Shown in pieces: positions 1 through 64,000 of a stretch of DNA of 64,000 bases (the stretch's first letter is position 1; each line of letters opens with the position of its first letter). Both the position numbers and the translations under genes were made by a program. Under the pieces are notes generated by a model. The model worked only from the letters and a program-made list of their open reading frames with translations, did not search any database and was not told where the DNA came from. The stretch is from contig JAEEVK010000007.1 of the NCBI GenBank assembly GCA_016287095.1, forward strand, positions 274 to 64,273, given 5' to 3'. The DNA is from Lachnospiraceae bacterium. GTDB lineage: Bacteria > Bacillota > Clostridia > Lachnospirales > Lachnospiraceae.

Positions 1-825
1 CCTCTGTTCAACAAGCAGGAATACTGCGAAATGGTAAAGAAAGCGAAGAGATATATCTATGAAGGCGATATCTTCCAGATAGTCCTTTCAAACAGGCTTG
101 CGGTACCGTTTGAGGGCAGTCTCCTTAATACCTACAGGATGTTGAGAACAGTAAATCCTTCACCGTATATGTTCTATTTCTCAGGCACCGATATCGAGGT
201 AGCCGGTGCTTCACCGGAGACACTGGTAAAGCTTGAGGATGGCGTACTGCACACATTCCCGTTGGCAGGTACGAGACCGAGAGGGAAATCGGACGAAGAG
301 GATAAGCGTCTTGAAGCAGAGCTGTTAGCCGATGAAAAAGAGCTTGCCGAGCACAACATGCTTGTTGACCTTGGCAGAAATGATCTGGGTAAGATCAGTA
401 AATTCGGTACGGTAAGCGTGGAAAAACTCCACAGCATTGAGAGATTTTCACATGTTATGCATATCGGATCCACAGTCAGAGGCGAGATAAGGGATGATAA
501 GGATGCACTCGATGCCATCGAAGCGGTGCTCCCTGCAGGCACACTTTCAGGTGCACCAAAGATCAGAGCCTGCCAGCTGATAGGCGAACTCGAGAATAAC
601 AAGCGCGGCATTTACGGCGGAGCGATAGGATATATAGATTTCACCGGAAATATGGATACCTGTATAGCTATCAGGATAGCATATAAAAAGAACGGCAAAG
701 TTTTTGTAAGGAGCGGTGCCGGCATAGTAGCAGATTCTGATCCTGAGAAGGAATTCGAGGAATGTATGAATAAAGCCAAAGCATCTCTTACGGCTTTGAT
801 GTTATCAGAGGGAGTTGAGGATTAA
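1..825 (+). CDS. trpE: anthranilate synthase component I, C-terminal part (5' end lies outside window)
   Basis: Frame 1 is open from base 1, and the listed ORF 31..825 is its in-frame tail. Motifs GDIFQIVLS, NPSPYMFY, LAGTRPRG, GIYGGAIGYIDF. Stop overlaps the trpG start (TAATG). Confidence 0.9.
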   Translation, partial: PLFNKQEYCEMVKKAKRYIYEGDIFQIVLSNRLAVPFEGSLLNTYRMLRTVNPSPYMFYFSGTDIEVAGASPETLVKLEDGVLHTFPLAGTRPRGKSDEEDKRLEAELLADEKELAEHNMLVDLGRNDLGKISKFGTVSVEKLHSIERFSHVMHIGSTVRGEIRDDKDALDAIEAVLPAGTLSGAPKIRACQLIGELENNKRGIYGGAIGYIDFTGNMDTCIAIRIAYKKNGKVFVRSGAGIVADSDPEKEFEECMNKAKASLTALMLSEGVED

Positions 826-1394
826 TGATTTTACTTATAGACAATTACGACAGTTTTTCCTATAACCTTTACCAATACCTTGGTGAGCTTACAAGCGATG
901 TAAGGGTTATCAGGAATGATGAGAAAACAGTTGAAGAGATCAGGGCCATGAAGCCCAGCCACATTATTATTTCACCCGGACCGGGACGTCCTGAAAATGC
1001 CGGAGTTATCATCGATGTGGTAAAGGAGCTCGGAAAAGATATCCCGATACTCGGTGTATGTCTCGGACATCAGGCTATCTGCATGGCATTTGACGCAGTT
1101 GTAACCTATGCGTCAAAGCTTATGCATGGCAAACAGTCCATAGCAAAGCTCGACAGGACCGCACCGCTGTTTATGGATTGCAGCGAAGAAACACCTGTAG
1201 CTCGTTATCATTCATTGGCAGTAAAAAAAGAAACACTTCCAGAAGAATTAAAAGTTATTGCAGTTACAACCGATGGCGATGAGGTAATGGCAGTAATGCA
1301 TAAGAAATACCCAATATACGGAGTGCAGTTCCATCCGGAATCAATACTGACACCCGAAGGAAAGAAAATGCTCAAGAATTTCCTTGAAGACTAA
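825..1394 (+). CDS. trpG: anthranilate synthase component II (class I glutamine amidotransferase)
   Basis: LLIDNYDSFSYNL, catalytic GVCLGHQ, FHPES. Lies between trpE and trpD. Confidence 0.9.
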   Translation: MILLIDNYDSFSYNLYQYLGELTSDVRVIRNDEKTVEEIRAMKPSHIIISPGPGRPENAGVIIDVVKELGKDIPILGVCLGHQAICMAFDAVVTYASKLMHGKQSIAKLDRTAPLFMDCSEETPVARYHSLAVKKETLPEELKVIAVTTDGDEVMAVMHKKYPIYGVQFHPESILTPEGKKMLKNFLED

Positions 1395-1483
1395 TTGCAA
1401 TAGGACTGTAATATAAAATAATACTTTGTAGTAAGTGATATATTGTAAAATAGATAAATACATAGAAAGGACAGGACAACAAA

Positions 1484-2500
1484 ATGATCAAAGAAGCAAT
1501 AGTAAAAATAGTAAACAAAGAAGATTTAACCTACGATGAGGCATACTCAGTAATGAACGAAATCATGAGCGGTGAGACTTCACCTACTCAGAATGCAGCT
1601 TTCCTTGCAGCTCTTTCAACAAAGAGTGCAAGGGCAGAGACCACCGACGAGATTGCAGGCTGTGCAGCAGCTATGCGAGACCATGCTACCAAGGTTGACA
1701 CAGGTATGGATGTGCTTGAGATCGTAGGTACAGGCGGAGATAATGCAGGCAGCTTCAATATTTCCACAACCACAGCTATCATCACAGCAGCAGGCGGAGT
1801 AAAGGTTGCAAAGCACGGAAACCGTGCAGCTTCTTCAAAGAGCGGTACAGCTGACTGTCTTGAAGCATTGGGCGTAAATATCGACCAGAGTCCCGAAAAG
1901 TGTATTGAGATGCTTAAAGAAGCTGGTATGTGTTTCTTCTTTGCACAGAAATATCATACATCAATGAAATATGTCGGACCTATCAGAAAAGAGCTTGGAT
2001 TCAGGACCGTGTTCAATATCTTAGGCCCTCTGACCAACCCCGCATCACCTTCAATGCAGCTTTTAGGCGTTTATGATGAATACCTTGTAGAGCCTTTGGC
2101 ACAGGTACTCGTAAATCTTGGCATCAAGAGAGGTATGGTAGTATACGGTATGGACAAGCTGGATGAGATTTCGCTTTCAGCACCTACCAAGATCTGTGAG
2201 ATTAAGGACGGATGGTTCAAATCATTTACAATCACTCCCGAGGACTTCGGCTTTGAGAGATGCAGCAAGGATGACCTTAAGGGCGGCACACCTCAGGAAA
2301 ATGCAAAGATTACTCTTGATATCCTTGAAGGTGCAAAAGGACATAAGAGAAACGCAGTACTCCTTAATGCCGGAGCAGCACTCTATATTGCCGGTAAAGC
2401 AGAGAGCTTCAAGGACGGTATCGAACTTGCAAAAGAACTCATCGACAGCGGTAAGGCAAAGAAGACATTAGAGAAGATGATTGAGGTCAGCAATCGCTAA
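1484..2500 (+). CDS. trpD: anthranilate phosphoribosyltransferase
   Basis: [17 protein letters not shown] and [12 protein letters not shown] motifs. RBS-like aaaggacagg upstream. Confidence 0.92.
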
Positions 2501-2532
2501 ATTATTATAAAATATTTAAAGGATTAACAATA

Positions 2533-3327
2533 GTGAATATACTTGAAGAAATCGCCGCCTACGCTAAGATTAGGGTGGAAGAAGCAAAAAAGCAGATAAG
2601 TACTGAGGAACTAAAAGAAAAAGCATTAAGTATGCCCAAGGGTGATTTTGCATTTGAAAAAGCCTTATCAAAACAAGGTCTTTCATTCATCTGTGAATGT
2701 AAAAAAGCATCCCCTTCAAAAGGCCTGATAGCGGAGAATTTCCCTTACCTTGAAATCGCAAAGGAATACGAGGCAGCAGGAGCCGATGCTATTTCAGTCC
2801 TCACCGAGCCCAAGTGGTTTTTAGGCAAAAACGAGTATTTAAAGGAAATAGCAGTATCAGTTGATATCCCGATCATCAGAAAAGATTTCACTGTCGACGA
2901 ATACATGATATATGAGGCTAAAATCCTCGGTGCGTCTGCGGTGCTTTTGATAGTTTCTATTCTTAGCAGCGAACAGATAAAAAAATACATAGAAATATGT
3001 GATACATTAGGCCTTTCAGCACTTGTTGAATGCCATGATGAAAAAGAAATCGATGTAGCAATTGAGTGCGGAGCCAGGATTATCGGTGTAAATAACAGAA
3101 ATCTTAAGGACTTCAGTGTAGATATAGAACTGGCAAAAGCCCTTAGAAACAGAGTGCCCGAAGGCATCGTCTTTGTATCCGAGAGCGGAGTAAAAGATAT
3201 AAATGATATCAAGCGTGTAAAAGAAATGGGAGCTGATGCGGTACTCATCGGTGAAGCTTTGATGCGTGCAGAAAACAAAGCAGAGATGTTAAGAACATTC
3301 CATGAAGTTCCCGGCAAGTGTCTTTAA
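2533..3327 (+). CDS. trpC: indole-3-glycerol phosphate synthase
   Basis: ECKKASPSKG, LTEPKWF, IGVNNRNL motifs. GTG start after aaagga. Confidence 0.9.
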   Translation: MNILEEIAAYAKIRVEEAKKQISTEELKEKALSMPKGDFAFEKALSKQGLSFICECKKASPSKGLIAENFPYLEIAKEYEAAGADAISVLTEPKWFLGKNEYLKEIAVSVDIPIIRKDFTVDEYMIYEAKILGASAVLLIVSILSSEQIKKYIEICDTLGLSALVECHDEKEIDVAIECGARIIGVNNRNLKDFSVDIELAKALRNRVPEGIVFVSESGVKDINDIKRVKEMGADAVLIGEALMRAENKAEMLRTFHEVPGKCL

Positions 3328-3383
3328 GCGAAGGATTAAAAAATATCTTAAGTCTGAATAAAAAAAGTAATTGAAGAAAAAAT

Positions 3384-4064
3384 ATGACAAAAATTAAATT
3401 ATGTGGTCTTAGAAGAATTGAGGATATTGAGACAGTAAATATTCTTAAGCCCGATTATATAGGCTTTGTGTTTGCTCCTAAAAGCAAAAGATACATCACA
3501 CCTGACGAAGCTGCCAAACTAAAAAAATTACTTAATGGAAATACCACTAAATTAATTAAGGCAGTAGGAGTATTTGTGGACGAAGATGTTGAAAAGGTAG
3601 CTGAACTTCTTAATACCGGAGTGATTGATATAGCACAGCTTCACGGAAATGAAGATGAGAATTATATCAGGGAGCTAAGTAGTCTAATAACAAAAAAAAC
3701 TTCAGATGAACAAAAGAATGCATCCATAGATAATCCTGGTGAAAATAAAGATAACAAATATGAAGGCTGTATTATAAAAGCCTTCAAGATCAAAACAAAG
3801 GAAGACCTGGAAAAAGCAAAATCGTCTACTGCAGACTATATCTTACTTGATGCCGGTGCAGGAGATGGGATGAGATTCAACTGGGATTTATTACAAGGCT
3901 TTGACAGACCGTATTTCTTAGCAGGCGGACTTGATCCGGAAAACGTTAAAGAAGCGATCACAAAGCTCCATCCATACGGAGTAGATGTAAGCTCAGGCAT
4001 AGAAATCGATGGGTATAAAGACCCTATAAAAATGGGAAAATTTGTTTATAACGTGAGAAATTAA
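3384..4064 (+). CDS. trpF: phosphoribosylanthranilate isomerase (with ~30-aa low-complexity insertion)
   Basis: KLCGL, GFVFAPKS, QLHGNE, FLAGGL motifs. Operon position after trpC. Confidence 0.85.
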   Translation: MTKIKLCGLRRIEDIETVNILKPDYIGFVFAPKSKRYITPDEAAKLKKLLNGNTTKLIKAVGVFVDEDVEKVAELLNTGVIDIAQLHGNEDENYIRELSSLITKKTSDEQKNASIDNPGENKDNKYEGCIIKAFKIKTKEDLEKAKSSTADYILLDAGAGDGMRFNWDLLQGFDRPYFLAGGLDPENVKEAITKLHPYGVDVSSGIEIDGYKDPIKMGKFVYNVRN

Positions 4065-4095
4065 ACTCCACATAATTATCATAAGGAAAACAATA

Positions 4096-5226
4096 ATGGA
4101 AAATCAGAAAACCAAAATAGATCAGATCGATGAAGAAATAATCAAGCTCTTAGCTGAAAGAGTAAAGGTGCTTGACGAAGAAAGCGAAAATAAAAAATCA
4201 CAGCTCCCCATAGAATCACTTCGTGAGAGAAAAGCAAAGATAATGGCTATGGCAGAGCAGTATCCTGAAGAGATCAGAAACTACATCCCCGTAGTAGTAA
4301 ATCTACTTAACGAGATGAAGGGGACCAAGGCCGGGAGCATTGGTGAAAAAGGCACCCTGGCAGGAAAGGTTGAAAGGTCTAAAAACGAGACAAACAAGCT
4401 TTTCCCTGATTTTGTGACTGTAGCTTGTCAGGGTACGGAGGGTGCAAATTCACAGATAGCATGTGACAGGATTTTCCGCAATTCCAATATCATGTTCTTT
4501 GACAGGTTCGGTGCGGTATTCTCCGCCATCGAAAAGGGCCTTTGTAAATACGGTGTGATTCCTGTAGAAAACAGTTATGCCGGTACCGTAAACACAGTAT
4601 ATGACCTGATGATGAAGCACAATTTCTATATTGTTCGTAGTATCAGGCTGAAGATTACCCATCACCTTTTGGCAAAGCCGGGTACAAAGATGGAGGATGT
4701 AAAAGAAATCTATTCCCACGAGCAGGCTATCAGCCAGTGCTCAGAATACTTAAGCACCTTAAAGGGAGTAAAGATCATTCCCTTCGAAAATACAGCTAAG
4801 GCTGCTAAAATGGTGGCAGAATCCGACAGAAACGATATCGCTGCACTTGCATCCGAACTCTGTGTAAAATACTACGGATTAAAGACCTTAGCCGGCTCAG
4901 TACAGAACAGGGACAATAACTATACCAGATTTATCTGTATTTCAAAAGACCTCGAAATCTATCCCGGAGCAGACAGGACGAGTTTGATGCTGGTTCTTCC
5001 TCATGAATACGGTTCACTTTACAAGGTGCTTTCCAAATTCCATATGCTGGGCATCAACCTGCTAAAACTCGAAAGCCGTCCTTTGCCTAACAAGGAGTTC
5101 GAATTCATGTTCTACTTTGATATAGAAATACCTGCAGACAGTCCTAAACTGCTTCAGCTCTTGAACGAACTTGATGAGGTATGTGACTCATTTACATATC
5201 TTGGAAGCTATCATGAGATTATCTAA
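4096..5226 (+). CDS. pheA: bifunctional chorismate mutase / prephenate dehydratase
   Basis: N-terminal helical CM-like region (IDQIDEEIIKLLAERVKV), PDT core (VACQGTEGANS, SHEQAISQC), C-terminal ACT with LKLESRP. Confidence 0.85.
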   Translation: MENQKTKIDQIDEEIIKLLAERVKVLDEESENKKSQLPIESLRERKAKIMAMAEQYPEEIRNYIPVVVNLLNEMKGTKAGSIGEKGTLAGKVERSKNETNKLFPDFVTVACQGTEGANSQIACDRIFRNSNIMFFDRFGAVFSAIEKGLCKYGVIPVENSYAGTVNTVYDLMMKHNFYIVRSIRLKITHHLLAKPGTKMEDVKEIYSHEQAISQCSEYLSTLKGVKIIPFENTAKAAKMVAESDRNDIAALASELCVKYYGLKTLAGSVQNRDNNYTRFICISKDLEIYPGADRTSLMLVLPHEYGSLYKVLSKFHMLGINLLKLESRPLPNKEFEFMFYFDIEIPADSPKLLQLLNELDEVCDSFTYLGSYHEII

Positions 5227-5235
5227 CAAAAAGAA

Positions 5236-5279
5236 GATATCCCTCATCTCTAAGCGAAGGTGGGGGATATCATTTTTTT
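5236..5279 (+). terminator. intrinsic terminator after pheA
   Basis: Stem gatatccctca / tgggggatatc (one G-U) followed by T7. Confidence 0.8.
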
Positions 5280-5390
5280 CTTGTTTTATACGCATAAAAT
5301 GATATAATAGTATCATCGTTTTAAGAAGAGTGAAAGACTGAGGGAGATATGAGGCACAGAATCATACCTGGCTCAGAAAAGAGGTAATAC

Positions 5391-6065
5391 ATGGGATACA
5401 AAATCATGATAGTCGAGGACGATTTTTCTTTAGCTTCGGCTATGAAGGAACAGATAGAAGCCTGGGGATATGAGGTTAATACCATAAAGAATTTTCAGAA
5501 GGTAAAAGAAGAGTTTGTGGAGGCCAATCCGCATCTTGTACTTCTCGATATTTCGCTTCCGTTTTTTAACGGGTATTATTGGTGCACGGAAATCAGGAAG
5601 ATTTCAAATGTCCCGATCGTATTTATATCTTCCACGGCTGAGAATATGAACATTGTAATGGCCATGAACATGGGTGGAGATGACTTTATCTCTAAACCGG
5701 TGGATCTGGGAGTGCTCACTGCAAAAATCCAGGCTATTTTCAGACGTGCCTACAATATGAATATAGCACCGTCAGTACTTGAACATAAAGGAGCAGCCTT
5801 AAATCTAAACGACGGTACCTTGGATTTTGATGGAAAACAGATTGAACTGACAAAAAACGAGTTTAAGATACTGCATACCCTGATGGAGAAAAAAGGCAGC
5901 ATAGTCAGTCGTGAACAGCTTATGCAGAAACTCTGGCAGGATGACTGCTATGTAGAGGAAAATACATTAACGGTAAATGTGACACGTCTCAGAAAAAAAC
6001 TGGAGGCAGCAGGATTAAAAGACTATATTGTAACTAAGGTCGGCATGGGGTATATCATTCAGTAG
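5391..6065 (+). CDS. OmpR-family response regulator (BceR-like)
   Basis: Receiver domain (IMIVEDD, LVLLDISLP) plus winged-helix output (LTKNEFKIL, GMGYII). Adjacent to a BceS-like kinase and BceAB-like ABC. Confidence 0.9.
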   Translation: MGYKIMIVEDDFSLASAMKEQIEAWGYEVNTIKNFQKVKEEFVEANPHLVLLDISLPFFNGYYWCTEIRKISNVPIVFISSTAENMNIVMAMNMGGDDFISKPVDLGVLTAKIQAIFRRAYNMNIAPSVLEHKGAALNLNDGTLDFDGKQIELTKNEFKILHTLMEKKGSIVSREQLMQKLWQDDCYVEENTLTVNVTRLRKKLEAAGLKDYIVTKVGMGYIIQ

Positions 6066-6083
6066 TTTAGAGAGGCTAATAAG

Positions 6084-7097
6084 ATGAGCACGCCGGAAAG
6101 CAAAACAAATATCATTAAGGAATATATAAAGTACAAGGCAGGTGCGATAGCAGCGATCATTACCTGCAATCTTGTCATGCTTTCGGTTTTCATACTGTAT
6201 GATCTGGATGTTGCTCCGTTCTTTTATGCACTCCTCATAAATGCAATAATCCTTATAGTATTTATAATAATCTCATTCGTAAAATTCTATAATTCGCATA
6301 AAATCAGAAAAAAAATATTGGAGTCTGCATTAAATGAGGGACTTGAACTGGCCGAAGCAGAATATTTAGCGGATAAGGATTATCATGAGATAATTTCTCT
6401 GCTTAACAGCAGGTGCAATGAACTTAGCAACAGGTTAAATTCAGACATCCAGGACAGCAATGACTATTATACCATATGGGTTCATCAGATAAAGACTCCG
6501 ATTTCCGTCCTTTCCATGCTGCTGAAGGACGATACTGCGAAAGACAGGCAGTGCCGGGATGAACTTTTTAAGATAGAGCAGTATGTCGATATGGTTCTTA
6601 ATTACTTAAGACTTGGCAGTGAGACAAACGATCTGGTATTGAAAGAACAGGATCTGGATAAGCTGATAAAGGGAAGCATCAGAAAATATGCCGCACTTTT
6701 TATAAACAGAAAGCTTTCTATCAGTTATGAACCGGTGAACATTAAACTGGTAACCGATGAAAAATGGTTTAGCTTTATATTGGAGCAGCTGCTTTCAAAT
6801 GCCGTAAAATATACAATGACGGGCGGCATTACCATAAAAGCGGTGCCCGGAGAAGTTTCAATAACGGATACAGGGATTGGCATAGCTCCGGAGGATGTAC
6901 CCAGAATATTTGAAAAAGGATATACCGGCTTTAACGGCAGAAGCGGCAGAAAATCCTCGGGCCTTGGCCTTTATTTGTGCTCTTTGGCAGCAAAGAAACT
7001 TTCACTGGAGCTTTCAGTGGATTCAGAACCGGGAGTGGGAAGTACATTCAGGATAAAGTATGTTCCGGATAACGCTTCCCAAATTTTTAACGACTGA
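6084..7097 (+). CDS. intramembrane-sensing histidine kinase (BceS-like)
   Basis: Two N-terminal TM helices with almost no external loop, H-box VHQIKTPIS, N/G boxes (LLSNAVKY, DTGIGI, GLGLYL). Confidence 0.88.
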   Translation: MSTPESKTNIIKEYIKYKAGAIAAIITCNLVMLSVFILYDLDVAPFFYALLINAIILIVFIIISFVKFYNSHKIRKKILESALNEGLELAEAEYLADKDYHEIISLLNSRCNELSNRLNSDIQDSNDYYTIWVHQIKTPISVLSMLLKDDTAKDRQCRDELFKIEQYVDMVLNYLRLGSETNDLVLKEQDLDKLIKGSIRKYAALFINRKLSISYEPVNIKLVTDEKWFSFILEQLLSNAVKYTMTGGITIKAVPGEVSITDTGIGIAPEDVPRIFEKGYTGFNGRSGRKSSGLGLYLCSLAAKKLSLELSVDSEPGVGSTFRIKYVPDNASQIFND

Positions 7098-7115
7098 TCC
7101 CATACCTTACATTTT

Positions 7116-7144
7116 TGTCACATATAAAAGCTGAAATGTCACAT
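7116..7144 (+). promoter_or_regulatory. direct repeat TGTCACAT x2 (21-bp period), candidate response-regulator site upstream of the ABC operon
   Basis: TGTCACAT at 7116..7123 and 7137..7144. TATAAT at 7175..7180 without a good -35. Confidence 0.35.
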
Positions 7145-7173
7145 GAATCGATTTTGGCATTTCAGCTTTTGTT
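7127..7173 (+). terminator. intrinsic terminator after the kinase gene
   Basis: Perfect 12-bp stem aaagctgaaatg / catttcagcttt followed by a T-rich run. Confidence 0.7.
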
Positions 7174-7208
7174 ATATAATCTTTGTCAGATAAAAAAAGA
7201 AAGCGAGA

Positions 7209-7970
7209 ATGATCATGACTATCTTAGAAGTAAAAGGAGTACAGAAAATCTATACTACACGTTTCGGAGGGAATCAGGTAAAAGCACTTGAAAACGTAAA
7301 CTTTTCAGTAGAAGCCGGTGAATATGTGGCTATCATGGGAGAGTCCGGCAGCGGAAAAACCACATTACTAAATATTTTAGCATCTCTGGACAGACCGACA
7401 AAGGGAAGCATAATGCTGGACGGTATGGAGCTTACATCTGTAAAGGAAGGAGAAATGGCGGCGTTCAGAAGGAAAAATCTTGGTTTTGTATTTCAGGAAT
7501 TTAACCTGCTTGATACATTTTCCATTAAGGACAATATCCTTTTGCCTCTTGTACTCGACAAACAGAATGTAAAAGAGATGATGGAGAAGGTAGAAAAGGT
7601 AGCGGCTTCACTTGGAATTAGCGACATCCTTGAAAAATATCCGTATGAAGTATCGGGCGGACAGAAGCAGCGTGCGGCAGCAGCCCGGGCGATCATAACA
7701 GAACCTAAGCTTCTTCTGGCGGATGAACCTACAGGAGCGCTTGATTCAAAATCAACGGACGGAATGCTTAAGATTTTTTCAGAGATAAATGAAAAAGGTC
7801 AAACCATACTTATGGTAACCCATTCAACAAAGGCAGCCAGTCATGCAAAACGTGTTCTTTTCATAAAAGACGGTGAAGTATATCACCAGCTTTATCGCGG
7901 AGACTCAAGCGTAGAGGGCTTTTACGAAAAAATAGCGGATACCCTTACCGTATTTTCAAAGGGTAATTAA
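7209..7970 (+). CDS. ABC transporter ATP-binding protein (BceA/MacB-type)
   Basis: Walker A GESGSGKTT, signature SGGQKQR, Walker B LLLADEPTGALD. Confidence 0.9.
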   Translation: MIMTILEVKGVQKIYTTRFGGNQVKALENVNFSVEAGEYVAIMGESGSGKTTLLNILASLDRPTKGSIMLDGMELTSVKEGEMAAFRRKNLGFVFQEFNLLDTFSIKDNILLPLVLDKQNVKEMMEKVEKVAASLGISDILEKYPYEVSGGQKQRAAAARAIITEPKLLLADEPTGALDSKSTDGMLKIFSEINEKGQTILMVTHSTKAASHAKRVLFIKDGEVYHQLYRGDSSVEGFYEKIADTLTVFSKGN

Positions 7971-8001
7971 GTGCATCGAAAAAGTTTGAGGATATAGGAA
8001 A

Positions 8002-10122
8002 ATGAAAAACTTTTATATTAAAACCGCAATCACCAATTTAAAGAAAAACGCAAGACTGTACATACCCCAGATTATATCCGGAGCCGTAATGTTCAGCATC
8101 TTTTATATAATGCTAGCCCTGACTACGGAGGATACTCTGCTTAGAGCAAGAGGGGCAAGATATATACCCACATTCATGAGTATCGGCTGTATAATCATTG
8201 TATTGCTTTCAATAGTCATGGCCTTTTATTCAAACGGCTTTTTGATGAAGCAGAGAAGAAGGGAATACGGCCTTTACAATGTTCTGGGGCTGGAGAAAAA
8301 GCATGTGATCCTTATAATGTTTATAGAAAATATGTTTTCTTTCTTAGGTCAGCTGTTGATCGGGTCAGTTATCGGAATATGTTTTTACAGACTGAGTACT
8401 CTGGTAATTTCAAAAATAATTAAAATAAACGCTCTGGCTGATTCTGAATTTTTTAGTCCTATAGAACTTTTAGTTTCAATAATAGTGTTTGGGTTCATTT
8501 TCGTGCTGACACTCATCTACAATGTGGTATCGGTATTAAGATTAAATCCGGTAGATCTTTTAAAATCTTCGTCAACAGGAGAAAAAGAACCAAAGGTTAA
8601 ATGGCTGTTGTTTGTACTTGGAATACTCTGCCTGAGTGTTGGTTATGTTATGGCCCTTATCATAGAGTCACCGGTAACGGCAACGTTGGCTTTCTTTGCT
8701 GCTGTAATTCTTGTAATATTCGGTACATATTTCCTGTTCACAGCAGGCAGTATATTTGTTCTTAAGGTCTTAAAAAAGAATAAGAAATACTATTACAGAC
8801 CTGATCATATGATATCTGTTTCAGGAATGCTTTACAGGATGAAGCAGAATGCCGCCGGACTTGCCTCGATAGCATTACTTGCGACAGGAGTGCTTATAAT
8901 GATCTCTACAACGGTGGCTATGTATGGTGGTGTTGAAAAATCCATAGAACAGCAGTATCCTCAGGATGTATATTTTAAGGTATATATTTTTCAACGTAAG
9001 CCTGAAGGAGAGCATAAAAAAATCTCCTATGATGAAGCGGAAAGCTTTTTTAGAAAAAGTGCAGATGAGGCCGGCCTTAATGTAACGATGTTTACGGAAG
9101 AAAAGTTCTTTGAAACCGGTTATATTCTGGATGGCAACGAACTGAAATGTGAGATGTCCAATCCTGATACTTCCACATTTTATGAATCGGGGCTAAGTGA
9201 TCCGAGAGTTAAGTGCATCACATTTTTGGATACTGAATGCTATAATAATCTTACCGGAAACAAGCTGGAATTAAGTAATGATGAAATGGCTTTAGGAAGC
9301 TTGGGCTCAGGTTCATGGAATCCCGAAAGTATTAAAATAGCAGATATGGAACTTAAGAGTAAAGAAACTATAGAAAATCCTCCGATAAGTTCTGAAGTTG
9401 CTTCGGTTGTGGAATGCTATTTAATGGTGGTAAATGAAGAAAATTTTGAAAAAATCTTCAAGGACCAGGAAGAAAAATATGGAAAGGGAATAGGAGATGA
9501 GGATTACAACGGTACAAGAAAGGCTGTTGATCAGGTAACGGATAAATTGGAAGGAAGCAGGAATTATGCTTCACAAATGACAATAAGGTTTGCTGCAAAC
9601 GTCGAAGGACCTGAAGAAAATATAAGTGAGCTTTATAGGATATTTGTTGATAAAGTAAGTGCCATCACTGATGATGATTATTATACGAATGTAAACTGGA
9701 GCTCAGCTGTAGGCATGAGAGGGGATCTTTATGATATGAACGGAAGCCTTATGTTCTTAGGCATGCTTCTGTCGTTAGTCTGCCTGATATCAACAGCGAT
9801 CATCATTTACTATAAACAGATATCCGAAGGTTATGAGGACAGAAATAATTTCCAGATAATGCAGAAAGTCGGTCTGACAAAGGAAGAAATAAAGAAGACC
9901 ATCGGAAACCAGATACTTACCGTATTCTTTCTGCCACTGATCATTGCAGGCATCCATACCATCGTAGCATATCCGATGGTGAAAAATATTATGAAGCTGT
10001 TCGCTATGGCCAGTGAACAGATGCTGCTTAGCTGCATAGGCATTGTATTTGCTATATTTGCTCTTGTGTATGTCGTAATATACAGGATTACCGCTAAGAC
10101 ATATTATAAGATTGTTAAATAG
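8002..10122 (+). CDS. FtsX-family ABC permease with large extracellular domain (BceB-like)
   Basis: About 10 hydrophobic segments with a ~230-aa soluble insert between them. Follows the BceA-like ATPase. Confidence 0.88.
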   Translation: MKNFYIKTAITNLKKNARLYIPQIISGAVMFSIFYIMLALTTEDTLLRARGARYIPTFMSIGCIIIVLLSIVMAFYSNGFLMKQRRREYGLYNVLGLEKKHVILIMFIENMFSFLGQLLIGSVIGICFYRLSTLVISKIIKINALADSEFFSPIELLVSIIVFGFIFVLTLIYNVVSVLRLNPVDLLKSSSTGEKEPKVKWLLFVLGILCLSVGYVMALIIESPVTATLAFFAAVILVIFGTYFLFTAGSIFVLKVLKKNKKYYYRPDHMISVSGMLYRMKQNAAGLASIALLATGVLIMISTTVAMYGGVEKSIEQQYPQDVYFKVYIFQRKPEGEHKKISYDEAESFFRKSADEAGLNVTMFTEEKFFETGYILDGNELKCEMSNPDTSTFYESGLSDPRVKCITFLDTECYNNLTGNKLELSNDEMALGSLGSGSWNPESIKIADMELKSKETIENPPISSEVASVVECYLMVVNEENFEKIFKDQEEKYGKGIGDEDYNGTRKAVDQVTDKLEGSRNYASQMTIRFAANVEGPEENISELYRIFVDKVSAITDDDYYTNVNWSSAVGMRGDLYDMNGSLMFLGMLLSLVCLISTAIIIYYKQISEGYEDRNNFQIMQKVGLTKEEIKKTIGNQILTVFFLPLIIAGIHTIVAYPMVKNIMKLFAMASEQMLLSCIGIVFAIFALVYVVIYRITAKTYYKIVK

Positions 10123-10168
10123 TCTGACAACTATAAAAGATTTTTGGATATTCTGATTGAAAAAATCC

Positions 10169-10196
10169 TTGACATTTTATCTATAAAGTGTATACT
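10169..10196 (+). promoter_or_regulatory. sigma-A type promoter of pyrG leader
   Basis: TTGACA (10169..10174), 16-nt spacer, TATACT (10191..10196), A-tract upstream. Confidence 0.6.
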
Positions 10197-10215
10197 TTAC
10201 TTCGTAGGAAGCAAA

Positions 10216-10253
10216 GGCGTTTCGTATAGTGATATACGAGACGCCAATTTTTT
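10216..10253 (+). terminator. leader terminator/attenuator upstream of pyrG
   Basis: 13-bp stem ggcgtttcgtata / tatacgagacgcc (one G-U) then aaTTTTTT. Lies 65 nt before the pyrG ATG. Confidence 0.7.
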
Positions 10254-10263
10254 ATGTCGATGA

Positions 10264-11913
<1,650 letters not shown>

Positions 11914-11928
11914 GATAGGTATATAATT

Positions 11929-13404
11929 ATGAGCATACATGAGGAATGTGGAGTTTTCGGAGTATATTCCGAAAAAGAAACAGATGTGGCAGGTCTTTCC
12001 TACTATGGACTTTATGCACTTCAGCACAGGGGTCAGGAAAGCTGCGGAATAGTAGTAAATAAGGATGGTCTCTTTTACTCACATAAGGATTTGGGTCTTG
12101 TGAGTGAGGTATTTTCGGAACCTGTTCTGGAAAGCATGCCTGTGGGGACCATGGCTGTAGCTCATGTACGCTATGGCACTACGGGTGCCACAAACAGGGC
12201 CAATATTCAGCCCATAGAGGTAAATCATCAGAAAGGACGTATGGCACTTGCTCATAACGGAAACCTGTCAAATGCGTATCAATTAAGATCAGAGCTTGAG
12301 ATGCAGGGAGCCATATTCCATACAACAAGCGATACCGAAACCATAGCATATTACATAACCAGGGAACGGATTAAATCAGCATCCATAGAAGAGGCAGTAG
12401 AAAAGGCCATGAAATATCTGGAGGGTGCATATTCGCTGGTTATTATGTCTGCTCAGAAACTGATCTGTGCACGTGATCCTTTTGGATTCAGACCTTTGTG
12501 CTACGGACGTACAGCGGACGGTACATATATCGTTGCCTCCGAATCATGTGCATTGAGAGCGGTCGGAGCAAAACTCATCCGTGACATCAATCCCGGAGAG
12601 ATAATGATGTTCTATAACGGTCAGGTAAAATCGATACAGACCGGACTAAAAGAGGCTTCCCCTCGAGGGGAAGCTGTCAGCCAAAGGCTGACTGATGAGG
12701 TGTCTTTAAATAATGACGGCAAAAAAATCTGCGTTTTCGAATACATATACTTTGCCCGTCCCGATTCAATAATTGATGGTGTCTCAGTACATGCTTCCCG
12801 TGTCCGTGCCGGAGAGATACTGGCAGAGGAGCATCCGGCAAATGCAGATATAGTAATCGGAGCACCGGATTCAGGACTTGATGCGGCGCTTGGCTTCTCA
12901 TTGAAATCGGGCATTCCGTACAGGATGGGATTCATCAAAAATAAATATATAGGAAGAACCTTCATTTCACCCACAAAAAAGACCAGGGTGGATGGAGTAA
13001 AGATAAAGCTTGCAGTCCTCGATGAAGTGGTCAGAGACAAAAGCGTAGTACTGGTCGATGACTCGATAGTCAGAGGTACTACGATGGGACGTGTAGTAAA
13101 GCTGCTGCGTGATGCCGGAGCAAAGGAAGTGCATGTGAGGATTTCTTCACCGCCATTCCTGCATCCCTGCTACTATGGTACCGACATTGATTCGGAAAAA
13201 AACCTTGTAGCATGTCATCACACAATTCCGGAAATATGTGATATAATAGGAGCGGATTCCTTAGGATATTTTCCTACAGAACGTCTTGGTGAGCTGACAG
13301 GTGGAAAAGGGTACTGCGATGCCTGCTTCACCGGAGCGTATCCGACATCGATACCCGATGACTCAGGAAAAGATCGTTTCGAGCAGCCATTAAAAGGCTG
13401 TTGA
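11929..13404 (+). CDS. purF: amidophosphoribosyltransferase
   Basis: Ntn Cys after a short propeptide (MSIHEECGVFGV), PRTase motif VVLVDDSIVRGTT, YFARPDS. Confidence 0.93.
   Translation: MSIHEECGVFGVYSEKETDVAGLSYYGLYALQHRGQESCGIVVNKDGLFYSHKDLGLVSEVFSEPVLESMPVGTMAVAHVRYGTTGATNRANIQPIEVNHQKGRMALAHNGNLSNAYQLRSELEMQGAIFHTTSDTETIAYYITRERIKSASIEEAVEKAMKYLEGAYSLVIMSAQKLICARDPFGFRPLCYGRTADGTYIVASESCALRAVGAKLIRDINPGEIMMFYNGQVKSIQTGLKEASPRGEAVSQRLTDEVSLNNDGKKICVFEYIYFARPDSIIDGVSVHASRVRAGEILAEEHPANADIVIGAPDSGLDAALGFSLKSGIPYRMGFIKNKYIGRTFISPTKKTRVDGVKIKLAVLDEVVRDKSVVLVDDSIVRGTTMGRVVKLLRDAGAKEVHVRISSPPFLHPCYYGTDIDSEKNLVACHHTIPEICDIIGADSLGYFPTERLGELTGGKGYCDACFTGAYPTSIPDDSGKDRFEQPLKGC
12655..12692. repeat. 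two adjacent perfect hairpin palindromes embedded in-frame in purF
   Basis: 20-nt perfect palindrome gcttcccctcgaggggaagc (12655..12674), then gtcagcc-aaa-ggctgac (12676..12692). Confidence 0.8.
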
Positions 13405-13444
13405 AAAATCACTCTGATTGAATAACAGGAAACAGGTGCATAAG

Positions 13445-14563
13445 ATGAGTACAAAAAGAAAACTAATAACAGAAGACGGACAGGAATACATAGGATATGG
13501 CTTTGGATCGGAAGCCAGCCGTGTCTGTGAGCTTGTGTTCAATACCTCGATGGCAGGATATCAGGAGATAGTTTCTGACCCCTCCTATACTTATCAGGCC
13601 ATTGTTATGTCATATCCGCTGATAGGCAATTATGGTATGGCTGAGGATGATTACGAGTCGGAATTCCTCAGTGCCGGTGCATTGATAGTACATGAATACA
13701 ATGACCATCCCAGTAATTTCCGCAGTATAAATACCCTTTCGGAAATGATGGTAAAATACGATGTGCCCGGTATTTACGGGATCGATACCAGAAAACTGGT
13801 CCGTTTCATTAGAAGTTATGGTAGCTGCAAGGCTTTGATCACTGATGAAAGCACTACCAAAGAGGAAGGCTTGAAAATACTTGAAGGTTCATCGATTCCT
13901 ACCGATGCGGTTAGCAAGGTGAGCTGTGCAAATGCCTGGAAATCAAAGGTTGTACTCAGTTCTGCACTTAATACCGGATCCGGTTCAAAGCCGATGATCA
14001 TAAAGAAAAAGCATATCGTGGCCATTGACTGCGGCATGAAGAAAAACATCGTAAGCTCCCTTAATGCCATGGGCCTTGATGTTACCATCGTTCCATGGAA
14101 TACTGACGTTGAAGCCATAAAGAAACTTCATCCCGATGGAATCTTTGTTTCAAACGGACCCGGAAACCCCGAGGACGTACCCGAGACCATCGCAACCATA
14201 AAGAAACTCATAGGACAGTATCCGATATTCGGAATCTGCCTCGGACATCAGCTGATATCATTGGCTTATGGTGCAAAAACCTATAAATTGAAATTCGGTC
14301 ACCGTGGCGGAAATCATCCCGTAAAAAATCTGCTGACCGGAAAGATCGAGATCACATCCCAGAATCACTCATATGCAGTTGATATGGATAGCATTAAAAA
14401 CACACCTCTCGAAGTTACACATATAAATATCCTGGATAATACCATCGAGGGAGTGAGGTGCGTAAAGGACCGTGTAATGAGCGTCCAGTACCATCCCGAA
14501 AGCGCTCCCGGTCCGAGAGACGGAAGCTACTTATTCAATGAATTTGTGAAGCTGTTTCAATGA
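13445..14563 (+). CDS. carA: carbamoyl-phosphate synthase small (glutaminase) subunit
   Basis: GICLGHQL, YHPES. ATG at 13445 follows aggaaacagg; the listed ORF start at 13418 is a TTG extension. Confidence 0.92.
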   Translation: MSTKRKLITEDGQEYIGYGFGSEASRVCELVFNTSMAGYQEIVSDPSYTYQAIVMSYPLIGNYGMAEDDYESEFLSAGALIVHEYNDHPSNFRSINTLSEMMVKYDVPGIYGIDTRKLVRFIRSYGSCKALITDESTTKEEGLKILEGSSIPTDAVSKVSCANAWKSKVVLSSALNTGSGSKPMIIKKKHIVAIDCGMKKNIVSSLNAMGLDVTIVPWNTDVEAIKKLHPDGIFVSNGPGNPEDVPETIATIKKLIGQYPIFGICLGHQLISLAYGAKTYKLKFGHRGGNHPVKNLLTGKIEITSQNHSYAVDMDSIKNTPLEVTHINILDNTIEGVRCVKDRVMSVQYHPESAPGPRDGSYLFNEFVKLFQ

Positions 14564-14622
14564 AAATCAAATAATTTTTTAATGATAGATGTAAGTATAT
14601 AAAGAAAAAAGAGGTAATTCAT

Positions 14623-17600
14623 ATGCCGAAAAGAACGGACATTAAAAAACTTCTTGTAATAGGCTCGGGCCCGATAGTTATCGGTCAGGCTGCCGAATTT
14701 GATTATGCCGGAACTCAGGCCTGCCTGGCTCTGAAAGAAGAGGGTTATGAGGTAGTACTGGCCAATTCAAATCCCGCTACCATCATGACGGATACAGCCA
14801 TAGCTGACAAGGTATATATGGAGCCACTGACTCTGGAATATATAGCAAAGATAATCCGTTATGAAAGACCTGATGCCATACTTCCCGGACTTGGCGGACA
14901 GACCGGTCTGAATCTTGCCATGCAGCTTGAGAAAAAAGGAATACTTGCTGAATGCGGTACCCAGCTTCTCGGCACAAAGAGCAGCAGTATAGAGATGGCT
15001 GAGGACAGAGAATTATTTAAAGAATTATGTGAAAGACTGGGCGAGCCTGTGCTCCCGTCAGACATTGCACATTCGATAGAAGAAGGACTAAAGGTTGCTA
15101 AATCGATAGGCTTCCCGGTAGTCCTTCGTCCTGCGTTTACTTTAGGCGGTACAGGTGGCGGATTTGCAGAAAACGAGACGGAATTCGAAGAGATAATGAA
15201 GAATGCCTTAAAGCTTTCACCTGTTCATCAGGTACTTATCGAAAAGAGTATAAAGGGCTTTAAGGAAATAGAGTACGAGGTAATGCGTGACTCGAATGAC
15301 ACCGCTATTACCATCTGTAATATGGAAAACCTCGATCCTGTCGGCATACATACCGGAGATTCCATCGTTGTATGTCCTTCACAGACCTTGACGAATAAGG
15401 AATACCAGATGCTCCGTGATTCTGCATTAAAGATAATCAGAGCTCTGGAAATCGAGGGCGGCTGCAATGTCCAGTTCGCACTGGATCCCAATTCCTTTGA
15501 TTATTATCTGATAGAAGTTAACCCCAGAGTTTCACGTTCGTCAGCCCTTGCATCAAAGGCATCAGGTTATCCGATTGCCAGAGTTTCAGCCAAGATCGGT
15601 ATCGGCATGACACTTGATGAGATAATGCTGGCCAATACACCTGCGAGCTTCGAGCCGGCACTTGATTATATCGTAACCAAGATGCCCCGTTTCCCGTTCG
15701 ATAAATTTGCAGATGCAAATAATACCTTAGGTACCCAGATGAAGGCTACCGGTGAGGTCATGAGTATCGGCCGCTGCTTCGAGGAAAGTTTGCTTAAGGC
15801 TATCCGTTCACTTGAAACAGGAGAATGCCATATTTACTGTAAGAAATTTGATGACTTTTCTACTATCGAGCTTGGAAAGTACATTCAGAACGGTACTGAT
15901 GACCGTATTTTTGCTATCGGAGAATTACTCAGACGTGGTTGCGAGATCGAAACAATACATGACATTACTAAGATTGACTGTTTCTTCCTGGATAAACTGA
16001 AGAATATCATCAATCTTGAGAATAAATTAAAAACACTCAAGTATGACAGCTACAATCCCGGATTGTATTTCAAGGATGACAGTAAGTCGAATATTTTAGG
16101 CAATGATAATGCAGATGAGTATGAAAATGCAGATGCATCTGAGAAAAATACTGATAATGACACAGTAACAGATAATTACAAGATAGGTGACATAGAAGAA
16201 AGTATAAAAATCCTCGAAGAAGCCAAAAAATTTGGTTTCTCAGATAAAGGAATCGCTATTCTTACAGGTACTACCGAAAAAGTAATAAGAGACCTTAGAA
16301 AAGATTTCGGTATCGTACCCGTATATAAGATGATCGACAGCTGCGCATCCGAGTTTGAGAGCTACATACCTTATTTCTACTCAACCTACGAGGATGAAAA
16401 TGAGTCCATCGTTTCTGATAAGGAAAAGATCATAGTTCTCGGTTCGGGCCCTATCCGTATCGGACAGGGTGTTGAGTTTGATTATTCAACAGTACATGCC
16501 GTAAAGACCATAAAGGCATCGGGCTATGAGGCCATTATCATAAACAACAACCCTGAGACAGTATCTACAGATTATACCTGTTCGGATAAGTTGTATTTCG
16601 AGCCTCTCTGTACTGAGGATGTAATGAATATCATAGACCTCGAAAAGCCCGTGGGCGTCATTGCTACACTTGGTGGACAGACAGCTATTAATCTGGCTGA
16701 CTCACTTAAAGAATATAATGTAAAGCTGATCGGTACCGATGATGATGCGATAGACCGTGCGGAGGACAGAGATCTGTTTGAAAAACTGCTGTTCGAACTG
16801 GATATCCCGAGGCCGAAGGGAATGGCAGTAACCAGTATCGAGGCAGGTGTTGAGGCAGCAAAAGAGATAGGCTTCCCCGTACTTGTACGTCCAAGCTTTG
16901 TACTTGGCGGCAGAGCTATGCAGATAGTTGCAAAGGAAGAAGCTCTTCGTTCGTATTTAAAGACTGCGGTTGAAATAGATGAGGATAAGCCGGTTCTGGT
17001 AGATAAATACATCAGAGGTAAGGAAGTTGAGGTTGATGCTGTCTGCGACGGCAAGGATGTATTTGTACCCGGTATCATGGAGCTGGTAGAAAGGACAGGA
17101 GTTCACTCAGGTGATTCCATCAGTGTTTATCCGCCCTTCAGTATCTCACAGAAGGTAAAGGATACCATACTTGATTATACATATAAGCTCGGTATGGGCA
17201 TCGGCATCATAGGCCTTTTCAATATCCAGTTTATTGTTGATCCTGAGGAAAATGTATATATCATTGAGGTAAATCCCCGTTCATCTAGGACAGTGCCTTT
17301 CCTTTCAAAGGCTACAGGTTATTCCTTAGCAGATATCGCAACCCGTGTAATCCTTGGAAAAACATTAAAAGAACAGGGCATTACAGAGATTTATCCTAAA
17401 GAGAAAGAGCGCTACTACGTAAAGGTACCGGCGTTTTCATTCTCAAAGTTAAACGGTATGGATGCATATCTTTCACCTGAAATGAAATCCACCGGTGAGG
17501 CCATCGGCTATGATAAGAAGCTCCATCGTGCGATGTACAAGGCGATGATCGCATCGGGCATGAAGCTCCAGAACTACGGAACAGTCGTAGTTACACTGGC

Positions 17601-17961
17601 AGATGAGGACAAGGAAGAGGCATTGCCGCTGGTTAAGCGTTTCTATGATATGGGCTTTAATATCGAAGCAACCATCGGTACCCAGGTATTCTTAAAAGAG
17701 CATGGTATACGTACAAAGCTTCGTAGAAAGCTTTCAGAAGGCAGTGAGGAAATACTTGATTCACTCCGTGCAGGCTATGTAAGCTATGTAATCTGTACCC
17801 GTGCGGTGCTGTCAGGTATCCACTACGTAGACGGAGTTGCCATCAGAAAGACCGCATCCATGAACGGTATCACGATGCTTACATCACTTGATACCGTGAG
17901 AGTGCTCTTAGACGTACTCGAGGAGATTACTATGGGCATCTCGACAATTGATGCTGAATAA
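14623..17961 (+). CDS. carB: carbamoyl-phosphate synthase large subunit (with Asn/Asp-rich insertion)
   Basis: Duplicated ATP-grasp halves ([17 protein letters not shown] and [17 protein letters not shown]; [13 protein letters not shown] and [13 protein letters not shown]), MGS-like C-terminus. Confidence 0.95.
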
Positions 17962-17974
17962 AACTTAATAGTAT

Positions 17975-18220
17975 GTGAGACCATACTGCCAATATGGTCT
18001 AAAACCTATTATCGCTCACAGAGATATGCTATATGCTCCCATATGCTTCTTAACTTCGGACGCTTGCAATCGTACGTCCGTCTGATGCCGGACGTACTTG
18101 TGCTACGCTCAAAAATCATTTTGGATAAATGATTTTTGCCTCGTTGCGAAGCCTCTGTGACCAAAGCATATCTATCTGTTCGCTTTATGGTTTTATCCCA
18201 TATCGGCAGTCTGATCTCAC
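17975..18220. repeat. 246-bp imperfect palindrome with nested hairpins (structured RNA or MITE-like element)
   Basis: Outer arms gtgagaccatactgccaatatggtctaaaacc / ggttttatcccatatcggcagtctgatctcac (27 of 32 complementary). Inner hairpins at 18072..18097 (9 bp) and 18110..18138 (11 bp). Confidence 0.75.
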
Positions 18221-18255
18221 ATTTATCAAATATTATAGAAAGAAGGAAATATATT

Positions 18256-19455
18256 ATGTCATTACCGAATAAACATTATGGAGAATTAAAGGACTCTTAC
18301 TTATTTTACAATATCGCCCAGAAAGTAAAGAAATACCAGGCTGAGCATCCGGATAAGAAGATGTACAGGCTTGGTATCGGAGATGTATCACTTCCTCTTT
18401 GTGATGCTGTAATAAAGGCCCTTCACAAGGGAGTGGATGATCAGGCAAACAAGGACAGCTTCCACGGATATATGCCTGAGTGCGGTGCTCCGTTCTTAAG
18501 AGAAAAAATCGCTGAGTATTATAATAAGAGAGGTATCGATATCACATCCGAGGAGGCATTCGTATCAAGCGGTGCCAGCGATGAATTAGGTGATATCATC
18601 GATATGTTTGACAGAGGCACATCAGTACTAATTATGGAGCCTGCATATCCTGCATATGTGGATGCAAATGTGATGGCCGGAAAGAAGATTTATCACCTTC
18701 CCACCAGCAGTGATGAAGGCTTCCTGCCTACACCTAAGTCAGCTGAGAAAGAAGGCATAAAGGCCGATATCATCTACATTTGTTCACCCAATAACCCCAC
18801 CGGTGCAGTATACACTAAGCAGGGACTTAAAGACTGGGTTGACTATGCAAATGCAAACGGTTCGGTTATCCTTTTTGATGCAGCTTATGAGGCATTTATT
18901 GAGGACGATTCATTACCCAAGAGCATCTTTGAAATAGAGGGTGCCAGAACATGTGCTATAGAGATATGTTCACTTTCAAAGACTGCGGGCTTTACAGGTA
19001 CAAGACTCGGATATACTGTTATCCCTAAGACATTAGAGCGTGACGGTATGAACTTCAATGCTATGTGGGTTCGTAACCGTACAACAAAGACTAACGGTGT
19101 AAGTTACATTATCCAAGTCGGCGGAGCAGCAGTCTTCACCGATGAAGGACAGAAGCAGATTCACGAGAACATAAACATATATAAGAACAACGCTAAAGTT
19201 ATCATGGAAGCATTGGACGCAGTAGGCATTTGGTACTGCGGCGGAAAGAACGCACCCTATGTCTGGATGAAATGTCCTGATGGAATGGGCAGCTGGGAAT
19301 TCTTTGATTATCTCTTGGAAAACATTCAGGTAATCGGAACCCCGGGTGAGGGCTTCGGAAAATGTGGAGAAGGATACTTCCGATTCTCATCATTCGGCAG
19401 TCCCGAGGATACTAAAGAGGCCGCAGAGAGAATCAAGAAATTATTATCAAAGTAA
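18256..19455 (+). CDS. dapL: LL-diaminopimelate aminotransferase (class I aminotransferase)
   Basis: N-terminus LPNKHYGELKDSYLF...RLGIGDVSLPL and the PLP-lysine region SLSKTAGFTG. ATG at 18256 follows agaaggaaat; the listed ORF start at 18136 is a spurious extension. Confidence 0.85.
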   Translation: MSLPNKHYGELKDSYLFYNIAQKVKKYQAEHPDKKMYRLGIGDVSLPLCDAVIKALHKGVDDQANKDSFHGYMPECGAPFLREKIAEYYNKRGIDITSEEAFVSSGASDELGDIIDMFDRGTSVLIMEPAYPAYVDANVMAGKKIYHLPTSSDEGFLPTPKSAEKEGIKADIIYICSPNNPTGAVYTKQGLKDWVDYANANGSVILFDAAYEAFIEDDSLPKSIFEIEGARTCAIEICSLSKTAGFTGTRLGYTVIPKTLERDGMNFNAMWVRNRTTKTNGVSYIIQVGGAAVFTDEGQKQIHENINIYKNNAKVIMEALDAVGIWYCGGKNAPYVWMKCPDGMGSWEFFDYLLENIQVIGTPGEGFGKCGEGYFRFSSFGSPEDTKEAAERIKKLLSK

Positions 19456-19496
19456 TTCTGAGTTCGGTAATGTAAGTAAAAATATTTTAGTATATT

Positions 19497-19527
19497 GGAA
19501 CTGTCCCAAGAGGCAGTTCCTTTTATT
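19497..19527 (+). terminator. intrinsic terminator after dapL
   Basis: Stem ggaactg / cagttcc then ttttatt. Confidence 0.6.
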
Positions 19528-19572
19528 ATTTTACGGATTATATTCGGAAATTTTTTACTATGGGAAAATATA

Positions 19573-19657
19573 CATAAATCGACATAAATAGCATATTTCT
19601 TCATAAATCTTCATAAATGTTATATTTTGACATAAATATACATAAATCTTCATGATT
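19573..19657. repeat. helically phased CATAAAT array (about 9 units at 9-10 bp spacing)
   Basis: CATAAAT or close variants start at 19573, 19583, 19592, 19602, 19612, (19622), 19631, 19641, 19651. Confidence 0.85.
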
Positions 19658-19670
19658 TTTAAAATTTCGT

Positions 19671-19748
19671 TGAATTTGAATTCAAAAAATGCTTGACAAA
19701 TGAAAAATATCATGATAAATTGAATACACATTCAATGAATACGAATTC
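19671..19748. promoter_or_regulatory. three TGAAT-N4-ATTCA palindromes flanking the oxidoreductase promoter (candidate TetR operators)
   Basis: tgaatttgaattca 19671..19684; tgaatacacattca 19720..19733 (extended ttgaat-acac-attcaa); tgaatacgaattca 19735..19748. Confidence 0.5.
19692..19720 (+). promoter_or_regulatory. promoter of oxidoreductase-TetR operon
   Basis: AAAAAATGCTTGACAA with TTGACA at 19692..19697, 17-nt spacer, TGn-TAAATT. Confidence 0.55.
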
Positions 19749-19779
19749 AAAAATATAATACTAAAGGAGAATAAAGATC

Positions 19780-21294
19780 ATGAAGACATTAAACGAGACA
19801 AAAGAGAAGGTAGTAGTTATCGGCGGAGGCGTAGCAGGACTCAGCGCAGGAGTATATGCTTTAAAGGCTGGCTTTGAGGTGGAGATATATGAGAAAAACA
19901 AGATACCCGGTGGAGAGTGCATCGGTTGGAACAGAAAGGGCTATCATATTGATAACTGCATCCACTGGCTCACAGGCACCAGAAAGGGAACCGAACTTTA
20001 TGATGTATGGAAAACAGTGGGAGCTTTAACTGATGAAACAGAGTACGCACCACTTGACGCATTTTATACTTCGACATATAATGGGAAGAGAGCAACTCTT
20101 TGGAACGACTTAAAGAAAACCGAAGAAGAACTGATAGAGCTTTCGCCTGAAGATACTGAGGAGATAAAGAAATTCATCCAGTATGTGGAGTACTCAAAGC
20201 AGTGCGTTTTTCCTGCAGCTAAGCCCATGGAAATGTGGGGTATCAGGGACTATATCAGGATGGGCATGAACATGAAGGAGTTTCCCAAGGTTATGAAGGA
20301 ATTCGGAAAGATTTCCCTTGAAGATTATTCCAAGAGATTCAAATCCCCGCTTCTTCAGAAACTCATGTGCGACTACTTACCTAAGAGCTATTGCGCATAT
20401 TCATTCCTGGTATCATATGCTACCATGGCAGACGGAAACGGCAACATACCCATGGGTGCATCACTTCAGATGTCTCTTCGTATGGAGAAGAAATTCAAGG
20501 AACTCGGCGGAGTGATCCATTATGGTTGTGGTGTTAGCAGGATCAACATCGAAAAGAAAATGGCAACCGGTATCGAGCTTGAGGATGGCAGCTTTGTAAA
20601 GGCAGATTATGTTATCCCCACCGTTGATACAGGACTCCTCTTTGGTAAATTACTTTCAAAAGAGTATATGCCTAAGGAACTTAAGGCAGCATATGAGAAC
20701 GAAAAAGCATATCCAGCAACCAGTGGATTCCAGGTGGCATTCGCGGTAGATAAGAATTTTAACCGTAACGGTGACATGAGCGAAACATTATTTATCGATA
20801 TCGAGCCCATAAAGGTCGGTAATCGTTCATTTGACAGAATGTATGTCAAGGCATACGGATATGATCCCGTTTGCGTAAAGGATGACAAGCAGGTTATTCA
20901 GACATGTATCACACAGACTGATGAGGACTATTATTTCTGGAAATCATTAAGTAAAGAAGAATACGAAAGAGTAAAGGAAAAACTGGCAAACGAAGTAGCT
21001 AAACGTATCGAAAAGGCATTTCCTGAGGTAAAGGATACAATGGAATACCTTGACGCATGGACACCTCTTACATATGAGAGATATTGCAATGCATATCACG
21101 GCAGCTATATGAGCTTTGTTACCACACCCTACGGAAAACAGATCAAGATGAAGGGACAGCTCAAAGGTATCAAGAACATCTATGTAGCAGGTCAGTGGAC
21201 AAACTCTCCCGGAGGACTTCCTGTAGCTGTAGCCAGTGGTAAATTTGCAGTACAGAGGATATTAAAGAAGCAGCATAGAGATATCAATATTTAA
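19780..21294 (+). CDS. NAD(P)/FAD-dependent oxidoreductase (phytoene-desaturase/amine-oxidase-like fold)
   Basis: Dinucleotide-binding VVVIGGGVAGLSAGVYALKAGFEVEIYEK...GGEC. About 500 aa, C-terminal GQW..PGGLP motif. Confidence 0.8.
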   Translation: MKTLNETKEKVVVIGGGVAGLSAGVYALKAGFEVEIYEKNKIPGGECIGWNRKGYHIDNCIHWLTGTRKGTELYDVWKTVGALTDETEYAPLDAFYTSTYNGKRATLWNDLKKTEEELIELSPEDTEEIKKFIQYVEYSKQCVFPAAKPMEMWGIRDYIRMGMNMKEFPKVMKEFGKISLEDYSKRFKSPLLQKLMCDYLPKSYCAYSFLVSYATMADGNGNIPMGASLQMSLRMEKKFKELGGVIHYGCGVSRINIEKKMATGIELEDGSFVKADYVIPTVDTGLLFGKLLSKEYMPKELKAAYENEKAYPATSGFQVAFAVDKNFNRNGDMSETLFIDIEPIKVGNRSFDRMYVKAYGYDPVCVKDDKQVIQTCITQTDEDYYFWKSLSKEEYERVKEKLANEVAKRIEKAFPEVKDTMEYLDAWTPLTYERYCNAYHGSYMSFVTTPYGKQIKMKGQLKGIKNIYVAGQWTNSPGGLPVAVASGKFAVQRILKKQHRDINI

Positions 21295-21384
21295 TTTGAA
21301 TTTGTCATTCTGAACGAAGCAAAGAATCTTAAGATATTTTGATGTTGCATTACAAAGTATGACAATGAAAAAGGAAGGAAAAAT

Positions 21385-22050
21385 ATGACCAGAAAAGAGC
21401 AAAAAGAAGAACGTAAACAGGCCATACTGATGACAGCACTGAAACTTTTTGTCGAACATGGATATTATGATACCAAGATAACCGACATAGCGGAAGCGGT
21501 GCCCATGAGTACCGGACTACTTTTTCATTATTTCGAGTCAAAGGAAGAACTGTATACCGAACTTGTGAGGATGGGTGCTCAGGCGACCGCGTCATTTGGT
21601 GGGCAGGGTGCTCCTAAGGCTAACTCGGATCTGTCAGAACAAGCTACTGAAAAGAATACCATAGAAAATGATAAATCAGTTATGAGTGGAGAAACAAAGC
21701 AGCAGATAGAAATAACTCCCGACATATACTTCACTAAGTTCCTTGAAGGCCTCTTTGCGTACTCAAAGGCTCAGCCCTGGGTGTTCAATATGTTTGTCCT
21801 GATGGGTCAGGCCAGGCGTTCAGGTATGCCTGAGGAAGCCAGAAAACTTGCTCTTTCTGTAAGTGCTATAGATTCCTCAGCAAAAATGATAGAAGCTGGT
21901 CAGAAAATGGGTGTTTTCCGTGAAGGTGATGCTAAACTACTGTCTACATGTTTCTGGGCAACTGTCCAGGGTATCATGGAAGAGATGGCTGTAAATAAGG
22001 AACTTGCGGCGCCTGATCCTGAGTGGATAGTTGCGATTCTAAAAAAATAG
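21385..22050 (+). CDS. TetR/AcrR-family transcriptional regulator
   Basis: N-terminal HTH (ILMTALKLFVEHGYYDTKITDIAEAVPMSTGLLFHYFESKEELY). Confidence 0.85.
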   Translation: MTRKEQKEERKQAILMTALKLFVEHGYYDTKITDIAEAVPMSTGLLFHYFESKEELYTELVRMGAQATASFGGQGAPKANSDLSEQATEKNTIENDKSVMSGETKQQIEITPDIYFTKFLEGLFAYSKAQPWVFNMFVLMGQARRSGMPEEARKLALSVSAIDSSAKMIEAGQKMGVFREGDAKLLSTCFWATVQGIMEEMAVNKELAAPDPEWIVAILKK

Positions 22051-22052
22051 AG

Positions 22053-22077
22053 AAAACTGATTTTTTTGTCAGTTTTT
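22053..22077 (+). terminator. intrinsic terminator
   Basis: aaaactga / tcagtttt stem with a T-run. Confidence 0.7.
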
Positions 22078-22185
22078 CACTAAAAGATATTTTTTGTTTT
22101 ATAATCGTATCATACAAGGATAATAGTTTATAAATATAGTTTGTATCATATATAAAATAATAAAAGTTGCAGACGGAGCCGGCAT

Positions 22186-22905
22186 ATGAAGAAAATACTT
22201 CTGGTAGAAGATAATGAACATATAATGGATATCAACGAATGGTTTTTAAAGTCCAAAGGGTATGACATAGATAAAGCCTATTCCTTAAAGGAAGCTGATG
22301 AATGTCTTAAAAAATCACTTCCCGATGTTATAGTTCTTGATATCATGCTCCCGGATGGAGATGGAGTGGAGTATTGCGAGAGAATCCAGAAAAAGAATCC
22401 AATCCCTGTCTTATTCCTGACAGCAAAAACCGGGAAAAAAGACATGATGGAAGGCTATAAGCGAGGCGGAAATGATTATCTTACAAAGCCCTATGACCTT
22501 GAAATGCTTGAGGTACGAATTGAGGCCCTTATGAGACTTTCTGAAAACACAGTCAAAAAAGACCAAATGATAAATGATATCTCTAGAAATGTTATATCAT
22601 TGAAATCAGGAGCTCTTAGTTTTGATCCTGTGGCTTCAACGCTAACTGTAAGTGGAGAGAAACTCAGTCTTTCAACAAAGGAATTTGGCATCCTTTATTG
22701 CCTGGCAAAAAGAAAAGGTAAACAGGTGACAAAGGAAGAACTGTTAAAAGAGGTTTGGGAACTTGAACCGGACAGCGATTCGTCTTTCCTATGGTCAACA
22801 ATATACCGGCTGAAGAAAAAAATAGCACCGTATCAGGATAGATTTTACATCGAATCCGACCATAGCGGTTACGAGTTAGTAGTTATTGAAAAGGGTTCTA
22901 ATTAA
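22186..22905 (+). CDS. OmpR-family response regulator
   Basis: Receiver (ILLVEDN, VIVLDIMLPDGDG, TKP) plus winged-helix output (LSTKEFGILYCL). Confidence 0.9.
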   Translation: MKKILLVEDNEHIMDINEWFLKSKGYDIDKAYSLKEADECLKKSLPDVIVLDIMLPDGDGVEYCERIQKKNPIPVLFLTAKTGKKDMMEGYKRGGNDYLTKPYDLEMLEVRIEALMRLSENTVKKDQMINDISRNVISLKSGALSFDPVASTLTVSGEKLSLSTKEFGILYCLAKRKGKQVTKEELLKEVWELEPDSDSSFLWSTIYRLKKKIAPYQDRFYIESDHSGYELVVIEKGSN

Positions 22906-22941
22906 TTTAGTTGATGATAAAAAAAGAGAAAGGAGGAGCAC

Positions 22942-24828
22942 ATGAAAAGAATCTTACCGGGCATTTTATTCATATTAGGCATAACAGCCCTGTTTTTGGC
23001 ATTAAATATGCTTCTCCAAACTGATGGTTATACCAGATACGGTGAAGAAAATTTTATCACCTTTGAAAATGCTTTATATTCACCGGATGAGATAGTTGAG
23101 ATAGAAAACTCATCCTCAGACAATCTTGAAGTAGTCACTGATAAATTACATTCGTATTGGGAAGAAGATGAATTCTCCAGAGTCAGAACCTCATATATCG
23201 ATATAGAACTTGAAGAAGGCAAGGTTTACGGTATATATGGTGAAAATCTTACTTATGCTTTCAATCTCTATGTGAACGGAGAACTAATAGCTTCAAGCGG
23301 AAAAGTCGGTACATCCGCAGAAAATTCTGAACCTTTGACTCGTGGTTTTACCGCATATTTTACGGCTCGGGCAAAGAACAGGATTGTAGTTCAAAGGTGC
23401 AACTTTGTACATGCAAAGTGGAACAGTTTTTATGTATATTTAGGTGAGCAGGACATCATTGGCAGATACCAGAAAAGCGAATACTTTATGTATGCAAATA
23501 CTGTCACAATTCTTCTGGTAATGTGCCTTGTAAATCTGGGATTATTTGTCGGACTGAAAAAGCAAAAGCGTTTCCTTTTATTCTCACTGGCATGTCTGGC
23601 ACTCATGATCAATTACATGTTTTCAGGTCCGAAGATGATAATGCTGTTGTTCCCTAATTTGAATTGGTTCTTCGGCCATAAACTGGAAACATGTTCATTA
23701 GTTTTGACAGCATTATTCCTGATATTATTCTTTGAGGAATGCTTTGGAAAACTTCAAAAACCGATCAGAATTATCGGATATATATTGATCGGACTTTCAG
23801 TAGCATATTATGCGATATTACCTTCAACAATATATACAAAGTATTCCGTTTTGGTAGCCGATTTTGTCATTGGTTATGCGCTGTTAATGGTTGCTATAAT
23901 AATCATGCGTACAATCAAGAATTTTAAAAAGGTAAATATTTCCCAGAAATATTATCTCGTATCGATTTCTCTGATATTGGTTGCCGCTGTAAGAGGTGCA
24001 CTTCATCTTGAAATGTATCTGGATTTCCTGAAGATTTCGTTAGTCCTTTCAGATATAATTCTTACCATGGGTCTTGCATATGAATACAGGCAGACAAAGG
24101 AAAATCTTGAGGCAGCAGAGCGTAATGAGGAATTGTTAAAACAAATGAATGAGGACCTTGACAGGACTCGTAAACTTCAGAATAATTTCCTGGCCATTAT
24201 GAATCATGAAATGCGTACACCACTGACAGTTATAGCCGGATACGCTGACATGATAAAAATGAAAGCACAGATGGCCGGTTCAACGGATGAAGACGCATTA
24301 AAAAATCTTGGATTTATAAAGGATGAAGCGATGCGCCTCGGTAGGATAGTAGAAAAATCCGAAGAAGGCATAGTTGATTATATCGGGTACGGGGAGAAGA
24401 AAAAAGTAAGTGTTTCCGAACTATTTGATGATGTGAATAAATTCTGTACTCCGATATGTGAAAAACGGCATGTGATCATCAGGACTGAGTCTCCTGAAGG
24501 AATATCGGTAAACTGCTACAAGGATGAAATGCTCCAGGTACTGTATAACCTCGTGTTAAATGCCTCAAGACATTCCGAGAACGGAGAAATAGTGCTCAGA
24601 GCCCGTCAGGAAGAAGATGATGTACTGATCCATGTAAGCGACAACGGAGACGGCATGGATGACGAGACTATGAAGCACGCCTTTGACAAAGGCTTCACAA
24701 AAGACGGCGGACATGGCATCGGACTCGCATTGTGCAAGGACATTGTACTCGCTCACAACGGCACTATACATATCGAGAAAAACACCGATAAAGGTATCAC
24801 GGTTTGCATTCTATTACTTGATAAATAG
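22942..24828 (+). CDS. sensor histidine kinase with extracytoplasmic beta-rich domain and 7-TM block (7TMR-DISM-like)
   Basis: Signal/TM, ~170-aa external domain, about 7 hydrophobic helices, H-box MNHEMRTPLTVI, HATPase (DNGDGMD, GHGIGLAL). Confidence 0.85.
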   Translation: MKRILPGILFILGITALFLALNMLLQTDGYTRYGEENFITFENALYSPDEIVEIENSSSDNLEVVTDKLHSYWEEDEFSRVRTSYIDIELEEGKVYGIYGENLTYAFNLYVNGELIASSGKVGTSAENSEPLTRGFTAYFTARAKNRIVVQRCNFVHAKWNSFYVYLGEQDIIGRYQKSEYFMYANTVTILLVMCLVNLGLFVGLKKQKRFLLFSLACLALMINYMFSGPKMIMLLFPNLNWFFGHKLETCSLVLTALFLILFFEECFGKLQKPIRIIGYILIGLSVAYYAILPSTIYTKYSVLVADFVIGYALLMVAIIIMRTIKNFKKVNISQKYYLVSISLILVAAVRGALHLEMYLDFLKISLVLSDIILTMGLAYEYRQTKENLEAAERNEELLKQMNEDLDRTRKLQNNFLAIMNHEMRTPLTVIAGYADMIKMKAQMAGSTDEDALKNLGFIKDEAMRLGRIVEKSEEGIVDYIGYGEKKKVSVSELFDDVNKFCTPICEKRHVIIRTESPEGISVNCYKDEMLQVLYNLVLNASRHSENGEIVLRARQEEDDVLIHVSDNGDGMDDETMKHAFDKGFTKDGGHGIGLALCKDIVLAHNGTIHIEKNTDKGITVCILLLDK

Positions 24829-24840
24829 ACATAAAAATTT

Positions 24841-24866
24841 AAAACTGACATTTTCGTCAGTTTTTA
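24841..24866 (+). terminator. intrinsic terminator
   Basis: aaaactgac / gtcagtttt stem then T-run. Confidence 0.75.
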
Positions 24867-24949
24867 ACTACAAAGAAAATAACAGTGATAAAATCCTTCC
24901 TGTAAGGTAAATAAGGTAAAACTTATTAATATACAGGAGGGATTTTTTT

Positions 24950-27900
24950 ATGGGTAACGGACAAAAGAAAAGAAAAATGTTCAAGATGTTTGGACAGAGT
25001 GCAATGGCAGTTATCCTGGCATTGGCACTGGCACTGCCGAGTGGTATGGTAGCTAGAGTAAAAGCAGCCGAAGAAACAAATTCGGAGGAAAATGAAAATA
25101 CAGTAGAACAGAGTACTGCAGATGATATTTTAAATGCAGATAAGTATGAGCCGTCAGGATATGCCGAATATAGCCAGATAGAGGTTTATGGTAATTCTAA
25201 TGCTCCTTTTCTGCTTTCTGAGCAGAATGAGTTATTCATTTATAATACGAGAATAGATAAAAATGGCAAAAATCGTGAAGTAAGAGGGGTTTGGTTTAAT
25301 AACTGTGATATGACTGCTCAATCGGTATCGGATGGGTACTATTTTGCAAACAGCATCAACCGTAAGAATTCAGGCTATAACCAGGTTTCCTTACAGGACG
25401 GCGGATACAGCTTTGTCCAGGGAGTCGGATTTAATCCGCTTAATGATGGCAGGAAGGATTATGCAGGATATATAGGCTATAAGGATGGATATTTGTATTG
25501 TTTCGTGATCAATCCTAAAACCGGTAAAGAAAGCTCTATCAAGCTTAATTCGATGGAATGGTGCAAAGAAAAACGAAATAATGATTCCATGTATATTATG
25601 CCCAATTACATGTCCATAACAGCGGGAGATTATGATGGTGATAACCATGATACTCTGCTTGTTTTTGGTAGTGGCGATGGCAACAATCAAAAGATATATG
25701 AGATCAGTTTTGACGGGAATAAGCTTACCTCAAAAGTAGTCTTTGATGTTGATAAGGTTGCACAGAATAAGTTTTATGGTCCAACCGGAGAGATAAAATA
25801 CAAGCTTCAGCTGACACTTACAACAGGTGATTTTGATGGTGACGGACTAGACGAGTTTGCATTTGCTGTCGGTAACGGCAATACATCCGATAGCGCTAAA
25901 TCAGGATATAAAAAGTATAACGGAAACATTGAAAGCGTAGTTTCCAAAGTATGTGTTACAGACTATGATAAAGATAAAAATATTTGGTATGAAAAATCAT
26001 CTTTCTCGATGTATGACAAAAATGGAAAGGCTATCAAGATTGATAAAAAAAATAAAACCGAAACATATAATGTTAAAGTAATGCAGGGTGCATCAATTAC
26101 ATCTGCAGATATTGATGGTGACGGGGTGGACGAACTGATAGCAGCAGGTTATACTTCGTATGACGATATTGCAGAAGCAAGATTTAAGATTTCTCAGGAG
26201 GCAAAAAATGGTGAACTTGTAAATCAATATAATTGTGAGTGGATTAATGCGGTAGGTGATCTGGATAAAACCAATTATGTTGTATCTGTTATTAGTGCCA
26301 CTATGGATGCAAATAATAATACTGTATATGAGAGAACTGAACTCGAAAAACTATCCATGGAAGGTTTTACTAAAGCAAGTATAGACAAGAGTAAAGATTC
26401 TGATTATGTATTTCCTCACATTACTATGGCGAGTGGAAAAACAAACGGGAAAAACCAGCCTGAAGATGTATTTATTGATGGTTCACTTTATTCTTTTGAA
26501 TCAGGAAGCGCACAGAAACTGTACACACCGAAACTTTTAACACAGCACTTTGATACAGTCCTTGATCAGGGCAGCAGCAATAAAACCAGCGTATATTGGA
26601 TTAATAATGTGGCTGTAGGCAACTTTGACCACAACGAAGCAGGAAGAGAGCAGTTTGTTTATACGGTTTGGTTTAAGCAGTCTGGCAGTGATGAGTATTA
26701 TTCCTTTTTGGGAATAGAGGGTGGCTGTGAATATGATGACAAGAAAAATACTGATGGATCAATAAAGAGCTTTGGTACCTGTTCAGAGTATGGCGGTAAT
26801 AATATTAGGAAAGATTATCATCACGGTGTATGGAGTGACAATACTTCTGCTTGTCAGCTTCTATGGAAGGATTCAGGAACTAAAGGGGCAAATGCAGTTC
26901 CTGTAGCAGTAGATTTAAATTCTGACGGTCTTTTGGCAAAATATAACAAGGCTTATTATGCATATTCTGATCCTGAGGTTATAGCAGTACTTGAGGCTCC
27001 TCCTCAGTTTACAGAATGTCAGGATGAAGGATCAATATCTTATACGATTTCAAGTGGTATCGGAAGAAGCAAGTCAGAAGGCTGGGATGTTTCTTTCAAT
27101 GTTGGCTTTGCTGGTGAATATAGTGGCGGAACAGTTTTAGCAAAAGCTAAGGTAGCTGTTGAGGCTGGAGTTACTAATTCATTCTCAAAAACATTTACTA
27201 ACTCATATTCTATTTCGGAAAGTTTAACTGTTACTGCCAGTGGTAGTACCAGTGTAATAGTAAATCGTGTGCCTGTAATGATATATGTTTATGACATATA
27301 TGATGAATCATCCAAAAAGTGGATCAACGGAGAGTATGCTGTAACTGTTCCGTTAGCACCCTCATATTATTCATTAAGTGTTGATGAATATAATGAGTTG
27401 GTTGAAAAATATAATAAAGCTATAAGTGGGACTGATGCACATCCACTTGTAAAACTTGTAAGAGGAAAAGATATTCCCAGCGTAGAGAATGATCCGTTTA
27501 CCTATGAAAAAGAAAAAATATCCGGTAAAAAAAGTCTGGGGGATACTAAAAAATTTGCAAAACTGAGTACAAACAAGGGCTCTTCTACACTTTCTTGGGA
27601 GTTTGAAAGCAGCAAAGAAGAAGAGTATACTCATTCACATGGATTCTATGTAAGTGTAACTTTACAGGGTGGATGGGGTACTTCAGGAACATTCGAAGCT
27701 TGGTCAGGAATTAATGCCGGACTTGAGGCTAACTGGTCATTTACAACGGTTAAGTCGACTACCAGTGGTCTGGCGATAGAAGCCGAAATACCTAACTTAA
27801 GCAAAACGGATATGATGGAAGCTGGCTATACATCAAAACAAGTTGATAGTTATAAGATGAGTTGGCAGCTTGCAAAGTGGGAGAGATATCTGAATGGTTC

Positions 27901-29206
27901 AGCGAATGATGCGGTACCTATCTATGGATTTATAGTAAAGGATGTAAATGCACTTCCCGCACCTGTTTCGGATCTTAATGCTGAAATGTGCAGTGATGAG
28001 GAATCAGGAAAACGATTCGTAAAACTTACATGGTCTGAGGCAGATACAGGTTATAGAAAAGCTGATGGATATGATATTTATCTTGTTGAAAATGACGGTA
28101 AAAAGACTACAAAGACAAAAATTGCTTCTGTAAATGAGAACACTTATAACTATGATAATCTTGGTGAAGAATCTGAATTCTCGTTTATAGTTATCGCTTA
28201 TAAAGGTAATAGCAGAAGTTTTGAATCCAATGTAGCAAAAGCATCTTTGATGGATAAGTTGATTTATGACATAAAACTTAGCAAAAAAGAAAACGGAAAG
28301 AATATTTATACTGTCTATTATAATGATGGAACATCAGAAGAAAAAATTGAGATTTTAGATGGAGCACAAGGAAAATCAGCATATGAGATAGCAGTTGAAA
28401 CAGGGCTGACTACAGCAAAATCTGAATCTGAATGGATAAAGTCACTTAAAGGGGAGAAAGGTGATAAAGGTGACACAACAACCATCGCAGGAACTGGATC
28501 CAAGGGTGACAAAGGCGATAAAGGTGACAAGGGTGACACCGGTGCTAAGGGCGATAAAGGAGATACTGGTGCGACAGGAGCAAAGGGTGATAAAGGAGAT
28601 ACTGGTGCAGCTGGAGCAAATGGAAAATCAGCATATGAGATAGCAGTAGCAAATGGTTTTGTCGGAACAGAAGCACAGTGGCTTGAATCCCTGAAGGGAG
28701 CTGCTGGTACAAACGGAACCAATGGAACTAACGGAACAAATGGTACTAATGGAACCAACGGAAGTGATGGCGCACCCGGAAAGTCAGCATATGAAATAGC
28801 AGTAGCAAATGGTTATGTTGGTACAGAAGCACAGTGGCTTGAGTCTCTAAAGGGTACCGACGGAACTAACGGAAGTGCTGGAGCAGACGGAAAGTCAGCT
28901 CTTGAAGTAGCACGTATTGAAACTGGAAACAGCACTTTAACATATACGGAATGGATAACCTCTATCGCTACTGAAGCGGCTTCAATGGTTAATTCACAAT
29001 CTTCTTCACAAGGTACCGGAATAACAAGTAGAGAATTTAAAGATGCTGATGAGAATTCAGTGGGAGTAATAATCGACCTAACTGATGAAGTGAAATTATA
29101 TATAACAAGTGATGGCTGGGCTGTTGTATATAAAGGGTCAGCGGTACCATATAATGCAGATACTATAAATGAAATGATGAATCCTTCAGCTGGAGCATCA
29201 AATTAA
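24950..29206 (+). CDS. large secreted FG-GAP (integrin-alpha-like) repeat / Fn3 / collagen-like repeat protein
   Basis: Signal peptide (AVILALALALPSGMVARVKA). FG-GAP/VCBS-type Ca-loop motifs GDYDGDNHD, GDFDGDGLDEF, ADIDGDGVDELI, VDLNSDGL. Fn3-like LTWSEADTGYRKADGYDIYL. GXY tracts. RBS aggaggg. Confidence 0.8.
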   Translation: MGNGQKKRKMFKMFGQSAMAVILALALALPSGMVARVKAAEETNSEENENTVEQSTADDILNADKYEPSGYAEYSQIEVYGNSNAPFLLSEQNELFIYNTRIDKNGKNREVRGVWFNNCDMTAQSVSDGYYFANSINRKNSGYNQVSLQDGGYSFVQGVGFNPLNDGRKDYAGYIGYKDGYLYCFVINPKTGKESSIKLNSMEWCKEKRNNDSMYIMPNYMSITAGDYDGDNHDTLLVFGSGDGNNQKIYEISFDGNKLTSKVVFDVDKVAQNKFYGPTGEIKYKLQLTLTTGDFDGDGLDEFAFAVGNGNTSDSAKSGYKKYNGNIESVVSKVCVTDYDKDKNIWYEKSSFSMYDKNGKAIKIDKKNKTETYNVKVMQGASITSADIDGDGVDELIAAGYTSYDDIAEARFKISQEAKNGELVNQYNCEWINAVGDLDKTNYVVSVISATMDANNNTVYERTELEKLSMEGFTKASIDKSKDSDYVFPHITMASGKTNGKNQPEDVFIDGSLYSFESGSAQKLYTPKLLTQHFDTVLDQGSSNKTSVYWINNVAVGNFDHNEAGREQFVYTVWFKQSGSDEYYSFLGIEGGCEYDDKKNTDGSIKSFGTCSEYGGNNIRKDYHHGVWSDNTSACQLLWKDSGTKGANAVPVAVDLNSDGLLAKYNKAYYAYSDPEVIAVLEAPPQFTECQDEGSISYTISSGIGRSKSEGWDVSFNVGFAGEYSGGTVLAKAKVAVEAGVTNSFSKTFTNSYSISESLTVTASGSTSVIVNRVPVMIYVYDIYDESSKKWINGEYAVTVPLAPSYYSLSVDEYNELVEKYNKAISGTDAHPLVKLVRGKDIPSVENDPFTYEKEKISGKKSLGDTKKFAKLSTNKGSSTLSWEFESSKEEEYTHSHGFYVSVTLQGGWGTSGTFEAWSGINAGLEANWSFTTVKSTTSGLAIEAEIPNLSKTDMMEAGYTSKQVDSYKMSWQLAKWERYLNGSANDAVPIYGFIVKDVNALPAPVSDLNAEMCSDEESGKRFVKLTWSEADTGYRKADGYDIYLVENDGKKTTKTKIASVNENTYNYDNLGEESEFSFIVIAYKGNSRSFESNVAKASLMDKLIYDIKLSKKENGKNIYTVYYNDGTSEEKIEILDGAQGKSAYEIAVETGLTTAKSESEWIKSLKGEKGDKGDTTTIAGTGSKGDKGDKGDKGDTGAKGDKGDTGATGAKGDKGDTGAAGANGKSAYEIAVANGFVGTEAQWLESLKGAAGTNGTNGTNGTNGTNGTNGSDGAPGKSAYEIAVANGYVGTEAQWLESLKGTDGTNGSAGADGKSALEVARIETGNSTLTYTEWITSIATEAASMVNSQSSSQGTGITSREFKDADENSVGVIIDLTDEVKLYITSDGWAVVYKGSAVPYNADTINEMMNPSAGASN
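28369..28975 (+). repeat. four KSAYEIAV...WL.SLKG modules interleaved with GXY collagen-like tracts (3, 15, 10 and 5 triplets)
   Basis: GDK/GDT 9-nt repeats about 28494..28623 and (GTN)x6 at 28697..28783, with synonymous codon scrambling. 78-nt near-identical direct repeat at 28621..28697 vs 28779..28856. Confidence 0.85.
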
Positions 29207-29218
29207 ATAGTTGATTTG

Positions 29219-29258
29219 AAAAGAGGCAATGGGGGCCACATCCCCATTGCCTCTTTTT
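29219..29258 (+). terminator. strong intrinsic terminator
   Basis: 16-bp perfect stem aaaagaggcaatgggg / ccccattgcctctttt with a T-run. Confidence 0.9.
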
Positions 29259-29443
29259 AAACAATCACATAGGATGTTATATAACGTATTATTATTTGTT
29301 TGACAGTTCTAAATAAGAGTAGTAATATTTTCACAGATGGAGGCAAAGATGTTTCTACATAAGTAGGGATATTTTTGCTCTTTTTCAATCAGAGAACCGT
29401 CCCGGTGATTGGCCGGGAATCGATTTAGGGAGGATATTATACC

Positions 29444-31327
29444 ATGTGCGGAATTACAGGTTACACAGGCATTAACCAGGCCGGACCTATATTGCTTGAA
29501 GGTTTGAGGAGACTTGAATACAGAGGATATGACTCTGCAGGTATCGCTATACAGAGTGAGAAGAGTGCGGAGACCGAAAACGGCAGCGCTCCTGCTTCAT
29601 CCATAAAGATGCTTAAGGCTACCGGTAAAGTCAGCCATCTCGTTGAAAAGTTCGAGGCTGAACCGGACTTTAAGGGAGTTTGCGGTATAGGACATACACG
29701 TTGGGCTACACATGGTATACCCAGTGACACAAACGCACATCCGCATCTGTCAGCTGACGGAAAATTCGCCGTAGTACATAACGGTATTATTGAGAATTTC
29801 GCAGAGATCAGAGCAGAGCTCCAGAAATACGGCATTGAGTTCAAGAGCGAGACTGACACCGAAGTTATAGTACAGCTCTTGGCATATAATTATAAGGGTA
29901 ACTTCAAAAAAGCTCTGATGAAGACTATCGCAAGGCTTACCGGTTCATACGCTATCGGAGTAATTTCAGACGAGTATCCCGGTACGATATTTGCAGCAAA
30001 GCAGGCAAGTCCTCTGATCATAGGTGTAGGTATAGGTGAAAACTATTTTGCATCTGACATAACAGCACTTGTCAGCAATACAAAAAATGTGATCGATCTT
30101 GATGACGGCGAAGTTGCAGAGATAACTCCTGATGAGGTCAAGGTATTTGATCACACCGGCAAAGAAATAGATAAAGAGATAAGACATATCAACTGGGATA
30201 TAGCTTCGGCGGAAAAGAGCGGCTACGAACATTTCATGATGAAGGAAATAATGGAACAGCCGCAGGCCTTAAAAGCCACAATTGAACCAAGAATTAAGTG
30301 TGAGACGCTGAATTGCGGAGATACTGATCTAAGTATAGTATTTGATGAAATAAAAGGTCTGGATATGAAGAAATTCAACCGCGTGCATATTACAGCATGT
30401 GGCTCGGCATATCATGCAGGATGTGTAGGACGCAGTATCATTGAGTCACTGTGTAAGATCCAGGTAGAGGCTGAGGTAGCAAGTGAGCTCAGATACAGGG
30501 ATCCTGTGATGGATGACAAAACTCTGGTAATAGTTATCAGTCAGTCCGGAGAAACAGCGGATACCATAGCTGCCATGAAGGAATGCAAATATAAAGGAGC
30601 CACTGTTCTCGCTATAGTAAATGTAGTAGGCTCCAGTATAGCAAAACTTGCCGATCACTGTATATACACATGGGCAGGACCTGAGATAGCGGTTGCGACT
30701 ACAAAGGGATATACCACACAGGTAGCAGTGCTTGCAATGTTTGCAGTATGGGCAGCAGGTGAGTTAAAGACTATATCACACGGTGCGTACACTTCATTGA
30801 TCCTCGACATCATGCATCTGCCTGAGCGTGCACAGCGTGCGCTTGACTTAAACACTAAAGTTAAGAAGATGGCAGATAAATATTATGATAACCAGTCACT
30901 GTTCTTTATCGGACGTAACATGGACTATGCCGTAGCACTTGAAGGTTCACTTAAATTAAAGGAAATTTCGTACCTTCACTCCGAGGCTTATGCGGCAGGT
31001 GAGCTAAAGCACGGTACAATAGCACTTATAGAGCCCGGCAGACTGGTAGTGGCACTTTGCTGTTATGAAAAGCTCTTTGAGAAAACAGTTTCAAATATCC
31101 AGCAGGTTAAAGCGCGTGGTGCAGAAGTATTGGCAGTAGCACATGAAGGAAACAGGAGCATATTCCAGGAGGCAGACGATGTCCTTCTTGTACCCCAGAC
31201 AGATGCATTGCTTGTACCTGTTATTGAGATCATTCCTCTGCAGCTATTTGCTTACTATGTAGCAAAGAAAAACGGCTGTGATATCGACAAGCCAAAGAAC
31301 CTTGCAAAATCTGTTACAGTCGAGTAA
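29444..31327 (+). CDS. glmS: glutamine--fructose-6-phosphate aminotransferase
   Basis: MCGITGY Ntn start, two SIS domains, C-terminal KPKNLAKSVTVE. Confidence 0.95.
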   Translation: MCGITGYTGINQAGPILLEGLRRLEYRGYDSAGIAIQSEKSAETENGSAPASSIKMLKATGKVSHLVEKFEAEPDFKGVCGIGHTRWATHGIPSDTNAHPHLSADGKFAVVHNGIIENFAEIRAELQKYGIEFKSETDTEVIVQLLAYNYKGNFKKALMKTIARLTGSYAIGVISDEYPGTIFAAKQASPLIIGVGIGENYFASDITALVSNTKNVIDLDDGEVAEITPDEVKVFDHTGKEIDKEIRHINWDIASAEKSGYEHFMMKEIMEQPQALKATIEPRIKCETLNCGDTDLSIVFDEIKGLDMKKFNRVHITACGSAYHAGCVGRSIIESLCKIQVEAEVASELRYRDPVMDDKTLVIVISQSGETADTIAAMKECKYKGATVLAIVNVVGSSIAKLADHCIYTWAGPEIAVATTKGYTTQVAVLAMFAVWAAGELKTISHGAYTSLILDIMHLPERAQRALDLNTKVKKMADKYYDNQSLFFIGRNMDYAVALEGSLKLKEISYLHSEAYAAGELKHGTIALIEPGRLVVALCCYEKLFEKTVSNIQQVKARGAEVLAVAHEGNRSIFQEADDVLLVPQTDALLVPVIEIIPLQLFAYYVAKKNGCDIDKPKNLAKSVTVE

Positions 31328-31395
31328 ATATATAGTTACGATTAAAGCTCGGTTATAGTACTTTCATAGGAAAAATATTTTGGATATTACGAAAA

Positions 31396-31461
31396 AGTCA
31401 TCCTAACGAAGAAGACTGAGGATTATTGATCATACACTTCGTTTAGGATGACTGTTTTTTT
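31396..31461. terminator. long hairpin terminator, potentially bidirectional (A-run before, T-run after)
   Basis: agtcatcctaacgaag ... cttcgtttaggatgact followed by T7. Lies between convergent glmS and the DtxR-family gene. Confidence 0.8.
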
Positions 31462-31504
31462 GTTACTATAATGATTATAATATTCAAAATTATAAGTTTA
31501 GGTT

Positions 31505-31957
31505 TTATTTCTTGCTCTTTGCTCCGGCCTTGGAAGTTTTCTTTGTGCCTGCTTTAGCTACAGACTTAGACGCAGTTTTATCATTTGTTTTCTTAAACTT
31601 AGCCATATGCTTCTTTATAGCCTCAAATGTCTCTTTGCTCAGATCATGCTCAATCTTGCAGGCATCCTTTGCAGCTATATCTTCCGGTACACCGAGGTAG
31701 AGCAGACCTTCGGTAAGTACCTGATGCCTTTCATAGATATCCTTAGCCACTTCCTCGCCCTTATCGGTGAAGGTGATGTAACCGCTAGGATCAACATTAA
31801 TGTAACCATTGGTCTTTAAAAGTTTTATAGCACGGCTGACACTGGGCTTTGAAAAGTTCATCTCTTCGCTTATATCTATAGATCTGACATTGGTATTCCT
31901 TTGCTGAAGTACAAGTATAGTCTCAAGGTACATCTCACCGGACTCTAATAATATCAT
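31505..31957 (-). CDS. DtxR-family metal-dependent transcriptional regulator with Lys-rich C-terminal tail
   Basis: MYLETILVL...SVSRAIKLLKTNGYI HTH and the dimerisation/metal domain ERHQVLTEGL...ACKIEHDLS. ATG at 31957 preceded by ggaggg; the listed ORF extends spuriously to 32068. Confidence 0.85.
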   Translation of the reverse strand: MILLESGEMYLETILVLQQRNTNVRSIDISEEMNFSKPSVSRAIKLLKTNGYINVDPSGYITFTDKGEEVAKDIYERHQVLTEGLLYLGVPEDIAAKDACKIEHDLSKETFEAIKKHMAKFKKTNDKTASKSVAKAGTKKTSKAGAKSKK

Positions 31958-32104
31958 AATACCCTCCGTAATCAATAATATCAGTTTAGAGTAAAGTATA
32001 ACTTTATCTCGCTTATTATTATAGTAAATATAGACAAAAAGGTCAACATTATATATAGGAAATTTCAAAAAACATAGAAAATCTTAAAATTTTATAAAAA
32101 ATGC

Positions 32105-32133
32105 TTGACAAGTTATCGGAGACTAACTATAAT
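32105..32133 (+). promoter_or_regulatory. consensus promoter of feoA-feoA-feoB operon
   Basis: AAAAAATGCTTGACA, TTGACA 32105..32110, 17-nt spacer, TATAAT 32128..32133. Confidence 0.75.
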
Positions 32134-32159
32134 ACAGACGAAGTAAGCGGAAACTAACT
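32111..32159. promoter_or_regulatory. two GTTAG-N6-CTAAC-type boxes in the feo promoter/leader
   Basis: agttatcggagactaact (32111..32128, fills the promoter spacer) and agtaagcggaaactaact (32142..32159). Confidence 0.55.
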
Positions 32160-32206
32160 CTAAATAGGGCGATTTGAGCAATTATAGAGGAGTAAAGGAG
32201 GTAGTG

Positions 32207-32419
32207 ATGATGCCTTTAAGTTTGGCGAATCCCGGTGAGGAATCAGTAATAAAAAAAGTAGGCGGAAGCCCTGAAGTAAAGCAGCATCTTGAAAACTTAG
32301 GTTTTGTAGTTGGCGGAAATGCGACAGTAGTTTCATCCATTGGCGGCAACTTGATAGTAAATGTCAAAGAGTCTCGAGTAGCCATCAGCAAAGAAATGGC
32401 TGCGAAGATCATGATTTAA
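32207..32419 (+). CDS. feoA: FeoA-family protein
   Basis: SH3-like FeoA pattern LANPGEESVIKKVGG...LENLGFVVG. ATG after aaggagg. Confidence 0.85.
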   Translation: MMPLSLANPGEESVIKKVGGSPEVKQHLENLGFVVGGNATVVSSIGGNLIVNVKESRVAISKEMAAKIMI

Positions 32420-32477
32420 GAATCTTTTTAGAAGAATCTTTGAAACGGTTATAAAGGCAGAAAGGAGCAACAACTAA

Positions 32478-32699
32478 ATGAAAACACTTAGAGATGTGGA
32501 GATTGGCGGCACCGCCAAGGTAAAAAAACTCCATGGCGAGGGAGCTATTAAGAAAAGGATCATGGACATGGGTATCACAAAGGGTATCGAGATTTATGTC
32601 CGTAAGGTAGCACCTTTAGGAGATCCTATAGAGATAACAGTCAGAGGCTATGAGCTTTCATTAAGAAAAGCAGACGCAGAACTTATAGAGTGTATGTGA
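32478..32699 (+). CDS. feoA: FeoA-family protein (second copy)
   Basis: LRDVEIGGTAKVKKLHGEGAIKKRIMDMGITKG...VRGYELSLRK. Confidence 0.88.
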   Translation: MKTLRDVEIGGTAKVKKLHGEGAIKKRIMDMGITKGIEIYVRKVAPLGDPIEITVRGYELSLRKADAELIECM

Positions 32700-32777
32700 T
32701 AAAGTTATCCTGAGCTGAGCGAAGGATCTTTTATTTACAGCCATGGTTACCTTGGGGTAACATTTTTAAACACGTAC

Positions 32778-32795
32778 AGTTAGCGCAATATAACT
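32778..32795. promoter_or_regulatory. box-like site between feoA2 and feoB
   Basis: agttagcgcaatataact (GTTAG-N6-aTAAC). Preceded by the weak hairpin atcct...aggat plus T-run at 32706..32735. Confidence 0.4.
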
Positions 32796-32912
32796 AAATC
32801 TGAATTATTTAATTAATAACGGTTTCATCGATAACATAGCAGGCGCGTTATCATGCGTTACGAATCCGGTTTTATAAAAAATATACATCTAGTCTGCAGA
32901 AAGGTACAACAC

Positions 32913-35429
32913 ATGGACATCAGAATAGCCCTTGCGGGCAACCCGAACAGTGGTAAAACCACCCTGTTCAATGCACTGACCGGTTCCAATCAGTTTGTAG
33001 GAAACTGGCCCGGAGTTACTGTAGAGAAAAAAGAAGGTAAATTAAAGAAACATGATGGTGTGACCATTACCGACCTTCCCGGTATTTACTCATTATCACC
33101 TTATACCTTGGAAGAAGTAGTAGCCAGAAACTATCTGATCAACGAGCGTCCCGATGCAATACTTAATATCATCGACGGTACAAACCTTGAGCGTAACCTG
33201 TATCTTACCACTCAGCTTGTAGAACTCGGTATTCCGGTAGTTTTAGCCATCAACATGATGGATGTAGTTAAGAAAAACGGTGACAAGATAGATACAAAGC
33301 AGCTTTCAAAGCAGCTGGGCTGTAAGATAGTTGAGATATCGGCGCTTAAGGGCGACGGTATCATGGAGGCAGCAGAAGAGGCTATAGATGCTGCAAAGAA
33401 TGGCAGAACCATTCCTCAGCATACATTCTCAGGACCTGTAGAACATGCAATCGCTCATATCGAGGAAGCAGCTATACACGGTATGCCTGAGGATCAGCAG
33501 AGATGGTACGCTATAAAGATCTTCGAGAGAGATGAAAAGATCTTAGAGCAGATGAATATCCCTGAGGCTACATTAAAGCATATCGAGAATGATATCGCTG
33601 CAGCTGAAAAGGAACTTGACGATGATGCAGAATCAATCATCACAAATGAGAGATATGTATACATCGGAGAAATCTTAAAGGCTTCATATAAGAAAAAGAA
33701 TAAAGGCGGCTTATCCACATCGGATAAGATCGATAAGATAGTAACCAACAGATGGTTAGGACTTCCTATATTTGCAGCAGTTATGTTTGCTATCTACTAC
33801 CTGGCTATGGTTACGGTAGGTGCCAGTGCTACAGATTGGGCAAACGACGGATTATTCGGTGATGGCTGGCACTTGTTCGGTATCGGCGGCAGTGCTACAG
33901 AGGAAGCTGAAGAAGAGTATGGTGATACAGATGCCATCCTTGCAGGTTTCCTTGCAAAGGCAGATGAAGACGGTATAGACATAGCAGCAGCTGAAGAAGC
34001 TATGGATACTGAAGCAGAAGAGTTTGATGCTGCAGTAGCTGTTGATGAATTAAATGCCATCATGGCAAACTATTCGGATAAGTCCATGGAACTTACCTAT
34101 GAACTTGAAGATGAGGAGACCCTGGAGGTTACCGAAGAAACGGCAACCCTGGAGGATGTGGACGGCGCTATCGAGATGTTTGGAAAGTACGAGGGTGGTG
34201 TTGACCCTGCAAATTATGGCGTATGGGTACCCGGTGTTCCTGTACTTGTAGAAGGACTACTTGATAAGATCGGATGTGCAGATTGGCTTAAGAGTCTTAT
34301 CCTTGATGGTATCATTGCCGGTGTAGGTGCAGTACTCGGTTTCGTACCTCAGATGTTGGTTCTATTCTTCCTGCTTGCATTTGTTGAGGCTTGCGGATAC
34401 ATGGCACGTATCGCATTCGTACTTGACAGAGTATTCAGAAAGTTTGGTCTTTCAGGAAAATCATTTATCCCGATCCTTATCGGTACAGGCTGCGGTATCC
34501 CCGGTATCATGGCATCACGTACTATTGAAAATGAACGTGACCGTAGGATGACGATCATGACTACCACATTTATTCCTTGTGGTGCTAAATTACCTTTCAT
34601 CGCTATGGTAGCAGGTGCTATATTTGATGGATCTGCATTGATATCAACAGGTGCTTACTTTATCGGACTTGCAGCGATCATCATCTCCGGTATCATGTTA
34701 AAGAAGACAAAGATGTTCTCCGGCGAGCCTGCTCCTTTCGTTATGGAGCTTCCCGCATATCACATGCCTACACTTGGAAACGTACTCAGAAGCATGTGGG
34801 AGCGTGGATGGAGCTTTATCAAGAAAGCCGGAACCGTTATCCTTATTTCACAGATTGTTATCTGGTTCTTACAAGGATTTGGTTGGGCAGAGGATGGCTT
34901 CAGGATGCTTGCAGAGGATGAGATCGATGTCAGCATATTAGCTAAGATTGGTAATGCTGTCGCTTGGATCTTCTCACCTCTCGGATGGGGCAACTGGCAG
35001 GCAGTCGTTGCATCTGTCACAGGACTTGTTGCAAAGGAAAACATTGTTGGTACAATGGGTGTTCTTTATGGTGGTGCAGGCAATACATACGAAGCAATCG
35101 GTGCAGCATTTACAGGTATTACAGGTATGTCATTCCTGGTATTCAACCTCCTTTGTGCTCCCTGCTTCGCAGCAATCGGTGCTATCAAGCGTGAGATGAA
35201 CAGCCGTAAGTGGACATGGTTTGCAATTGGTTACCAGTGTGGATTTGCATATCTTGTAGCACTTTGCATCATGCATATCGGCGGACTGTTCACCGGTGAG
35301 GCAAATGTTATCGGCGTAATAGTTTCTGTAGCAGCTATCGCATTTATGTGCTACATGCTGTTCAGACCTTACAAAGAGGCTAACATCAGAACTGCAAAAT
35401 ATAAGGGTGAAAGCAAGAAGGCCGCATAA
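32913..35429 (+). CDS. feoB: ferrous iron transporter FeoB (with ~110-aa acidic loop insertion)
   Basis: G-domain IALAGNPNSGKTTLFN, DLPG, NMMD. Polytopic C-terminal permease. ATG 32913 after gaaagg. Confidence 0.92.
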   Translation: MDIRIALAGNPNSGKTTLFNALTGSNQFVGNWPGVTVEKKEGKLKKHDGVTITDLPGIYSLSPYTLEEVVARNYLINERPDAILNIIDGTNLERNLYLTTQLVELGIPVVLAINMMDVVKKNGDKIDTKQLSKQLGCKIVEISALKGDGIMEAAEEAIDAAKNGRTIPQHTFSGPVEHAIAHIEEAAIHGMPEDQQRWYAIKIFERDEKILEQMNIPEATLKHIENDIAAAEKELDDDAESIITNERYVYIGEILKASYKKKNKGGLSTSDKIDKIVTNRWLGLPIFAAVMFAIYYLAMVTVGASATDWANDGLFGDGWHLFGIGGSATEEAEEEYGDTDAILAGFLAKADEDGIDIAAAEEAMDTEAEEFDAAVAVDELNAIMANYSDKSMELTYELEDEETLEVTEETATLEDVDGAIEMFGKYEGGVDPANYGVWVPGVPVLVEGLLDKIGCADWLKSLILDGIIAGVGAVLGFVPQMLVLFFLLAFVEACGYMARIAFVLDRVFRKFGLSGKSFIPILIGTGCGIPGIMASRTIENERDRRMTIMTTTFIPCGAKLPFIAMVAGAIFDGSALISTGAYFIGLAAIIISGIMLKKTKMFSGEPAPFVMELPAYHMPTLGNVLRSMWERGWSFIKKAGTVILISQIVIWFLQGFGWAEDGFRMLAEDEIDVSILAKIGNAVAWIFSPLGWGNWQAVVASVTGLVAKENIVGTMGVLYGGAGNTYEAIGAAFTGITGMSFLVFNLLCAPCFAAIGAIKREMNSRKWTWFAIGYQCGFAYLVALCIMHIGGLFTGEANVIGVIVSVAAIAFMCYMLFRPYKEANIRTAKYKGESKKAA

Positions 35430-35485
35430 TATAATAACAAATGTCATTCTTAAATCAGAGTGATGGTTATATGATTTAAATAAGG

Positions 35486-35574
35486 TGTCATCCTGAGCTT
35501 TGACATGACTGTTTTGGCAGTCAAGTCTCCAACAAAGAATCATTATAATTTCTTTGCTGAAACTCAGGATGACA
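35486..35574 (+). other. 89-nt three-stem structured element downstream of feoB
   Basis: Closing 12-bp perfect stem tgtcatcctgag / ctcaggatgaca encloses two hairpins (35502..35527; caaagaa/ttctttg 35533..35556). Confidence 0.5.
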
Positions 35575-35644
35575 TCGATTTATATTGAAATATTATATAA
35601 TAAATGTTAGTATAAAGGAAAATAAAGCACAGAGAGGAGGACTA

Positions 35645-36097
35645 ATGGATATGAATCCCGGCACTTTTGCAGTATTAGCAGTACTGATAATAATTGTAGG
35701 ACTGATTGTCTACAAAATGATAAAAGATAAAAAATCGGGGAAATCCTCTTGTTCATGTGGCGGCAGCTGTTCGGGCTGTGGTATGGCAGGGAGCTGTCAC
35801 AAACCTCAATCCGGGAAATCGTCTGATACATCGGGTGATAATAGCATTGTAGTAGAAGATCAAAATGTCATAAAGAAAATAACCCTTCAGATTGATGGCA
35901 TGATGTGTGGAATGTGTGAAAGTCATATAAACGATGCTATCAGGTCAAATCTAAATGTGAAGAAACTAAAAACATCCCATGCAACCGGTCTGTCGGAGTT
36001 CCTTACCAATGATGTGGTATCTGATGAAAGATTGAAGGATATCATAAATAAAACAGGTTACAAAGTACTTGAAATAAAAAGAGAATATATTAGTTAA
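35645..36097 (+). CDS. FeoB-associated Cys-rich membrane protein fused to an HMA (heavy-metal-associated) domain
   Basis: TM helix, then KKSGKSSCSCGGSCSGCGMAGSC, then HMA fold with GMMCGMCESHI. ATG 35645 after gaggagg. Confidence 0.75.
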   Translation: MDMNPGTFAVLAVLIIIVGLIVYKMIKDKKSGKSSCSCGGSCSGCGMAGSCHKPQSGKSSDTSGDNSIVVEDQNVIKKITLQIDGMMCGMCESHINDAIRSNLNVKKLKTSHATGLSEFLTNDVVSDERLKDIINKTGYKVLEIKREYIS

Positions 36098-36145
36098 TGA
36101 TAGTAAGAATTATAATGTTCTTATGTATGATGGTGAGAACAATGT

Positions 36146-36174
36146 AAAAAGGACTTCGAGCAGAAGTCCTTTTT
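36146..36174. terminator. bidirectional terminator between convergent genes
   Basis: aaaaaggacttc / gaagtccttttt. Confidence 0.8.
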
Positions 36175-36208
36175 GTATCTTTATAATAGCTGTGTTAAAT
36201 ATGTATTC

Positions 36209-36871
36209 CTACTCAAATTTGGCATTTCTAAGTGTACAATATGTGTATGGTCCGTCCACATATGTATCAAAGACTCCTGATACACATACAGAGCTGCCTT
36301 CCTCGGGGTAGTCATCGGGATATGTATAGTCGCCTGCCAGGACAAATTCTATACCCTGTGCACAGCAAGCTGTAGCATCACGGATGAGACAGGCAAAATA
36401 GTATTGGTTCTGGTTTTCGTCATAATATGTATAGAAATCACCTTCCATCCTGACAGTTTTACCGATATAATTCTCAGGCATCGACATCATGTTAGATACC
36501 TCTGAATATACCATTGTGCTTGAAAGTTCTGTAAGGTCTATATCGACTTTTTCGTATTCGGGTATGATTTCTGATGTTTGCTTTTCCTGGGTCTCTTCAA
36601 TTTGTTCAGGAACGTCGATGATCTGCTCAGGTACGTCAGTTATCGGTACAGGTGTGGCTGTTATCTGATCAGTGATCTCTGTAGGGGTAACCATGTCTTC
36701 CTCAGCTTTATCCTGTTTTTGTGCTTCTGATTTTTCTACTTGCTGCTGTATGATTTGATCTACCTGAGATGTTTGATTGCTTGTCCTGTCTGATGTCACA
36801 TTAGCTGCAGTGCAACCGGTCATAAAATTTAAGATTACAGCGCCGAGCAACATATATATCGATTTTTTCAC
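36209..36871 (-). CDS. lipoprotein of unknown function with Cys-rich C-terminal domain (last gene of the znuA operon)
   Basis: Lipobox LNFMTGC, GTG start after ggagg, acidic/Gln-rich linker with tandem DVPEQI, C-terminal DATACCAQGIEF...SSVCVSG...YTYC. Confidence 0.7.
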   Translation of the reverse strand: MKKSIYMLLGAVILNFMTGCTAANVTSDRTSNQTSQVDQIIQQQVEKSEAQKQDKAEEDMVTPTEITDQITATPVPITDVPEQIIDVPEQIEETQEKQTSEIIPEYEKVDIDLTELSSTMVYSEVSNMMSMPENYIGKTVRMEGDFYTYYDENQNQYYFACLIRDATACCAQGIEFVLAGDYTYPDDYPEEGSSVCVSGVFDTYVDGPYTYCTLRNAKFE

Positions 36872-36889
36872 CCGAGTTTACCTCCGTAA

Positions 36890-37942
36890 TCAGTTCAATG
36901 CATCTTTGAGGATATTCAGATTATCGGTCATAACAGAAAGATATGTTACACCGTTACTGATATCTGTGGATGTAATTCCCTGCATAGAGTTTAATGTAAG
37001 TATTTTCTGATCTTTCGTGTTTGTATTATTCCTTATAGTCTCAGCTATCTTTTTGTCACTGCCTTCGATTGTCAGAATTGATTTCAGATTATATTCATCG
37101 ATTTTTCCGGCCAAAAAGATTACTGTCTCGAAACTTGCTTCGGTCTCGGCAGAGCAGCCGGTAAAGGCAGCATAGTAGCTTAAACCGTAATCATCTGTCA
37201 TATACCTGAAAGGAAATCTGTCTCCGAACAGGAGTGTTTTTACAACAGATTCATTAACTGCGGTTTTATACTGAGCGTCCAGAGAGCTGAGTTTTTCCTT
37301 ATAAGCATTAAGATTAGACTGGTATAGATCAGCATTAGCACTATCAAGTTTCTTTAAGCTTTCTGTAATCTTGTCACATATAATCCCGGCATTATTAAGG
37401 GAAAGCCATACATGCTCATCGAGTTCTTCCTCATGCTCATGATCCTCGTCATGATCGTGATCTTCTTCATGGTCATGATCCTCATCCTCATGTTCATGCT
37501 CATGCTCCATGCCTTCGACAATTTCTTCGTTCTTAACCTTATCTCCGAGAATATCTAACAGATCGATTACTACCATATCTTTATTTGTCGCCTGGGCTAA
37601 GGCGTCATCAACCCATTTGTCAGATTCGCCTCCGACATAGATGAACATGTCACAGGTAGATATTTTCAGGATGTCATCTATTGAAGGCTGGTAGCTGTGG
37701 AGATCCACACCATTATCGAGTAGCATAGTGAGGTCGAGCTGATCTGCATTTTCTCCTACGATAGTCCTAACCCAGTCATATTCCGGAAAGATAGTTGTTA
37801 CTATTTTCAGTTTCTTTGTGCCGGAATTATTAGATACTGACTGAGAATCTTGTTTGTTATCGCTATTTTGTTTATCTGAACATGCTGAAAGAGAGCCGGC
37901 TATTAGCATAACGGCTACAATTATTGATATTATTTTTTTCAT
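36890..37942 (-). CDS. znuA: zinc ABC transporter substrate-binding lipoprotein (cluster A-I, His/Asp/Glu-rich loop)
   Basis: Lipobox GSLSAC, TroA-like fold motifs, loop MEHEHEHEDEDHDHEEDHDHDEDHEHEE. Confidence 0.88.
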   Translation of the reverse strand: MKKIISIIVAVMLIAGSLSACSDKQNSDNKQDSQSVSNNSGTKKLKIVTTIFPEYDWVRTIVGENADQLDLTMLLDNGVDLHSYQPSIDDILKISTCDMFIYVGGESDKWVDDALAQATNKDMVVIDLLDILGDKVKNEEIVEGMEHEHEHEDEDHDHEEDHDHDEDHEHEEELDEHVWLSLNNAGIICDKITESLKKLDSANADLYQSNLNAYKEKLSSLDAQYKTAVNESVVKTLLFGDRFPFRYMTDDYGLSYYAAFTGCSAETEASFETVIFLAGKIDEYNLKSILTIEGSDKKIAETIRNNTNTKDQKILTLNSMQGITSTDISNGVTYLSVMTDNLNILKDALN

Positions 37943-37996
37943 TAAAAAAATTATCCTCCTGTTTATTCTGTCCGTTTATGAAACAAAGAAGACATT

Positions 37997-38302
37997 TCAA
38001 TTGTTAAGGCGAACTTTTAGGTCAAAGAGAGTCCTTTTGAAAGAAAGGTTGGATTTGATAATCTGTAAAAACTCTGATATACAATGTATAAAAGCGGCAA
38101 TTATGCAGAAAGATAAGACTTTGCCAGTATTATGCAATATGCCCTCACAGATTTCTATCATGTGACAGATAGCACAGTCTTCTCCTTCGCAATCATGTTC
38201 GCTTTCAGTTATGATATAGACTGAAGAGAAGATAGTGAGCATGAGTAATAAAACGGCAAGGATACCGGCCGCAGATTTCCTAAAAATCAGATTATTACGC
38301 AT
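37997..38302 (-). CDS. small membrane protein with Cys/His cluster (first gene of the znuA operon)
   Basis: TM helix, then SEHDCEGEDCAICHMIEICEGILH and a second hydrophobic segment. ATG 38302 after gggagga. Confidence 0.6.
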   Translation of the reverse strand: MRNNLIFRKSAAGILAVLLLMLTIFSSVYIITESEHDCEGEDCAICHMIEICEGILHNTGKVLSFCIIAAFIHCISEFLQIIKSNLSFKRTLFDLKVRLNN

Positions 38303-38334
38303 AACTATATCCTCCCTGAAAAGATTCGTTAGTG

Positions 38335-38363
38335 ATTCTATCACAGTGGATTTATTATGTCAA
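38335..38363 (-). promoter_or_regulatory. minus-strand promoter of the membrane-protein/znuA/lipoprotein operon
   Basis: On the minus strand: TTGACA, 17-nt spacer, TGn-TAGAAT. Confidence 0.5.
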
Positions 38364-38369
38364 GAAAAA

Positions 38370-38457
38370 TGATAATAATTCTCAAATAAAATCCGATAAT
38401 CGTTCTCAAATAACTTGACAAATGAAAATTATGTATTATAATTGAGAAAGATTTTCA
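38370..38457. promoter_or_regulatory. three Fur-family 7-1-7 boxes (candidate Zur boxes) in the divergent zinc promoter region
   Basis: tgataataattctca (38370..38384, 14/15 to TGATAATNATTATCA), cgataatcgttctca (38394..38408), tgagaaagattttca (38443..38457, directly after the plus-strand -10). Confidence 0.6.
38415..38442 (+). promoter_or_regulatory. promoter of zur-znuC-znuB
   Basis: TTGACA 38415..38420, 16-nt spacer, TATAAT 38437..38442. Confidence 0.6.
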
Positions 38458-38476
38458 AATTGGCGGAGGTGCAATT

Positions 38477-38896
38477 TTGGAAAAAAGATCGGTATATAAG
38501 ACAAAGCAGAGGGAGAAGCTGCTTAATTACCTTGAAGGAGCAAAAGGAAAGCACATTACTGTAGCAGATGCATGTGAATTTTTCCGCTCTCAGGGAGAGA
38601 CCATAGGACAGGCTACTGTGTACCGTCAGTTAGAAAAGCTGGTGGATGAAGGTATAGTCAATAAATATATTATAGATATGAACAGTCCGGCCTGCTTTGA
38701 ATATACCGGAGGTTCGCACTGCTCCGAAGAAACCTGTTTTCATTGTAAATGTGAAAAATGCGGAAAGCTTATCCATATGCATTGTGATGAATTAAATGAA
38801 CTGGAGTCACATTTATATGAGCATCATCAGTTCCGTATGGATCCGAAGAGGACGGTATTTTACGGTATATGTGATGACTGCCAGGCGGGACAATGA
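38477..38896 (+). CDS. zur: Fur-family regulator, probably Zur
   Basis: Winged-helix N-terminus (ATVYRQLEKLVDEG), CxxC pairs (CKCEKCGK...CDDC), TTG start after ggaggtg. Zinc-transporter context. Confidence 0.8.
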   Translation: MEKRSVYKTKQREKLLNYLEGAKGKHITVADACEFFRSQGETIGQATVYRQLEKLVDEGIVNKYIIDMNSPACFEYTGGSHCSEETCFHCKCEKCGKLIHMHCDELNELESHLYEHHQFRMDPKRTVFYGICDDCQAGQ

Positions 38897-38939
38897 ACTA
38901 TAGGCAGGTTCGTTAAATAATCAGAAACGAGGTTTTTCA

Positions 38940-39656
38940 ATGTCGTTTATTACGGTAAAAAATCTTGAGGTAGGTTATGAAAAGAAAACCATAACCGAAC
39001 CCATAAACTTTAAAGTTGACAAACAGGATTATCTGTGCATAGTGGGAGAAAACGGTGCCGGAAAAAGCACGTTAATGAAAACTTTGCTCGGACTTATAAA
39101 GCCTGTGAGTGGTGAGATAGTATTCGGTGACGGTTTAAAGGCTAACGAGATAGGCTATCTTTCGCAGCAGACGGTTGTACAGAGGGATTTCCCCGCATCC
39201 GTTAGGGAAATTGTGCTTTCGGGATGTCAGGCGCGTGCAGGCTTCAGACCCTTTTACAACAAAGAGGAAAAGAAGCTGGCAGAAGAAAATATGGAAAGAA
39301 TGGGGATAACCCAGCTTGCTGACAACTGCTACAGGGATCTTTCAGGAGGACAGCAGCAGAGAGTACTTTTAGCCAGGGCATTATGTGCTACGAGAAAAGT
39401 CCTTTTACTTGATGAACCTGTTTCGGGACTTGATCCTAAGGTGACTGCTGATATGTATGAACTGATAAACGGACTTAACCGTGAGGGGATTACCATCATC
39501 ATGATCTCACATGATATAGCTGCTGCAGTGAAATATGCTACACATATTCTTCATGTCGGAGCAAAACTGTTTTATGGCAGCAGGGAAGAGTACATTGAGA
39601 GTGACGAAGGCCGGTTCTTCTTAATGAGCCAGGAAGGCGGAAGACAAAATGCTTGA
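38940..39656 (+). CDS. znuC: zinc ABC transporter ATP-binding protein
   Basis: GENGAGKSTL, LSGGQQQR, LLLDEPVSGLD. Confidence 0.88.
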   Translation: MSFITVKNLEVGYEKKTITEPINFKVDKQDYLCIVGENGAGKSTLMKTLLGLIKPVSGEIVFGDGLKANEIGYLSQQTVVQRDFPASVREIVLSGCQARAGFRPFYNKEEKKLAEENMERMGITQLADNCYRDLSGGQQQRVLLARALCATRKVLLLDEPVSGLDPKVTADMYELINGLNREGITIIMISHDIAAAVKYATHILHVGAKLFYGSREEYIESDEGRFFLMSQEGGRQNA

Positions 39657-40488
39657 TAAGTTATTTACATATCTGCAATATTCATTTGTCGTAAATGCTC
39701 TGATAGTAGGAGTACTGATATCATTGTGTTCCTCTCTTTTCGGAGTGACGCTGGTACTTAAAAGATATTCCTTCATAGGAGACGGTTTGTCCCATGTTGC
39801 ATTTGGAGCCATGGCGATAGCTACAGTCATGAAGCTCACCAACAATATGCTGCTGATACTTCCTGTGACTGTTATTTGCGCCGTATTACTTTTAAAGACC
39901 GGTCAGAACACCAAGATAAAGGGTGATGCAGCCATAGCCATGATCTCGGTTGGAGCACTTGCTCTCGGATATCTTGTAATGAATGTGTTTTCTACATCGG
40001 CAAATATTTCCGGAGATGTGTGCAGTACCTTGTTTGGTTCGACTTCCATACTTACACTTGACAGTACGGAAGTGGTGTTGTGTATAATATTGTCGGTTGT
40101 TGTTATAGCAATTTTCATTCTGTTTTATAATAAGATATTTGCAGTTACCTTTGACGAGAACTTTTCAAAGGCTTCGGGTGTAAGTACAAATGCATATAAT
40201 TTCCTGATTGCAGTAGTCATAGCGGTTATCATAGTATTGGCCATGAATCTGGTAGGCTCGTTACTTATTTCGGCCCTCATCATATTCCCGGCACTTTCAG
40301 CGATGAGACTTTTTCAAAGCTTTAAGAAGGTAACGGTATTTTCGTCTGTGTTTGCCGTAATATGTGCGGTGTTGGGCCTGGTCATCTCTATTATGACCGG
40401 TACTCCTGTAGGCTCTACCATAGTGGCTACGGATGTGGTAGCATTTCTTATATGCTGTTTAGCAGGCAGTATAAAACAAAGGATGTAA
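39649..40488 (+). CDS. znuB: zinc ABC transporter permease
   Basis: ABC-3 family polytopic permease (FIGDGLSHVAFGA). 8-nt overlap with znuC. Confidence 0.88.
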   Translation: MLDKLFTYLQYSFVVNALIVGVLISLCSSLFGVTLVLKRYSFIGDGLSHVAFGAMAIATVMKLTNNMLLILPVTVICAVLLLKTGQNTKIKGDAAIAMISVGALALGYLVMNVFSTSANISGDVCSTLFGSTSILTLDSTEVVLCIILSVVVIAIFILFYNKIFAVTFDENFSKASGVSTNAYNFLIAVVIAVIIVLAMNLVGSLLISALIIFPALSAMRLFQSFKKVTVFSSVFAVICAVLGLVISIMTGTPVGSTIVATDVVAFLICCLAGSIKQRM

Positions 40489-40500
40489 GTTATGATAATT

Positions 40501-40535
40501 AAGCTGATTCCGAATGGAGTCGGCTTATTTTTTTA
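40501..40535 (+). terminator. intrinsic terminator after znuB
   Basis: aagctga...tcggctt stem (one G-U) followed by T7. Confidence 0.7.
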
Positions 40536-40536
40536 T

Positions 40537-40590
40537 TTGACATTTTTGAGTTAGCGTGGTATAACTATATAGGTTAGATAACACTAACCT
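40537..40590 (+). promoter_or_regulatory. promoter of the second DtxR-family gene with two boxes
   Basis: TTGACA 40537..40542, 17-nt spacer, TGn-TATAAC 40560..40565. Boxes agttagcgtggtataact (40549..40566) and the perfect aggttag-ataaca-ctaacct (40571..40590). Confidence 0.6.
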
Positions 40591-40672
40591 ATATGATCTG
40601 AACTTTCATCTTTTATAATGATGAATAGACGGGATAGAAGTTAGACATTAGACATACAGGAGATGCAGTGTC

Positions 40673-41053
40673 ATGGGCAGGACTATGAAGATTTCAAAAG
40701 AAGATTATCTTGAAACCATCCTTGTCTGTACCAATAAGCTTGGTGCGTGCAGGGTTACGGATATTGCTGCCCATCTCGGTCATTCTAAAGCAAGTGTCAG
40801 TGTGGCTCTTTCTAAACTGGAAAATGAAGGTCTGATAATAAAGGATGACTGGAGGATACTTCTTTCTGACTCCGGTAAAATCTCAGCCGAAAAGATATTG
40901 GAGCGTCACATGTTCTTTATTAAATGGTTTGAACATATCGGCATAGACAAGGAAACTGCTAAAGAAGATGCCTGCCTTATAGAGCATGCGATATCTGATA
41001 CGACCTTTGAAAAGATAAAATCACATTTACGGATGTTAGATAAAGACATCTAA
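40673..41053 (+). CDS. DtxR/MntR-family metal-dependent transcriptional regulator
   Basis: EDYLETILV...HSKASVSVALSKLENEGLI HTH, ERHMFFIKWF...DACLIEHAIS metal/dimerisation domain. No SH3-like C-domain. Confidence 0.85.
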   Translation: MGRTMKISKEDYLETILVCTNKLGACRVTDIAAHLGHSKASVSVALSKLENEGLIIKDDWRILLSDSGKISAEKILERHMFFIKWFEHIGIDKETAKEDACLIEHAISDTTFEKIKSHLRMLDKDI

Positions 41054-41067
41054 TTTTTTTAGCAGGC

Positions 41068-41085
41068 TGTTAGTTGAGACTAACA
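41068..41085. promoter_or_regulatory. perfect GTTAG-N6-CTAAC box upstream of the small-protein/ATPase operon
   Basis: tgttagttgagactaaca. Overlaps the alternative small hairpin actaac-aaaa-gttagt plus T6. Confidence 0.5.
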
Positions 41086-41214
41086 AAAGTTAGTTTTTTG
41101 ATGATAAGCACTTGGTGCTATACTATATTTAAGCCAAATTATAATGGGTTGATAGCCCACAGGATTTGTTTATAAAAATGGCAGACAATTAATTTAGCAC
41201 AAGGAGGTTTTTAT

Positions 41215-41502
41215 ATGAACTGGAAGAAATTATGTACATTTGCAGGCGGTGTTCTTTTTGGAACAGCAGGTGTTGCTATCCTTTCAAGCAAGGATGCAAA
41301 AACAGTATATACCCATTGTACCGCAGCGGTTCTCCGTGGCAAGGACAGCGTAATGAAGACTGCAGCTACTATAAAGGAAAACTGTGGTGATATCCATGAG
41401 GATGCTGTAGATATCAATGAAAAACGTTATGATAAGAAGAGAAAGCAGGAATACGAAAAGGCTAAGGCTATAATCGAAAGCTACGAAGAACAGGAAGCGT
41501 GA
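41215..41502 (+). CDS. small N-terminally anchored protein, closely spaced (5-nt gap) upstream of the ATPase gene
   Basis: RBS aaggagg, one N-terminal hydrophobic helix, charged helical tail. Stop lies 5 nt before the ATPase ATG. Confidence 0.6.
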   Translation: MNWKKLCTFAGGVLFGTAGVAILSSKDAKTVYTHCTAAVLRGKDSVMKTAATIKENCGDIHEDAVDINEKRYDKKRKQEYEKAKAIIESYEEQEA

Positions 41503-41507
41503 ATCCT

Positions 41508-43610
41508 ATGAAATGTGTAGTATTACATGAATCAAGTAAAAAAATAAGGATAAAAATACCTTATCCGTGTATGTCCATGCACAGAGCGGACCTCGTGGAA
41601 TACTATATCCGTAACATCGATGTTGTAAAAGAAGTTTCTGTAGATGAAAGAACCGGCAATGCAGTAGTAACATTTCTTAATTCATCCGAAAAGGATAAGG
41701 AAAGTCTGTTTTCTGCACTGGCGGTTTTTGACCCTCAGGATGAAAGAATAAAAGCACTCGTACCGGAAAATACCGGTAGAGAGATGAACCGTAAGTATGA
41801 GGAAAAGCTGTTCTTCTCCGTTACCGGGATGTTCATGAGAAAAATCTTTCTGCCCACACCGCTGGCAATAGCCAGAAGCATCGCCAAGAGCATCCCTTAT
41901 ATAGTCAAGGGTTTGCTTGCACTTAAAAACGGTAAGCTGCAGGTTGAAACTCTTGATGGTGTGGCTATAGCTACCTCGATCATCAGGAGAGATTTTGATA
42001 CAGCTTCTTCTATTATGTTCCTGCTCAATATCGGTGAGACCCTCGAAGAATGGACACGCAAAAAATCAATTAATGACCTTGCACATTCTATGTCACTGAA
42101 TATAGATAAGGTATGGCTTAAAAACGATGGGAAAGAAATACAGGTTGGTGTAAACCAGGTACTTGCAGGTGATCATATTATCGTCAGAAATTCAGAGATC
42201 ATACCTCTTGACGGTAAAGTTATCGAAGGCGAGATGACTGTAAACCAGTCCATTATGACCGGTGAATCCGAGCCTGTGGTAAAGAGTCCGGGTGGCTATG
42301 TATATGCCGGTACTGTCGTAGAGGAAGGCGAATGTATCATCGAGGTTACAAAGACAGCCGGCAGCGGTAAGTTCGACCAGATAGTCAAAATGATAGAAGA
42401 GTCTGAAAAATTAAAATCGGATACAGAGGCTAAAGCATACCGACTGGCTGATAAACTTGTACCATATAGTCTTTTGGGAGCAGGTATAACATATCTGCTC
42501 ACCAGAAATGCTACTAAAGCACTTTCGTTCCTGATGGTTGATTATTCATGTGCCATGAAGTTATCCATGCCTTTAGCAGTGCTTTCTGCTATTAAGGAAT
42601 GCAGGGAACACAGGATATCCGTAAAGGGCGGCAAATTTATGGAAGCCATGGCTGAAGCTGATACTCTGGTATTTGATAAAACAGGAACACTCACACACGC
42701 TACTCCTACACTTATGGATGTAGTAAGCTTTGAAGGCCGTGATCCTGATGAGATGCTGCGTATAGCAGCTTGCCTTGAAGAGCATTATCCTCATTCTGTA
42801 GCCAATGCTATAGTAAAAGGTGCTAAGGATAAAGGGCTGGATCATGATGAACTGCATTCAAAGGTGGAATATATTGTTGCACACGGCATAAGCAGTTCCA
42901 TAGATAATGAACATGTAGTCATAGGCAGTTATCACTTTGTCATGGAGGATGAGGGATGTATCATCCCTGAAGATGAGGCTTATAAGCTTGACGAGATAAA
43001 CAGGGAATACTCACGTATTTTTATGGCTATCGGAGGCAGGCTGGCAGCAGTGCTCTGTATCTTTGATCCTTTAAGAGAAGAAGCAGCAGAGGTTATCAAA
43101 AGCCTTCACGAACTGGGCTTTAAGAAAATCTGCATGATGACCGGTGATAACAAAAAGAATGCCCAGGCTGTAGCCGCCAAACTGAGTCTGGATGAATTCT
43201 GTGCTGAGGTGCTCCCTGAGGATAAAGCGGAATTTGTAAAAAACGAACGACAAAAAGGACATAAGGTAGTCATGATAGGTGATGGGGTAAATGATACACC
43301 TGCACTTTCTGAAGCGGACGTAGGTATAGCTATCCTTGACGGAGCTCCGATAGCACGAGAAATAGCAGATATCACCATTGCTTCTGATGATCTGCATCAG
43401 CTTATCACGTTAAGAGAAATAAGCACAGCTCTGATGAAGAGGATAAAAGCGAATTACAGGTTTATACTTGGATTTAATTCTGCACTTATTGCCGGAGGAC
43501 TTTTCGGTGTTATGAATCCTGCATCGTCAGCTCTGCTTCATAATGGTTCTACTATACTGACAGGGCTTAAGAGTATGACAAATCTTTTGCCTGACACTAA
43601 AACAATCTGA
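41508..43610 (+). CDS. P1B-type (heavy-metal) P-type ATPase with SCA in place of the CPC transmembrane motif
   Basis: DKTGTLT (42675..), TGES, MTGDN, GDGVNDTPAL. TM motif YSCAMKL (SCA codons 42546..42554). N-terminal HMA-like fold without CxxC. ATG 41508 after aggaag. Confidence 0.9.
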   Translation: MKCVVLHESSKKIRIKIPYPCMSMHRADLVEYYIRNIDVVKEVSVDERTGNAVVTFLNSSEKDKESLFSALAVFDPQDERIKALVPENTGREMNRKYEEKLFFSVTGMFMRKIFLPTPLAIARSIAKSIPYIVKGLLALKNGKLQVETLDGVAIATSIIRRDFDTASSIMFLLNIGETLEEWTRKKSINDLAHSMSLNIDKVWLKNDGKEIQVGVNQVLAGDHIIVRNSEIIPLDGKVIEGEMTVNQSIMTGESEPVVKSPGGYVYAGTVVEEGECIIEVTKTAGSGKFDQIVKMIEESEKLKSDTEAKAYRLADKLVPYSLLGAGITYLLTRNATKALSFLMVDYSCAMKLSMPLAVLSAIKECREHRISVKGGKFMEAMAEADTLVFDKTGTLTHATPTLMDVVSFEGRDPDEMLRIAACLEEHYPHSVANAIVKGAKDKGLDHDELHSKVEYIVAHGISSSIDNEHVVIGSYHFVMEDEGCIIPEDEAYKLDEINREYSRIFMAIGGRLAAVLCIFDPLREEAAEVIKSLHELGFKKICMMTGDNKKNAQAVAAKLSLDEFCAEVLPEDKAEFVKNERQKGHKVVMIGDGVNDTPALSEADVGIAILDGAPIAREIADITIASDDLHQLITLREISTALMKRIKANYRFILGFNSALIAGGLFGVMNPASSALLHNGSTILTGLKSMTNLLPDTKTI

Positions 43611-43644
43611 CCTCATAAAAATCGTTTCTCTCCATAAAAGAAAT

Positions 43645-43685
43645 CGGCCGGTTTCAAATATCTTATTGGAACCGGTCGGTTTTTA
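43645..43685 (+). terminator. intrinsic terminator after the ATPase
   Basis: cggccggtttc / ggaaccggtcg stem then T-run. Confidence 0.75.
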
Positions 43686-43733
43686 TCTTTATCCAAAGTA
43701 ATAAAAAAAATTTTAAAAACTTAAAAAAAATGC

Positions 43734-43780
43734 TTGACAAAAATAAACATTATGATATAATCAGTTAGCGTAAGGTAACT
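43734..43780 (+). promoter_or_regulatory. promoter plus box at the start of a long leader
   Basis: AAAAAAAATGCTTGACA, TTGACA 43734..43739, 16-nt spacer, TGn-TATAAT 43756..43761. Box agttagcgtaaggtaact 43763..43780. Confidence 0.65.
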
Positions 43781-44018
43781 GACAGATGTTTTTAAATAAT
43801 CATTCGATAATAAGCTTATCGTTAATCCTTCAAACCTCAAGACAGTATGCCGCCAACGTACTGTCATATAGACTTTTTAGACTAGAGACCCAATTACTTC
43901 TTATTTAGCTTTGATAAGTATCGGATGATTAACTAAAATATGTTTGTTAGAGATACTGTAAATTACGACTGACCCTGACCCGTTTAGGGGAGGGGATCAG
44001 TCGATAATTTATCAGTAT

Positions 44019-44036
44019 AGTTAGCAATGGCTAACT
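44019..44036. promoter_or_regulatory. perfect box agttagc-aatg-gctaact inside the leader
   Basis: Shares an identical 20-mer (gttagcaatggctaactaaa) with the site at 56562. Confidence 0.5.
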
Positions 44037-44060
44037 AAATCAATTATTTTATCTTGTTAT

Positions 44061-44085
44061 AAAAGGCTTGTTAAGCAGGCCTTTT
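44061..44085 (+). terminator. terminator-like hairpin just upstream of the RBS of the 44118 gene
   Basis: aaaaggcttg / caggcctttt (10 bp, one G-U), loop ttaag, T-rich tail. Confidence 0.5.
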
Positions 44086-44117
44086 AAATATTTAAAGGAA
44101 AGGAAAATGAATAAATC

Positions 44118-45509
44118 ATGAAAGGATTTATCAAAACACTTACAGCACTTTTGTTGGTGCTGACACTGGGCATTTTTACTGTTGAAATGCCTGCATCCAA
44201 TGTAAAAGCGGATGAACCGGTAGCTGAACAGGCTATCAATGGGGAGGATTTCTTAAACGAAATCAAAGGAGAATATGTTCCTCTTTTTATAGGAGGTATT
44301 TTTAACTCGGAATATGATCATTATTGGCATGATTACACTGCAGCTGTAGTTGGTGAGTCAATGGCTGATATGTGTGTAGGTATTATGAAGCAGGCTATCG
44401 GAGCAACTACTTACGGTGATGAGGCAGGCGACGATTTCTTCTGCGGTTATACTGAGGATGTTGCTAAGATCACATTTGGTGGCGATGATGGCACAAAGGT
44501 TACATTCACAAAGAATAACGGAAAGGAAATTACTCATGATTATGCATTTGTAAAAATTGCATCAGCTACCGGCACTGTTGAAGGACAGGAGATGGGATAT
44601 GAGGGATGCCTGTACAAGAGCAAGGACGGTAACAAAGATGAGTTTGCATACATTTTCATGTGTCCTGATACACCTGCTACCACTTACCATCTTGAGTTCA
44701 GATATGGAAGCAGTGAAGAAGAGATTCTTAAGTTAACTGAGGGCAAATATAAGAACTGGCTTAGTGCAGGTTTCCCTGCAGATGCATTTGATGATCCTCA
44801 GGAGATAATGATCCAGAAGGTTATAGCACTCTTTGTTGTAGAAAATTTAGCACCCATGAGCGGAGCAGAGGCTAACGCACAGAGAGCATCTATGGCAGGT
44901 GTATGGTCTATGGATACCTCTATGTTAAAGGATTATCCCGGATATGAAAATGCTTCAATGGTAATGCAGCTCAGCAAGGCAGGTTTCGGCAAGAGCTATG
45001 TTGATATGGCAGGCAGCGGCGACTATATGCTCGCCAGCCAGTATCCTTTCTATATCTACGCAACCGAAAAGAATGATGAAGTAGAGAACGGTGTTTACAT
45101 CGTAGTAAGTGAGGATGAAGGAACAAAGACAGCTACTTACGAGATCAGTGTTATCGATGGTACCCGTACCCTTATATTCCATTCATCGGAAGGTGACATC
45201 ACATACTTCTATAATGAAGGCTTAGCTCCTGATGCTGTCAGCATCTCTAAGGCAAAAGCAAAGAGCAACAAGAAAATCTCTGTATCTTGGACTGCAGCAG
45301 AAAATGCAGAAGGATATGAGATTGTATATTCAACAAACAGTAATTTCAAGAAAGCAAAGACAAAGACCATAACCGGTAAGACCTCAGGTAAGACCAAGAA
45401 ACTTAAGAGCAACACTTACTATGTAAAGGTACGTGCATTCTCTACAGATTATGAGGGCAACAAGGTATATGGCGAGTTCTCAGAAGTTAAGACAGTTATC
45501 GTTAGATGA
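44118..45509 (+). CDS. secreted protein: ZinT/YodA-like lipocalin region(s) plus C-terminal Fn3 domain
   Basis: Signal peptide. By-eye colinearity with E. coli ZinT (GYTEDVAKITF..., YIFMCPDTPATTYHLEFRYG, KNW). Fn3 tail ISVSWTAAENAEGYEIVYS...YYVKVRAF. Confidence 0.7.
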   Translation: MKGFIKTLTALLLVLTLGIFTVEMPASNVKADEPVAEQAINGEDFLNEIKGEYVPLFIGGIFNSEYDHYWHDYTAAVVGESMADMCVGIMKQAIGATTYGDEAGDDFFCGYTEDVAKITFGGDDGTKVTFTKNNGKEITHDYAFVKIASATGTVEGQEMGYEGCLYKSKDGNKDEFAYIFMCPDTPATTYHLEFRYGSSEEEILKLTEGKYKNWLSAGFPADAFDDPQEIMIQKVIALFVVENLAPMSGAEANAQRASMAGVWSMDTSMLKDYPGYENASMVMQLSKAGFGKSYVDMAGSGDYMLASQYPFYIYATEKNDEVENGVYIVVSEDEGTKTATYEISVIDGTRTLIFHSSEGDITYFYNEGLAPDAVSISKAKAKSNKKISVSWTAAENAEGYEIVYSTNSNFKKAKTKTITGKTSGKTKKLKSNTYYVKVRAFSTDYEGNKVYGEFSEVKTVIVR

Positions 45510-45551
45510 TTTCTCTGAAACTGAAATACATAAAAATCTTCCTTAAAGTTG

Positions 45552-45582
45552 AAAGGAGCGGCTTGATTGCTGCTCCTTTTTT
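45552..45582 (+). terminator. intrinsic terminator
   Basis: aaaggagcg / tgctccttt stem then T6. Confidence 0.8.
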
Positions 45583-45597
45583 CAGCTCAAAAGGATA

Positions 45598-45652
45598 TTG
45601 ACAAATAGATTTATAAATATATAATATGGGTAGAAGTTAGGAGACTCTAACC
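45598..45652 (+). promoter_or_regulatory. promoter plus perfect box upstream of the ZIP transporter
   Basis: TTGACA 45598..45603, 16-nt spacer, TATAAT 45620..45625. Box agttaggagactctaacc 45635..45652 (GTTAG-N6-CTAAC). Confidence 0.65.
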
Positions 45653-45678
45653 AACATCATTATATGGAGATGAAATTT

Positions 45679-46458
45679 ATGTCAATAGAAATAATAGAAG
45701 GTATCCTGATTCCATTCCTTGGTACGACACTAGGAGCAGCCTGCGTATTTTTCCTTAAAGGGGAAATGAATGATAAACTTAAAAAAGCAATGGGTGGATT
45801 TGCAGCCGGAGTTATGATTTCAGCATCGTTTTTCAGTTTGCTTCTGCCGGCGCTTGAGCAGTCGGATGATATGGGAAAACTGTCATTTGTACCTGCAATG
45901 ATTGGATTTATCATCGGTATGCTGTTCCTTTTGTTCCTGGATATTATTATACCGCATATGCATCTGGATAAGAGTGAAGAGGGACCTAAGTCAGGTCTTA
46001 AGCGTACCACCAAGTTGGTGCTTGCAGTTACACTGCATAATCTTCCGGAAGGAATGGCAGTCGGTATTGTTTATGCCGGCTGGATGTATGGAAATAATGA
46101 GATAGCTTTGAGTGGAGCATTAGCCCTGGCTCTTGGTATAGCGTTACAGAATTTCCCGGAGGGAGCCATAGTATCCATGCCTCTTGTAGCTGAAGGTATG
46201 CCAAAATGGAAGACATTTGTATATGGTACCCTGTCAGGTATAGTAGAGCCGATAGGAGCGTTGCTTACCATATTTGCCGCAAGCTTCTTTTTGCCTGTGC
46301 TTCCTTATCTGTTAAGCTTCGCCGCCGGTGCAATGTTTTATGTAGTGGTAGAAGAGCTTATACCTGAGATGTCTGAGGGTGAGCATTCCAATATCGGAAC
46401 AGTCTGTTTTGCAGTAGGTTTTGTAATGATGATGGCCCTTGATGTAGGACTTGGTTAA
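45679..46458 (+). CDS. ZIP-family divalent metal transporter (ZupT-like)
   Basis: Polytopic. HNLPEGMAVG and QNFPEGA motifs. ATG 45679 lies 8 nt after ggaga; in-frame ATGs at 45664 and 45670 are also possible. Confidence 0.85.
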   Translation: MSIEIIEGILIPFLGTTLGAACVFFLKGEMNDKLKKAMGGFAAGVMISASFFSLLLPALEQSDDMGKLSFVPAMIGFIIGMLFLLFLDIIIPHMHLDKSEEGPKSGLKRTTKLVLAVTLHNLPEGMAVGIVYAGWMYGNNEIALSGALALALGIALQNFPEGAIVSMPLVAEGMPKWKTFVYGTLSGIVEPIGALLTIFAASFFLPVLPYLLSFAAGAMFYVVVEELIPEMSEGEHSNIGTVCFAVGFVMMMALDVGLG

Positions 46459-46512
46459 ACAGAATAAAAAAAATATCAAAAAGTACTTGACAATATTATA
46501 AGTCAGTGATAA

Positions 46513-46549
46513 GATAACAGCGTTATGTAACACTGTTATCTATTTTTTT
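46513..46549. promoter_or_regulatory. palindrome with ATAACA/TGTTAT half-sites plus T-run (operator and/or terminator)
   Basis: gataacag-cgttatgtaaca-ctgttatc then T7. Sits right after a TTGACA-17-TAAGAT promoter (46487..46515). Confidence 0.5.
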
Positions 46550-46625
46550 GAGAGGATAGAGCTTGACTGATAATCATTACGACAGAACAGTCTAAGATGA
46601 GAAGTATCTGTCAAGAATACAATAT

Positions 46626-47246
46626 ATGAAAGAAAACGTTGAATATGAAAAAAGAGCCCTTCTGATAGAGGCAGCAAAAAAAGAGTTTAAAGAAAAAGGA
46701 TATAATAAAGCATCACTCCGGAGCATATGTGCTAAAGCAGGAGTAACTACCGGTGCATTATATTTCTTCTTTGAAAACAAAGCAGAGTTATTTTCAGCCA
46801 TAGTGGATCAGCCGATAAAAGGTCTGAAAAAACTTCTTATGGAACATTTTCAGGAAGACAGGGAATATATGCAGCATCTTGATTCCATGGAAAACATGGA
46901 GATGGATCACAGTGATCTGTCCGATATGTTGGTGGAGTATATATATAGTAATTATGATAGCCTTATGCTCCTACTTACATCTGCTGAAAATACTGTTTAT
47001 GAAAATTGTATAGATGAATTGGTAACACTTACAGAAAACTCTATGCCTATTATGTTATCGGGACTTAAGGGATATACGTATGATGAATACATGTCCCATT
47101 GGATGTCACATATCACAGTTGATGCATTTTTAAATGTTATAAAACACGAGACAGATATGGAGCAGGCAAAACTTAAACTTAGAAAGATAATGAATTATCT
47201 GATTGAAGGCTGGGTAGAGCTTGTGATGGTATCGCTTAATAAGTAA
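46626..47246 (+). CDS. TetR/AcrR-family transcriptional regulator
   Basis: HTH LLIEAAKKEFKEKGYNKASLRSICAKAGVTTGALYFFFENKAELF. Confidence 0.85.
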   Translation: MKENVEYEKRALLIEAAKKEFKEKGYNKASLRSICAKAGVTTGALYFFFENKAELFSAIVDQPIKGLKKLLMEHFQEDREYMQHLDSMENMEMDHSDLSDMLVEYIYSNYDSLMLLLTSAENTVYENCIDELVTLTENSMPIMLSGLKGYTYDEYMSHWMSHITVDAFLNVIKHETDMEQAKLKLRKIMNYLIEGWVELVMVSLNK

Positions 47247-47296
47247 AAGCATTACTGTCATTCTTCTAATGGGATGACAGTAAAAAAATAACATTT

Positions 47297-47313
47297 ACAT
47301 AACATTGTTATGT
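47297..47313. promoter_or_regulatory. perfect 8-1-8 palindrome, candidate TetR operator upstream of the ABC genes
   Basis: acataaca-t-tgttatgt. Confidence 0.5.
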
Positions 47314-47369
47314 AGAATTCTAACAAACAAAAATCCTGCTTGAAGCAGGGTATCGGAAAGGAGCATAAA

Positions 47370-48071
47370 ATGTACTTAGAAGTTAAAAATGTAAAAAAGA
47401 GTTATGGTCAGGATGGCAGTTACATCCAGGTATTAAAAGGTGTCAGCACCGGTGTGGAAAAAGGGCAGATGTGTGTTATACAGGGCACCAGCGGTTCCGG
47501 GAAATCAACACTCCTTAATTGCATAGGAGGGCTAGACAATATGGATTCGGGATCTGTAAAGGTTGACGGAAATGAGATATTCGGCTTAAATCCTAAAAAA
47601 CTTGCCGACTATAGAAGAGAAAGTCTTGGATTTATATTCCAGTTTTATAATCTTGTGCCCAATCTTACAGTAAGAGAAAATATCAGGATATGTGAATATA
47701 TCTCACAGAATCCTCTGGATATGGATGAACTGCTTGAGACACTGGGGCTTACCGAGCATCAGAATAAGTTCCCTTCACAGCTTTCGGGAGGACAGCAGCA
47801 GAGATGCGCCATAGCAAGAGCCTTGATAAAAAATCCCAAACTCCTTTTGTGTGATGAACCGACAGGAGCGCTGGACTCAAAAACATCAAGGGATATCCTT
47901 ATGCTTCTCGAAAAGATAAACGCAAAGTATAATACAACGATGCTGATAGTAACCCATAATAATTCAATAAAAAATATGGTTCATAAAGTTATATTCCTAA
48001 AAGACGGTCTGATCACAAAGGACTATGAAAACGAAACCAGAGTGCCTGCAGCTGAACTTGAAGACCTGTAA
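47370..48071 (+). CDS. ABC transporter ATP-binding protein (MacB/LolD-type)
   Basis: GTSGSGKSTL, LSGGQQQR, LLLCDEPTGALD. ATG 47370 after ggaaaggag. Confidence 0.9.
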   Translation: MYLEVKNVKKSYGQDGSYIQVLKGVSTGVEKGQMCVIQGTSGSGKSTLLNCIGGLDNMDSGSVKVDGNEIFGLNPKKLADYRRESLGFIFQFYNLVPNLTVRENIRICEYISQNPLDMDELLETLGLTEHQNKFPSQLSGGQQQRCAIARALIKNPKLLLCDEPTGALDSKTSRDILMLLEKINAKYNTTMLIVTHNNSIKNMVHKVIFLKDGLITKDYENETRVPAAELEDL

Positions 48072-48108
48072 TGCGGGATAGAAGAATCTTGTAAATGGAG
48101 AAATAGAC

Positions 48109-50628
48109 ATGAATGGTGTTTTAAATAAAAGAATCCTTCGGGATTTAAAATCAAATTTCGGAAGATATGCAGCTTTGATGCTGATGATCATACTGGGTAT
48201 ATATCTGGTAGTCAGTATAGTAGGATCCTCAGAATTGGTACTGATCGGTACTGAGGAAGCAAAGAGTAAAAATATGGTTGAAGACGGACAGTTTTCAGTA
48301 TTTATCCCTTTGACAGACAGTGAAATTGACAAGCTTTCAGATAAAGGTACAGTTATAGAGAAAATGTTCAGCTTTGATGCTGACAGTTCAAACGGTTCGG
48401 TCTTAAGAGTATTTAAAACAAGAGAAAAGGTTGACCTGATCACACTTGATGAGGGAAGATTACCCAATGCAGAAAATACAGGTAATCATGAAGCAGTTAT
48501 AGAAAAAAATCATGCATCGGTCAACAATATAAAAATCGGAGATACAATCCCTGTATCAGGGGTAAATGTAAAAATAGTCGGTATCGGTTCCGTACCTGAC
48601 TACGATGCTGCACTAAAGACTTTTGCAAGTCCGGCAGTAGACTCAGAGAAATTTGGTGTTATATTCGTATCAGCAGATACATATGAGCACATAAGATCTA
48701 TATCAGAAAAGACAGAGAGCTTTACATATGCTTTCAGACTTGGAGAAGAAAGCGCAGATGATCTGAAAGAAAAAATCAAAGCACTCGACTTTGATTATGA
48801 GAAAGTTGAAGATGAGTATTTCCGTGAGACTATAGGAGAGGCTCTTGATAAGAAAAAAGAATTTACAGATGCTGTTGAGCAGTTGTCGGACGGTACCGGA
48901 AAGGTAAAGGACGGAGCCGAAAAGATGAAAAACGGACTTGCCAAATTTGGAATGGATGATGGAGGTCTGTATGATGGTACGGTTGAACTCGATGATGGTA
49001 TGAAGGAGTTTAAAACCGAGACTGAAAAACTGATAGATGAAGTATTTGAAGTAAAACTTGATAACCTGACAGAGTTTGTAAAAGCAGATGAAAATATCAG
49101 GATAGCAGCTGCAGCAGGAGATGTCATCATGGACAAGCGTGTAGGTCTTGTCGCAGGAGTTATAGTCCTTATACTGTTTGCATATGTTATATCAGTGTTT
49201 ATTGTTCATCAGATAGAGGGAGAGCAGAGTGTAATAGGTGCTTTGTATTCCATGGGAGTAAAGAAAAAAGACTTACTAAGGCATTATGTAGCTCTTCCTA
49301 CTATTATTTCATTCATTGCAGGCGGTATCGGATGTATATTGGCATTCACACCTATCGGTATCCCGATGATGGCTCAGAGCACATATGATTATTTTTCTAT
49401 ACCAGAGTTCGATATGGTACATCCCGCTTATTTGATACTGTATGGACTGGTTCTGCCTCCTGTTATATCTCTGGTAGTAAACCTGATAACTATAAACGGA
49501 AAGTTATCTCGTACAGCACTTTCACTGCTTAGAAATGAACAGAAGAGCGGAAAACTAAAGGCATACAATCTGAAGATAAAGAGCTTTACAAAACTGTTTG
49601 CAGTCAGACAGCTTCTGAGGGAATCAAGGTCAGCCATTATAATACTTATAGGTATGCTGATCACACTTATGGTTATCGTACTTGGCATAAATACATATGT
49701 ATTATGTTCAAATGTAAGGGATGATAATGTAAGGGATACAAAATATGAATATATGTATCTGTTAAAATATCCTATAAAAACCGATGATATTCCGAAAGAG
49801 GCTGAATCTACATACTTAAAGAGCCTGTCAATAGACTGTGAAGGCTATAATCAGGATGTATCGGTGATCGGTATAGATGGTACAAGCAGGTATTTTGATG
49901 CCGATCCCGAGAAGGGGAAAAACAAGGCGGTGATCAATACTTCGCTTATACAGAGATATGGCTACAAAGTGGGAGATAAAATTACATTAGAAGATAAGAC
50001 CATGGATCTGAATTATACATTTACCATTACCGGTATCAGTGATTATTCAGTCGGTTTTACAGTATTCATGGATATAGATTCCATGAGAGAACTGTTTGGA
50101 GAGGATGAAGATTATATCAATGTGCTCTATTCTGATGAAAAGCTTGATATAGAAGAGGGCAGACTGTATTCAGTAACCACAAAAGAGGATATAGAGCACT
50201 CATCAGCAGTATTTCTTGATATTATGATGTCACTGACAGTAACACTTATCAGTGCCGGTATAGTTATATGCTGTGTAGTTATGTATCTTATGATGGCAGT
50301 AATGATCGACAGATCTGCCATGGGAATATCACTGATCAAGATATTCGGATACCGTTCTAATGAAGTCAGAAAGCTGTATCTGAATGGAAACACAGCTATT
50401 GTAGCTATAGGCGGAATAATAACCATCCCTCTTGCAAAGCTGATAATTGATTCAATATATCCTTCATTTATAGCGAATGTAGCCTGCTCCATGAACCTTC
50501 ATTATCCATGGATGCTGTATGCCGGGATATATGTCGGACTTTTGGCAATATACTTTGCAGTCAATGCACTGCTCTTGAGAAAGATTAACAGGATCACTCC
50601 TGCAGAAGTATTAAAAGACAGGGAATAA
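48109..50628 (+). CDS. FtsX-family ABC permease (two FtsX modules, large soluble domains)
   Basis: 839 aa with two 4-TM FtsX-like blocks separated by soluble regions. RBS ggaga. Confidence 0.85.
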   Translation: MNGVLNKRILRDLKSNFGRYAALMLMIILGIYLVVSIVGSSELVLIGTEEAKSKNMVEDGQFSVFIPLTDSEIDKLSDKGTVIEKMFSFDADSSNGSVLRVFKTREKVDLITLDEGRLPNAENTGNHEAVIEKNHASVNNIKIGDTIPVSGVNVKIVGIGSVPDYDAALKTFASPAVDSEKFGVIFVSADTYEHIRSISEKTESFTYAFRLGEESADDLKEKIKALDFDYEKVEDEYFRETIGEALDKKKEFTDAVEQLSDGTGKVKDGAEKMKNGLAKFGMDDGGLYDGTVELDDGMKEFKTETEKLIDEVFEVKLDNLTEFVKADENIRIAAAAGDVIMDKRVGLVAGVIVLILFAYVISVFIVHQIEGEQSVIGALYSMGVKKKDLLRHYVALPTIISFIAGGIGCILAFTPIGIPMMAQSTYDYFSIPEFDMVHPAYLILYGLVLPPVISLVVNLITINGKLSRTALSLLRNEQKSGKLKAYNLKIKSFTKLFAVRQLLRESRSAIIILIGMLITLMVIVLGINTYVLCSNVRDDNVRDTKYEYMYLLKYPIKTDDIPKEAESTYLKSLSIDCEGYNQDVSVIGIDGTSRYFDADPEKGKNKAVINTSLIQRYGYKVGDKITLEDKTMDLNYTFTITGISDYSVGFTVFMDIDSMRELFGEDEDYINVLYSDEKLDIEEGRLYSVTTKEDIEHSSAVFLDIMMSLTVTLISAGIVICCVVMYLMMAVMIDRSAMGISLIKIFGYRSNEVRKLYLNGNTAIVAIGGIITIPLAKLIIDSIYPSFIANVACSMNLHYPWMLYAGIYVGLLAIYFAVNALLLRKINRITPAEVLKDRE

Positions 50629-50633
50629 ACTAC

Positions 50634-50673
50634 AAAAGGCGCATCACGATATTTACATCGTTTTGCGCCTTTT
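50634..50673. terminator. bidirectional terminator between convergent operons
   Basis: aaaaggcgca / tgcgcctttt. Confidence 0.85.
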
Positions 50674-50681
50674 GACAGGTT

Positions 50682-51284
50682 TTATTCAAAATTCTTAAAC
50701 ACTATGATTTCAACCTTATTCCCCAGGATTTTTACTTTTACATCATCTGCAATATTGGCTATAATGGATTTTTCGAGTTCATCCCAGGCCTCTGCAGTTT
50801 CATTATTGCCGTTTTCTTTTTTGATATGATTTCTATAATCAACCATAGACCAGTCAAATGATGCCCCTGAGCCTCCGGCAGGCTGATAAGCGGCTGCTGT
50901 ATTGATCAGAGCCATAGGCAATACTTCTTTTGTTGACAGAAGTGCCGAAGCTATCAATATACGTATCTTTCCCATAACACCTTTCGCTGCGGCATTCTCT
51001 CCGGTAGATGAGCTTTCTAAGAATTGTTTTTTCATCTCATCGGTCAGCTGGACTTCTGACTTCATGTGTACATCGATTTTTTTGCCTGTAACTTCAATCC
51101 AGTAGTCAGCCTCAACATCACCCGCAATACCCTTTAGCAGACCAAACAGTTCCTCTGCCAAAAGCCTCATATGAAGTTTCTGCTTTTTCTCCAGACCGTT
51201 TTCTGAAGAAATACTTTCAGTCATCTCTAAAGCCTGATCAATACCAATATTTTTGCTTGTCACCGTTATTATATCTGATCTCAT
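50682..51284 (-). CDS. hypothetical protein, translationally coupled to the GH36-GT fusion gene
   Basis: RBS ggaaggag lies inside the 3' end of the upstream gene (4-nt gap). No recognisable motif. Confidence 0.6.
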   Translation of the reverse strand: MRSDIITVTSKNIGIDQALEMTESISSENGLEKKQKLHMRLLAEELFGLLKGIAGDVEADYWIEVTGKKIDVHMKSEVQLTDEMKKQFLESSSTGENAAAKGVMGKIRILIASALLSTKEVLPMALINTAAAYQPAGGSGASFDWSMVDYRNHIKKENGNNETAEAWDELEKSIIANIADDVKVKILGNKVEIIVFKNFE

Positions 51285-51288
51285 TATA

Positions 51289-54200
51289 TTAGCTCCTTCC
51301 TCGTATAGCCAACTTCACACACTCATATGCTCCGTTATAATCGCCGTTCTTTTTCATAACATTTATGCGATCACACATATGGATAATCAGTTCCTTATCA
51401 AATATAAACCTGTCTATCATTGCGTTTGCTTTTTGCTCGGTATCGCATTCAAAGGTTCCGTCGCCTGCTTCCTGTGAACATACAGCACCGTATACTTCGT
51501 GCCCTCCGATATGTTTCATAAACAGCTTCGGGATAGGATAATATGCCAGTTCACCGGGTTTTGTTATCAGTACATCACTTTCCGGTATAAGCAGATTCGT
51601 AGCATATACCGCATTAAATATATCAGGATCATAAATGGCGGTTATTCCTTTAGCGTTTCCGTTACGTATAGATTTTACATATTCTTTCAGTCCTTCATAA
51701 TCGTCAAAGAATTTATTTACCTTTATGTCTCCCAGAGCTTTCTGCATCTTTTCATATACATCCTTATGATCACCGAAGTTGATAAAAACGGCTGACTTTC
51801 CACTTCTTACCAAAGGAATCAGATGCTTTACCATAGACAGGAACTGGTCAAATCCGGCTCCGGCACCGCCTACCGTCATTAAGAATCTCATAGGAGCATT
51901 TTCGTTTGCTCTTTTTATTCTTAATGCATTATCCTCCTCTAAGTTAACGAGCAGCTCATGATCCACATATCTTCCTACCATCTTCAGGTCTTTCTCGGGC
52001 ATTCCTTTAAGATCTTTCTTTGAAAAACCGTTCATCATCTTGTAACCCAGATATGCGAAAGGAGTCTGCACGGTATGAATAGCACCTTCGGAAAGATGAA
52101 GCGCCATAGCCCAGTTGTCGGGGATGGCATTTACCACATGCGTCATCCCGGCATGGATCGCAGCCTGGCTCGGCCAAACATGAGTAGCTATATAAGGAAC
52201 ATCTTTAGGCAATGCATTTAGTATCGGCTTAAGAAGTTCGGCATTTTTCTGGTCCTTTGCATTATATGTAATCTGACGGAACCCCTCTTTGTTCAGCGGC
52301 TCCCATACAAAATGATTAAACACATGCGACTTCTGTGATATGCGTGACGCAAGCGAATACATATCATTCTGTTCACGTATCATTTTTGAACCGGTGGCAT
52401 CAAAACCTGCAAGATCCAACCAATACGGAGTATAGCCCAGTGCCTTTGCACAGGAAGCCATAGCTATGCTTATACGGTAGTGGCCAAATCCCATCCTGAT
52501 ATTACCGACCACAAGAGGATTATCCGCTAAGCTGAAAACTTCTCCGGTGTTATTAATGTCATCATCTTTTAAAACAAGTTTCTTTACGCCGATATTATCA
52601 AGAGCAGGTACATCTGTCACATCAAAGCTGTATTTTTTATCTGAATCATCACCATATTTATCAATAAATTTCTGTTTTGATTTTTCTGCTTTTGCTACTA
52701 CCTTGCTGTCTATCTTATTCCCAAATATTACCTTTGTATGATCTGCGTTTTTATCTTTTCTTACGCGTCTCTGCTTTTCCAGCATGGTACCTTTTTGCGG
52801 ATCATAAATAATGATGCGGTTTTTACCGTTTAATTCGAATTCTATAAATATACATTTGCTTTTTCTGGTATAAGATACCAGTCTGCCGTTTTTAAAGATG
52901 GCAAGGGCATCCTCCAGTATTTTTTTCTTATCAGCATCGTATTCAGCGATATTATCCGATGTCATAAGAAGAGAGCCAAACAATGCATTTATTTTCGTAA
53001 GTGCTTTTCTCTGTTCTAATGAAAGCTTAATATTGTCGTCCCTCAGAAGGAAAACATCAGGATCATTCATAAACATATGCCCATCAAGCATACTCCTGAA
53101 AATGGTATTTTGGAGAGTAACCTTGGTTGAAACTCTTTCCGGGTGGAACATTCTCATATATAAAGCATCGTCAAAGGACAATGATACATCCGGTCCTATA
53201 CGGCAGAAATCAAATTTCCCGTTTGCATTTGAAAGTGTTGCTCCGCATCCCAGTATCAGAGCATCACCCAACTCCTCACGGAGCAGTGAGTATGCATATT
53301 CCGATGTCTCGCTTTTGGTTTTCCCATGGATAGGACAGAGATTTACAGCATAGAGGAAATCAAGTTTAAAGAAATCAAACCCGAGTTCCTTATGAAATCT
53401 AAGCGACTCCCTGACATATTTAACAGCGTCTTCGTTATTTAGGTCAAGCGGCATGAAACCGCTCCAATTGCTTCCGGCATAAATGTTGTTTCCATCGGAG
53501 TCTTTTGCAATCCATTCCGGATGCTCCTTGGCAACTGCTGATTCTGTTTCAGCCACGAAAGGAGCCAGCCATATACCGGCCTTCATACCCTTGTCATGAA
53601 TCTTTTTAACTATACCCTCGAGCCCGTCCGGGAACTTATCGGCATCTATATCCATCCAGTCCCCAACTTTGGTCTCATAACCATCATCTATCTGGAACAG
53701 ATTGAATCTTGCATCGGATTTTTCCAAAGCATCCGATATCAGTTCTTCATTTATGTCCTGATAATGATTGTACCATGAAGTATATCCGAATAATTTTTCT
53801 TTTGTCCTGGGACTAAACCGGTCAATATATTCTTTCCCGTCCGGCAGGATAACATAGTCGAACAAGGTATAGCTTTCACCGCTTTGAAGTTTTCTGCCTT
53901 CTATGTCGCTTTGCAGACGGATCAGGTTTTTCCCTTCATCAAACCATATGAGAAGGTATGCGTTTTTGAAGTTCATATTACCAATAAACACAGGGTTTTC
54001 TCCCTTGATGTAGGAAAAATCAAAACCCAGATGTGTTCCCACAGGCATATCCCAAAATGCCTGTGAACCATAAGCCTTAAACTTATACTTTTCCACTACA
54101 TTTTTAGGTCTGTTATTCAGATTGTTAAGGTATTCACCTATGGCAAATTCTTTAGTTTCGGTCCATGATTGGTACCCGTTGGCCATTATCAGATCATCGG

Positions 54201-54372
54201 GATTAAAATATTTCTTCAAAGATAAGTCGGCATCTATCAGCTCTATATCCTGGAAAGCTGTAACAGTTACAGTTCTTCTGTTCTTAGATTTTTTTTCTTC
54301 TATTACTACATTCGCATCAGAGGTCCTGGTAACCACCTGGGTTCCCTGAACGGAGTATTTCAGATTTATCAT
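51289..54372 (-). CDS. fusion protein: GH36-type alpha-galactosidase-like domain (N) plus GT-B glycosyltransferase-like domain (C)
   Basis: N-part: FQIDDGYETKVGDWMD, AGIWLAPF, FFKLDFLYA, MNDPDVF (TmGalA-like melibiase pattern). C-part: GNIRMGFGHYRI, TVGGAGAG, ITKPGELAYYPIP...GGHE (MGDG-synthase/GT28-like pattern). Confidence 0.75.
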   Translation of the reverse strand: MINLKYSVQGTQVVTRTSDANVVIEEKKSKNRRTVTVTAFQDIELIDADLSLKKYFNPDDLIMANGYQSWTETKEFAIGEYLNNLNNRPKNVVEKYKFKAYGSQAFWDMPVGTHLGFDFSYIKGENPVFIGNMNFKNAYLLIWFDEGKNLIRLQSDIEGRKLQSGESYTLFDYVILPDGKEYIDRFSPRTKEKLFGYTSWYNHYQDINEELISDALEKSDARFNLFQIDDGYETKVGDWMDIDADKFPDGLEGIVKKIHDKGMKAGIWLAPFVAETESAVAKEHPEWIAKDSDGNNIYAGSNWSGFMPLDLNNEDAVKYVRESLRFHKELGFDFFKLDFLYAVNLCPIHGKTKSETSEYAYSLLREELGDALILGCGATLSNANGKFDFCRIGPDVSLSFDDALYMRMFHPERVSTKVTLQNTIFRSMLDGHMFMNDPDVFLLRDDNIKLSLEQRKALTKINALFGSLLMTSDNIAEYDADKKKILEDALAIFKNGRLVSYTRKSKCIFIEFELNGKNRIIIYDPQKGTMLEKQRRVRKDKNADHTKVIFGNKIDSKVVAKAEKSKQKFIDKYGDDSDKKYSFDVTDVPALDNIGVKKLVLKDDDINNTGEVFSLADNPLVVGNIRMGFGHYRISIAMASCAKALGYTPYWLDLAGFDATGSKMIREQNDMYSLASRISQKSHVFNHFVWEPLNKEGFRQITYNAKDQKNAELLKPILNALPKDVPYIATHVWPSQAAIHAGMTHVVNAIPDNWAMALHLSEGAIHTVQTPFAYLGYKMMNGFSKKDLKGMPEKDLKMVGRYVDHELLVNLEEDNALRIKRANENAPMRFLMTVGGAGAGFDQFLSMVKHLIPLVRSGKSAVFINFGDHKDVYEKMQKALGDIKVNKFFDDYEGLKEYVKSIRNGNAKGITAIYDPDIFNAVYATNLLIPESDVLITKPGELAYYPIPKLFMKHIGGHEVYGAVCSQEAGDGTFECDTEQKANAMIDRFIFDKELIIHMCDRINVMKKNGDYNGAYECVKLAIRGRS

Positions 54373-54378
54373 TAGATT

Positions 54379-55782
54379 TTACCTCCCTTCATTATCTTTA
54401 TGAGCCTTCTCTATGGTTCCCATAACATTTTTCTCATCGTAGAAAAGTATGATAGCCATAGCTATGATGCAGAGGACCAGTGCGATCACAAGACTTATAC
54501 GATATCCGGTTCCGGTGTTTTTAAGTATTTCTACTCCGGCCTCATTTGTCTCGGTATATTGTCCTACTACAGCAAGAGAAGTAAATATGATCATAGCGAT
54601 AGACTGTCCCAGTTTAAATGCAAAGGTTCTGGCTGCATAGAACATCGCATCCCTGTTTTCACCGGTGTTTATGCAGTCACTTTCTGCTATATCAGCAACT
54701 ATAGCCTGGGGTATGACACCCAGGATTGAAAGCGGGACTCCAACCAGTACACAGATGATAAAGCCATATACCTGATTGGGTATAAATGAAACTTTTCCGG
54801 CAAATGCCGAAACAAGAAATGCGAATCCGAACAGTGCAAATCCCCATACCAGCAGTTTTTTCTTGCCGAATTTACGGGACAGAATATTTACCACAGGATA
54901 GCAGATGAATGTCACAAAGGTCATGAAGATGAAAAGCACCATATAGTTATCAAGTGCCAGGAGATTTTCAACATAGTAGATAAAACCGGTATTGAAAATA
55001 GTTATACCGATCCAGTATATGATATCCGAAAGAACAAAGACTCTGAAATGCTTGTTTTTAAAGGTCTTTGCCAAAGATTTAAATGCGTTTTCCTTTACAG
55101 GAGGAGTAGTGTCATAATCGGTTTCTTTTATGATAAACGCAGGAAGCAGCATACAGATAAGAGCTATGCCGGCAAGCACTGCAAGTACCAGGCGGGCACT
55201 GAAATAGTAATCCCATCCGGTGGCATTTGCAACAGCTTCCCATATCATCTTACCGGAAAAAGCAATACCTGTACCCACTATATAAGTCAGGGAAATATAT
55301 GTAGAAATATCCATTCTGTCTTTCTGATTCCTGCCAAGCACAGGGATCAAAGCGTTGTAAGGAGTACAGTATGCGGTCATGAATATGTAGAACAATATCA
55401 TGGTCACAGCAAGCCAAATAATATTTGCTACAGATTCCCCACGTACCGGACAGCAGAATATCAGTACCGTAAGCAGTGCAAAAGGAAATGCGGAGTATCT
55501 CATGAAAGGAATACGTTTACCAAGTTTACTCCTGCAGTTATCTGACATACTAGCTATCCAGGGGTCAGTCACCGCATCCACAACTCTGCCGCAAGCAGTG
55601 ATGAGACCTATGACTGTCAACCCAATAAATGTGGCACTTGTTACGAATGTGATAATGCCATTATCGGTAGAATCAGGAAGATAGAAATTGACTAGCAGAT
55701 TTGCTATGATTCCTGCAAGAATAGACCACCCCATTTGGCCTACAGCAAAGATCCATTTGATTTTACCCGATACATGCTTCAT
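54379..55782 (-). CDS. MFS transporter, glycoside-pentoside-hexuronide (GPH) family
   Basis: 12 TM. GRVVDAVTDPWIASMSD motif typical of MelB-like symporters. ATG 55782 after gaaagaagg. Confidence 0.85.
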   Translation of the reverse strand: MKHVSGKIKWIFAVGQMGWSILAGIIANLLVNFYLPDSTDNGIITFVTSATFIGLTVIGLITACGRVVDAVTDPWIASMSDNCRSKLGKRIPFMRYSAFPFALLTVLIFCCPVRGESVANIIWLAVTMILFYIFMTAYCTPYNALIPVLGRNQKDRMDISTYISLTYIVGTGIAFSGKMIWEAVANATGWDYYFSARLVLAVLAGIALICMLLPAFIIKETDYDTTPPVKENAFKSLAKTFKNKHFRVFVLSDIIYWIGITIFNTGFIYYVENLLALDNYMVLFIFMTFVTFICYPVVNILSRKFGKKKLLVWGFALFGFAFLVSAFAGKVSFIPNQVYGFIICVLVGVPLSILGVIPQAIVADIAESDCINTGENRDAMFYAARTFAFKLGQSIAMIIFTSLAVVGQYTETNEAGVEILKNTGTGYRISLVIALVLCIIAMAIILFYDEKNVMGTIEKAHKDNEGR

Positions 55783-56040
55783 AGACACCTTCTTTCCGAA
55801 AAAACATGTGATACACACATATTATTTCTACTATAAGTAATGCGTCAAAAGGTTTTACCCCTATTGATATATATATCGGATATTTTAGTAAAAAACTTAA
55901 CTTATTTGGGAAAATTTTGAGTTAATTGACAAAGGGGATTTTTTTAAAATGCTATGATAACTATTTTTGATAGTGGTCGCTTTTGATTTGAAACTATTGA
56001 TTCTTCAAACACTTTATGCTATTTATTTAATTGTGCACGC

Positions 56041-56450
56041 GGTTACTTCAGAAAGCATCATATTGAAGCGCTCCTTAAGACGGCAAAGATTAAACCTATG
56101 GTAAATCAGATCAGGTTGTGTCCCGGTGAAACTCAGAATGAAAACGTTGAGTACTGCAGATCTCAGGGTATGATCCTTGAAGCATATAGTCCACTTGAAA
56201 CAGGTAGATATTTGATGTACCTGAGATGAAGAAGCTTGCTGATAAATATGGCAGGAGCGTTGCTCAGATATGTATTCGTTGGAGCCTTCAGAGAGGGTAC
56301 CTGCCATTACCTAGGTCTGTTACACCTTCAAGGATAGAGGAAAATCTAAAGGTATTCGATTTTGAACTTGAAGAAGCAGATGTTCAGCTGATAGCAGGAC
56401 TTACAGGTTGTGTAGGTTTGTCAGAAAATCCTGATACAATGCCATTCTAA
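56041..56450 (+). pseudogene. aldo-keto reductase remnant: 5'-truncated and frameshifted
   Basis: Frame 1 reads ...IEALLKTAKIKPMVNQIRLCPG...YCRSQGMILEAYSPLETG, then a stop at 56227. Frame 3 continues IFDVPEMKKLADKYGRSVAQICIRWSLQRGYLPLPRSVTPSRIEENL. The N-terminal ~140 aa are absent. Confidence 0.8.
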
Positions 56451-56463
56451 ATATAATATTGAT

Positions 56464-56498
56464 TACACCAAATCTATGATTAGGTTTGGTGTATTTTT
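56464..56498 (+). terminator. intrinsic terminator retained after the pseudogene
   Basis: tacaccaaa / tttggtgta stem then T5. Confidence 0.75.
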
Positions 56499-56525
56499 AT
56501 TTATCAAGAAAAATGAAAAATTTGC

Positions 56526-56578
56526 TTGACAACTAAAAAAAGAAATGATATAAATATAGAGGTTAGCAATGGCTAACT
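56526..56578 (+). promoter_or_regulatory. promoter plus perfect box upstream of DUF3793-flavodoxin
   Basis: TTGACA 56526..56531, 17-nt spacer, TGn-TATAAA 56549..56554. Box ggttagcaatggctaact 56561..56578. Confidence 0.65.
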
Positions 56579-56667
56579 AAAACATATTTGTTTCAGCCCG
56601 ATTTTCGGTCAGCTTATGTTAGTAAAAACTTGGGGTTTATAGGTTGACCGATTATTTAAAAGGATGA

Positions 56668-56685
56668 GGTTAGCAAATGCTAACT
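56668..56685. promoter_or_regulatory. second perfect box near the RBS/start of the DUF3793 gene
   Basis: ggttagcaaatgctaact (GTTAG-N6-CTAAC), 23 nt before the ATG. Confidence 0.5.
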
Positions 56686-56707
56686 ATATTATTGGAAGGT
56701 ACATTCA

Positions 56708-57256
56708 ATGATTGAAAATCTTGTAACCAGATTTTGTTCACCTACTCTGGCAGGACTTAAAACCGGAAGTCTGTTTACGGTAAGAGGCAGGAAAAAAGAG
56801 GAGCTAACAGAAGATTTAAGAAAACTGAATCGAGTTCTTACGCATAAAGGTCTAAGGGCACTGCTGTTTACTGCAAAATGCGGAAACAATCTTGTTTACA
56901 TATATAGGCCTAAACTGTTGAAACGTGATCTTTCATGCTCAGAGGCAGAGAGCATATTAAAAAATAAAGGATATTCTGCTTTGAACAGTACTGAAAGATG
57001 TATAGTTCAATTGGCAAAGCATATATCCAATGATACTGATTTTCCACATGAGATTGGTCTGTTCTTAGGATATCCGCCTACTGATGTTAAGTGCTTTATG
57101 GAAAACTCGCGGGAAGGAGTAAAGTGCTCAGGATGCTGGAAGGCCTATGGGAACAAAGAAGAGGCAGAGAAAATATTTGCTTTATATAGAAAATGTACAA
57201 ATATATATTGCAGGAAGATAAGAGAAGGTGTCAGACTGGAAAAACTTATAGTTTAA
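56708..57256 (+). CDS. conserved hypothetical protein (DUF3793-like, as far as I recall that family)
   Basis: N-terminal CSPTLAGLKTGSLF and central FPHEIGLFLGYPPTDV pattern. Gene pair with flavodoxin. Confidence 0.65.
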   Translation: MIENLVTRFCSPTLAGLKTGSLFTVRGRKKEELTEDLRKLNRVLTHKGLRALLFTAKCGNNLVYIYRPKLLKRDLSCSEAESILKNKGYSALNSTERCIVQLAKHISNDTDFPHEIGLFLGYPPTDVKCFMENSREGVKCSGCWKAYGNKEEAEKIFALYRKCTNIYCRKIREGVRLEKLIV

Positions 57257-57287
57257 AAAATAATAAAAATAGAAAGGATCAAGAAAA

Positions 57288-57710
57288 ATGAGTAAAGTAG
57301 CAGTAGTATATTGGAGCCAGACAGGAAACACAAAACTTATGGCTGAGGCAGTTGAGAATGGAGCATCGGGAAAGGGTGCAGAAACAGCTATTTTTGAAGC
57401 TAATGACTTCTCAGCATCAAAAGCAGCAGAGTTTGATGGTATAGCTTTTGGTTGTCCTGCAATGGGTGCAGAGGAGCTTGAGGATACAGAGTTTGAGCCT
57501 ATGTTTGCAGCAGTTGAAGGATCACTTGCAGGAAAGAAGGTAGCGCTTTTTGGTTCATATGGCTGGGGTGACGGTCAGTGGATGAGAGACTGGGAAGACA
57601 GATGCAAAAACAATGGTATAACTCTTTGTACGGAGAGTGTAACAGCCAACGAAGCACCTGATGATGCAGCAACGGCAGCATGCAAGGCATTAGGAGAGGC
57701 ATTAGCATAA
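57288..57710 (+). CDS. short-chain flavodoxin
   Basis: VVYWSQTGNTKLMAEAV FMN phosphate loop, GSYGWGDG. Confidence 0.9.
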   Translation: MSKVAVVYWSQTGNTKLMAEAVENGASGKGAETAIFEANDFSASKAAEFDGIAFGCPAMGAEELEDTEFEPMFAAVEGSLAGKKVALFGSYGWGDGQWMRDWEDRCKNNGITLCTESVTANEAPDDAATAACKALGEALA

Positions 57711-57759
57711 ATAAATGATTGACAATTTCTAACTTTGGGTGAACGATACAAAAAAGGTG

Positions 57760-57806
57760 CTGTAATCTTTTATGAGTAATTCAAGAAGATTACAGTTCCT
57801 TTTTTG
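57760..57806 (+). terminator. intrinsic terminator after flavodoxin
   Basis: ctgtaatctt / aagattacag stem then ttccTTTTTT. Confidence 0.75.
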
Positions 57807-57898
57807 AAAAACTATAATATCCTAAGATGGATGCATTACATGTTAAAAATATTTTTTGTTGGTTACTCTAGTCTTCTCCTTTGATAATAGACTTCGAA

Positions 57899-57945
57899 CT
57901 GAAACCCCTTGATGCAAAAATATGTCAAGGGGTTTCGGTGTTTTG
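57899..57945 (+). terminator. orphan terminator-like hairpin with no annotated gene upstream
   Basis: gaaaccccttga / tcaaggggtttc (12 bp perfect, extendable) followed by ggtgTTTT. Confidence 0.6.
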
Positions 57946-57977
57946 TATACATTTTTATATAAGTGAATAAAAAATAC

Positions 57978-58006
57978 TTGACAAAATATATTTTATCAAA
58001 TATAAT
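57978..58006 (+). promoter_or_regulatory. consensus promoter of gpx-marR with a 22-bp palindrome covering the -35 and spacer
   Basis: TTGACA 57978..57983, 17-nt spacer, TATAAT 58001..58006. ttgacaaaatatattttatcaa is palindromic except for one position. Confidence 0.7.
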
Positions 58007-58038
58007 ATGATAAAATATAAAATTGGAGGTACATGATT

Positions 58039-58581
58039 ATGAGTTTTTATGATTTAAGCGTAACGGCAGCAAACGGTATTGAAGTTTCTATGAAAGATTA
58101 TGCGGGCAAGGTGGTTTTAGTAGTCAATACTGCCACCGGCTGTGGGTTTACACCTCATTACAAGGATATTGAGGCTATGTATGAAAAGTTTCATGACAGA
58201 GGATTTGAAGTAATCGATGTTCCCTGCAACCAGTTTGCAGGTCAGACTCCCGGTACAGATGATGAGATACATGAGTTCTGTACATTAAAGTATCATACAC
58301 AGTTTCCTCAGATGAAAAAGTCTGATGTTAATGGCGAGACGGCTATTCCACTGTTTAAATACCTTAAATCACAGAAAGGTTTCGAGGGTTTCGGCAAGGG
58401 ACCTAAAGCTTTAGCCATGAGCGCTCTGCTCTCTAAAATGGATAAAGATTACAAAAACAATTCAGAGATCAAATGGAATTTTACCAAGTTTGTTATAGAC
58501 AGGGAAGGTAATGTGGTAGCACGTTTCGAACCGACTGCTAAGATGGATAAAGTTGCTGAATTTGTTGAAAGCCTTTTATAA
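58039..58581 (+). CDS. glutathione peroxidase-family thiol peroxidase (Cys type)
   Basis: VVNTATGCGFTPHY, FPCNQF-like VPCNQFAGQ, WNFTKF. The second ATG (58039) is better spaced from ggagg than 58033. Confidence 0.88.
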   Translation: MSFYDLSVTAANGIEVSMKDYAGKVVLVVNTATGCGFTPHYKDIEAMYEKFHDRGFEVIDVPCNQFAGQTPGTDDEIHEFCTLKYHTQFPQMKKSDVNGETAIPLFKYLKSQKGFEGFGKGPKALAMSALLSKMDKDYKNNSEIKWNFTKFVIDREGNVVARFEPTAKMDKVAEFVESLL

Positions 58582-58611
58582 AATTATATTTTCTATAGTA
58601 GGGTAGATCAA

Positions 58612-59043
58612 ATGAGTGATACTTACGAGCAGTTAAAACTGAAAAACCAATTATGTTTTCCTTTGTATGCATGTTCCAGAAAGATTGTTAATGCTTATAC
58701 TCCATACCTCAAGCCGCTGGGACTCACATATACTCAGTATCTTGTTTTTATGGTACTTTGGGAAAAGAAGGAAGCTACTGTCGGAGAACTTGGCAGCACG
58801 CTTTATCTGGATGCCGGTACACTGAGTCCTTTGTTAAAGAAACTTGAAATAGAAGGACTGATAGCCAGAACTCATCCTGAAAATGATGAGCGGGTAACCA
58901 GCGTTAAGCTTACAGCTAAAGGAGAAGAACTAAAAGAAGCATGTAAGGACATACCGTTCAATGTAGCCTCTGTGGTTGGATCTTTTGATAAGAAAGAAAT
59001 CGAGCAGCTCTATGGACTGCTTTATAAAATTCTTGATCAATAA
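58612..59043 (+). CDS. MarR-family regulator (OhrR-like)
   Basis: LCFPLYACSR (N-terminal reactive-Cys context), winged helix LTYTQYLVFMVLWE...VGELGSTLYLDAGTLSPLLKKLE. Confidence 0.85.
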   Translation: MSDTYEQLKLKNQLCFPLYACSRKIVNAYTPYLKPLGLTYTQYLVFMVLWEKKEATVGELGSTLYLDAGTLSPLLKKLEIEGLIARTHPENDERVTSVKLTAKGEELKEACKDIPFNVASVVGSFDKKEIEQLYGLLYKILDQ

Positions 59044-59126
59044 GCTTATTGACTATTCGTTATTTCAATGATATTATTATATAGTAAGCATTGACTAACT
59101 ATCACGATAATATTTATTGGAGATAT

Positions 59127-60107
59127 ATGAGAAAGTATTTAGATAATAAAAGTCTTTACGACTTTATGAACGGAAAGACACCGGCATTGAAAGAGATTGG
59201 AACTGCGGATATTTCAAGTCAGAAATCCGACAGTGATATCGTTTATTATAGTTGGGATCTTGAATTTGATGCTGATACAGATGCAAAAAAAGAAAACAAT
59301 TCAGGTGTTGACGAAGTACAGATAATCTTTAACCTCAATCAGGATATTGAGTGGATGGTAGGAGAAAATGAGACCGATGAAAAATACCAGATCGTATCCA
59401 TGAAAAAAGGTGATGTATGTATTTACCGAAACGACAATATCGGTACTTCGATGAAATACAAGAAAGGTGTAAACTTTAAGTTCAAAAGTTTACAGATGCA
59501 TACAAAAAGGTTTAAAGAACTGCTAAAAACCCACTTCCCTGAAAATGATATCATAAACATCGAGAAAATTGTTTATGACAGTGTGCAGATGACACGGATT
59601 ACTCCGGAAATGTACAGAATATTATCCGAACTGGACAGCGCTGACAGATATAAGGAATTTAAGGGTGTTTTCCTGGATGCTAAAATGACTGAGCTGACCG
59701 CACTGGTTCTTTTTGAGATAGTTCATAACAGAGAAGAATCAAACAATTATGTTTCTTTAAGAAATAACAGTGACTCATATGCGGTAGAAAAACTGAGGGA
59801 AGATATTCAGCTCTCACCTTTTGAGGATTACGATGCAGAAAGTATTGCAAATAAATTATCCATGAGCGTCAGTAAGCTGAACAGAATATTTCGTGAGCTA
59901 TATGGGACTTCACTTCACTCTTATGTTCAGGAAATGCGTTTGGAACACGCTGCAGAATTGTTGTTAAAAGAGAATATAAATGTTACTGAGGTAGCATTAA
60001 GCTCCGGTTACAACAACATGAGTTATTTTTCAAAAGCCTTTAAAGGAAGGTTTGGAGTAACACCCAAAAAGTTTTCTGAGCGAAAAGTGTTAAAAAATGA
60101 TTTATAA
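59127..60107 (+). CDS. AraC-family transcriptional regulator
   Basis: C-terminal double HTH (IANKLSMSVSKLNRIFRELYG...VALSSGYNNMSYFSKAFKGRFGVTP). ATG 59127 after ggaga. Confidence 0.85.
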   Translation: MRKYLDNKSLYDFMNGKTPALKEIGTADISSQKSDSDIVYYSWDLEFDADTDAKKENNSGVDEVQIIFNLNQDIEWMVGENETDEKYQIVSMKKGDVCIYRNDNIGTSMKYKKGVNFKFKSLQMHTKRFKELLKTHFPENDIINIEKIVYDSVQMTRITPEMYRILSELDSADRYKEFKGVFLDAKMTELTALVLFEIVHNREESNNYVSLRNNSDSYAVEKLREDIQLSPFEDYDAESIANKLSMSVSKLNRIFRELYGTSLHSYVQEMRLEHAAELLLKENINVTEVALSSGYNNMSYFSKAFKGRFGVTPKKFSERKVLKNDL

Positions 60108-60140
60108 ATGGTAGAATTTAATAAAGCTTTAATGTATAAT

Positions 60141-60170
60141 CCGTGTGGTTAGCAATAGGTAACCACACGG
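60141..60170. promoter_or_regulatory. 11-bp-stem palindrome containing a GTTAG-N6-gTAAC box (operator and/or AraC-gene terminator)
   Basis: ccgtgtggtta-gcaatagg-taaccacacgg, immediately after TATAAT (60135..60140) and followed by attaaaTTTTTT. Confidence 0.6.
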
Positions 60171-60197
60171 ATTAAATTTTTTAGAAAGGAAAAAGCA

Positions 60198-61943
60198 ATG
60201 TTTAAAAAAGTGGCCCCATACATAGGGGAAAACAAAAAGTACACAATTGCTGCCGTAATACTGATGTCGATCGGTATTATTGCAAATGTTGTGCCGTACT
60301 TCTTTCTTTATCAGATTATTGCCCCTCTTATAAGGGGAGAAAGCATTGACACCGGGTTTATTCTGGTACGTGTTATAGCGGTTGCGTTATGCGAGATCAT
60401 TTTTGCTGTATTGTATACACAAGGCCTCGTATACTCTCATGTAAGTGCATATAATACGCTCAAGAATCTGCGTGTTTCGCTCCAGAGGAAACTTGAAAAG
60501 CAGCCACTTGGAAATATCAAGGAAATAGGGACCGGACGTATCAAAAAGGTTTTTACTGATGATATAGATCAGGTTGAACTTCTTCTGGCACATGCTATAC
60601 CGGAAGGCATTGCGAATATTGCCATACCGATAATCATAGTTGTTCTGATGTTTGTTGCAAGCTGGAAAGTAGCTTTACTCTCTCTCGTTCCTATGGTGTT
60701 AGGTATGTTTGCGATGAGCCGTATGATGAAATCCGGTATGTCAAAGATGAATGCATACTATGAGTCAGCAGCCAGGATGAACAACACCATTATTGAGTAT
60801 GTAAATGGTATGGAAGTTGTGAAAGTTTTTAATAAGGACGGTGACTCGTATAAACGCTTTGGCGATGTAGTTAAAAGTTATCGGGACTTCACCTTAGACT
60901 GGTATAGAGTTTGCTGGCCCTGGATGGCCATATACGCCAGCGTTCTTCCGTGCCTTGTATTATTAATGGTTCCTATAGGTTCACTTTTTGTTATCGGTGA
61001 AAGCGTAGCATTGGAAAAACTGGTACTTGTTTTCTGTATGTCTTTTGCTGTTGGTCCTTCAATATTAAAAGCACTTAATTTTGCCGGTAAATTTCCTCAA
61101 CTCAACTACAAGATAGATGAACTTGAAAAAATGATGGATCACGCTCCTCTTAAGGAAGGAAAGTCCGGATTTACAGGTACAAATAATGATGTGAGTTTTA
61201 CGGATGTACATTTCGGATATGCAGAAAAGGAGGTTCTTCATGGAATCAGCTTAAATCTAAAGCAGGGGACTACAACCGCGCTTGTAGGCGAATCCGGAAG
61301 TGGTAAATCAACTTTGGCTAGGCTTCTTGTACATTACTATGACATAGAGCAGGGGTCTATAAAAATAGGTGGTCAGGATATCACAGACATGTCTCTTGAA
61401 GCTCTGAACGACCAAGTGGCGTATGTATCACAGGAGCAGTTCCTGTTTAATACCTCTCTCTATGAAAATATCCTGATAGGAAATCCTAATGCCGGCAGAG
61501 AACAGGTGCTTGACGCAGCACATCGTGCACAATGTGATGAGTTCCTGGAAAGGCTGCCTAAAGGTATTGACACCAAAGCAGGTGATGGAGGTAAACAACT
61601 CTCCGGCGGTGAAAGACAGAGAATATCACTTGCCAGGGCAATACTTAAAAATGCTCCCATCATAGTCCTGGATGAAGCTACTGCTTTTATGGATCCGGAA
61701 AATGAGGAGAAAATGAATGCAGCTATCGACGAGATCATAAAGGATAAAACAGTACTTGTTATAGCTCACAGACTCTCTACCATAAAAAACGCAGACAAAA
61801 TATGTGTTATTAAAGATGGTAATTGTATAGCAGCCGATACTCATGACAATCTGCTTGAAAGCTGTGCTGAATACAGAAAGCTCTGGGAGGCGTCGGTAAG
61901 TGCAAGCACATGGAGGATCAAGGAAGGAGGACCTGCAGCATGA
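60198..61943 (+). CDS. ABC transporter, fused permease/ATPase (exporter fold), heterodimer partner 1
   Basis: 6-TM N-domain. GESGSGKSTL, LSGGERQR, IVLDEATAFMD. Confidence 0.9.
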   Translation: MFKKVAPYIGENKKYTIAAVILMSIGIIANVVPYFFLYQIIAPLIRGESIDTGFILVRVIAVALCEIIFAVLYTQGLVYSHVSAYNTLKNLRVSLQRKLEKQPLGNIKEIGTGRIKKVFTDDIDQVELLLAHAIPEGIANIAIPIIIVVLMFVASWKVALLSLVPMVLGMFAMSRMMKSGMSKMNAYYESAARMNNTIIEYVNGMEVVKVFNKDGDSYKRFGDVVKSYRDFTLDWYRVCWPWMAIYASVLPCLVLLMVPIGSLFVIGESVALEKLVLVFCMSFAVGPSILKALNFAGKFPQLNYKIDELEKMMDHAPLKEGKSGFTGTNNDVSFTDVHFGYAEKEVLHGISLNLKQGTTTALVGESGSGKSTLARLLVHYYDIEQGSIKIGGQDITDMSLEALNDQVAYVSQEQFLFNTSLYENILIGNPNAGREQVLDAAHRAQCDEFLERLPKGIDTKAGDGGKQLSGGERQRISLARAILKNAPIIVLDEATAFMDPENEEKMNAAIDEIIKDKTVLVIAHRLSTIKNADKICVIKDGNCIAADTHDNLLESCAEYRKLWEASVSASTWRIKEGGPAA

Positions 61944-63667
61944 TCAAAATATTGCATAGACTTATAAGCATAACAGGAAAATATAAAGGCAGAATCCGTG
62001 CTTCCTATGTAACGGCATTTATAAAAGGGATAATGATGAAGGTCCCTCTGATACTCTGCTTCCTTACCATAAGCTTTTTTATGAATGGCACTATGGATAA
62101 AAGTAAATGCCTGTATATGGGCATAGCTATGGTTGCAAGTGTTATATTGGAGGCTGTTTTCGAACACATCACAAATGTATTGCAGTCTGCAACCGGATAT
62201 ATGGTATTTGCTGATATGAGACTCCGATTGGGAGACCATCTTCGTAAGCTTCCCATGGGATATTTTACAGAAGGTAATATTGGAAAGATAAATTCTGTAC
62301 TTGCCACCGATATGGTATTTATTGAAGAGAATTGTATGGGTGTTCTTTCAGAACTTGTAACCTTTATGATCTCCCAAGGTCTTATGGTCGTAATGATGTT
62401 CGTCATGGACTTTAGGATAGGATTGCTATCACTTCTTGTAGTTGCAGTATTTATTATAATAGGCAATCTGATGCTTAAAAATACTCTAATGCATTCAGTA
62501 AACAAACAGGAATACAGTGAAGCTTTAACAGAAGAAGTTCTTGATTTTGCAGAGGGTATAGGAATTATTAAATCATACAATATGCTGGGCGAGAAATCAA
62601 AGAAGCTTACGGATGAGTTTGAAAAAAGCTGTAAGGAAAGTATAGCTTTTGAAAAGGATTATACTCCATGGTCAAGGGCACTTAATCTAACATTCGGTAT
62701 AGGTACTTCACTGGTACTTGCCGTATCGGCTTATCTTTATAATTCCGGTTCCATTACAGCAGAATACATGGTAGGTATGGCTTTGTTCCTGTTTGATGTT
62801 TTTGTTTCTATAAAGGCATATTACAGCCAGATGGCCAGACTTACTGTTACTTCTGCAAGCTTGGACAGGATAGAGGAAGTATTTAAAGCAAGAGAACTTG
62901 AGGACAGAGGTAATGATTCTATTGCTTCTGCAGCAAACAATGATATACCTGAAATAGAGTATGACAATGTAACATTCGGTTATACCGAAAAGGATGTTTT
63001 AAAAAATGTTTCTTTTAAGGTGAACAAAAATGAAATGCTGGCACTTGTCGGTCCTTCCGGAGGAGGAAAATCTACTATAGCATCCCTTCTTGCCAGATTC
63101 TGGGATGTCAGATCCGGTTCTATAAAAATATGCGGAAAGAATATAAAAGATGTTTCCATCGGAAATCTGATGGACCGGATAAGTATGGTATTCCAGAGAG
63201 TATATCTATTCCAGGATACGGTATATAACAATATTGCTATGGCGAGACCGGATGCTACCAGGGAAGAAGTCGAAGCAGCAGCTAAGAAAGCCAGATGTTA
63301 CGACTTTATCATGCAATTACCGGACGGATTTGATACCGTGATAGGCGAAGGCGGTGCATCACTTTCCGGTGGCGAGCAGCAGAGAATCTCTATAGCCAGA
63401 TGCATATTAAAGGATGCCCCGATCGTAATACTTGATGAAGCTACCGCAAGTGTTGATGCCGATAATGAAAGAGCCATCCAGGAAGCTATATCTGAGTTGT
63501 GTAAAGACAAAACTTTAATGGTTATAGCCCACAGATTGAAAACCATAAAGGACGCCGATAAGATACTTGTGATCTCCGACGGCCGGATAAAGGAAGAAGG
63601 AAACCATACGGATCTTATGGAAAAGAATGGAACTTATGCCCATATGGTAAAACTTCAAAGTGCATAA
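61940..63667 (+). CDS. ABC transporter, fused permease/ATPase (exporter fold), heterodimer partner 2
   Basis: ATGA overlap with partner 1. GPSGGGKST, LSGGEQQR, VILDEATASVD. Confidence 0.9.
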   Translation: MIKILHRLISITGKYKGRIRASYVTAFIKGIMMKVPLILCFLTISFFMNGTMDKSKCLYMGIAMVASVILEAVFEHITNVLQSATGYMVFADMRLRLGDHLRKLPMGYFTEGNIGKINSVLATDMVFIEENCMGVLSELVTFMISQGLMVVMMFVMDFRIGLLSLLVVAVFIIIGNLMLKNTLMHSVNKQEYSEALTEEVLDFAEGIGIIKSYNMLGEKSKKLTDEFEKSCKESIAFEKDYTPWSRALNLTFGIGTSLVLAVSAYLYNSGSITAEYMVGMALFLFDVFVSIKAYYSQMARLTVTSASLDRIEEVFKARELEDRGNDSIASAANNDIPEIEYDNVTFGYTEKDVLKNVSFKVNKNEMLALVGPSGGGKSTIASLLARFWDVRSGSIKICGKNIKDVSIGNLMDRISMVFQRVYLFQDTVYNNIAMARPDATREEVEAAAKKARCYDFIMQLPDGFDTVIGEGGASLSGGEQQRISIARCILKDAPIVILDEATASVDADNERAIQEAISELCKDKTLMVIAHRLKTIKDADKILVISDGRIKEEGNHTDLMEKNGTYAHMVKLQSA

Positions 63668-63716
63668 AAAGTAAACGGCCTGTGTACAGGGGATATAATA
63701 TAATTTGCAATATTTT

Positions 63717-63756
63717 ATCCATATCTGTAACAAAAATACAGATGTGGATATTTTTA
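63717..63756 (+). terminator. intrinsic terminator
   Basis: atccatatctgta / tacagatgtggat (one G-U) then aTTTTTa. Confidence 0.7.
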
Positions 63757-63812
63757 TGTGTTTTCTTTGCGATACTTATATGGTATACTGAAAGTACTGG
63801 AGGAAATATAAG

Positions 63813-64000
63813 ATGAAACTTGTTTTTGCATCTGACTCTTTTAAAGGGTCGTTAACAAGCATGGATACTATAGAATTGCTTATGCAGTCAGCAAAGGAAG
63901 TCTTTGGGGAGGTTGAGGGTGTAGGTATACCTGTGGCAGATGGTGGTGAAGGAACTGTAGAGGCACTGATCAGGGCGACCGGTGGAAGTAAGATATTTGC
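63813..64000 (+). CDS. glycerate kinase, N-terminal part (runs off window)
   Basis: My own translation: MKLVFASDSFKGSLTSMDTIELL...IPVADGGEGTVEAL. RBS ggagga 8 nt upstream. Not in the supplied ORF track because there is no stop in the window. Confidence 0.8.
   Translation, partial: MKLVFASDSFKGSLTSMDTIELLMQSAKEVFGEVEGVGIPVADGGEGTVEALIRATGGSKIF

Follow-up and report, generated by a model that had tools for sequence, protein, structure and literature searches.

In a 64-kb stretch of a Lachnospiraceae genome (hereafter the window), one 16-bp palindrome, GTTAG-N6-CTAAC, recurs in front of genes of metal handling and beside two genes for DtxR-family regulators. Which protein docks on this palindrome, and to which metal does it answer? 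A sequence-only reading of the same DNA had linked nine transcription units through the motif, and had proposed a candidate metal regulon with DtxR-type half-sites separated by an expanded spacer.

A palindrome confined to non-coding DNA

Exact copies of the palindrome occur six times in the window, compared to 0.06 expected from shuffled sequences, and allowing at most one mismatch raises the count to 13, compared to 1.7 expected. All 13 sites are non-coding and span 32.1–60.2 kb, i.e., the 6.6 kb of non-coding DNA alone holds 13 for 0.18 expected, while no site with ≤1 mismatch was found in the window's 57.4 kb of coding sequence. The comparison of non-coding to coding DNA, earlier suggested as a check on enrichment, stands at 13 to 0 within the window. 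Sites with ≤1 mismatch are likewise absent from the first 32 kb, in line with a manual scan that had noticed none in the first 31 kb. All 12 sites of the sequence-only reading are present, once the one or two extra flanking bases in its coordinates are trimmed (16-mers starting at 32112, 32143, 32779, 40550, 40573, 41069, 43764, 44020, 45636, 56562, 56669, and 60148), but it had overlooked a further site at 59084. A 14th, weaker palindrome candidate (32746–32761, near the 32779 site) scored 13.2 bits for a background maximum of 10.7. Overall, ~9–10 transcription units are tied together as had been proposed, and the recurrent palindrome is a genuine cis-regulatory motif.

Most sites are inside or just past sigma-70 promoters, which bears out the earlier impression that they overlap or follow −10 elements. 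The 32112 and 40550 sites occupy the −35/−10 spacer, and those at 32143, 40573, 43764, 45636, 56562, 59084, and 60148 start 2–10 nt past a −10 element. Three sites are outside classical repression positions: 41069 is upstream of a −35 element, and 44020 and 56669 are further downstream, in transcribed leaders.

The motif was also evaluated across 80 loci (893 kb) from other Clostridia, each with a homologous regulator. Exact GTTAG-N6-CTAAC was detected 45 times compared to 0.43 expected, solely with the N6 spacer, and a position weight matrix (PWM) trained on the window returned 61 matches, 55 of which are non-coding. These PWM matches came from 33 of the 80 loci, representing several families, and were <350 bp upstream of the regulator in 19 loci; the scan found no site in the remaining 47. 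Genes near the sites encode the regulator, FeoA/FeoB, DUF3793 proteins, flavodoxin, P1B ATPase, ABC exporter, AraC regulators, and pyruvate formate-lyase (PFL), so that footprinting of related promoters, as had been advised, recovered the motif beside homologous regulators and the same target families. One of the window's regulator genes, dtxR2, heads a conserved dtxR2-DUF6110-ATPase module, which is kept together with its sites at 81% and at 60% regulator identity. Two homologues of the other regulator, DtxR1, at ~65% identity (loci L086 and L088) had neither a site nor an iron gene nearby.

Iron genes and a candidate small RNA behind the predicted operators

The first predicted operators belong to the genes for ferrous iron uptake, feoA1-feoA2-feoB with a FeoB-associated Cys-rich/HMA protein (32207–36097, + strand). 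GTTATCGGAGACTAAC (32112–32127) fills the 17-nt spacer of a feoA promoter with 12/12 consensus positions (−35 at 32105–32110, −10 at 32128–32133), and GTAAGCGGAAACTAAC (32143–32158), 31 bp past it, covers the feo transcript from about +3 to +18; the same pair is kept in locus L090. A third site, GTTAGCGCAATATAAC (32779–32794), is between feoA2 and feoB, and its right half, TATAAC, may double as the −10 element of an internal promoter. For dtxR2, GTTAGCGTGGTATAAC (40550–40565) is within the spacer and −10 of the promoter (TTGACA at 40537–40542, 17 nt, TATAAC at 40560–40565), a cassette also present in L081, and 23 bp further on GTTAGATAACACTAAC (40573–40588; extended form TATAGGTTAG...CTAACCTATA) lies at the transcription start.

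Between dtxR2 and the next gene, GTTAGTTGAGACTAAC (41069–41084) is followed by AAAA and an additional GTTAG half-site (41089–41093), and is centered at about −54 relative to a TGcTATACT promoter, an architecture kept in L081 and L085. This promoter precedes genes for a small DUF6110 protein and a P1B ATPase (41215–43610, + strand). P1B-6 pumps are defined by D[Y/F]SCA in TM4 and HNxxT in TM6 (10.1101/2020.01.10.902569); the 703-aa ATPase carries this signature (DYSCA within VDYSCAMK, HNGST within LLHNGSTIL) and lacks a CPC/SPC motif. We thus rejected a generic exporter in favor of a FezB-type pump. The DUF6110 protein has a GxxxG-containing GGVLFGTAG in its hydrophobic N-terminus. At the N-terminus, where FezB has an R-rich motif, the FezB-like protein reads KKIRIKI rather than a strict RxR. 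The two proteins are a candidate FezA-/FezB-like ferrosome pair for iron storage.

Further downstream, GTTAGCGTAAGGTAAC (43764–43779) starts 2 nt past the −10 element of a 12/12 consensus promoter (43734–43761), and both are kept in L090, L092, and L093. The segment behind it had been taken for the leader of a ZinT-like gene; neither part of this description was supported, as relatives have it as a conserved, stand-alone RNA gene whose promoter is under operator control, and the gene at 44118–45509 has no family match beyond a weak fn3. The RNA locus (43768–44090, + strand; ~200–320 nt) is highly structured (folding z = −8.4), with AAAUCCUUCAAACCUC as a conserved unpaired stretch, a hairpin whose UGCCGCCAACG loop is conserved, a terminator-like hairpin at the 3′ end (~44060–44086), and covariation in two helices; just four variants of it, all closely related, were seen. 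Rfam returned no match at gathering thresholds across the window, and only chance-level matches at E ≤ 1 for 43600–44200. As a predicted iron-repressor operator overlaps its promoter, this RNA is a candidate iron-repressed small RNA like RyhB, PrrF, and FsrA. It resembles these in its terminator and its conserved unpaired C/U-rich segment, which could pair with ribosome-binding sites, but has no sequence relationship to them. Toward the 3′ side of this locus, GTTAGCAATGGCTAAC (44020–44035) is 83 nt upstream of the start of the gene for the secreted 463-aa protein (44118–45509), with counterparts in L090, L093, and L097. This gene and that of a ZIP/ZupT-like transporter (together 44118–46458, + strand) each have their own site, that of the ZIP gene being GTTAGGAGACTCTAAC (45636–45651), 10 nt past the −10 element of its promoter (45598–45625). 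In L081, both genes are linked to a DtxR2 orthologue, and the ZIP orthologue has an upstream site as well.

The DUF3793 and short-chain flavodoxin genes (56708–57710, + strand) follow a promoter (TTGACA at 56526–56531, 17 nt, TATAAA at 56549–56554) with GTTAGCAATGGCTAAC (56562–56577) 7 nt past its −10 element and GTTAGCAAATGCTAAC (56669–56684) in the 5′ leader, 23 nt upstream of the DUF3793 start codon; the two genes also have sites in L012, L018, L030, and L056. Finally, the genes for an AraC-type regulator and for an exporter-fold ABC transporter that forms a heterodimer (59127–63667, + strand) are preceded by GTAAGCATTGACTAAC (59084–59099), 6 nt past the −10 element of the AraC gene's promoter (59049–59077), and by GTTAGCAATAGGTAAC (60148–60163), 7 nt past a TATAAT upstream of the ABC heterodimer. 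The latter site sits within a palindrome with 15-bp arms (60137–60174) that also resembles the AraC gene's terminator. In other loci, sites accompany an AraC gene (L007) and ABC homologues (L044, L050, L067, and L069).

The proposed regulon stands, but "metal" is too broad a description: it is specific to iron in its content, and no GTTAG-N6-CTAAC site accompanies the zinc genes at the center of the cluster (znuA, a Fur-family gene, and znuCB), whose promoter region carries its own distinct repeated element, GATAAT-N2-TTCTCAAATAA. In C. difficile, fezAB is iron-regulated. In Faecalibacterium, iron represses feoAABC as well as flavodoxin, and they are induced together (PMC10781979). The C. difficile Fur regulon likewise places ferrous uptake, a FezA/FezB P1B-6 pair, and flavodoxin under one iron sensor; there, however, the sensor is Fur with a Fur box, whereas here a DtxR-family protein appears to replace Fur, i.e., a non-orthologous replacement. 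Fur and DtxR genes often neighbor fez clusters according to the Grant et al. preprint, which does not give a motif.

Two small regulators and a probable one-dimer geometry

Both DtxR-family genes that had been recognized in the window were confirmed. DtxR1 (31505–31957, − strand, divergent from feoA) has 150 aa and DtxR2 (40673–41053, + strand) 126 aa, and in both the winged-helix (PF01325) and dimerization/metal-binding (PF02742) domains score above Pfam cut-offs. Neither Pfam nor PDB alignments revealed a third, SH3-like domain in either protein, and both end after the dimerization domain. The recognition helices read SKPSVSRAI in DtxR1, which also has a Lys/Ala-rich C-terminal tail, and SKASVSVAL in DtxR2. 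The Met/Cys/Glu/His ligand set of DtxR1 aligns with IdeR M10, C102, E105, and H106 in the PDB alignment (EMYLE and DACKIEH pairing with TEMYLR and EACRWEH). DtxR2 (Asp/Cys/Glu/His) matches the IdeR primary-site ligands at three of four positions, with Asp replacing Met at the first position, as in most homologues from the 80 loci; the metal of these proteins could thus differ.

While the half-sites are of the DtxR family as had been suggested, we reject the "expanded spacer". [quoted passage not shown] Each dimer therefore sees TTAG-N6-CTAA, and the window motif, with the same TTAG/CTAA pentamer core and 10-bp center-to-center spacing, corresponds to the single-dimer unit of this geometry: N6 equals the per-dimer spacing, and it is the second, interleaved dimer site that is missing. 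The GTTAG-N1-CTAAC core bound by two interleaved dimers is absent from the window and the 80 loci. Here, sites are often separate tandem palindromes 20–35 bp apart, with an extra conserved outer G/C, and the base beside TTAG is C/T instead of G, a change that accompanies Gln43 to Arg or Val. IdeR/DtxR share with the window regulators both Pfam domains, and with DtxR1 the primary-site ligands, yet these proteins of ~120–150 aa lack the SH3-like domain that in IdeR/DtxR contributes to an ancillary site. They repress iron uptake from promoter-overlapping sites, and the window sites overlap promoters likewise, which by analogy would fit repression.

B. subtilis MntR, likewise a two-domain DtxR-family protein, binds as one dimer per ~18-bp inverted repeat, and the isolated 16-bp palindromes here suggest a similar stoichiometry. 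MntR represses by occupying sigma-A promoters, and it can act as an activator when its site overlaps the −35 element or is upstream of it (PMC11882963), a possible model, by analogy, for the fezA-proximal site. TroR of H. volcanii, an iron-responsive DtxR-family regulator likened here by motif, has the single-palindrome ChIP-seq motif TTTAGGC-N3-CCTAAA, i.e., TTAG-N6-CTAA spacing, with tandem sites ~30 bp apart; it is a repressor of uptake and also controls a further DtxR paralogue (PMC10783522). TroR differs in its archaeal promoter context, other flanking bases, and targets (siderophore genes and dpsA instead of feo, fez, and flavodoxin). Archaeal "FetR" regulons were reportedly predicted by Leyn and Rodionov in 2015.

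Alternatives and a model of iron control

Given these data, we consider it likely that small, SH3-less metal sensors of the DtxR family, forming a clostridial clade, use GTTAG-N6-CTAAC as their operator. The same operators and regulators could instead serve manganese homeostasis, or DtxR1 could sense Fe2+ and DtxR2 Mn2+, and the two-domain build with one dimer per ~16–18-bp palindrome, the "Mn-dependent" database labels, MntR as best NCBIfam and PDB match, and the DtxR2 Asp at the MntR D8 position all lean this way; ZIP and some Feo systems are, moreover, able to carry Mn. Yet DtxR1 falls far under the cut-offs of the NCBIfam MntR equivalogs (89.5 bits for 153, 63.9 for 138) and DtxR2 scores lower still, both proteins have Cys at the equivalent of MntR Glu99, and DtxR1 also has the IdeR Met, as opposed to the all-oxygen/His binuclear Mn site of MntR (Asp8, Glu99/Glu102/His103-type). 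In addition, MntR targets mntH/mntABCD/mneP, whereas no NRAMP or MntABC-type gene has a site here and the targets are classical for iron limitation (feoAB, flavodoxin, fezAB, and PFL). We thus regard manganese sensing as unlikely, and the regulon as, in all likelihood, one for iron rather than for metals in general, with Fe2+ as the probable signal.

Binding by another factor, with the DtxR genes as mere co-located targets, seems distinctly improbable. A Fur-family gene (38477–38896) does sit mid-cluster, AraC and MarR regulators are further candidates, and the AraC and DtxR2 genes, themselves preceded by sites, could be targets and not binders. Against this, half-site and spacing agree with dimer sites that experiments have defined for the DtxR family, the motif and DtxR-family genes appear together in 33 loci from several families, and the znu/Fur-family promoter region has a different repeat. 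We give almost no credence to the palindromes working as hairpins in RNA (for attenuation, termination, or processing) or being a dispersed repeat: although those at 32746, 56562, 56668, and 60137–60174 were flagged as weak terminator-like hairpins, and transcribed leaders contain the 44020 and 56669 sites, the 32112 and 40550 sites sit in untranscribed promoter spacers, which indicates recognition at the DNA level. The arms are also nearly invariant as sequence, without compensatory changes, around a freely variable 6-nt center, and the flanks are unrelated to one another, so that the palindrome is not a mobile repeat.

Under the DtxR-family reading, sufficient cytosolic Fe2+ would place one metal-loaded dimer on each palindrome, its two recognition helices entering major grooves 10 bp apart at TTAG-N6-CTAA as with IdeR/DtxR dimers. 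Since most sites are in the −35/−10 spacer or over the transcription start, binding would block RNA polymerase; at the site upstream of fezA, it could either repress or activate. Judged by linkage, the most likely target of DtxR1 is feo, and those of DtxR2 are its own promoter, fezAB, the ZIP gene, and the gene for the 463-aa protein. A drop in iron would release the dimers, and the regulon would be expressed: feoAAB and ZIP for Fe2+ uptake, the FezA/FezB-like ferrosome pair, flavodoxin with DUF3793 for iron sparing, the AraC regulator, the ABC heterodimer, the secreted 463-aa protein, dtxR2, and the candidate small RNA. Taken together, the palindrome is most likely a docking site for DtxR-family proteins, and this uncultured gut or rumen bacterium thus probably controls its iron in the manner of the bacteria behind diphtheria and tuberculosis, one repressor dimer occupying each site.

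Distribution and promoter placement of the palindrome

We quantified the 16-base palindrome GTTAG-N6-CTAAC by pattern search against dinucleotide-preserving shuffles, and used ORFs and Pfam matches to map genes and so separate coding from non-coding DNA. Overall, the window holds six exact copies (0.06 expected) and 13 copies with at most one mismatch (1.7 expected), the latter spanning 32,112 to 60,163. All 13 fall in non-coding DNA (6.6 kb; 0.18 expected), and none was found at this tolerance in the 57.4 kb of coding DNA, so the motif is not equally dense in coding sequence. A symmetrised position weight matrix (PWM) built from the window set the 13 sites (at least 15.2 bits) apart from the background (at most 10.7 bits), with a weak additional palindrome at 32746 scoring in between (13.2 bits). 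The 12 sites listed in the sequence-only reading are all real and among these 13; absent from that list was site 59084, before an AraC-type gene.

The sites are tied to several textbook sigma-70 promoters of the region, and the earlier claim that most of them overlap or directly follow a -10 element held. In the feoA promoter, site 32112 takes up the 17-nt spacer and site 32143 lies directly past the transcription start, while site 40550 occupies the dtxR2 promoter spacer and provides its -10 (TATAAC), with site 40573 covering the start. Sites 43764, 45636, 56562, 59084 and 60148 begin 2–10 nt 3' of a -10. Three are atypical: 41069 is centred at about -54 relative to the promoter of the DUF6110 and ATPase genes and has an additional GTTAG half-site after it, and 44020 and 56669 are both within transcribed leaders. 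An origin of the palindromes as RNA hairpins or repeat elements was rejected: in the PWM alignment the arms are kept as sequence and the centre varies, and two sites lie in non-transcribed promoter spacers, hence the element is read as DNA.

Two arrangements of these sites deserve mention. A reusable promoter-operator cassette, TTGACA-N7-GTTAGC-N4-TATAAC-N6-8-GGTTAG-N6-CTAACC, is present at 40537-40588 and at 7840-7960 of comparison locus L081; the imperfect right half-site of its first operator doubles as the -10 hexamer, which accounts for the one mismatch in those sites. The site before the ABC heterodimer lies inside a perfect inverted repeat with 15-bp arms followed by a T run (60137-60174), so this DNA could both terminate the AraC gene and provide the ABC operon with its operator and start region.

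Phylogenetic footprinting and operator geometry

Next, we evaluated 80 loci of other Clostridia (893 kb), drawn from the family alignment, with homologues 43–52% identical to DtxR2. The motif recurs there, with 45 exact copies against 0.43 expected, and across spacers from N0 to N12 only N6 occurs. The window-trained PWM yielded 61 matches, 55 of them non-coding; 33 of the 80 loci had at least one match, and in 19 a match preceded the regulator gene by <350 bp. Genes flanking these sites belong to families also found in the window, i.e., FeoA/FeoB (often divergent from the regulator gene), DUF3793, flavodoxin, P1B ATPase, ABC transporters and AraC, with pyruvate formate-lyase in addition. The module of dtxR2, DUF6110 and ATPase genes is kept, sites included, in loci whose regulators are 81% and 60% identical; in L081, genes for a 464-aa protein and a ZIP transporter adjoin it, with sites at each, and another locus, L090, retains the double site of feoA. 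The motif is also carried by the Butyrivibrio, [Ruminococcus] faecis and Blautia genomes of L030, L050 and L052. From the 80 loci, the conserved module and this double site, the motif is predicted with good confidence to belong to the SH3-less regulator clade of DtxR1 and DtxR2 homologues. Which of the two binds each window site is left undistinguished by footprinting, and loci of DtxR1-type homologues at ~65% identity (L086-L089) do not help to divide the sites, since they have neither sites nor iron genes nearby. In a Candidatus Eubacterium genome (L064 2851-5202), a pyruvate formate-lyase gene has an exact site 64 bp in front of it, an arrangement that would fit a low-iron swap of the iron-rich pyruvate:ferredoxin oxidoreductase for pyruvate formate-lyase.

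The N6 spacing had been taken for an expanded spacer, i.e., a new binding geometry, and this is ruled out by known structures and motifs. Crystal structures of IdeR on DNA show TTAGGTTAGSCTAACCTAA with four CCTAA repeats, one per subunit, and a single dimer binds a designed half-site with normal affinity (PMC8464063). An IdeR dimer thus contacts TTAG-N6-CTAA, and GTTAG-N6-CTAAC corresponds to the part of the classical operator that one dimer occupies. An archaeal iron regulator, TroR, has a ChIP-seq motif with identical spacing, TTTAGGC-N3-CCTAAA, which is also found as tandem copies (PMC10783522). Likewise, B. subtilis MntR, another two-domain protein, represses with one dimer per palindrome on the promoter, as proposed here, and activates from positions upstream of the -35 (PMC11882963), a possible model, by analogy, for site 41069. 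One difference concerns the base beside TTAG, which is a G contacted by Gln43 in IdeR sites and C or T in the window sites; Gln43 is replaced by Arg in DtxR1 and Val in DtxR2, and we infer that the two changes are connected.

Predicted regulon content and a candidate small RNA

Units with sites comprise feoA-feoA-feoB with a FeoB-associated protein, dtxR2, a DUF6110 protein with a P-type ATPase (41215-43610), a 463-aa secreted protein without family assignment (44118-45509), a ZIP/ZupT-like transporter, DUF3793 with flavodoxin, the AraC regulator and an exporter-fold ABC heterodimer. The ATPase carries DYSCA and HNGST and lacks CPC/SPC; such signatures define the P1B-6 group, including the ferrosome pump FezB (10.1101/2020.01.10.902569). 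Its DUF6110 partner has a hydrophobic N-terminus with GxxxG, as in the small proteins of fez clusters. These clusters often adjoin Fur and DtxR genes, the ferrosome preprint noting no more than this (10.1101/2020.01.10.902569), and in C. difficile ferrosomes require FezA and FezB, both Fur-repressed (PMC12574912). Pfam, NCBIfam and PDB sequence searches gave no backing to the "ZinT-like" label of the 463-aa protein, which we dropped, and we found no relevant literature on DUF3793.

Of the "metal regulon" proposed from the sequence, the operator shared across units stood, while its breadth did not: the centrally placed zinc genes (znuA, the Fur-family gene and znuCB) have no GTTAG-N6-CTAAC site and have a repeated element of their own, which points to an iron rather than a general metal regulon. 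An inverted-repeat search of the znuA/Fur-family intergenic region found none, and the different element was read by eye. This divergent promoter region (38365-38460) separates znuA and a 115-aa ORF from the Fur-family-znuCB operon; it contains GATAAT-N2-TTCTCAAATAA twice in direct orientation and TTGAGAA in inverted orientation 3' of a -10, probably a Zur-type operator unrelated to GTTAG-N6-CTAAC. The 115-aa ORF (37997-38344, minus strand) encodes a small hydrophobic Cys/His-rich protein (...HDCEGEDCAICH...). Further downstream, a glutathione-peroxidase-MarR pair between two regulon units appears to lie outside the regulon, as its 12/12 consensus promoter (57978-58006) has no GTTAG site. Immediately 5' of the DUF3793 promoter, at ~56050-56450 (plus strand), an aldo/keto-reductase-like C-terminal half without N-terminus is spread over two reading frames, probably a pseudogene remnant.

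The 350 nt between the promoter at 43734 and the 463-aa gene are strongly structured (-108 kcal/mol vs -66 for shuffles, z = -8.4). Promoter, operator and a ~110-nt core recur in three other variants on related metagenomic contigs, giving copies at 43734-44090 of the window, L090 5520-5900 (minus strand), L081 10960-11223 and L093 ~100-520 (minus strand). This element had been read as a leader of the 463-aa gene, yet it stands alone in two relatives: in L081/L092 convergent genes flank it and a canonical terminator closes it, and in L090 a terminator follows it with no same-strand gene thereafter, so it is not simply a leader. Across only four sequences, compensatory changes occur in two helices, with 93.6% of cells paired and five pairs changed on both sides; none of 500 shuffles matched this. 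We consider the element a candidate iron-repressed sRNA whose conserved unpaired segment AAAUCCUUCAAACCUC, being anti-Shine-Dalgarno-like, could pair with ribosome-binding sites. Rfam had no match in the whole window or the 43.6-44.2 kb leader, blastn of the leader against plasmids had none, and a covariance model of the core, run over 88 loci and the window, retrieved only its four source sequences.

SH3-less regulators and proposed iron control

DtxR1 (31505-31957, minus strand; 150 aa from a plausible start at 31957) and DtxR2 (40673-41053, plus strand; 126 aa), from an uncultured Lachnospiraceae MAG, share 38% identity; each has both DtxR-family Pfam domains and no SH3 domain. Public sources label them "Mn-dependent", and both miss the NCBIfam MntR cut-offs widely. 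In DtxR1, Met, Cys, Glu and His align with IdeR M10, C102, E105 and H106, a primary site with sulfur ligands that is believed to prefer Fe2+ (PMC11672702); in DtxR2 and in most homologues the set is Asp/Cys/Glu/His. The DtxR1 family is very large, with at least 7,993 matches in Lachnospiraceae, Acutalibacteraceae and Oscillospiraceae. DtxR1 ends in a Lys/Ala/Ser-rich, histone-H1-like tail (31505-31590, minus strand; KKTNDKTASKSVAKAGTKKTSKAGAKSKK), which is also found, at variable length, in its closest orthologues and is absent from distant family members; it may add non-specific DNA affinity.

In the proposed mechanism, Fe2+-loaded dimers would occupy the palindromes and occlude RNA polymerase, and iron limitation would release them. 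A relative lends support: expression of feoAABC increases along with that of a flavodoxin gene in Faecalibacterium, where ferrous sulfate represses feoB, the regulator not being named (PMC10781979). Which metal is sensed, whether fezA is repressed or activated and how DtxR1 and DtxR2 divide the work are all matters of inference here. Mechanistically, the predicted regulon would be a further case of well-known DtxR-family control. Our joint reading, which we hold tentatively and rate slightly short of an even chance, is that an SH3-less DtxR clade annotated as "Mn-dependent" replaced Fur as master iron sensor in Lachnospiraceae and neighbouring clostridial families, acting through single-dimer TTAG-N6-CTAA operators on a regulon that, in gut and rumen commensals, includes a ferrosome (FezA/FezB) module, together with an undescribed iron-repressed small RNA.

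Fe-sensing DtxR proteins are mainly known from GC-rich Gram-positives and archaea, according to a recent review (PMC11672702). We found no description in the literature of a clostridial DtxR-type iron regulon or of this motif; Leyn and Rodionov 2015, Pi et al. 2023 or RegPrecise may hold one. The rule of one TTAG-N6-CTAA per dimer, seen in Actinobacteria and Archaea, would now extend to Clostridia, and may guide motif searches for further family members. Taken together, these results offer a testable operator, a PWM and a list of targets with which to study iron control in Lachnospiraceae, Oscillospiraceae and Erysipelotrichaceae. In these families, which dominate gut and rumen, iron regulation has hardly been characterised, and the regulators probably carry a mistaken annotation as manganese sensors. 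The results also tie ferrosome-type genes of commensals to an identifiable regulator, and point to a candidate iron-responsive small RNA that, if the joint reading is true, could run an iron-sparing response.

What the first reader, a model, noticed from the sequence alone, without database searches (positions are those of the whole stretch)
50682..55782. Operon encoding a GPH sugar symporter, a GH36-alpha-galactosidase/GT-B glycosyltransferase fusion and a coupled unknown protein
The 1027-aa protein joins a TmGalA-like GH36 domain (FQIDDGY, KLDFLYA, NDPDV; about nt 52755..54372) to a ~430-aa domain with GT-B/GT28-like hallmarks (G-x-G-H near its start, TVGGAGAG, ITKPGE...GGHE; nt 51289..~52600). 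The two are linked by a Lys-rich segment. A hydrolase fused to a putative transferase, both on the sugar-import side of a symporter, suggests coupled deglycosylation and re-glycosylation, or transglycosylation of an imported galactoside. Ruminococcus gnavus AgaSK, a GH36 fused to a sucrose kinase, is a precedent for GH36 fusions, but with a different partner. RBS/stop overlaps indicate tight translational coupling of all three genes.
Basis: partly seen in the sequence, partly recalled or inferred. Interest (0 to 1): 0.65.

Follow-up and report, generated by a model that had tools for sequence, protein, structure and literature searches.

The report
Alpha-galactosidase fused to unknown GT-B enzyme
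A rumen Lachnospiraceae bacterium has fused two neighbouring genes of a widespread gut galactoside-utilisation cassette, an alpha-galactosidase and an uncharacterised glycosyltransferase-fold enzyme (Pfam DUF6937+DUF6938), which shows that the two work together, but the second enzyme's reaction is still unknown.

Summary
Three co-directional, tightly spaced genes lie on the minus strand: a GPH/MFS_2 transporter, a 1027-aa fusion and a 200-aa protein, closed by a strong terminator. The fusion has an N-terminal TmGalA-type GH36 domain with both catalytic Asp. Its C-terminal half is Pfam DUF6937+DUF6938. That half models confidently as a GT-B fold, and its only significant sequence link to a solved structure is the GT28 enzyme UgtP (E 5e-4).

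The fusion is not an artefact. It occurs in about 16 protein clusters from independent assemblies. In most relatives the two halves are adjacent, overlapping genes within a cassette: TetR, MFS_2, GH36, DUF, sometimes a galactokinase-like gene. A second, very abundant gut clade keeps the DUF but has non-orthologous partners: a MelB-like permease, an AgaA-type GH36, a GH2 beta-galactosidase, GalK and GalT.

The DUF family therefore belongs to alpha-galactoside/galactose metabolism. Its reaction is unknown, and no paper in the library mentions it.

The 200-aa protein is not a conserved partner. It has a SpoIIAB/RsbW-like fold, sits in STAS/SpoIIE loci elsewhere, and is deleted in the closest relatives.

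Verdict: a real and moderately interesting lead to an uncharacterised enzyme family.

The parts
55821..55848 (-). Promoter-like site (TTGACG-16 nt-AATAAT) about 40 nt upstream of the transporter start
   Evidence: This is a consensus match only; the region as a whole is not enriched over shuffles.
54379..55782 (-). GPH-family (MFS_2) transporter, 467 aa from the ATG at 55782. The mechanical ORF runs to a GTG at 55818.
   Evidence: Pfam MFS_2 171.6 bits. TIGR00792 gph scores 143 bits, below its cutoff of 231. Nine or more hydrophobic segments. An MFS_2 gene lies immediately upstream of the GH36/DUF genes in 52 of 60 related loci.
51289..54372 (-). 1027-aa fusion protein, GH36 alpha-galactosidase plus DUF6937/DUF6938 GT-B enzyme. 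It is cytoplasmic, with no hydrophobic segment.
   Evidence: Fused homologs at 68-98% identity occur in about 16 clusters from NCBI, ENA and Logan assemblies and in 6 Lachnospiraceae MAGs, L011-L016.
52768..54372 (-). GH36 (TmGalA-type) domain, aa 1-535. Predicted nucleophile D338 (nt 53359-53361) and acid/base D395 (nt 53188-53190).
   Evidence: phmmer against PDB gives 6lcj at E 2.7e-42 and 1zy9 (TmGalA) at 2.9e-38. KLDFLYA aligns with the TmGalA KIDFL nucleophile and RIGPD with its GPD acid/base.
52732..52767 (-). Junction linker, aa ~536-547. Its sequence varies among fused homologs. It replaces the TAATG stop/start overlap of the unfused genes.
52036..52731 (-). DUF6937: the N-terminal extension and N-terminal Rossmann-like half of the GT-B fold. 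The GFGH(631)YR loop follows the first strand.
   Evidence: Pfam E 1.5e-107. AF2 model with pLDDT 89.7 and pTM 0.90. G, G, H, Y and R are invariant among 42 homologs.
51307..52002 (-). DUF6938: the C-terminal, nucleotide-binding-type half of the GT-B fold, carrying TVGGAGAG, ITK(938)PGE(941) and GGHE(959).
   Evidence: Pfam E 1.4e-85. The family profile aligns this region with UgtP (PDB 9wde), full-sequence E 4.8e-4.
50682..51284 (-). 200-aa protein with a SpoIIAB/RsbW-like (GHKL anti-sigma-kinase) fold. It is variable, not part of the conserved cassette, and an orphan here: no STAS or SpoIIE gene lies in the window.
   Evidence: AF2 pLDDT 80. Foldseek hits 1tid/1th8 SpoIIAB at E 6e-4, TM 0.6-0.7. 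Homologs lie between STAS genes and SpoIIE. Deleted in L011 and L015. No partner genes in the window.
50630..50678 (-). Intrinsic terminator closing the operon. It is shared with the convergent ABC-permease gene, which ends at 50628.
   Evidence: -26.2 kcal/mol, z -7.45, followed by UUUUGUAGUUU.

Best explanation
The locus is a trimmed copy of a widespread, horizontally shared galactoside-utilisation cassette. The usual form is TetR, a GPH symporter, a GH36 alpha-galactosidase, a DUF6937/DUF6938 GT-B enzyme and sometimes a galactokinase-like gene. In one rumen Lachnospiraceae clade the adjacent GH36 and GT-B genes have fused.

**Shown or strongly inferred**
- The symporter imports a soluble galactoside.
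- The GH36 domain is a retaining hydrolase (D338 nucleophile, D395 acid/base) that removes a terminal alpha-galactose in the cytoplasm.
- In related cassettes the freed galactose enters the Leloir pathway through GalK-like and GalT genes.
- The C-terminal domain is a divergent GT28-like GT-B enzyme with an intact nucleotide-sugar-type site. It works in the same pathway as the alpha-galactosidase.

**Inferred; about 0.25-0.3 likely on its own**
- The GT-B domain takes the other product of the GH36 step, a beta-glycoside such as beta-galactosyl-glycerol from the plant galactolipid DGDG (alphaGal1-6betaGal-glycerol).
- It cleaves that product by reversible glycosyl transfer to UDP (or phosphate), so both galactoses end as UDP-Gal or Gal-1-P.

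The 200-aa gene is an unrelated SpoIIAB-like passenger.
For: **Domains:**

**The fusion is real:** about 16 fused clusters, 6 MAGs, and a conserved junction with a variable linker where unfused genes have a TAATG overlap.

**Cassette statistics in 80 species-level loci:**
- GH36 directly upstream or fused: 61/71
- MFS_2: 52/60
- TetR: 36/58
- GalK-like downstream: 12/67 (identified)

**Second clade, about 49% identical:** it has a different gene order and non-orthologous partners: TetR, GH2 beta-galactosidase, DUF, MelB-like permease, AgaA-type GH36, GalK, GalT. The link is therefore to alpha-galactosidase activity and galactose metabolism, not to one particular gene lineage.

**Distant member:** a 30%-identical homolog lies next to a bona fide GalT.

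**Minimal form:** Treponema loci carry only MFS_2 plus DUF. This implies the DUF acts on something the permease imports.

**For the specific substrate idea:**
- The only significant sequence relative with a structure is a diacylglycerol beta-glycosyltransferase, and MGD1 is among the best fold matches.
- DGDG contains exactly one alpha-Gal bond (a GH36 substrate) and one beta-Gal-glycerol bond (the MGD1-type bond).
- The closest 80 genomes are overwhelmingly from rumen and herbivore gut.
- Fusions usually join consecutive steps.
Against: - No biochemical data exist for any family member.
- Reverse transfer from an alkyl beta-galactoside to UDP is thermodynamically uphill (general knowledge). 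No inverting GT-B phosphorylase is known.
- In the second clade a GH2 beta-galactosidase sits beside the DUF. It would be redundant with a beta-galactoside-cleaving DUF.
- GalT next to the DUF fits a UDP-Gal-consuming, forward transferase equally well.
- Alpha- plus beta-galactosidase clusters with GalK/GalT are common general 'galactoside' loci in Firmicutes and need not mean DGDG.
- No glycerol-metabolism genes recur nearby.
- The herbivore bias is partly a ranking effect, because the query is from the rumen. The cassette also occurs in Clostridium thermarum and in human-gut metagenomes.
Confidence: 0.6

Rival explanations
1. Anabolic reading. The cassette is a linear galactose-scavenging route: import, alpha-galactosidase, GalK, GalT, UDP-Gal. 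The GT-B enzyme is its last step, a forward UDP-Gal (or UDP-Glc) dependent beta-glycosyltransferase. It would make a glycolipid such as beta-Gal-diacylglycerol, as MGD1 and UgtP do, or another galactoside.
For: - GT28-like motifs and the UgtP hit, and the MGD1 fold match.
- GalK-like and GalT genes are in the operons but no GalE was seen.
- A distant homolog lies between GalT and an SRPBCC lipid-binding-type protein.
- Stand-alone, housekeeping-like copies lie next to lipid genes in a Leptospira-like contig.
- The DUF is neutral to basic (median pI 8.1, N-domain 8.9) while the GH36 half is 5.3, as expected for a peripheral membrane enzyme.
- The regulator is TetR-type, which often senses lipids (general knowledge).
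Against: - A fusion, or a 1-nt overlap, between the first and the last enzyme of a five-step route is unusual.
- Identity of 60-77% across Firmicutes, Spirochaetes and Mollicutes-like lineages, and co-transfer with a permease, is typical of accessory catabolic cassettes rather than membrane-lipid synthesis.
- Bacteria normally make UDP-Gal with GalE and need no imported galactose.
- MFS_2-plus-DUF-only loci lack any activation genes.
Confidence: 0.25
2. The hydrolase and the transferase remodel one imported glycoside: the alpha-Gal is removed and the GT-B domain then adds a different sugar (deglycosylation then re-glycosylation, or transglycosylation).
For: The fusion and the near-universal adjacency of GH36 and DUF. 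The nucleotide-sugar-type site is intact. GH36 contains natural transglycosidases, the plant raffinose and stachyose synthases (general knowledge; PMC9912918 is listed).
Against: No benefit is apparent for a cytoplasmic, imported nutrient. The cassette is embedded in Leloir and galactosidase genes, which indicates breakdown. No export or product-handling genes recur.
Confidence: 0.08
3. The GT-B domain is not a catalyst of the pathway. It is a ligand-binding or regulatory module, for example one that senses UDP-Gal or the galactoside and modulates the permease or the hydrolase.
For: Some divergent family members have lost the GxGH motif (P0374, P0375, P0376, P0389, P0413). The MFS_2-DUF pairing is the most constant feature.
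Against: In the gut clades conservation is extreme. About 170 columns are invariant among 42 homologs, including every putative active-site loop. That is more typical of an enzyme.
Confidence: 0.05
4. The fusion is a sequencing frameshift or an assembly artefact that joins two genes.
For: In most genomes the two halves are separate genes that overlap by one base, so a single-base error could mimic a fusion.
Against: Fused ORFs of 1018-1034 aa occur at 68-98% identity in about 16 clusters from independent projects and in six MAGs from sheep, goat and buffalo. All carry an extra 12-17 aa linker that is absent from the unfused genes.
Confidence: 0.01

Closest known systems
Ruminococcus gnavus AgaSK (GH36 alpha-galactosidase fused to a sucrose kinase; PDB 2yfn)
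   Same: It is a gut Firmicute GH36 fused at its C-terminus to a second enzyme that processes the non-galactose product of the imported alpha-galactoside. The GH36 regions are homologous (E 2.2e-6).
   Different: AgaSK has an AgaA-type GH36 and a P-loop kinase partner. This protein has a TmGalA-type GH36 and a GT-B partner of unknown activity.
Thermotoga maritima TmGalA and Thermus TtGalA (short GH36 alpha-galactosidases; PDB 1zy9, 6lcj)
   Same: They are the best solved homologs of aa ~192-496 (E 1e-38 to 1e-42). The FQIDD, K-x-D nucleophile and GPD acid/base motifs are conserved.
   Different: They are stand-alone enzymes. Identity is moderate, and the substrate range of the cassette subfamily is untested.
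GT28 diacylglycerol beta-glycosyltransferases: B. subtilis UgtP/YpfP (PDB 9wde) and Arabidopsis MGD1 (4wyi, 4x1t)
   Same: GT-B fold. A G-x-G-H loop follows the first strand. The C-terminal motifs TKPxE...P...G-x-(H/Q)-E align with UgtP. MGD1 gives one of the best TM-scores, 0.58-0.60.
   Different: Identity is only 9-14%. No GT28 Pfam family is matched. The DUF carries a ~75-aa N-terminal extension and a helical insertion, and each half is about 230 aa. Its genomic context is sugar catabolism, not cell-envelope synthesis. Donor and acceptor are unknown.
Sucrose synthase (a GT4 GT-B enzyme used catabolically) and the Bifidobacterium lnpABCD pathway (phosphorylase, kinase, GalT, GalE)
   Same: They are functional analogies for the favoured mechanism. 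One is a glycosyltransferase-fold enzyme run in the cleavage direction to conserve bond energy. The other is an operon that joins a galactoside-cleaving enzyme to an anomeric kinase and GalT (general knowledge).
   Different: There is no sequence relationship. Sucrose synthase is retaining. The analogy is an inference, not a test.
E. coli yih sulfoquinovose system (YihO GPH permease plus YihQ GH31 sulfoquinovosidase)
   Same: A GPH-family permease is paired with a clan GH-D glycosidase to use the head group of a plant thylakoid glycolipid. YihQ's role is described in PMC13618843.
   Different: The sugar, glycosidase family and downstream pathway all differ, and there is no GT-B enzyme.

Membership tests
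GH36 (alpha-galactosidase family, TmGalA-type subgroup) | Significant match to the family model and to solved members | tested here: met
   Pfam Melibiase 65.6 bits against a cutoff of 27. 6lcj E 2.7e-42 and 1zy9 E 2.9e-38.
GH36 (alpha-galactosidase family, TmGalA-type subgroup) | Catalytic nucleophile Asp (TmGalA D327) and acid/base Asp (D387) present | tested here: met
   D338 in KLDFLYA and D395 in RIGPDVS align with the TmGalA residues. The D327 and D387 numbering is from memory of the TmGalA literature.
GH36 (alpha-galactosidase family, TmGalA-type subgroup) | Alpha-galactosidase activity | not testable with these tools
   It needs an assay. Context supports it: a GalK-like gene lies downstream in 12 of 67 loci.
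GT-B glycosyltransferase superfamily | Two Rossmann-like halves with an interdomain cleft | tested here: met
   AF2 model with pLDDT 89.7 and pTM 0.90. Among the 50 best Foldseek PDB matches shown (86 have E <= 1e-3) all are GT-B enzymes, at E 5e-7 to 2e-4.
CAZy GT28 (MurG / MGD1 / UgtP) | Sequence membership, i.e. a match to the GT28 models (Glyco_transf_28, Glyco_tran_28_C, MGDG_synth) | tested here: not met
   No GT28 Pfam family appears even at E <= 1, and distant members also match only DUF6937 and DUF6938. phmmer against PDB finds nothing. Only a 35-sequence profile reaches UgtP, at E 4.8e-4.
CAZy GT28 (MurG / MGD1 / UgtP) | G-rich loop with the catalytic His after the first strand, and the C-terminal nucleotide-binding motif | tested here: inconclusive
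   GFGH631YR and ITKPGE...GGHE are present and invariant in the gut clades, and they are collinear with UgtP. The N-terminal segment is not significant on its own. The catalytic role is inferred from memory of MurG and MGD1.
CAZy GT28 (MurG / MGD1 / UgtP) | UDP-sugar donor, lipid (diacylglycerol or lipid I) acceptor, inverting mechanism | not testable with these tools
   It needs biochemistry.
GPH (glycoside-pentoside-hexuronide:cation symporter, TC 2.A.2) | Match to the family models | tested here: inconclusive
   Pfam MFS_2 171.6 bits, above its cutoff. TIGR00792 gives 143 bits, below its cutoff of 231. The best PDB matches are the MFSD2A lysolipid symporters at 1e-9, ahead of MelB at 1e-4. 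The second-clade permeases are clearly MelB-like.
AgaSK-type bifunctional alpha-galactosidase | GH36 fused to a sucrose kinase domain | tested here: not met
   The C-terminal partner is DUF6937/DUF6938 with a GT-B fold, not a kinase.
SpoIIAB/RsbW anti-sigma-factor serine kinases (for the 200-aa protein) | GHKL fold and a partner-switching genomic context | tested here: inconclusive
   The fold matches SpoIIAB, RsbW and UsfX (E 6e-4, TM 0.6-0.7). Homologs sit between STAS genes and SpoIIE. However, there is no HATPase_c_2 Pfam hit, the ATP-binding motifs were not verified, and no STAS or SpoIIE gene lies in this window.

The most novel reading that the evidence does not exclude
DUF6937/DUF6938 would be a new family of GT28-like GT-B enzymes that works catabolically. 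It would cleave the beta-galactosyl-glycerol bond left after GH36 removes the alpha-galactose from the head group of plant digalactosyl lipids, passing the galactose to UDP or phosphate. The fused protein would then be a bifunctional 'digalactosylglycerol-ase'. The cassette would be the missing bacterial route for the most abundant lipid head groups in the herbivore diet.
Probability: 0.15. Interest if true: 0.8.

Novelty: new variant of a known kind. Interest (0 to 1): 0.58.

Why it matters
The C-terminal domain belongs to an uncharacterised family that is very common in gut metagenomes:
- more than 5500 90%-identity clusters were found in one capped search;
- second-clade clusters hold about 2800 sequences each, and one exact sequence was seen on at least 1000 contigs.

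The family sits inside alpha-galactoside/galactose utilisation loci. Raffinose-family sugars, melibiose and plant galactolipids are major dietary substrates for rumen and colon bacteria, so an unknown conserved enzyme in these loci is a gap in the accepted pathway.

The natural fusion is direct genetic evidence that this enzyme cooperates with the alpha-galactosidase. It also supplies a ready-made bifunctional construct for assays. A cultured host, Clostridium thermarum, carries the unfused cassette.

Tried and rejected
- **Sequence searches of the C-terminal half against PDB.** A single-sequence search found nothing. Only a diverse profile reached UgtP.
- **Search of the 1.84-billion representative library.** It showed a compact family (432 clusters at E <= 1e-3) with no bridge to a named GT family. 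Distant members hit only the two DUF models.
- **Literature.** There are no papers for DUF6937, DUF6938, PF22052 or PF22053. GH36/GT28/galactokinase/MFS, galactosylglycerol/rumen and TetR/melibiose/Lachnospiraceae queries returned nothing on this cassette.
- **ypfP-ltaA-like glycolipid synthase plus flippase.** Considered and down-weighted. LtaA was not among the PDB matches of the permease. The second-clade permease is a clear MelB homolog, and the operons carry galactosidases and Leloir genes.
- **Detoxifying GT plus efflux pump (macrolide-GT-like).** Considered and rejected for the same reasons.
- **Sucrose-cleaving role (raffinose gives sucrose, as in AgaSK or GtfA).** Considered unlikely. 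The motifs are of the inverting GT1/GT28 type, whereas sucrose needs retention at glucose. This is inference, not a test.
- **Homologs of the GH36 domain without a DUF neighbour.** Clostridium omnivorum gave no clue to a displaced function.
- **Rfam scan of 50000-57500.** No riboswitch or leader was found.
- **Neighbour clustering.** No recurrent glycerol, lipase or GalE genes turned up.

Full report
**1. What is in the sequence**

On the minus strand of the window there are three co-directional ORFs:
- 54379..55818, with a probable ATG start at 55782 after GAAAGAAGG, giving 467 aa;
- 51289..54372, 1027 aa;
- 50682..51284, 200 aa.

The gaps are 6 nt and 4 nt, and a Shine-Dalgarno sequence lies over or just before each upstream stop codon. 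A promoter-like TTGACG-16-AATAAT lies at 55848-55821. A strong hairpin followed by a U-tract closes the unit at about 50630-50678 (-26.2 kcal/mol, z = -7.45). No Rfam family matches between 50000 and 57500. GC skew is inverted over 50-56 kb, consistent with a minus-strand unit among plus-strand genes.

**2. The three proteins**

*Transporter.* It scores 171.6 bits on Pfam MFS_2. On TIGR00792 (GPH) it scores 143 bits, below the 231-bit cutoff. It has nine or more hydrophobic segments. Against PDB it matches the MFSD2A lysolipid symporters (1e-9) slightly better than MelB (1e-4), but only locally. It is a divergent GPH-family permease.

*Fusion, N-terminal half.*
- Pfam Melibiase scores 65.6 bits.
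- The best solved homologs are the short GH36 alpha-galactosidases 6lcj (E 2.7e-42) and TmGalA 1zy9 (E 2.9e-38). AgaSK (2yfn) is a weak hit.
- In those alignments KLDFLYA (D338) matches the TmGalA nucleophile motif, RIGPD (D395) matches the acid/base motif, and FQIDDGY is conserved.

*Fusion, C-terminal half.*
- Pfam DUF6937 covers aa 548-779 (E 1.5e-107) and DUF6938 covers aa 791-1022 (E 1.4e-85).
- A single-sequence PDB search finds nothing.
- An AlphaFold2 model built on 42 homologs is confident, with pLDDT 89.7 and pTM 0.90.
- Among the 50 best Foldseek matches shown, all are GT-B enzymes, and only distantly (E 5e-7 to 2e-4, 9-14% identity). They include glycogen synthase, a GT1 macrolide glycosyltransferase, Arabidopsis MGD1 (TM 0.58-0.60), WaaG and UDP-GlcNAc 2-epimerase.
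- A profile of 35 diverse family members finds one significant solved relative, 9wde 'processive diacylglycerol beta-glucosyltransferase' (UgtP, GT28), at E 4.8e-4. The alignment covers the C-terminal TKPxE...P...GxxE motif, and the G-x-G-H loop is in register.
- These loops are invariant among the 42 close homologs.

The domain is not, however, a sequence member of GT28. The fusion has no hydrophobic segment. The GH36 half has pI 5.3, and the GT-B half has pI 7.3 with an N-domain of 8.9.

*200-aa protein.* It has no Pfam hit and about 1000 homologs in Clostridia. Its model (pLDDT 80) resembles the anti-sigma kinases SpoIIAB, RsbW and UsfX (E 6e-4, TM 0.6-0.7). Its homologs lie between STAS genes and a SpoIIE phosphatase, or next to a MatE-HATPase_c_2 protein.

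**3. The fusion is real and is a Rosetta stone**

Full-length fused homologs of 1018-1034 aa, at 68-98% identity, occur in about 16 clusters from NCBI, ENA and Logan. They also occur in six Lachnospiraceae MAGs from sheep, goat and buffalo.

Stand-alone DUF6937-DUF6938 proteins of about 478 aa are far more common. More than 5500 clusters were found in one capped search, at 65-77% identity. They come from Lachnospiraceae, Oscillospiraceae, Bacilli, Acholeplasmatales, Erysipelotrichaceae, Treponema and other spirochaetes.

In the unfused form the GH36 gene (about 535-550 aa) ends in a TAATG overlap with the DUF gene. The fused clade has a 12-17 aa variable linker at that point.

**4. The conserved cassette**

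In 80 loci from a collection holding one genome per species:
- the GH36 gene is directly upstream of, or fused to, the DUF gene in 61 of 71 loci with enough flank;
- an MFS_2 gene precedes it in 52 of 60 loci (both genes in 48, MFS_2 only in 4);
- a TetR regulator precedes the MFS_2 gene in 36 of 58 loci;
- a galactokinase-like GHMP kinase follows in 12 of 67 loci. It has the Pfam galactokinase signature and scores E 6e-49 on the NCBIfam galactokinase model, below the cutoff.

Treponema loci have only MFS_2 plus DUF. The cultured Clostridium thermarum has TetR-MFS_2-GH36-DUF.

A metagenome scan seeded with distant members mostly recovered a second clade, about 47-51% identical to the window's domain. 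It has a different gene order and non-orthologous partners:
- TetR;
- a GH2 beta-galactosidase in some loci (best PDB match 5ldr, E 7e-154);
- the DUF;
- a MelB-like permease (E 1.7e-114);
- an AgaA-type GH36 of about 800 aa;
- a GalK-like gene and a type-2 GalT in some loci (the GalT scores 733 bits, above the cutoff).

Among 72 loci the counts were MFS_2 42, TetR 40, GH36 33, GH2 20, GalK 8 and GalT 8. Many of these contigs are truncated.

This clade is very abundant. Its clusters hold about 2800 sequences each, and one exact sequence was seen on at least 1000 contigs. A 30%-identical environmental homolog lies between a bona fide GalT and an SRPBCC protein. Two other distant homologs are stand-alone.

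The permease and the alpha-galactosidase have thus been replaced by non-orthologous genes while the DUF was kept. This is the strongest evidence that the DUF family functions in alpha-galactoside/galactose metabolism.

**5. The 200-aa gene is a passenger**

- It is absent from the locus of a 69%-identical fused homolog.
- In the syntenic relative L011 (about 91% nucleotide identity), window 50720-51320 is missing.
- In L015 only a 68-nt 3' remnant is left, with different boundaries.
- No STAS or SpoIIE gene lies in the window.

The gene is probably co-transcribed here but is not part of the module.

**6. How it most likely works**

*Shown or strongly inferred.* A GPH permease imports a soluble galactoside. 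The GH36 domain hydrolyses a terminal alpha-galactose. Galactose goes to the Leloir pathway, whose genes are inside related cassettes though not in this window. The GT-B domain acts in the same pathway and has a complete nucleotide-sugar-type site.

*Inferred.* Fusions and overlapping genes usually join consecutive steps, and MFS_2-plus-DUF pairs exist without a glycosidase. I therefore favour a model in which the GT-B domain acts on the second product of the GH36 step.

The candidate that fits best is the head group of plant digalactosyl lipids, alphaGal1-6betaGal-glycerol. It fits the GT28 relatives (MGD1 and UgtP both make beta-hexosyl-glycerolipid bonds), the two bond types in the molecule, and the herbivore-gut bias of the closest genomes. 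The beta-galactosyl bond would be cleaved by transfer to UDP or phosphate. I put this specific step at about 0.25-0.3.

The main rival, at about 0.25, is the forward reaction: a UDP-Gal-dependent beta-glycosyltransferase, possibly making a glycolipid, fed by scavenged galactose. This fits the GalT neighbours, the basic pI and the TetR regulator. It fits the fusion and the accessory, horizontally shared nature of the cassette less well.

Weak points of the favoured model:
- UDP-dependent cleavage is thermodynamically uphill.
- No inverting GT-B phosphorylase is known.
- The GH2 beta-galactosidase in the second clade would be redundant.
- No glycerol-metabolism genes recur nearby.

**7. Comparison with what is known**

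The closest analogy is AgaSK, a GH36 fused to a sucrose kinase, but the partner here is different. The GH36 half is an ordinary member of the TmGalA-type subgroup. The GT-B half is a divergent relative of GT28 and fails sequence membership.

No paper in the searchable library mentions DUF6937 or DUF6938. Targeted searches found nothing on this cassette. A 2026 systematic review of plant glycolipids and gut bacteria never uses the word 'galactosidase'. The bacterial enzymes it names are those for the sulfolipid, YihQ and the sulfoglycolysis pathways.

**8. Verdict**

The feature is real. It is a new fused variant built from a known hydrolase family and an uncharacterised but very widespread GT-B family. 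Its value is as a well-supported functional lead, with testable substrates and a cultured host, rather than as a solved mechanism. Interest is 0.58.

Noticed in passing
window 56047-56447 (minus strand): This is a frameshifted C-terminal remnant (residues ~150-283) of an aldo/keto reductase that is intact in the relative L011 (94-96% identity in two frames). In L011 a TetR plus MacB/FtsX permease plus ABC ATPase module lies between that gene and the transporter. About 4.4 kb of it is missing in the window. In L015 an AraC-family regulator sits there instead. The region upstream of the operon, and so its regulation, differs between close strains.
   Followed up: partly
window 50682-51284; also L007 6678-9467 and L009 6679-9495: The 200-aa protein belongs to an unannotated family of about 1000 members. 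The family has a SpoIIAB/RsbW-like fold and is normally flanked by STAS anti-anti-sigma genes and a SpoIIE phosphatase, or by a MatE-HATPase_c_2 fusion. Here it is an orphan. Canonical ATP-binding motifs were not evident among the invariant residues, so it may be a pseudokinase-type partner-switching component.
   Followed up: partly
window 46626-50628 (plus strand): A TetR regulator, an ABC ATPase and an 839-aa FtsX/MacB-type permease form an operon convergent with the sugar operon. The two share the terminator region. This TetR is not homologous to the cassette TetR at E <= 1e-4.
   Followed up: partly
L030, L033, L037, L040, L050 (downstream of the DUF gene): In several Bacilli and RF39-like MAGs the DUF gene is followed by an ABC ATPase (about 256-290 aa) and an ABC-2 permease (about 396-402 aa). 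The pair resembles NatAB-type exporters by size and order. It may be linked to Na+ cycling for a Na+-coupled GPH symporter.
   Followed up: no
alignment A2 (P0374, P0375, P0376, P0389, P0413): A subset of divergent DUF6937/DUF6938 proteins has lost the G-x-G-H loop and part of the GGAGA loop while keeping the fold-defining residues. They are possibly inactive or re-purposed paralogs.
   Followed up: no
L091 6140-6988 and 8437-9126: In a high-GC environmental contig the DUF gene lies between a 282-aa protein with no family match and an SRPBCC (lipid or hydrophobic-ligand binding type) protein, directly downstream of GalT. This is a different and possibly ancestral context for the family.
   Followed up: partly
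L001 1636-4197 and 10090-11358; L022 12249-13517: Fatty-acid kinase (FakA), DegV and a PlsC-like acyltransferase with a zinc ribbon lie near some cassettes. The acyltransferase cluster occurs in 4 loci. This is too sparse to call, but it is relevant to the lipid-related hypotheses.
   Followed up: no
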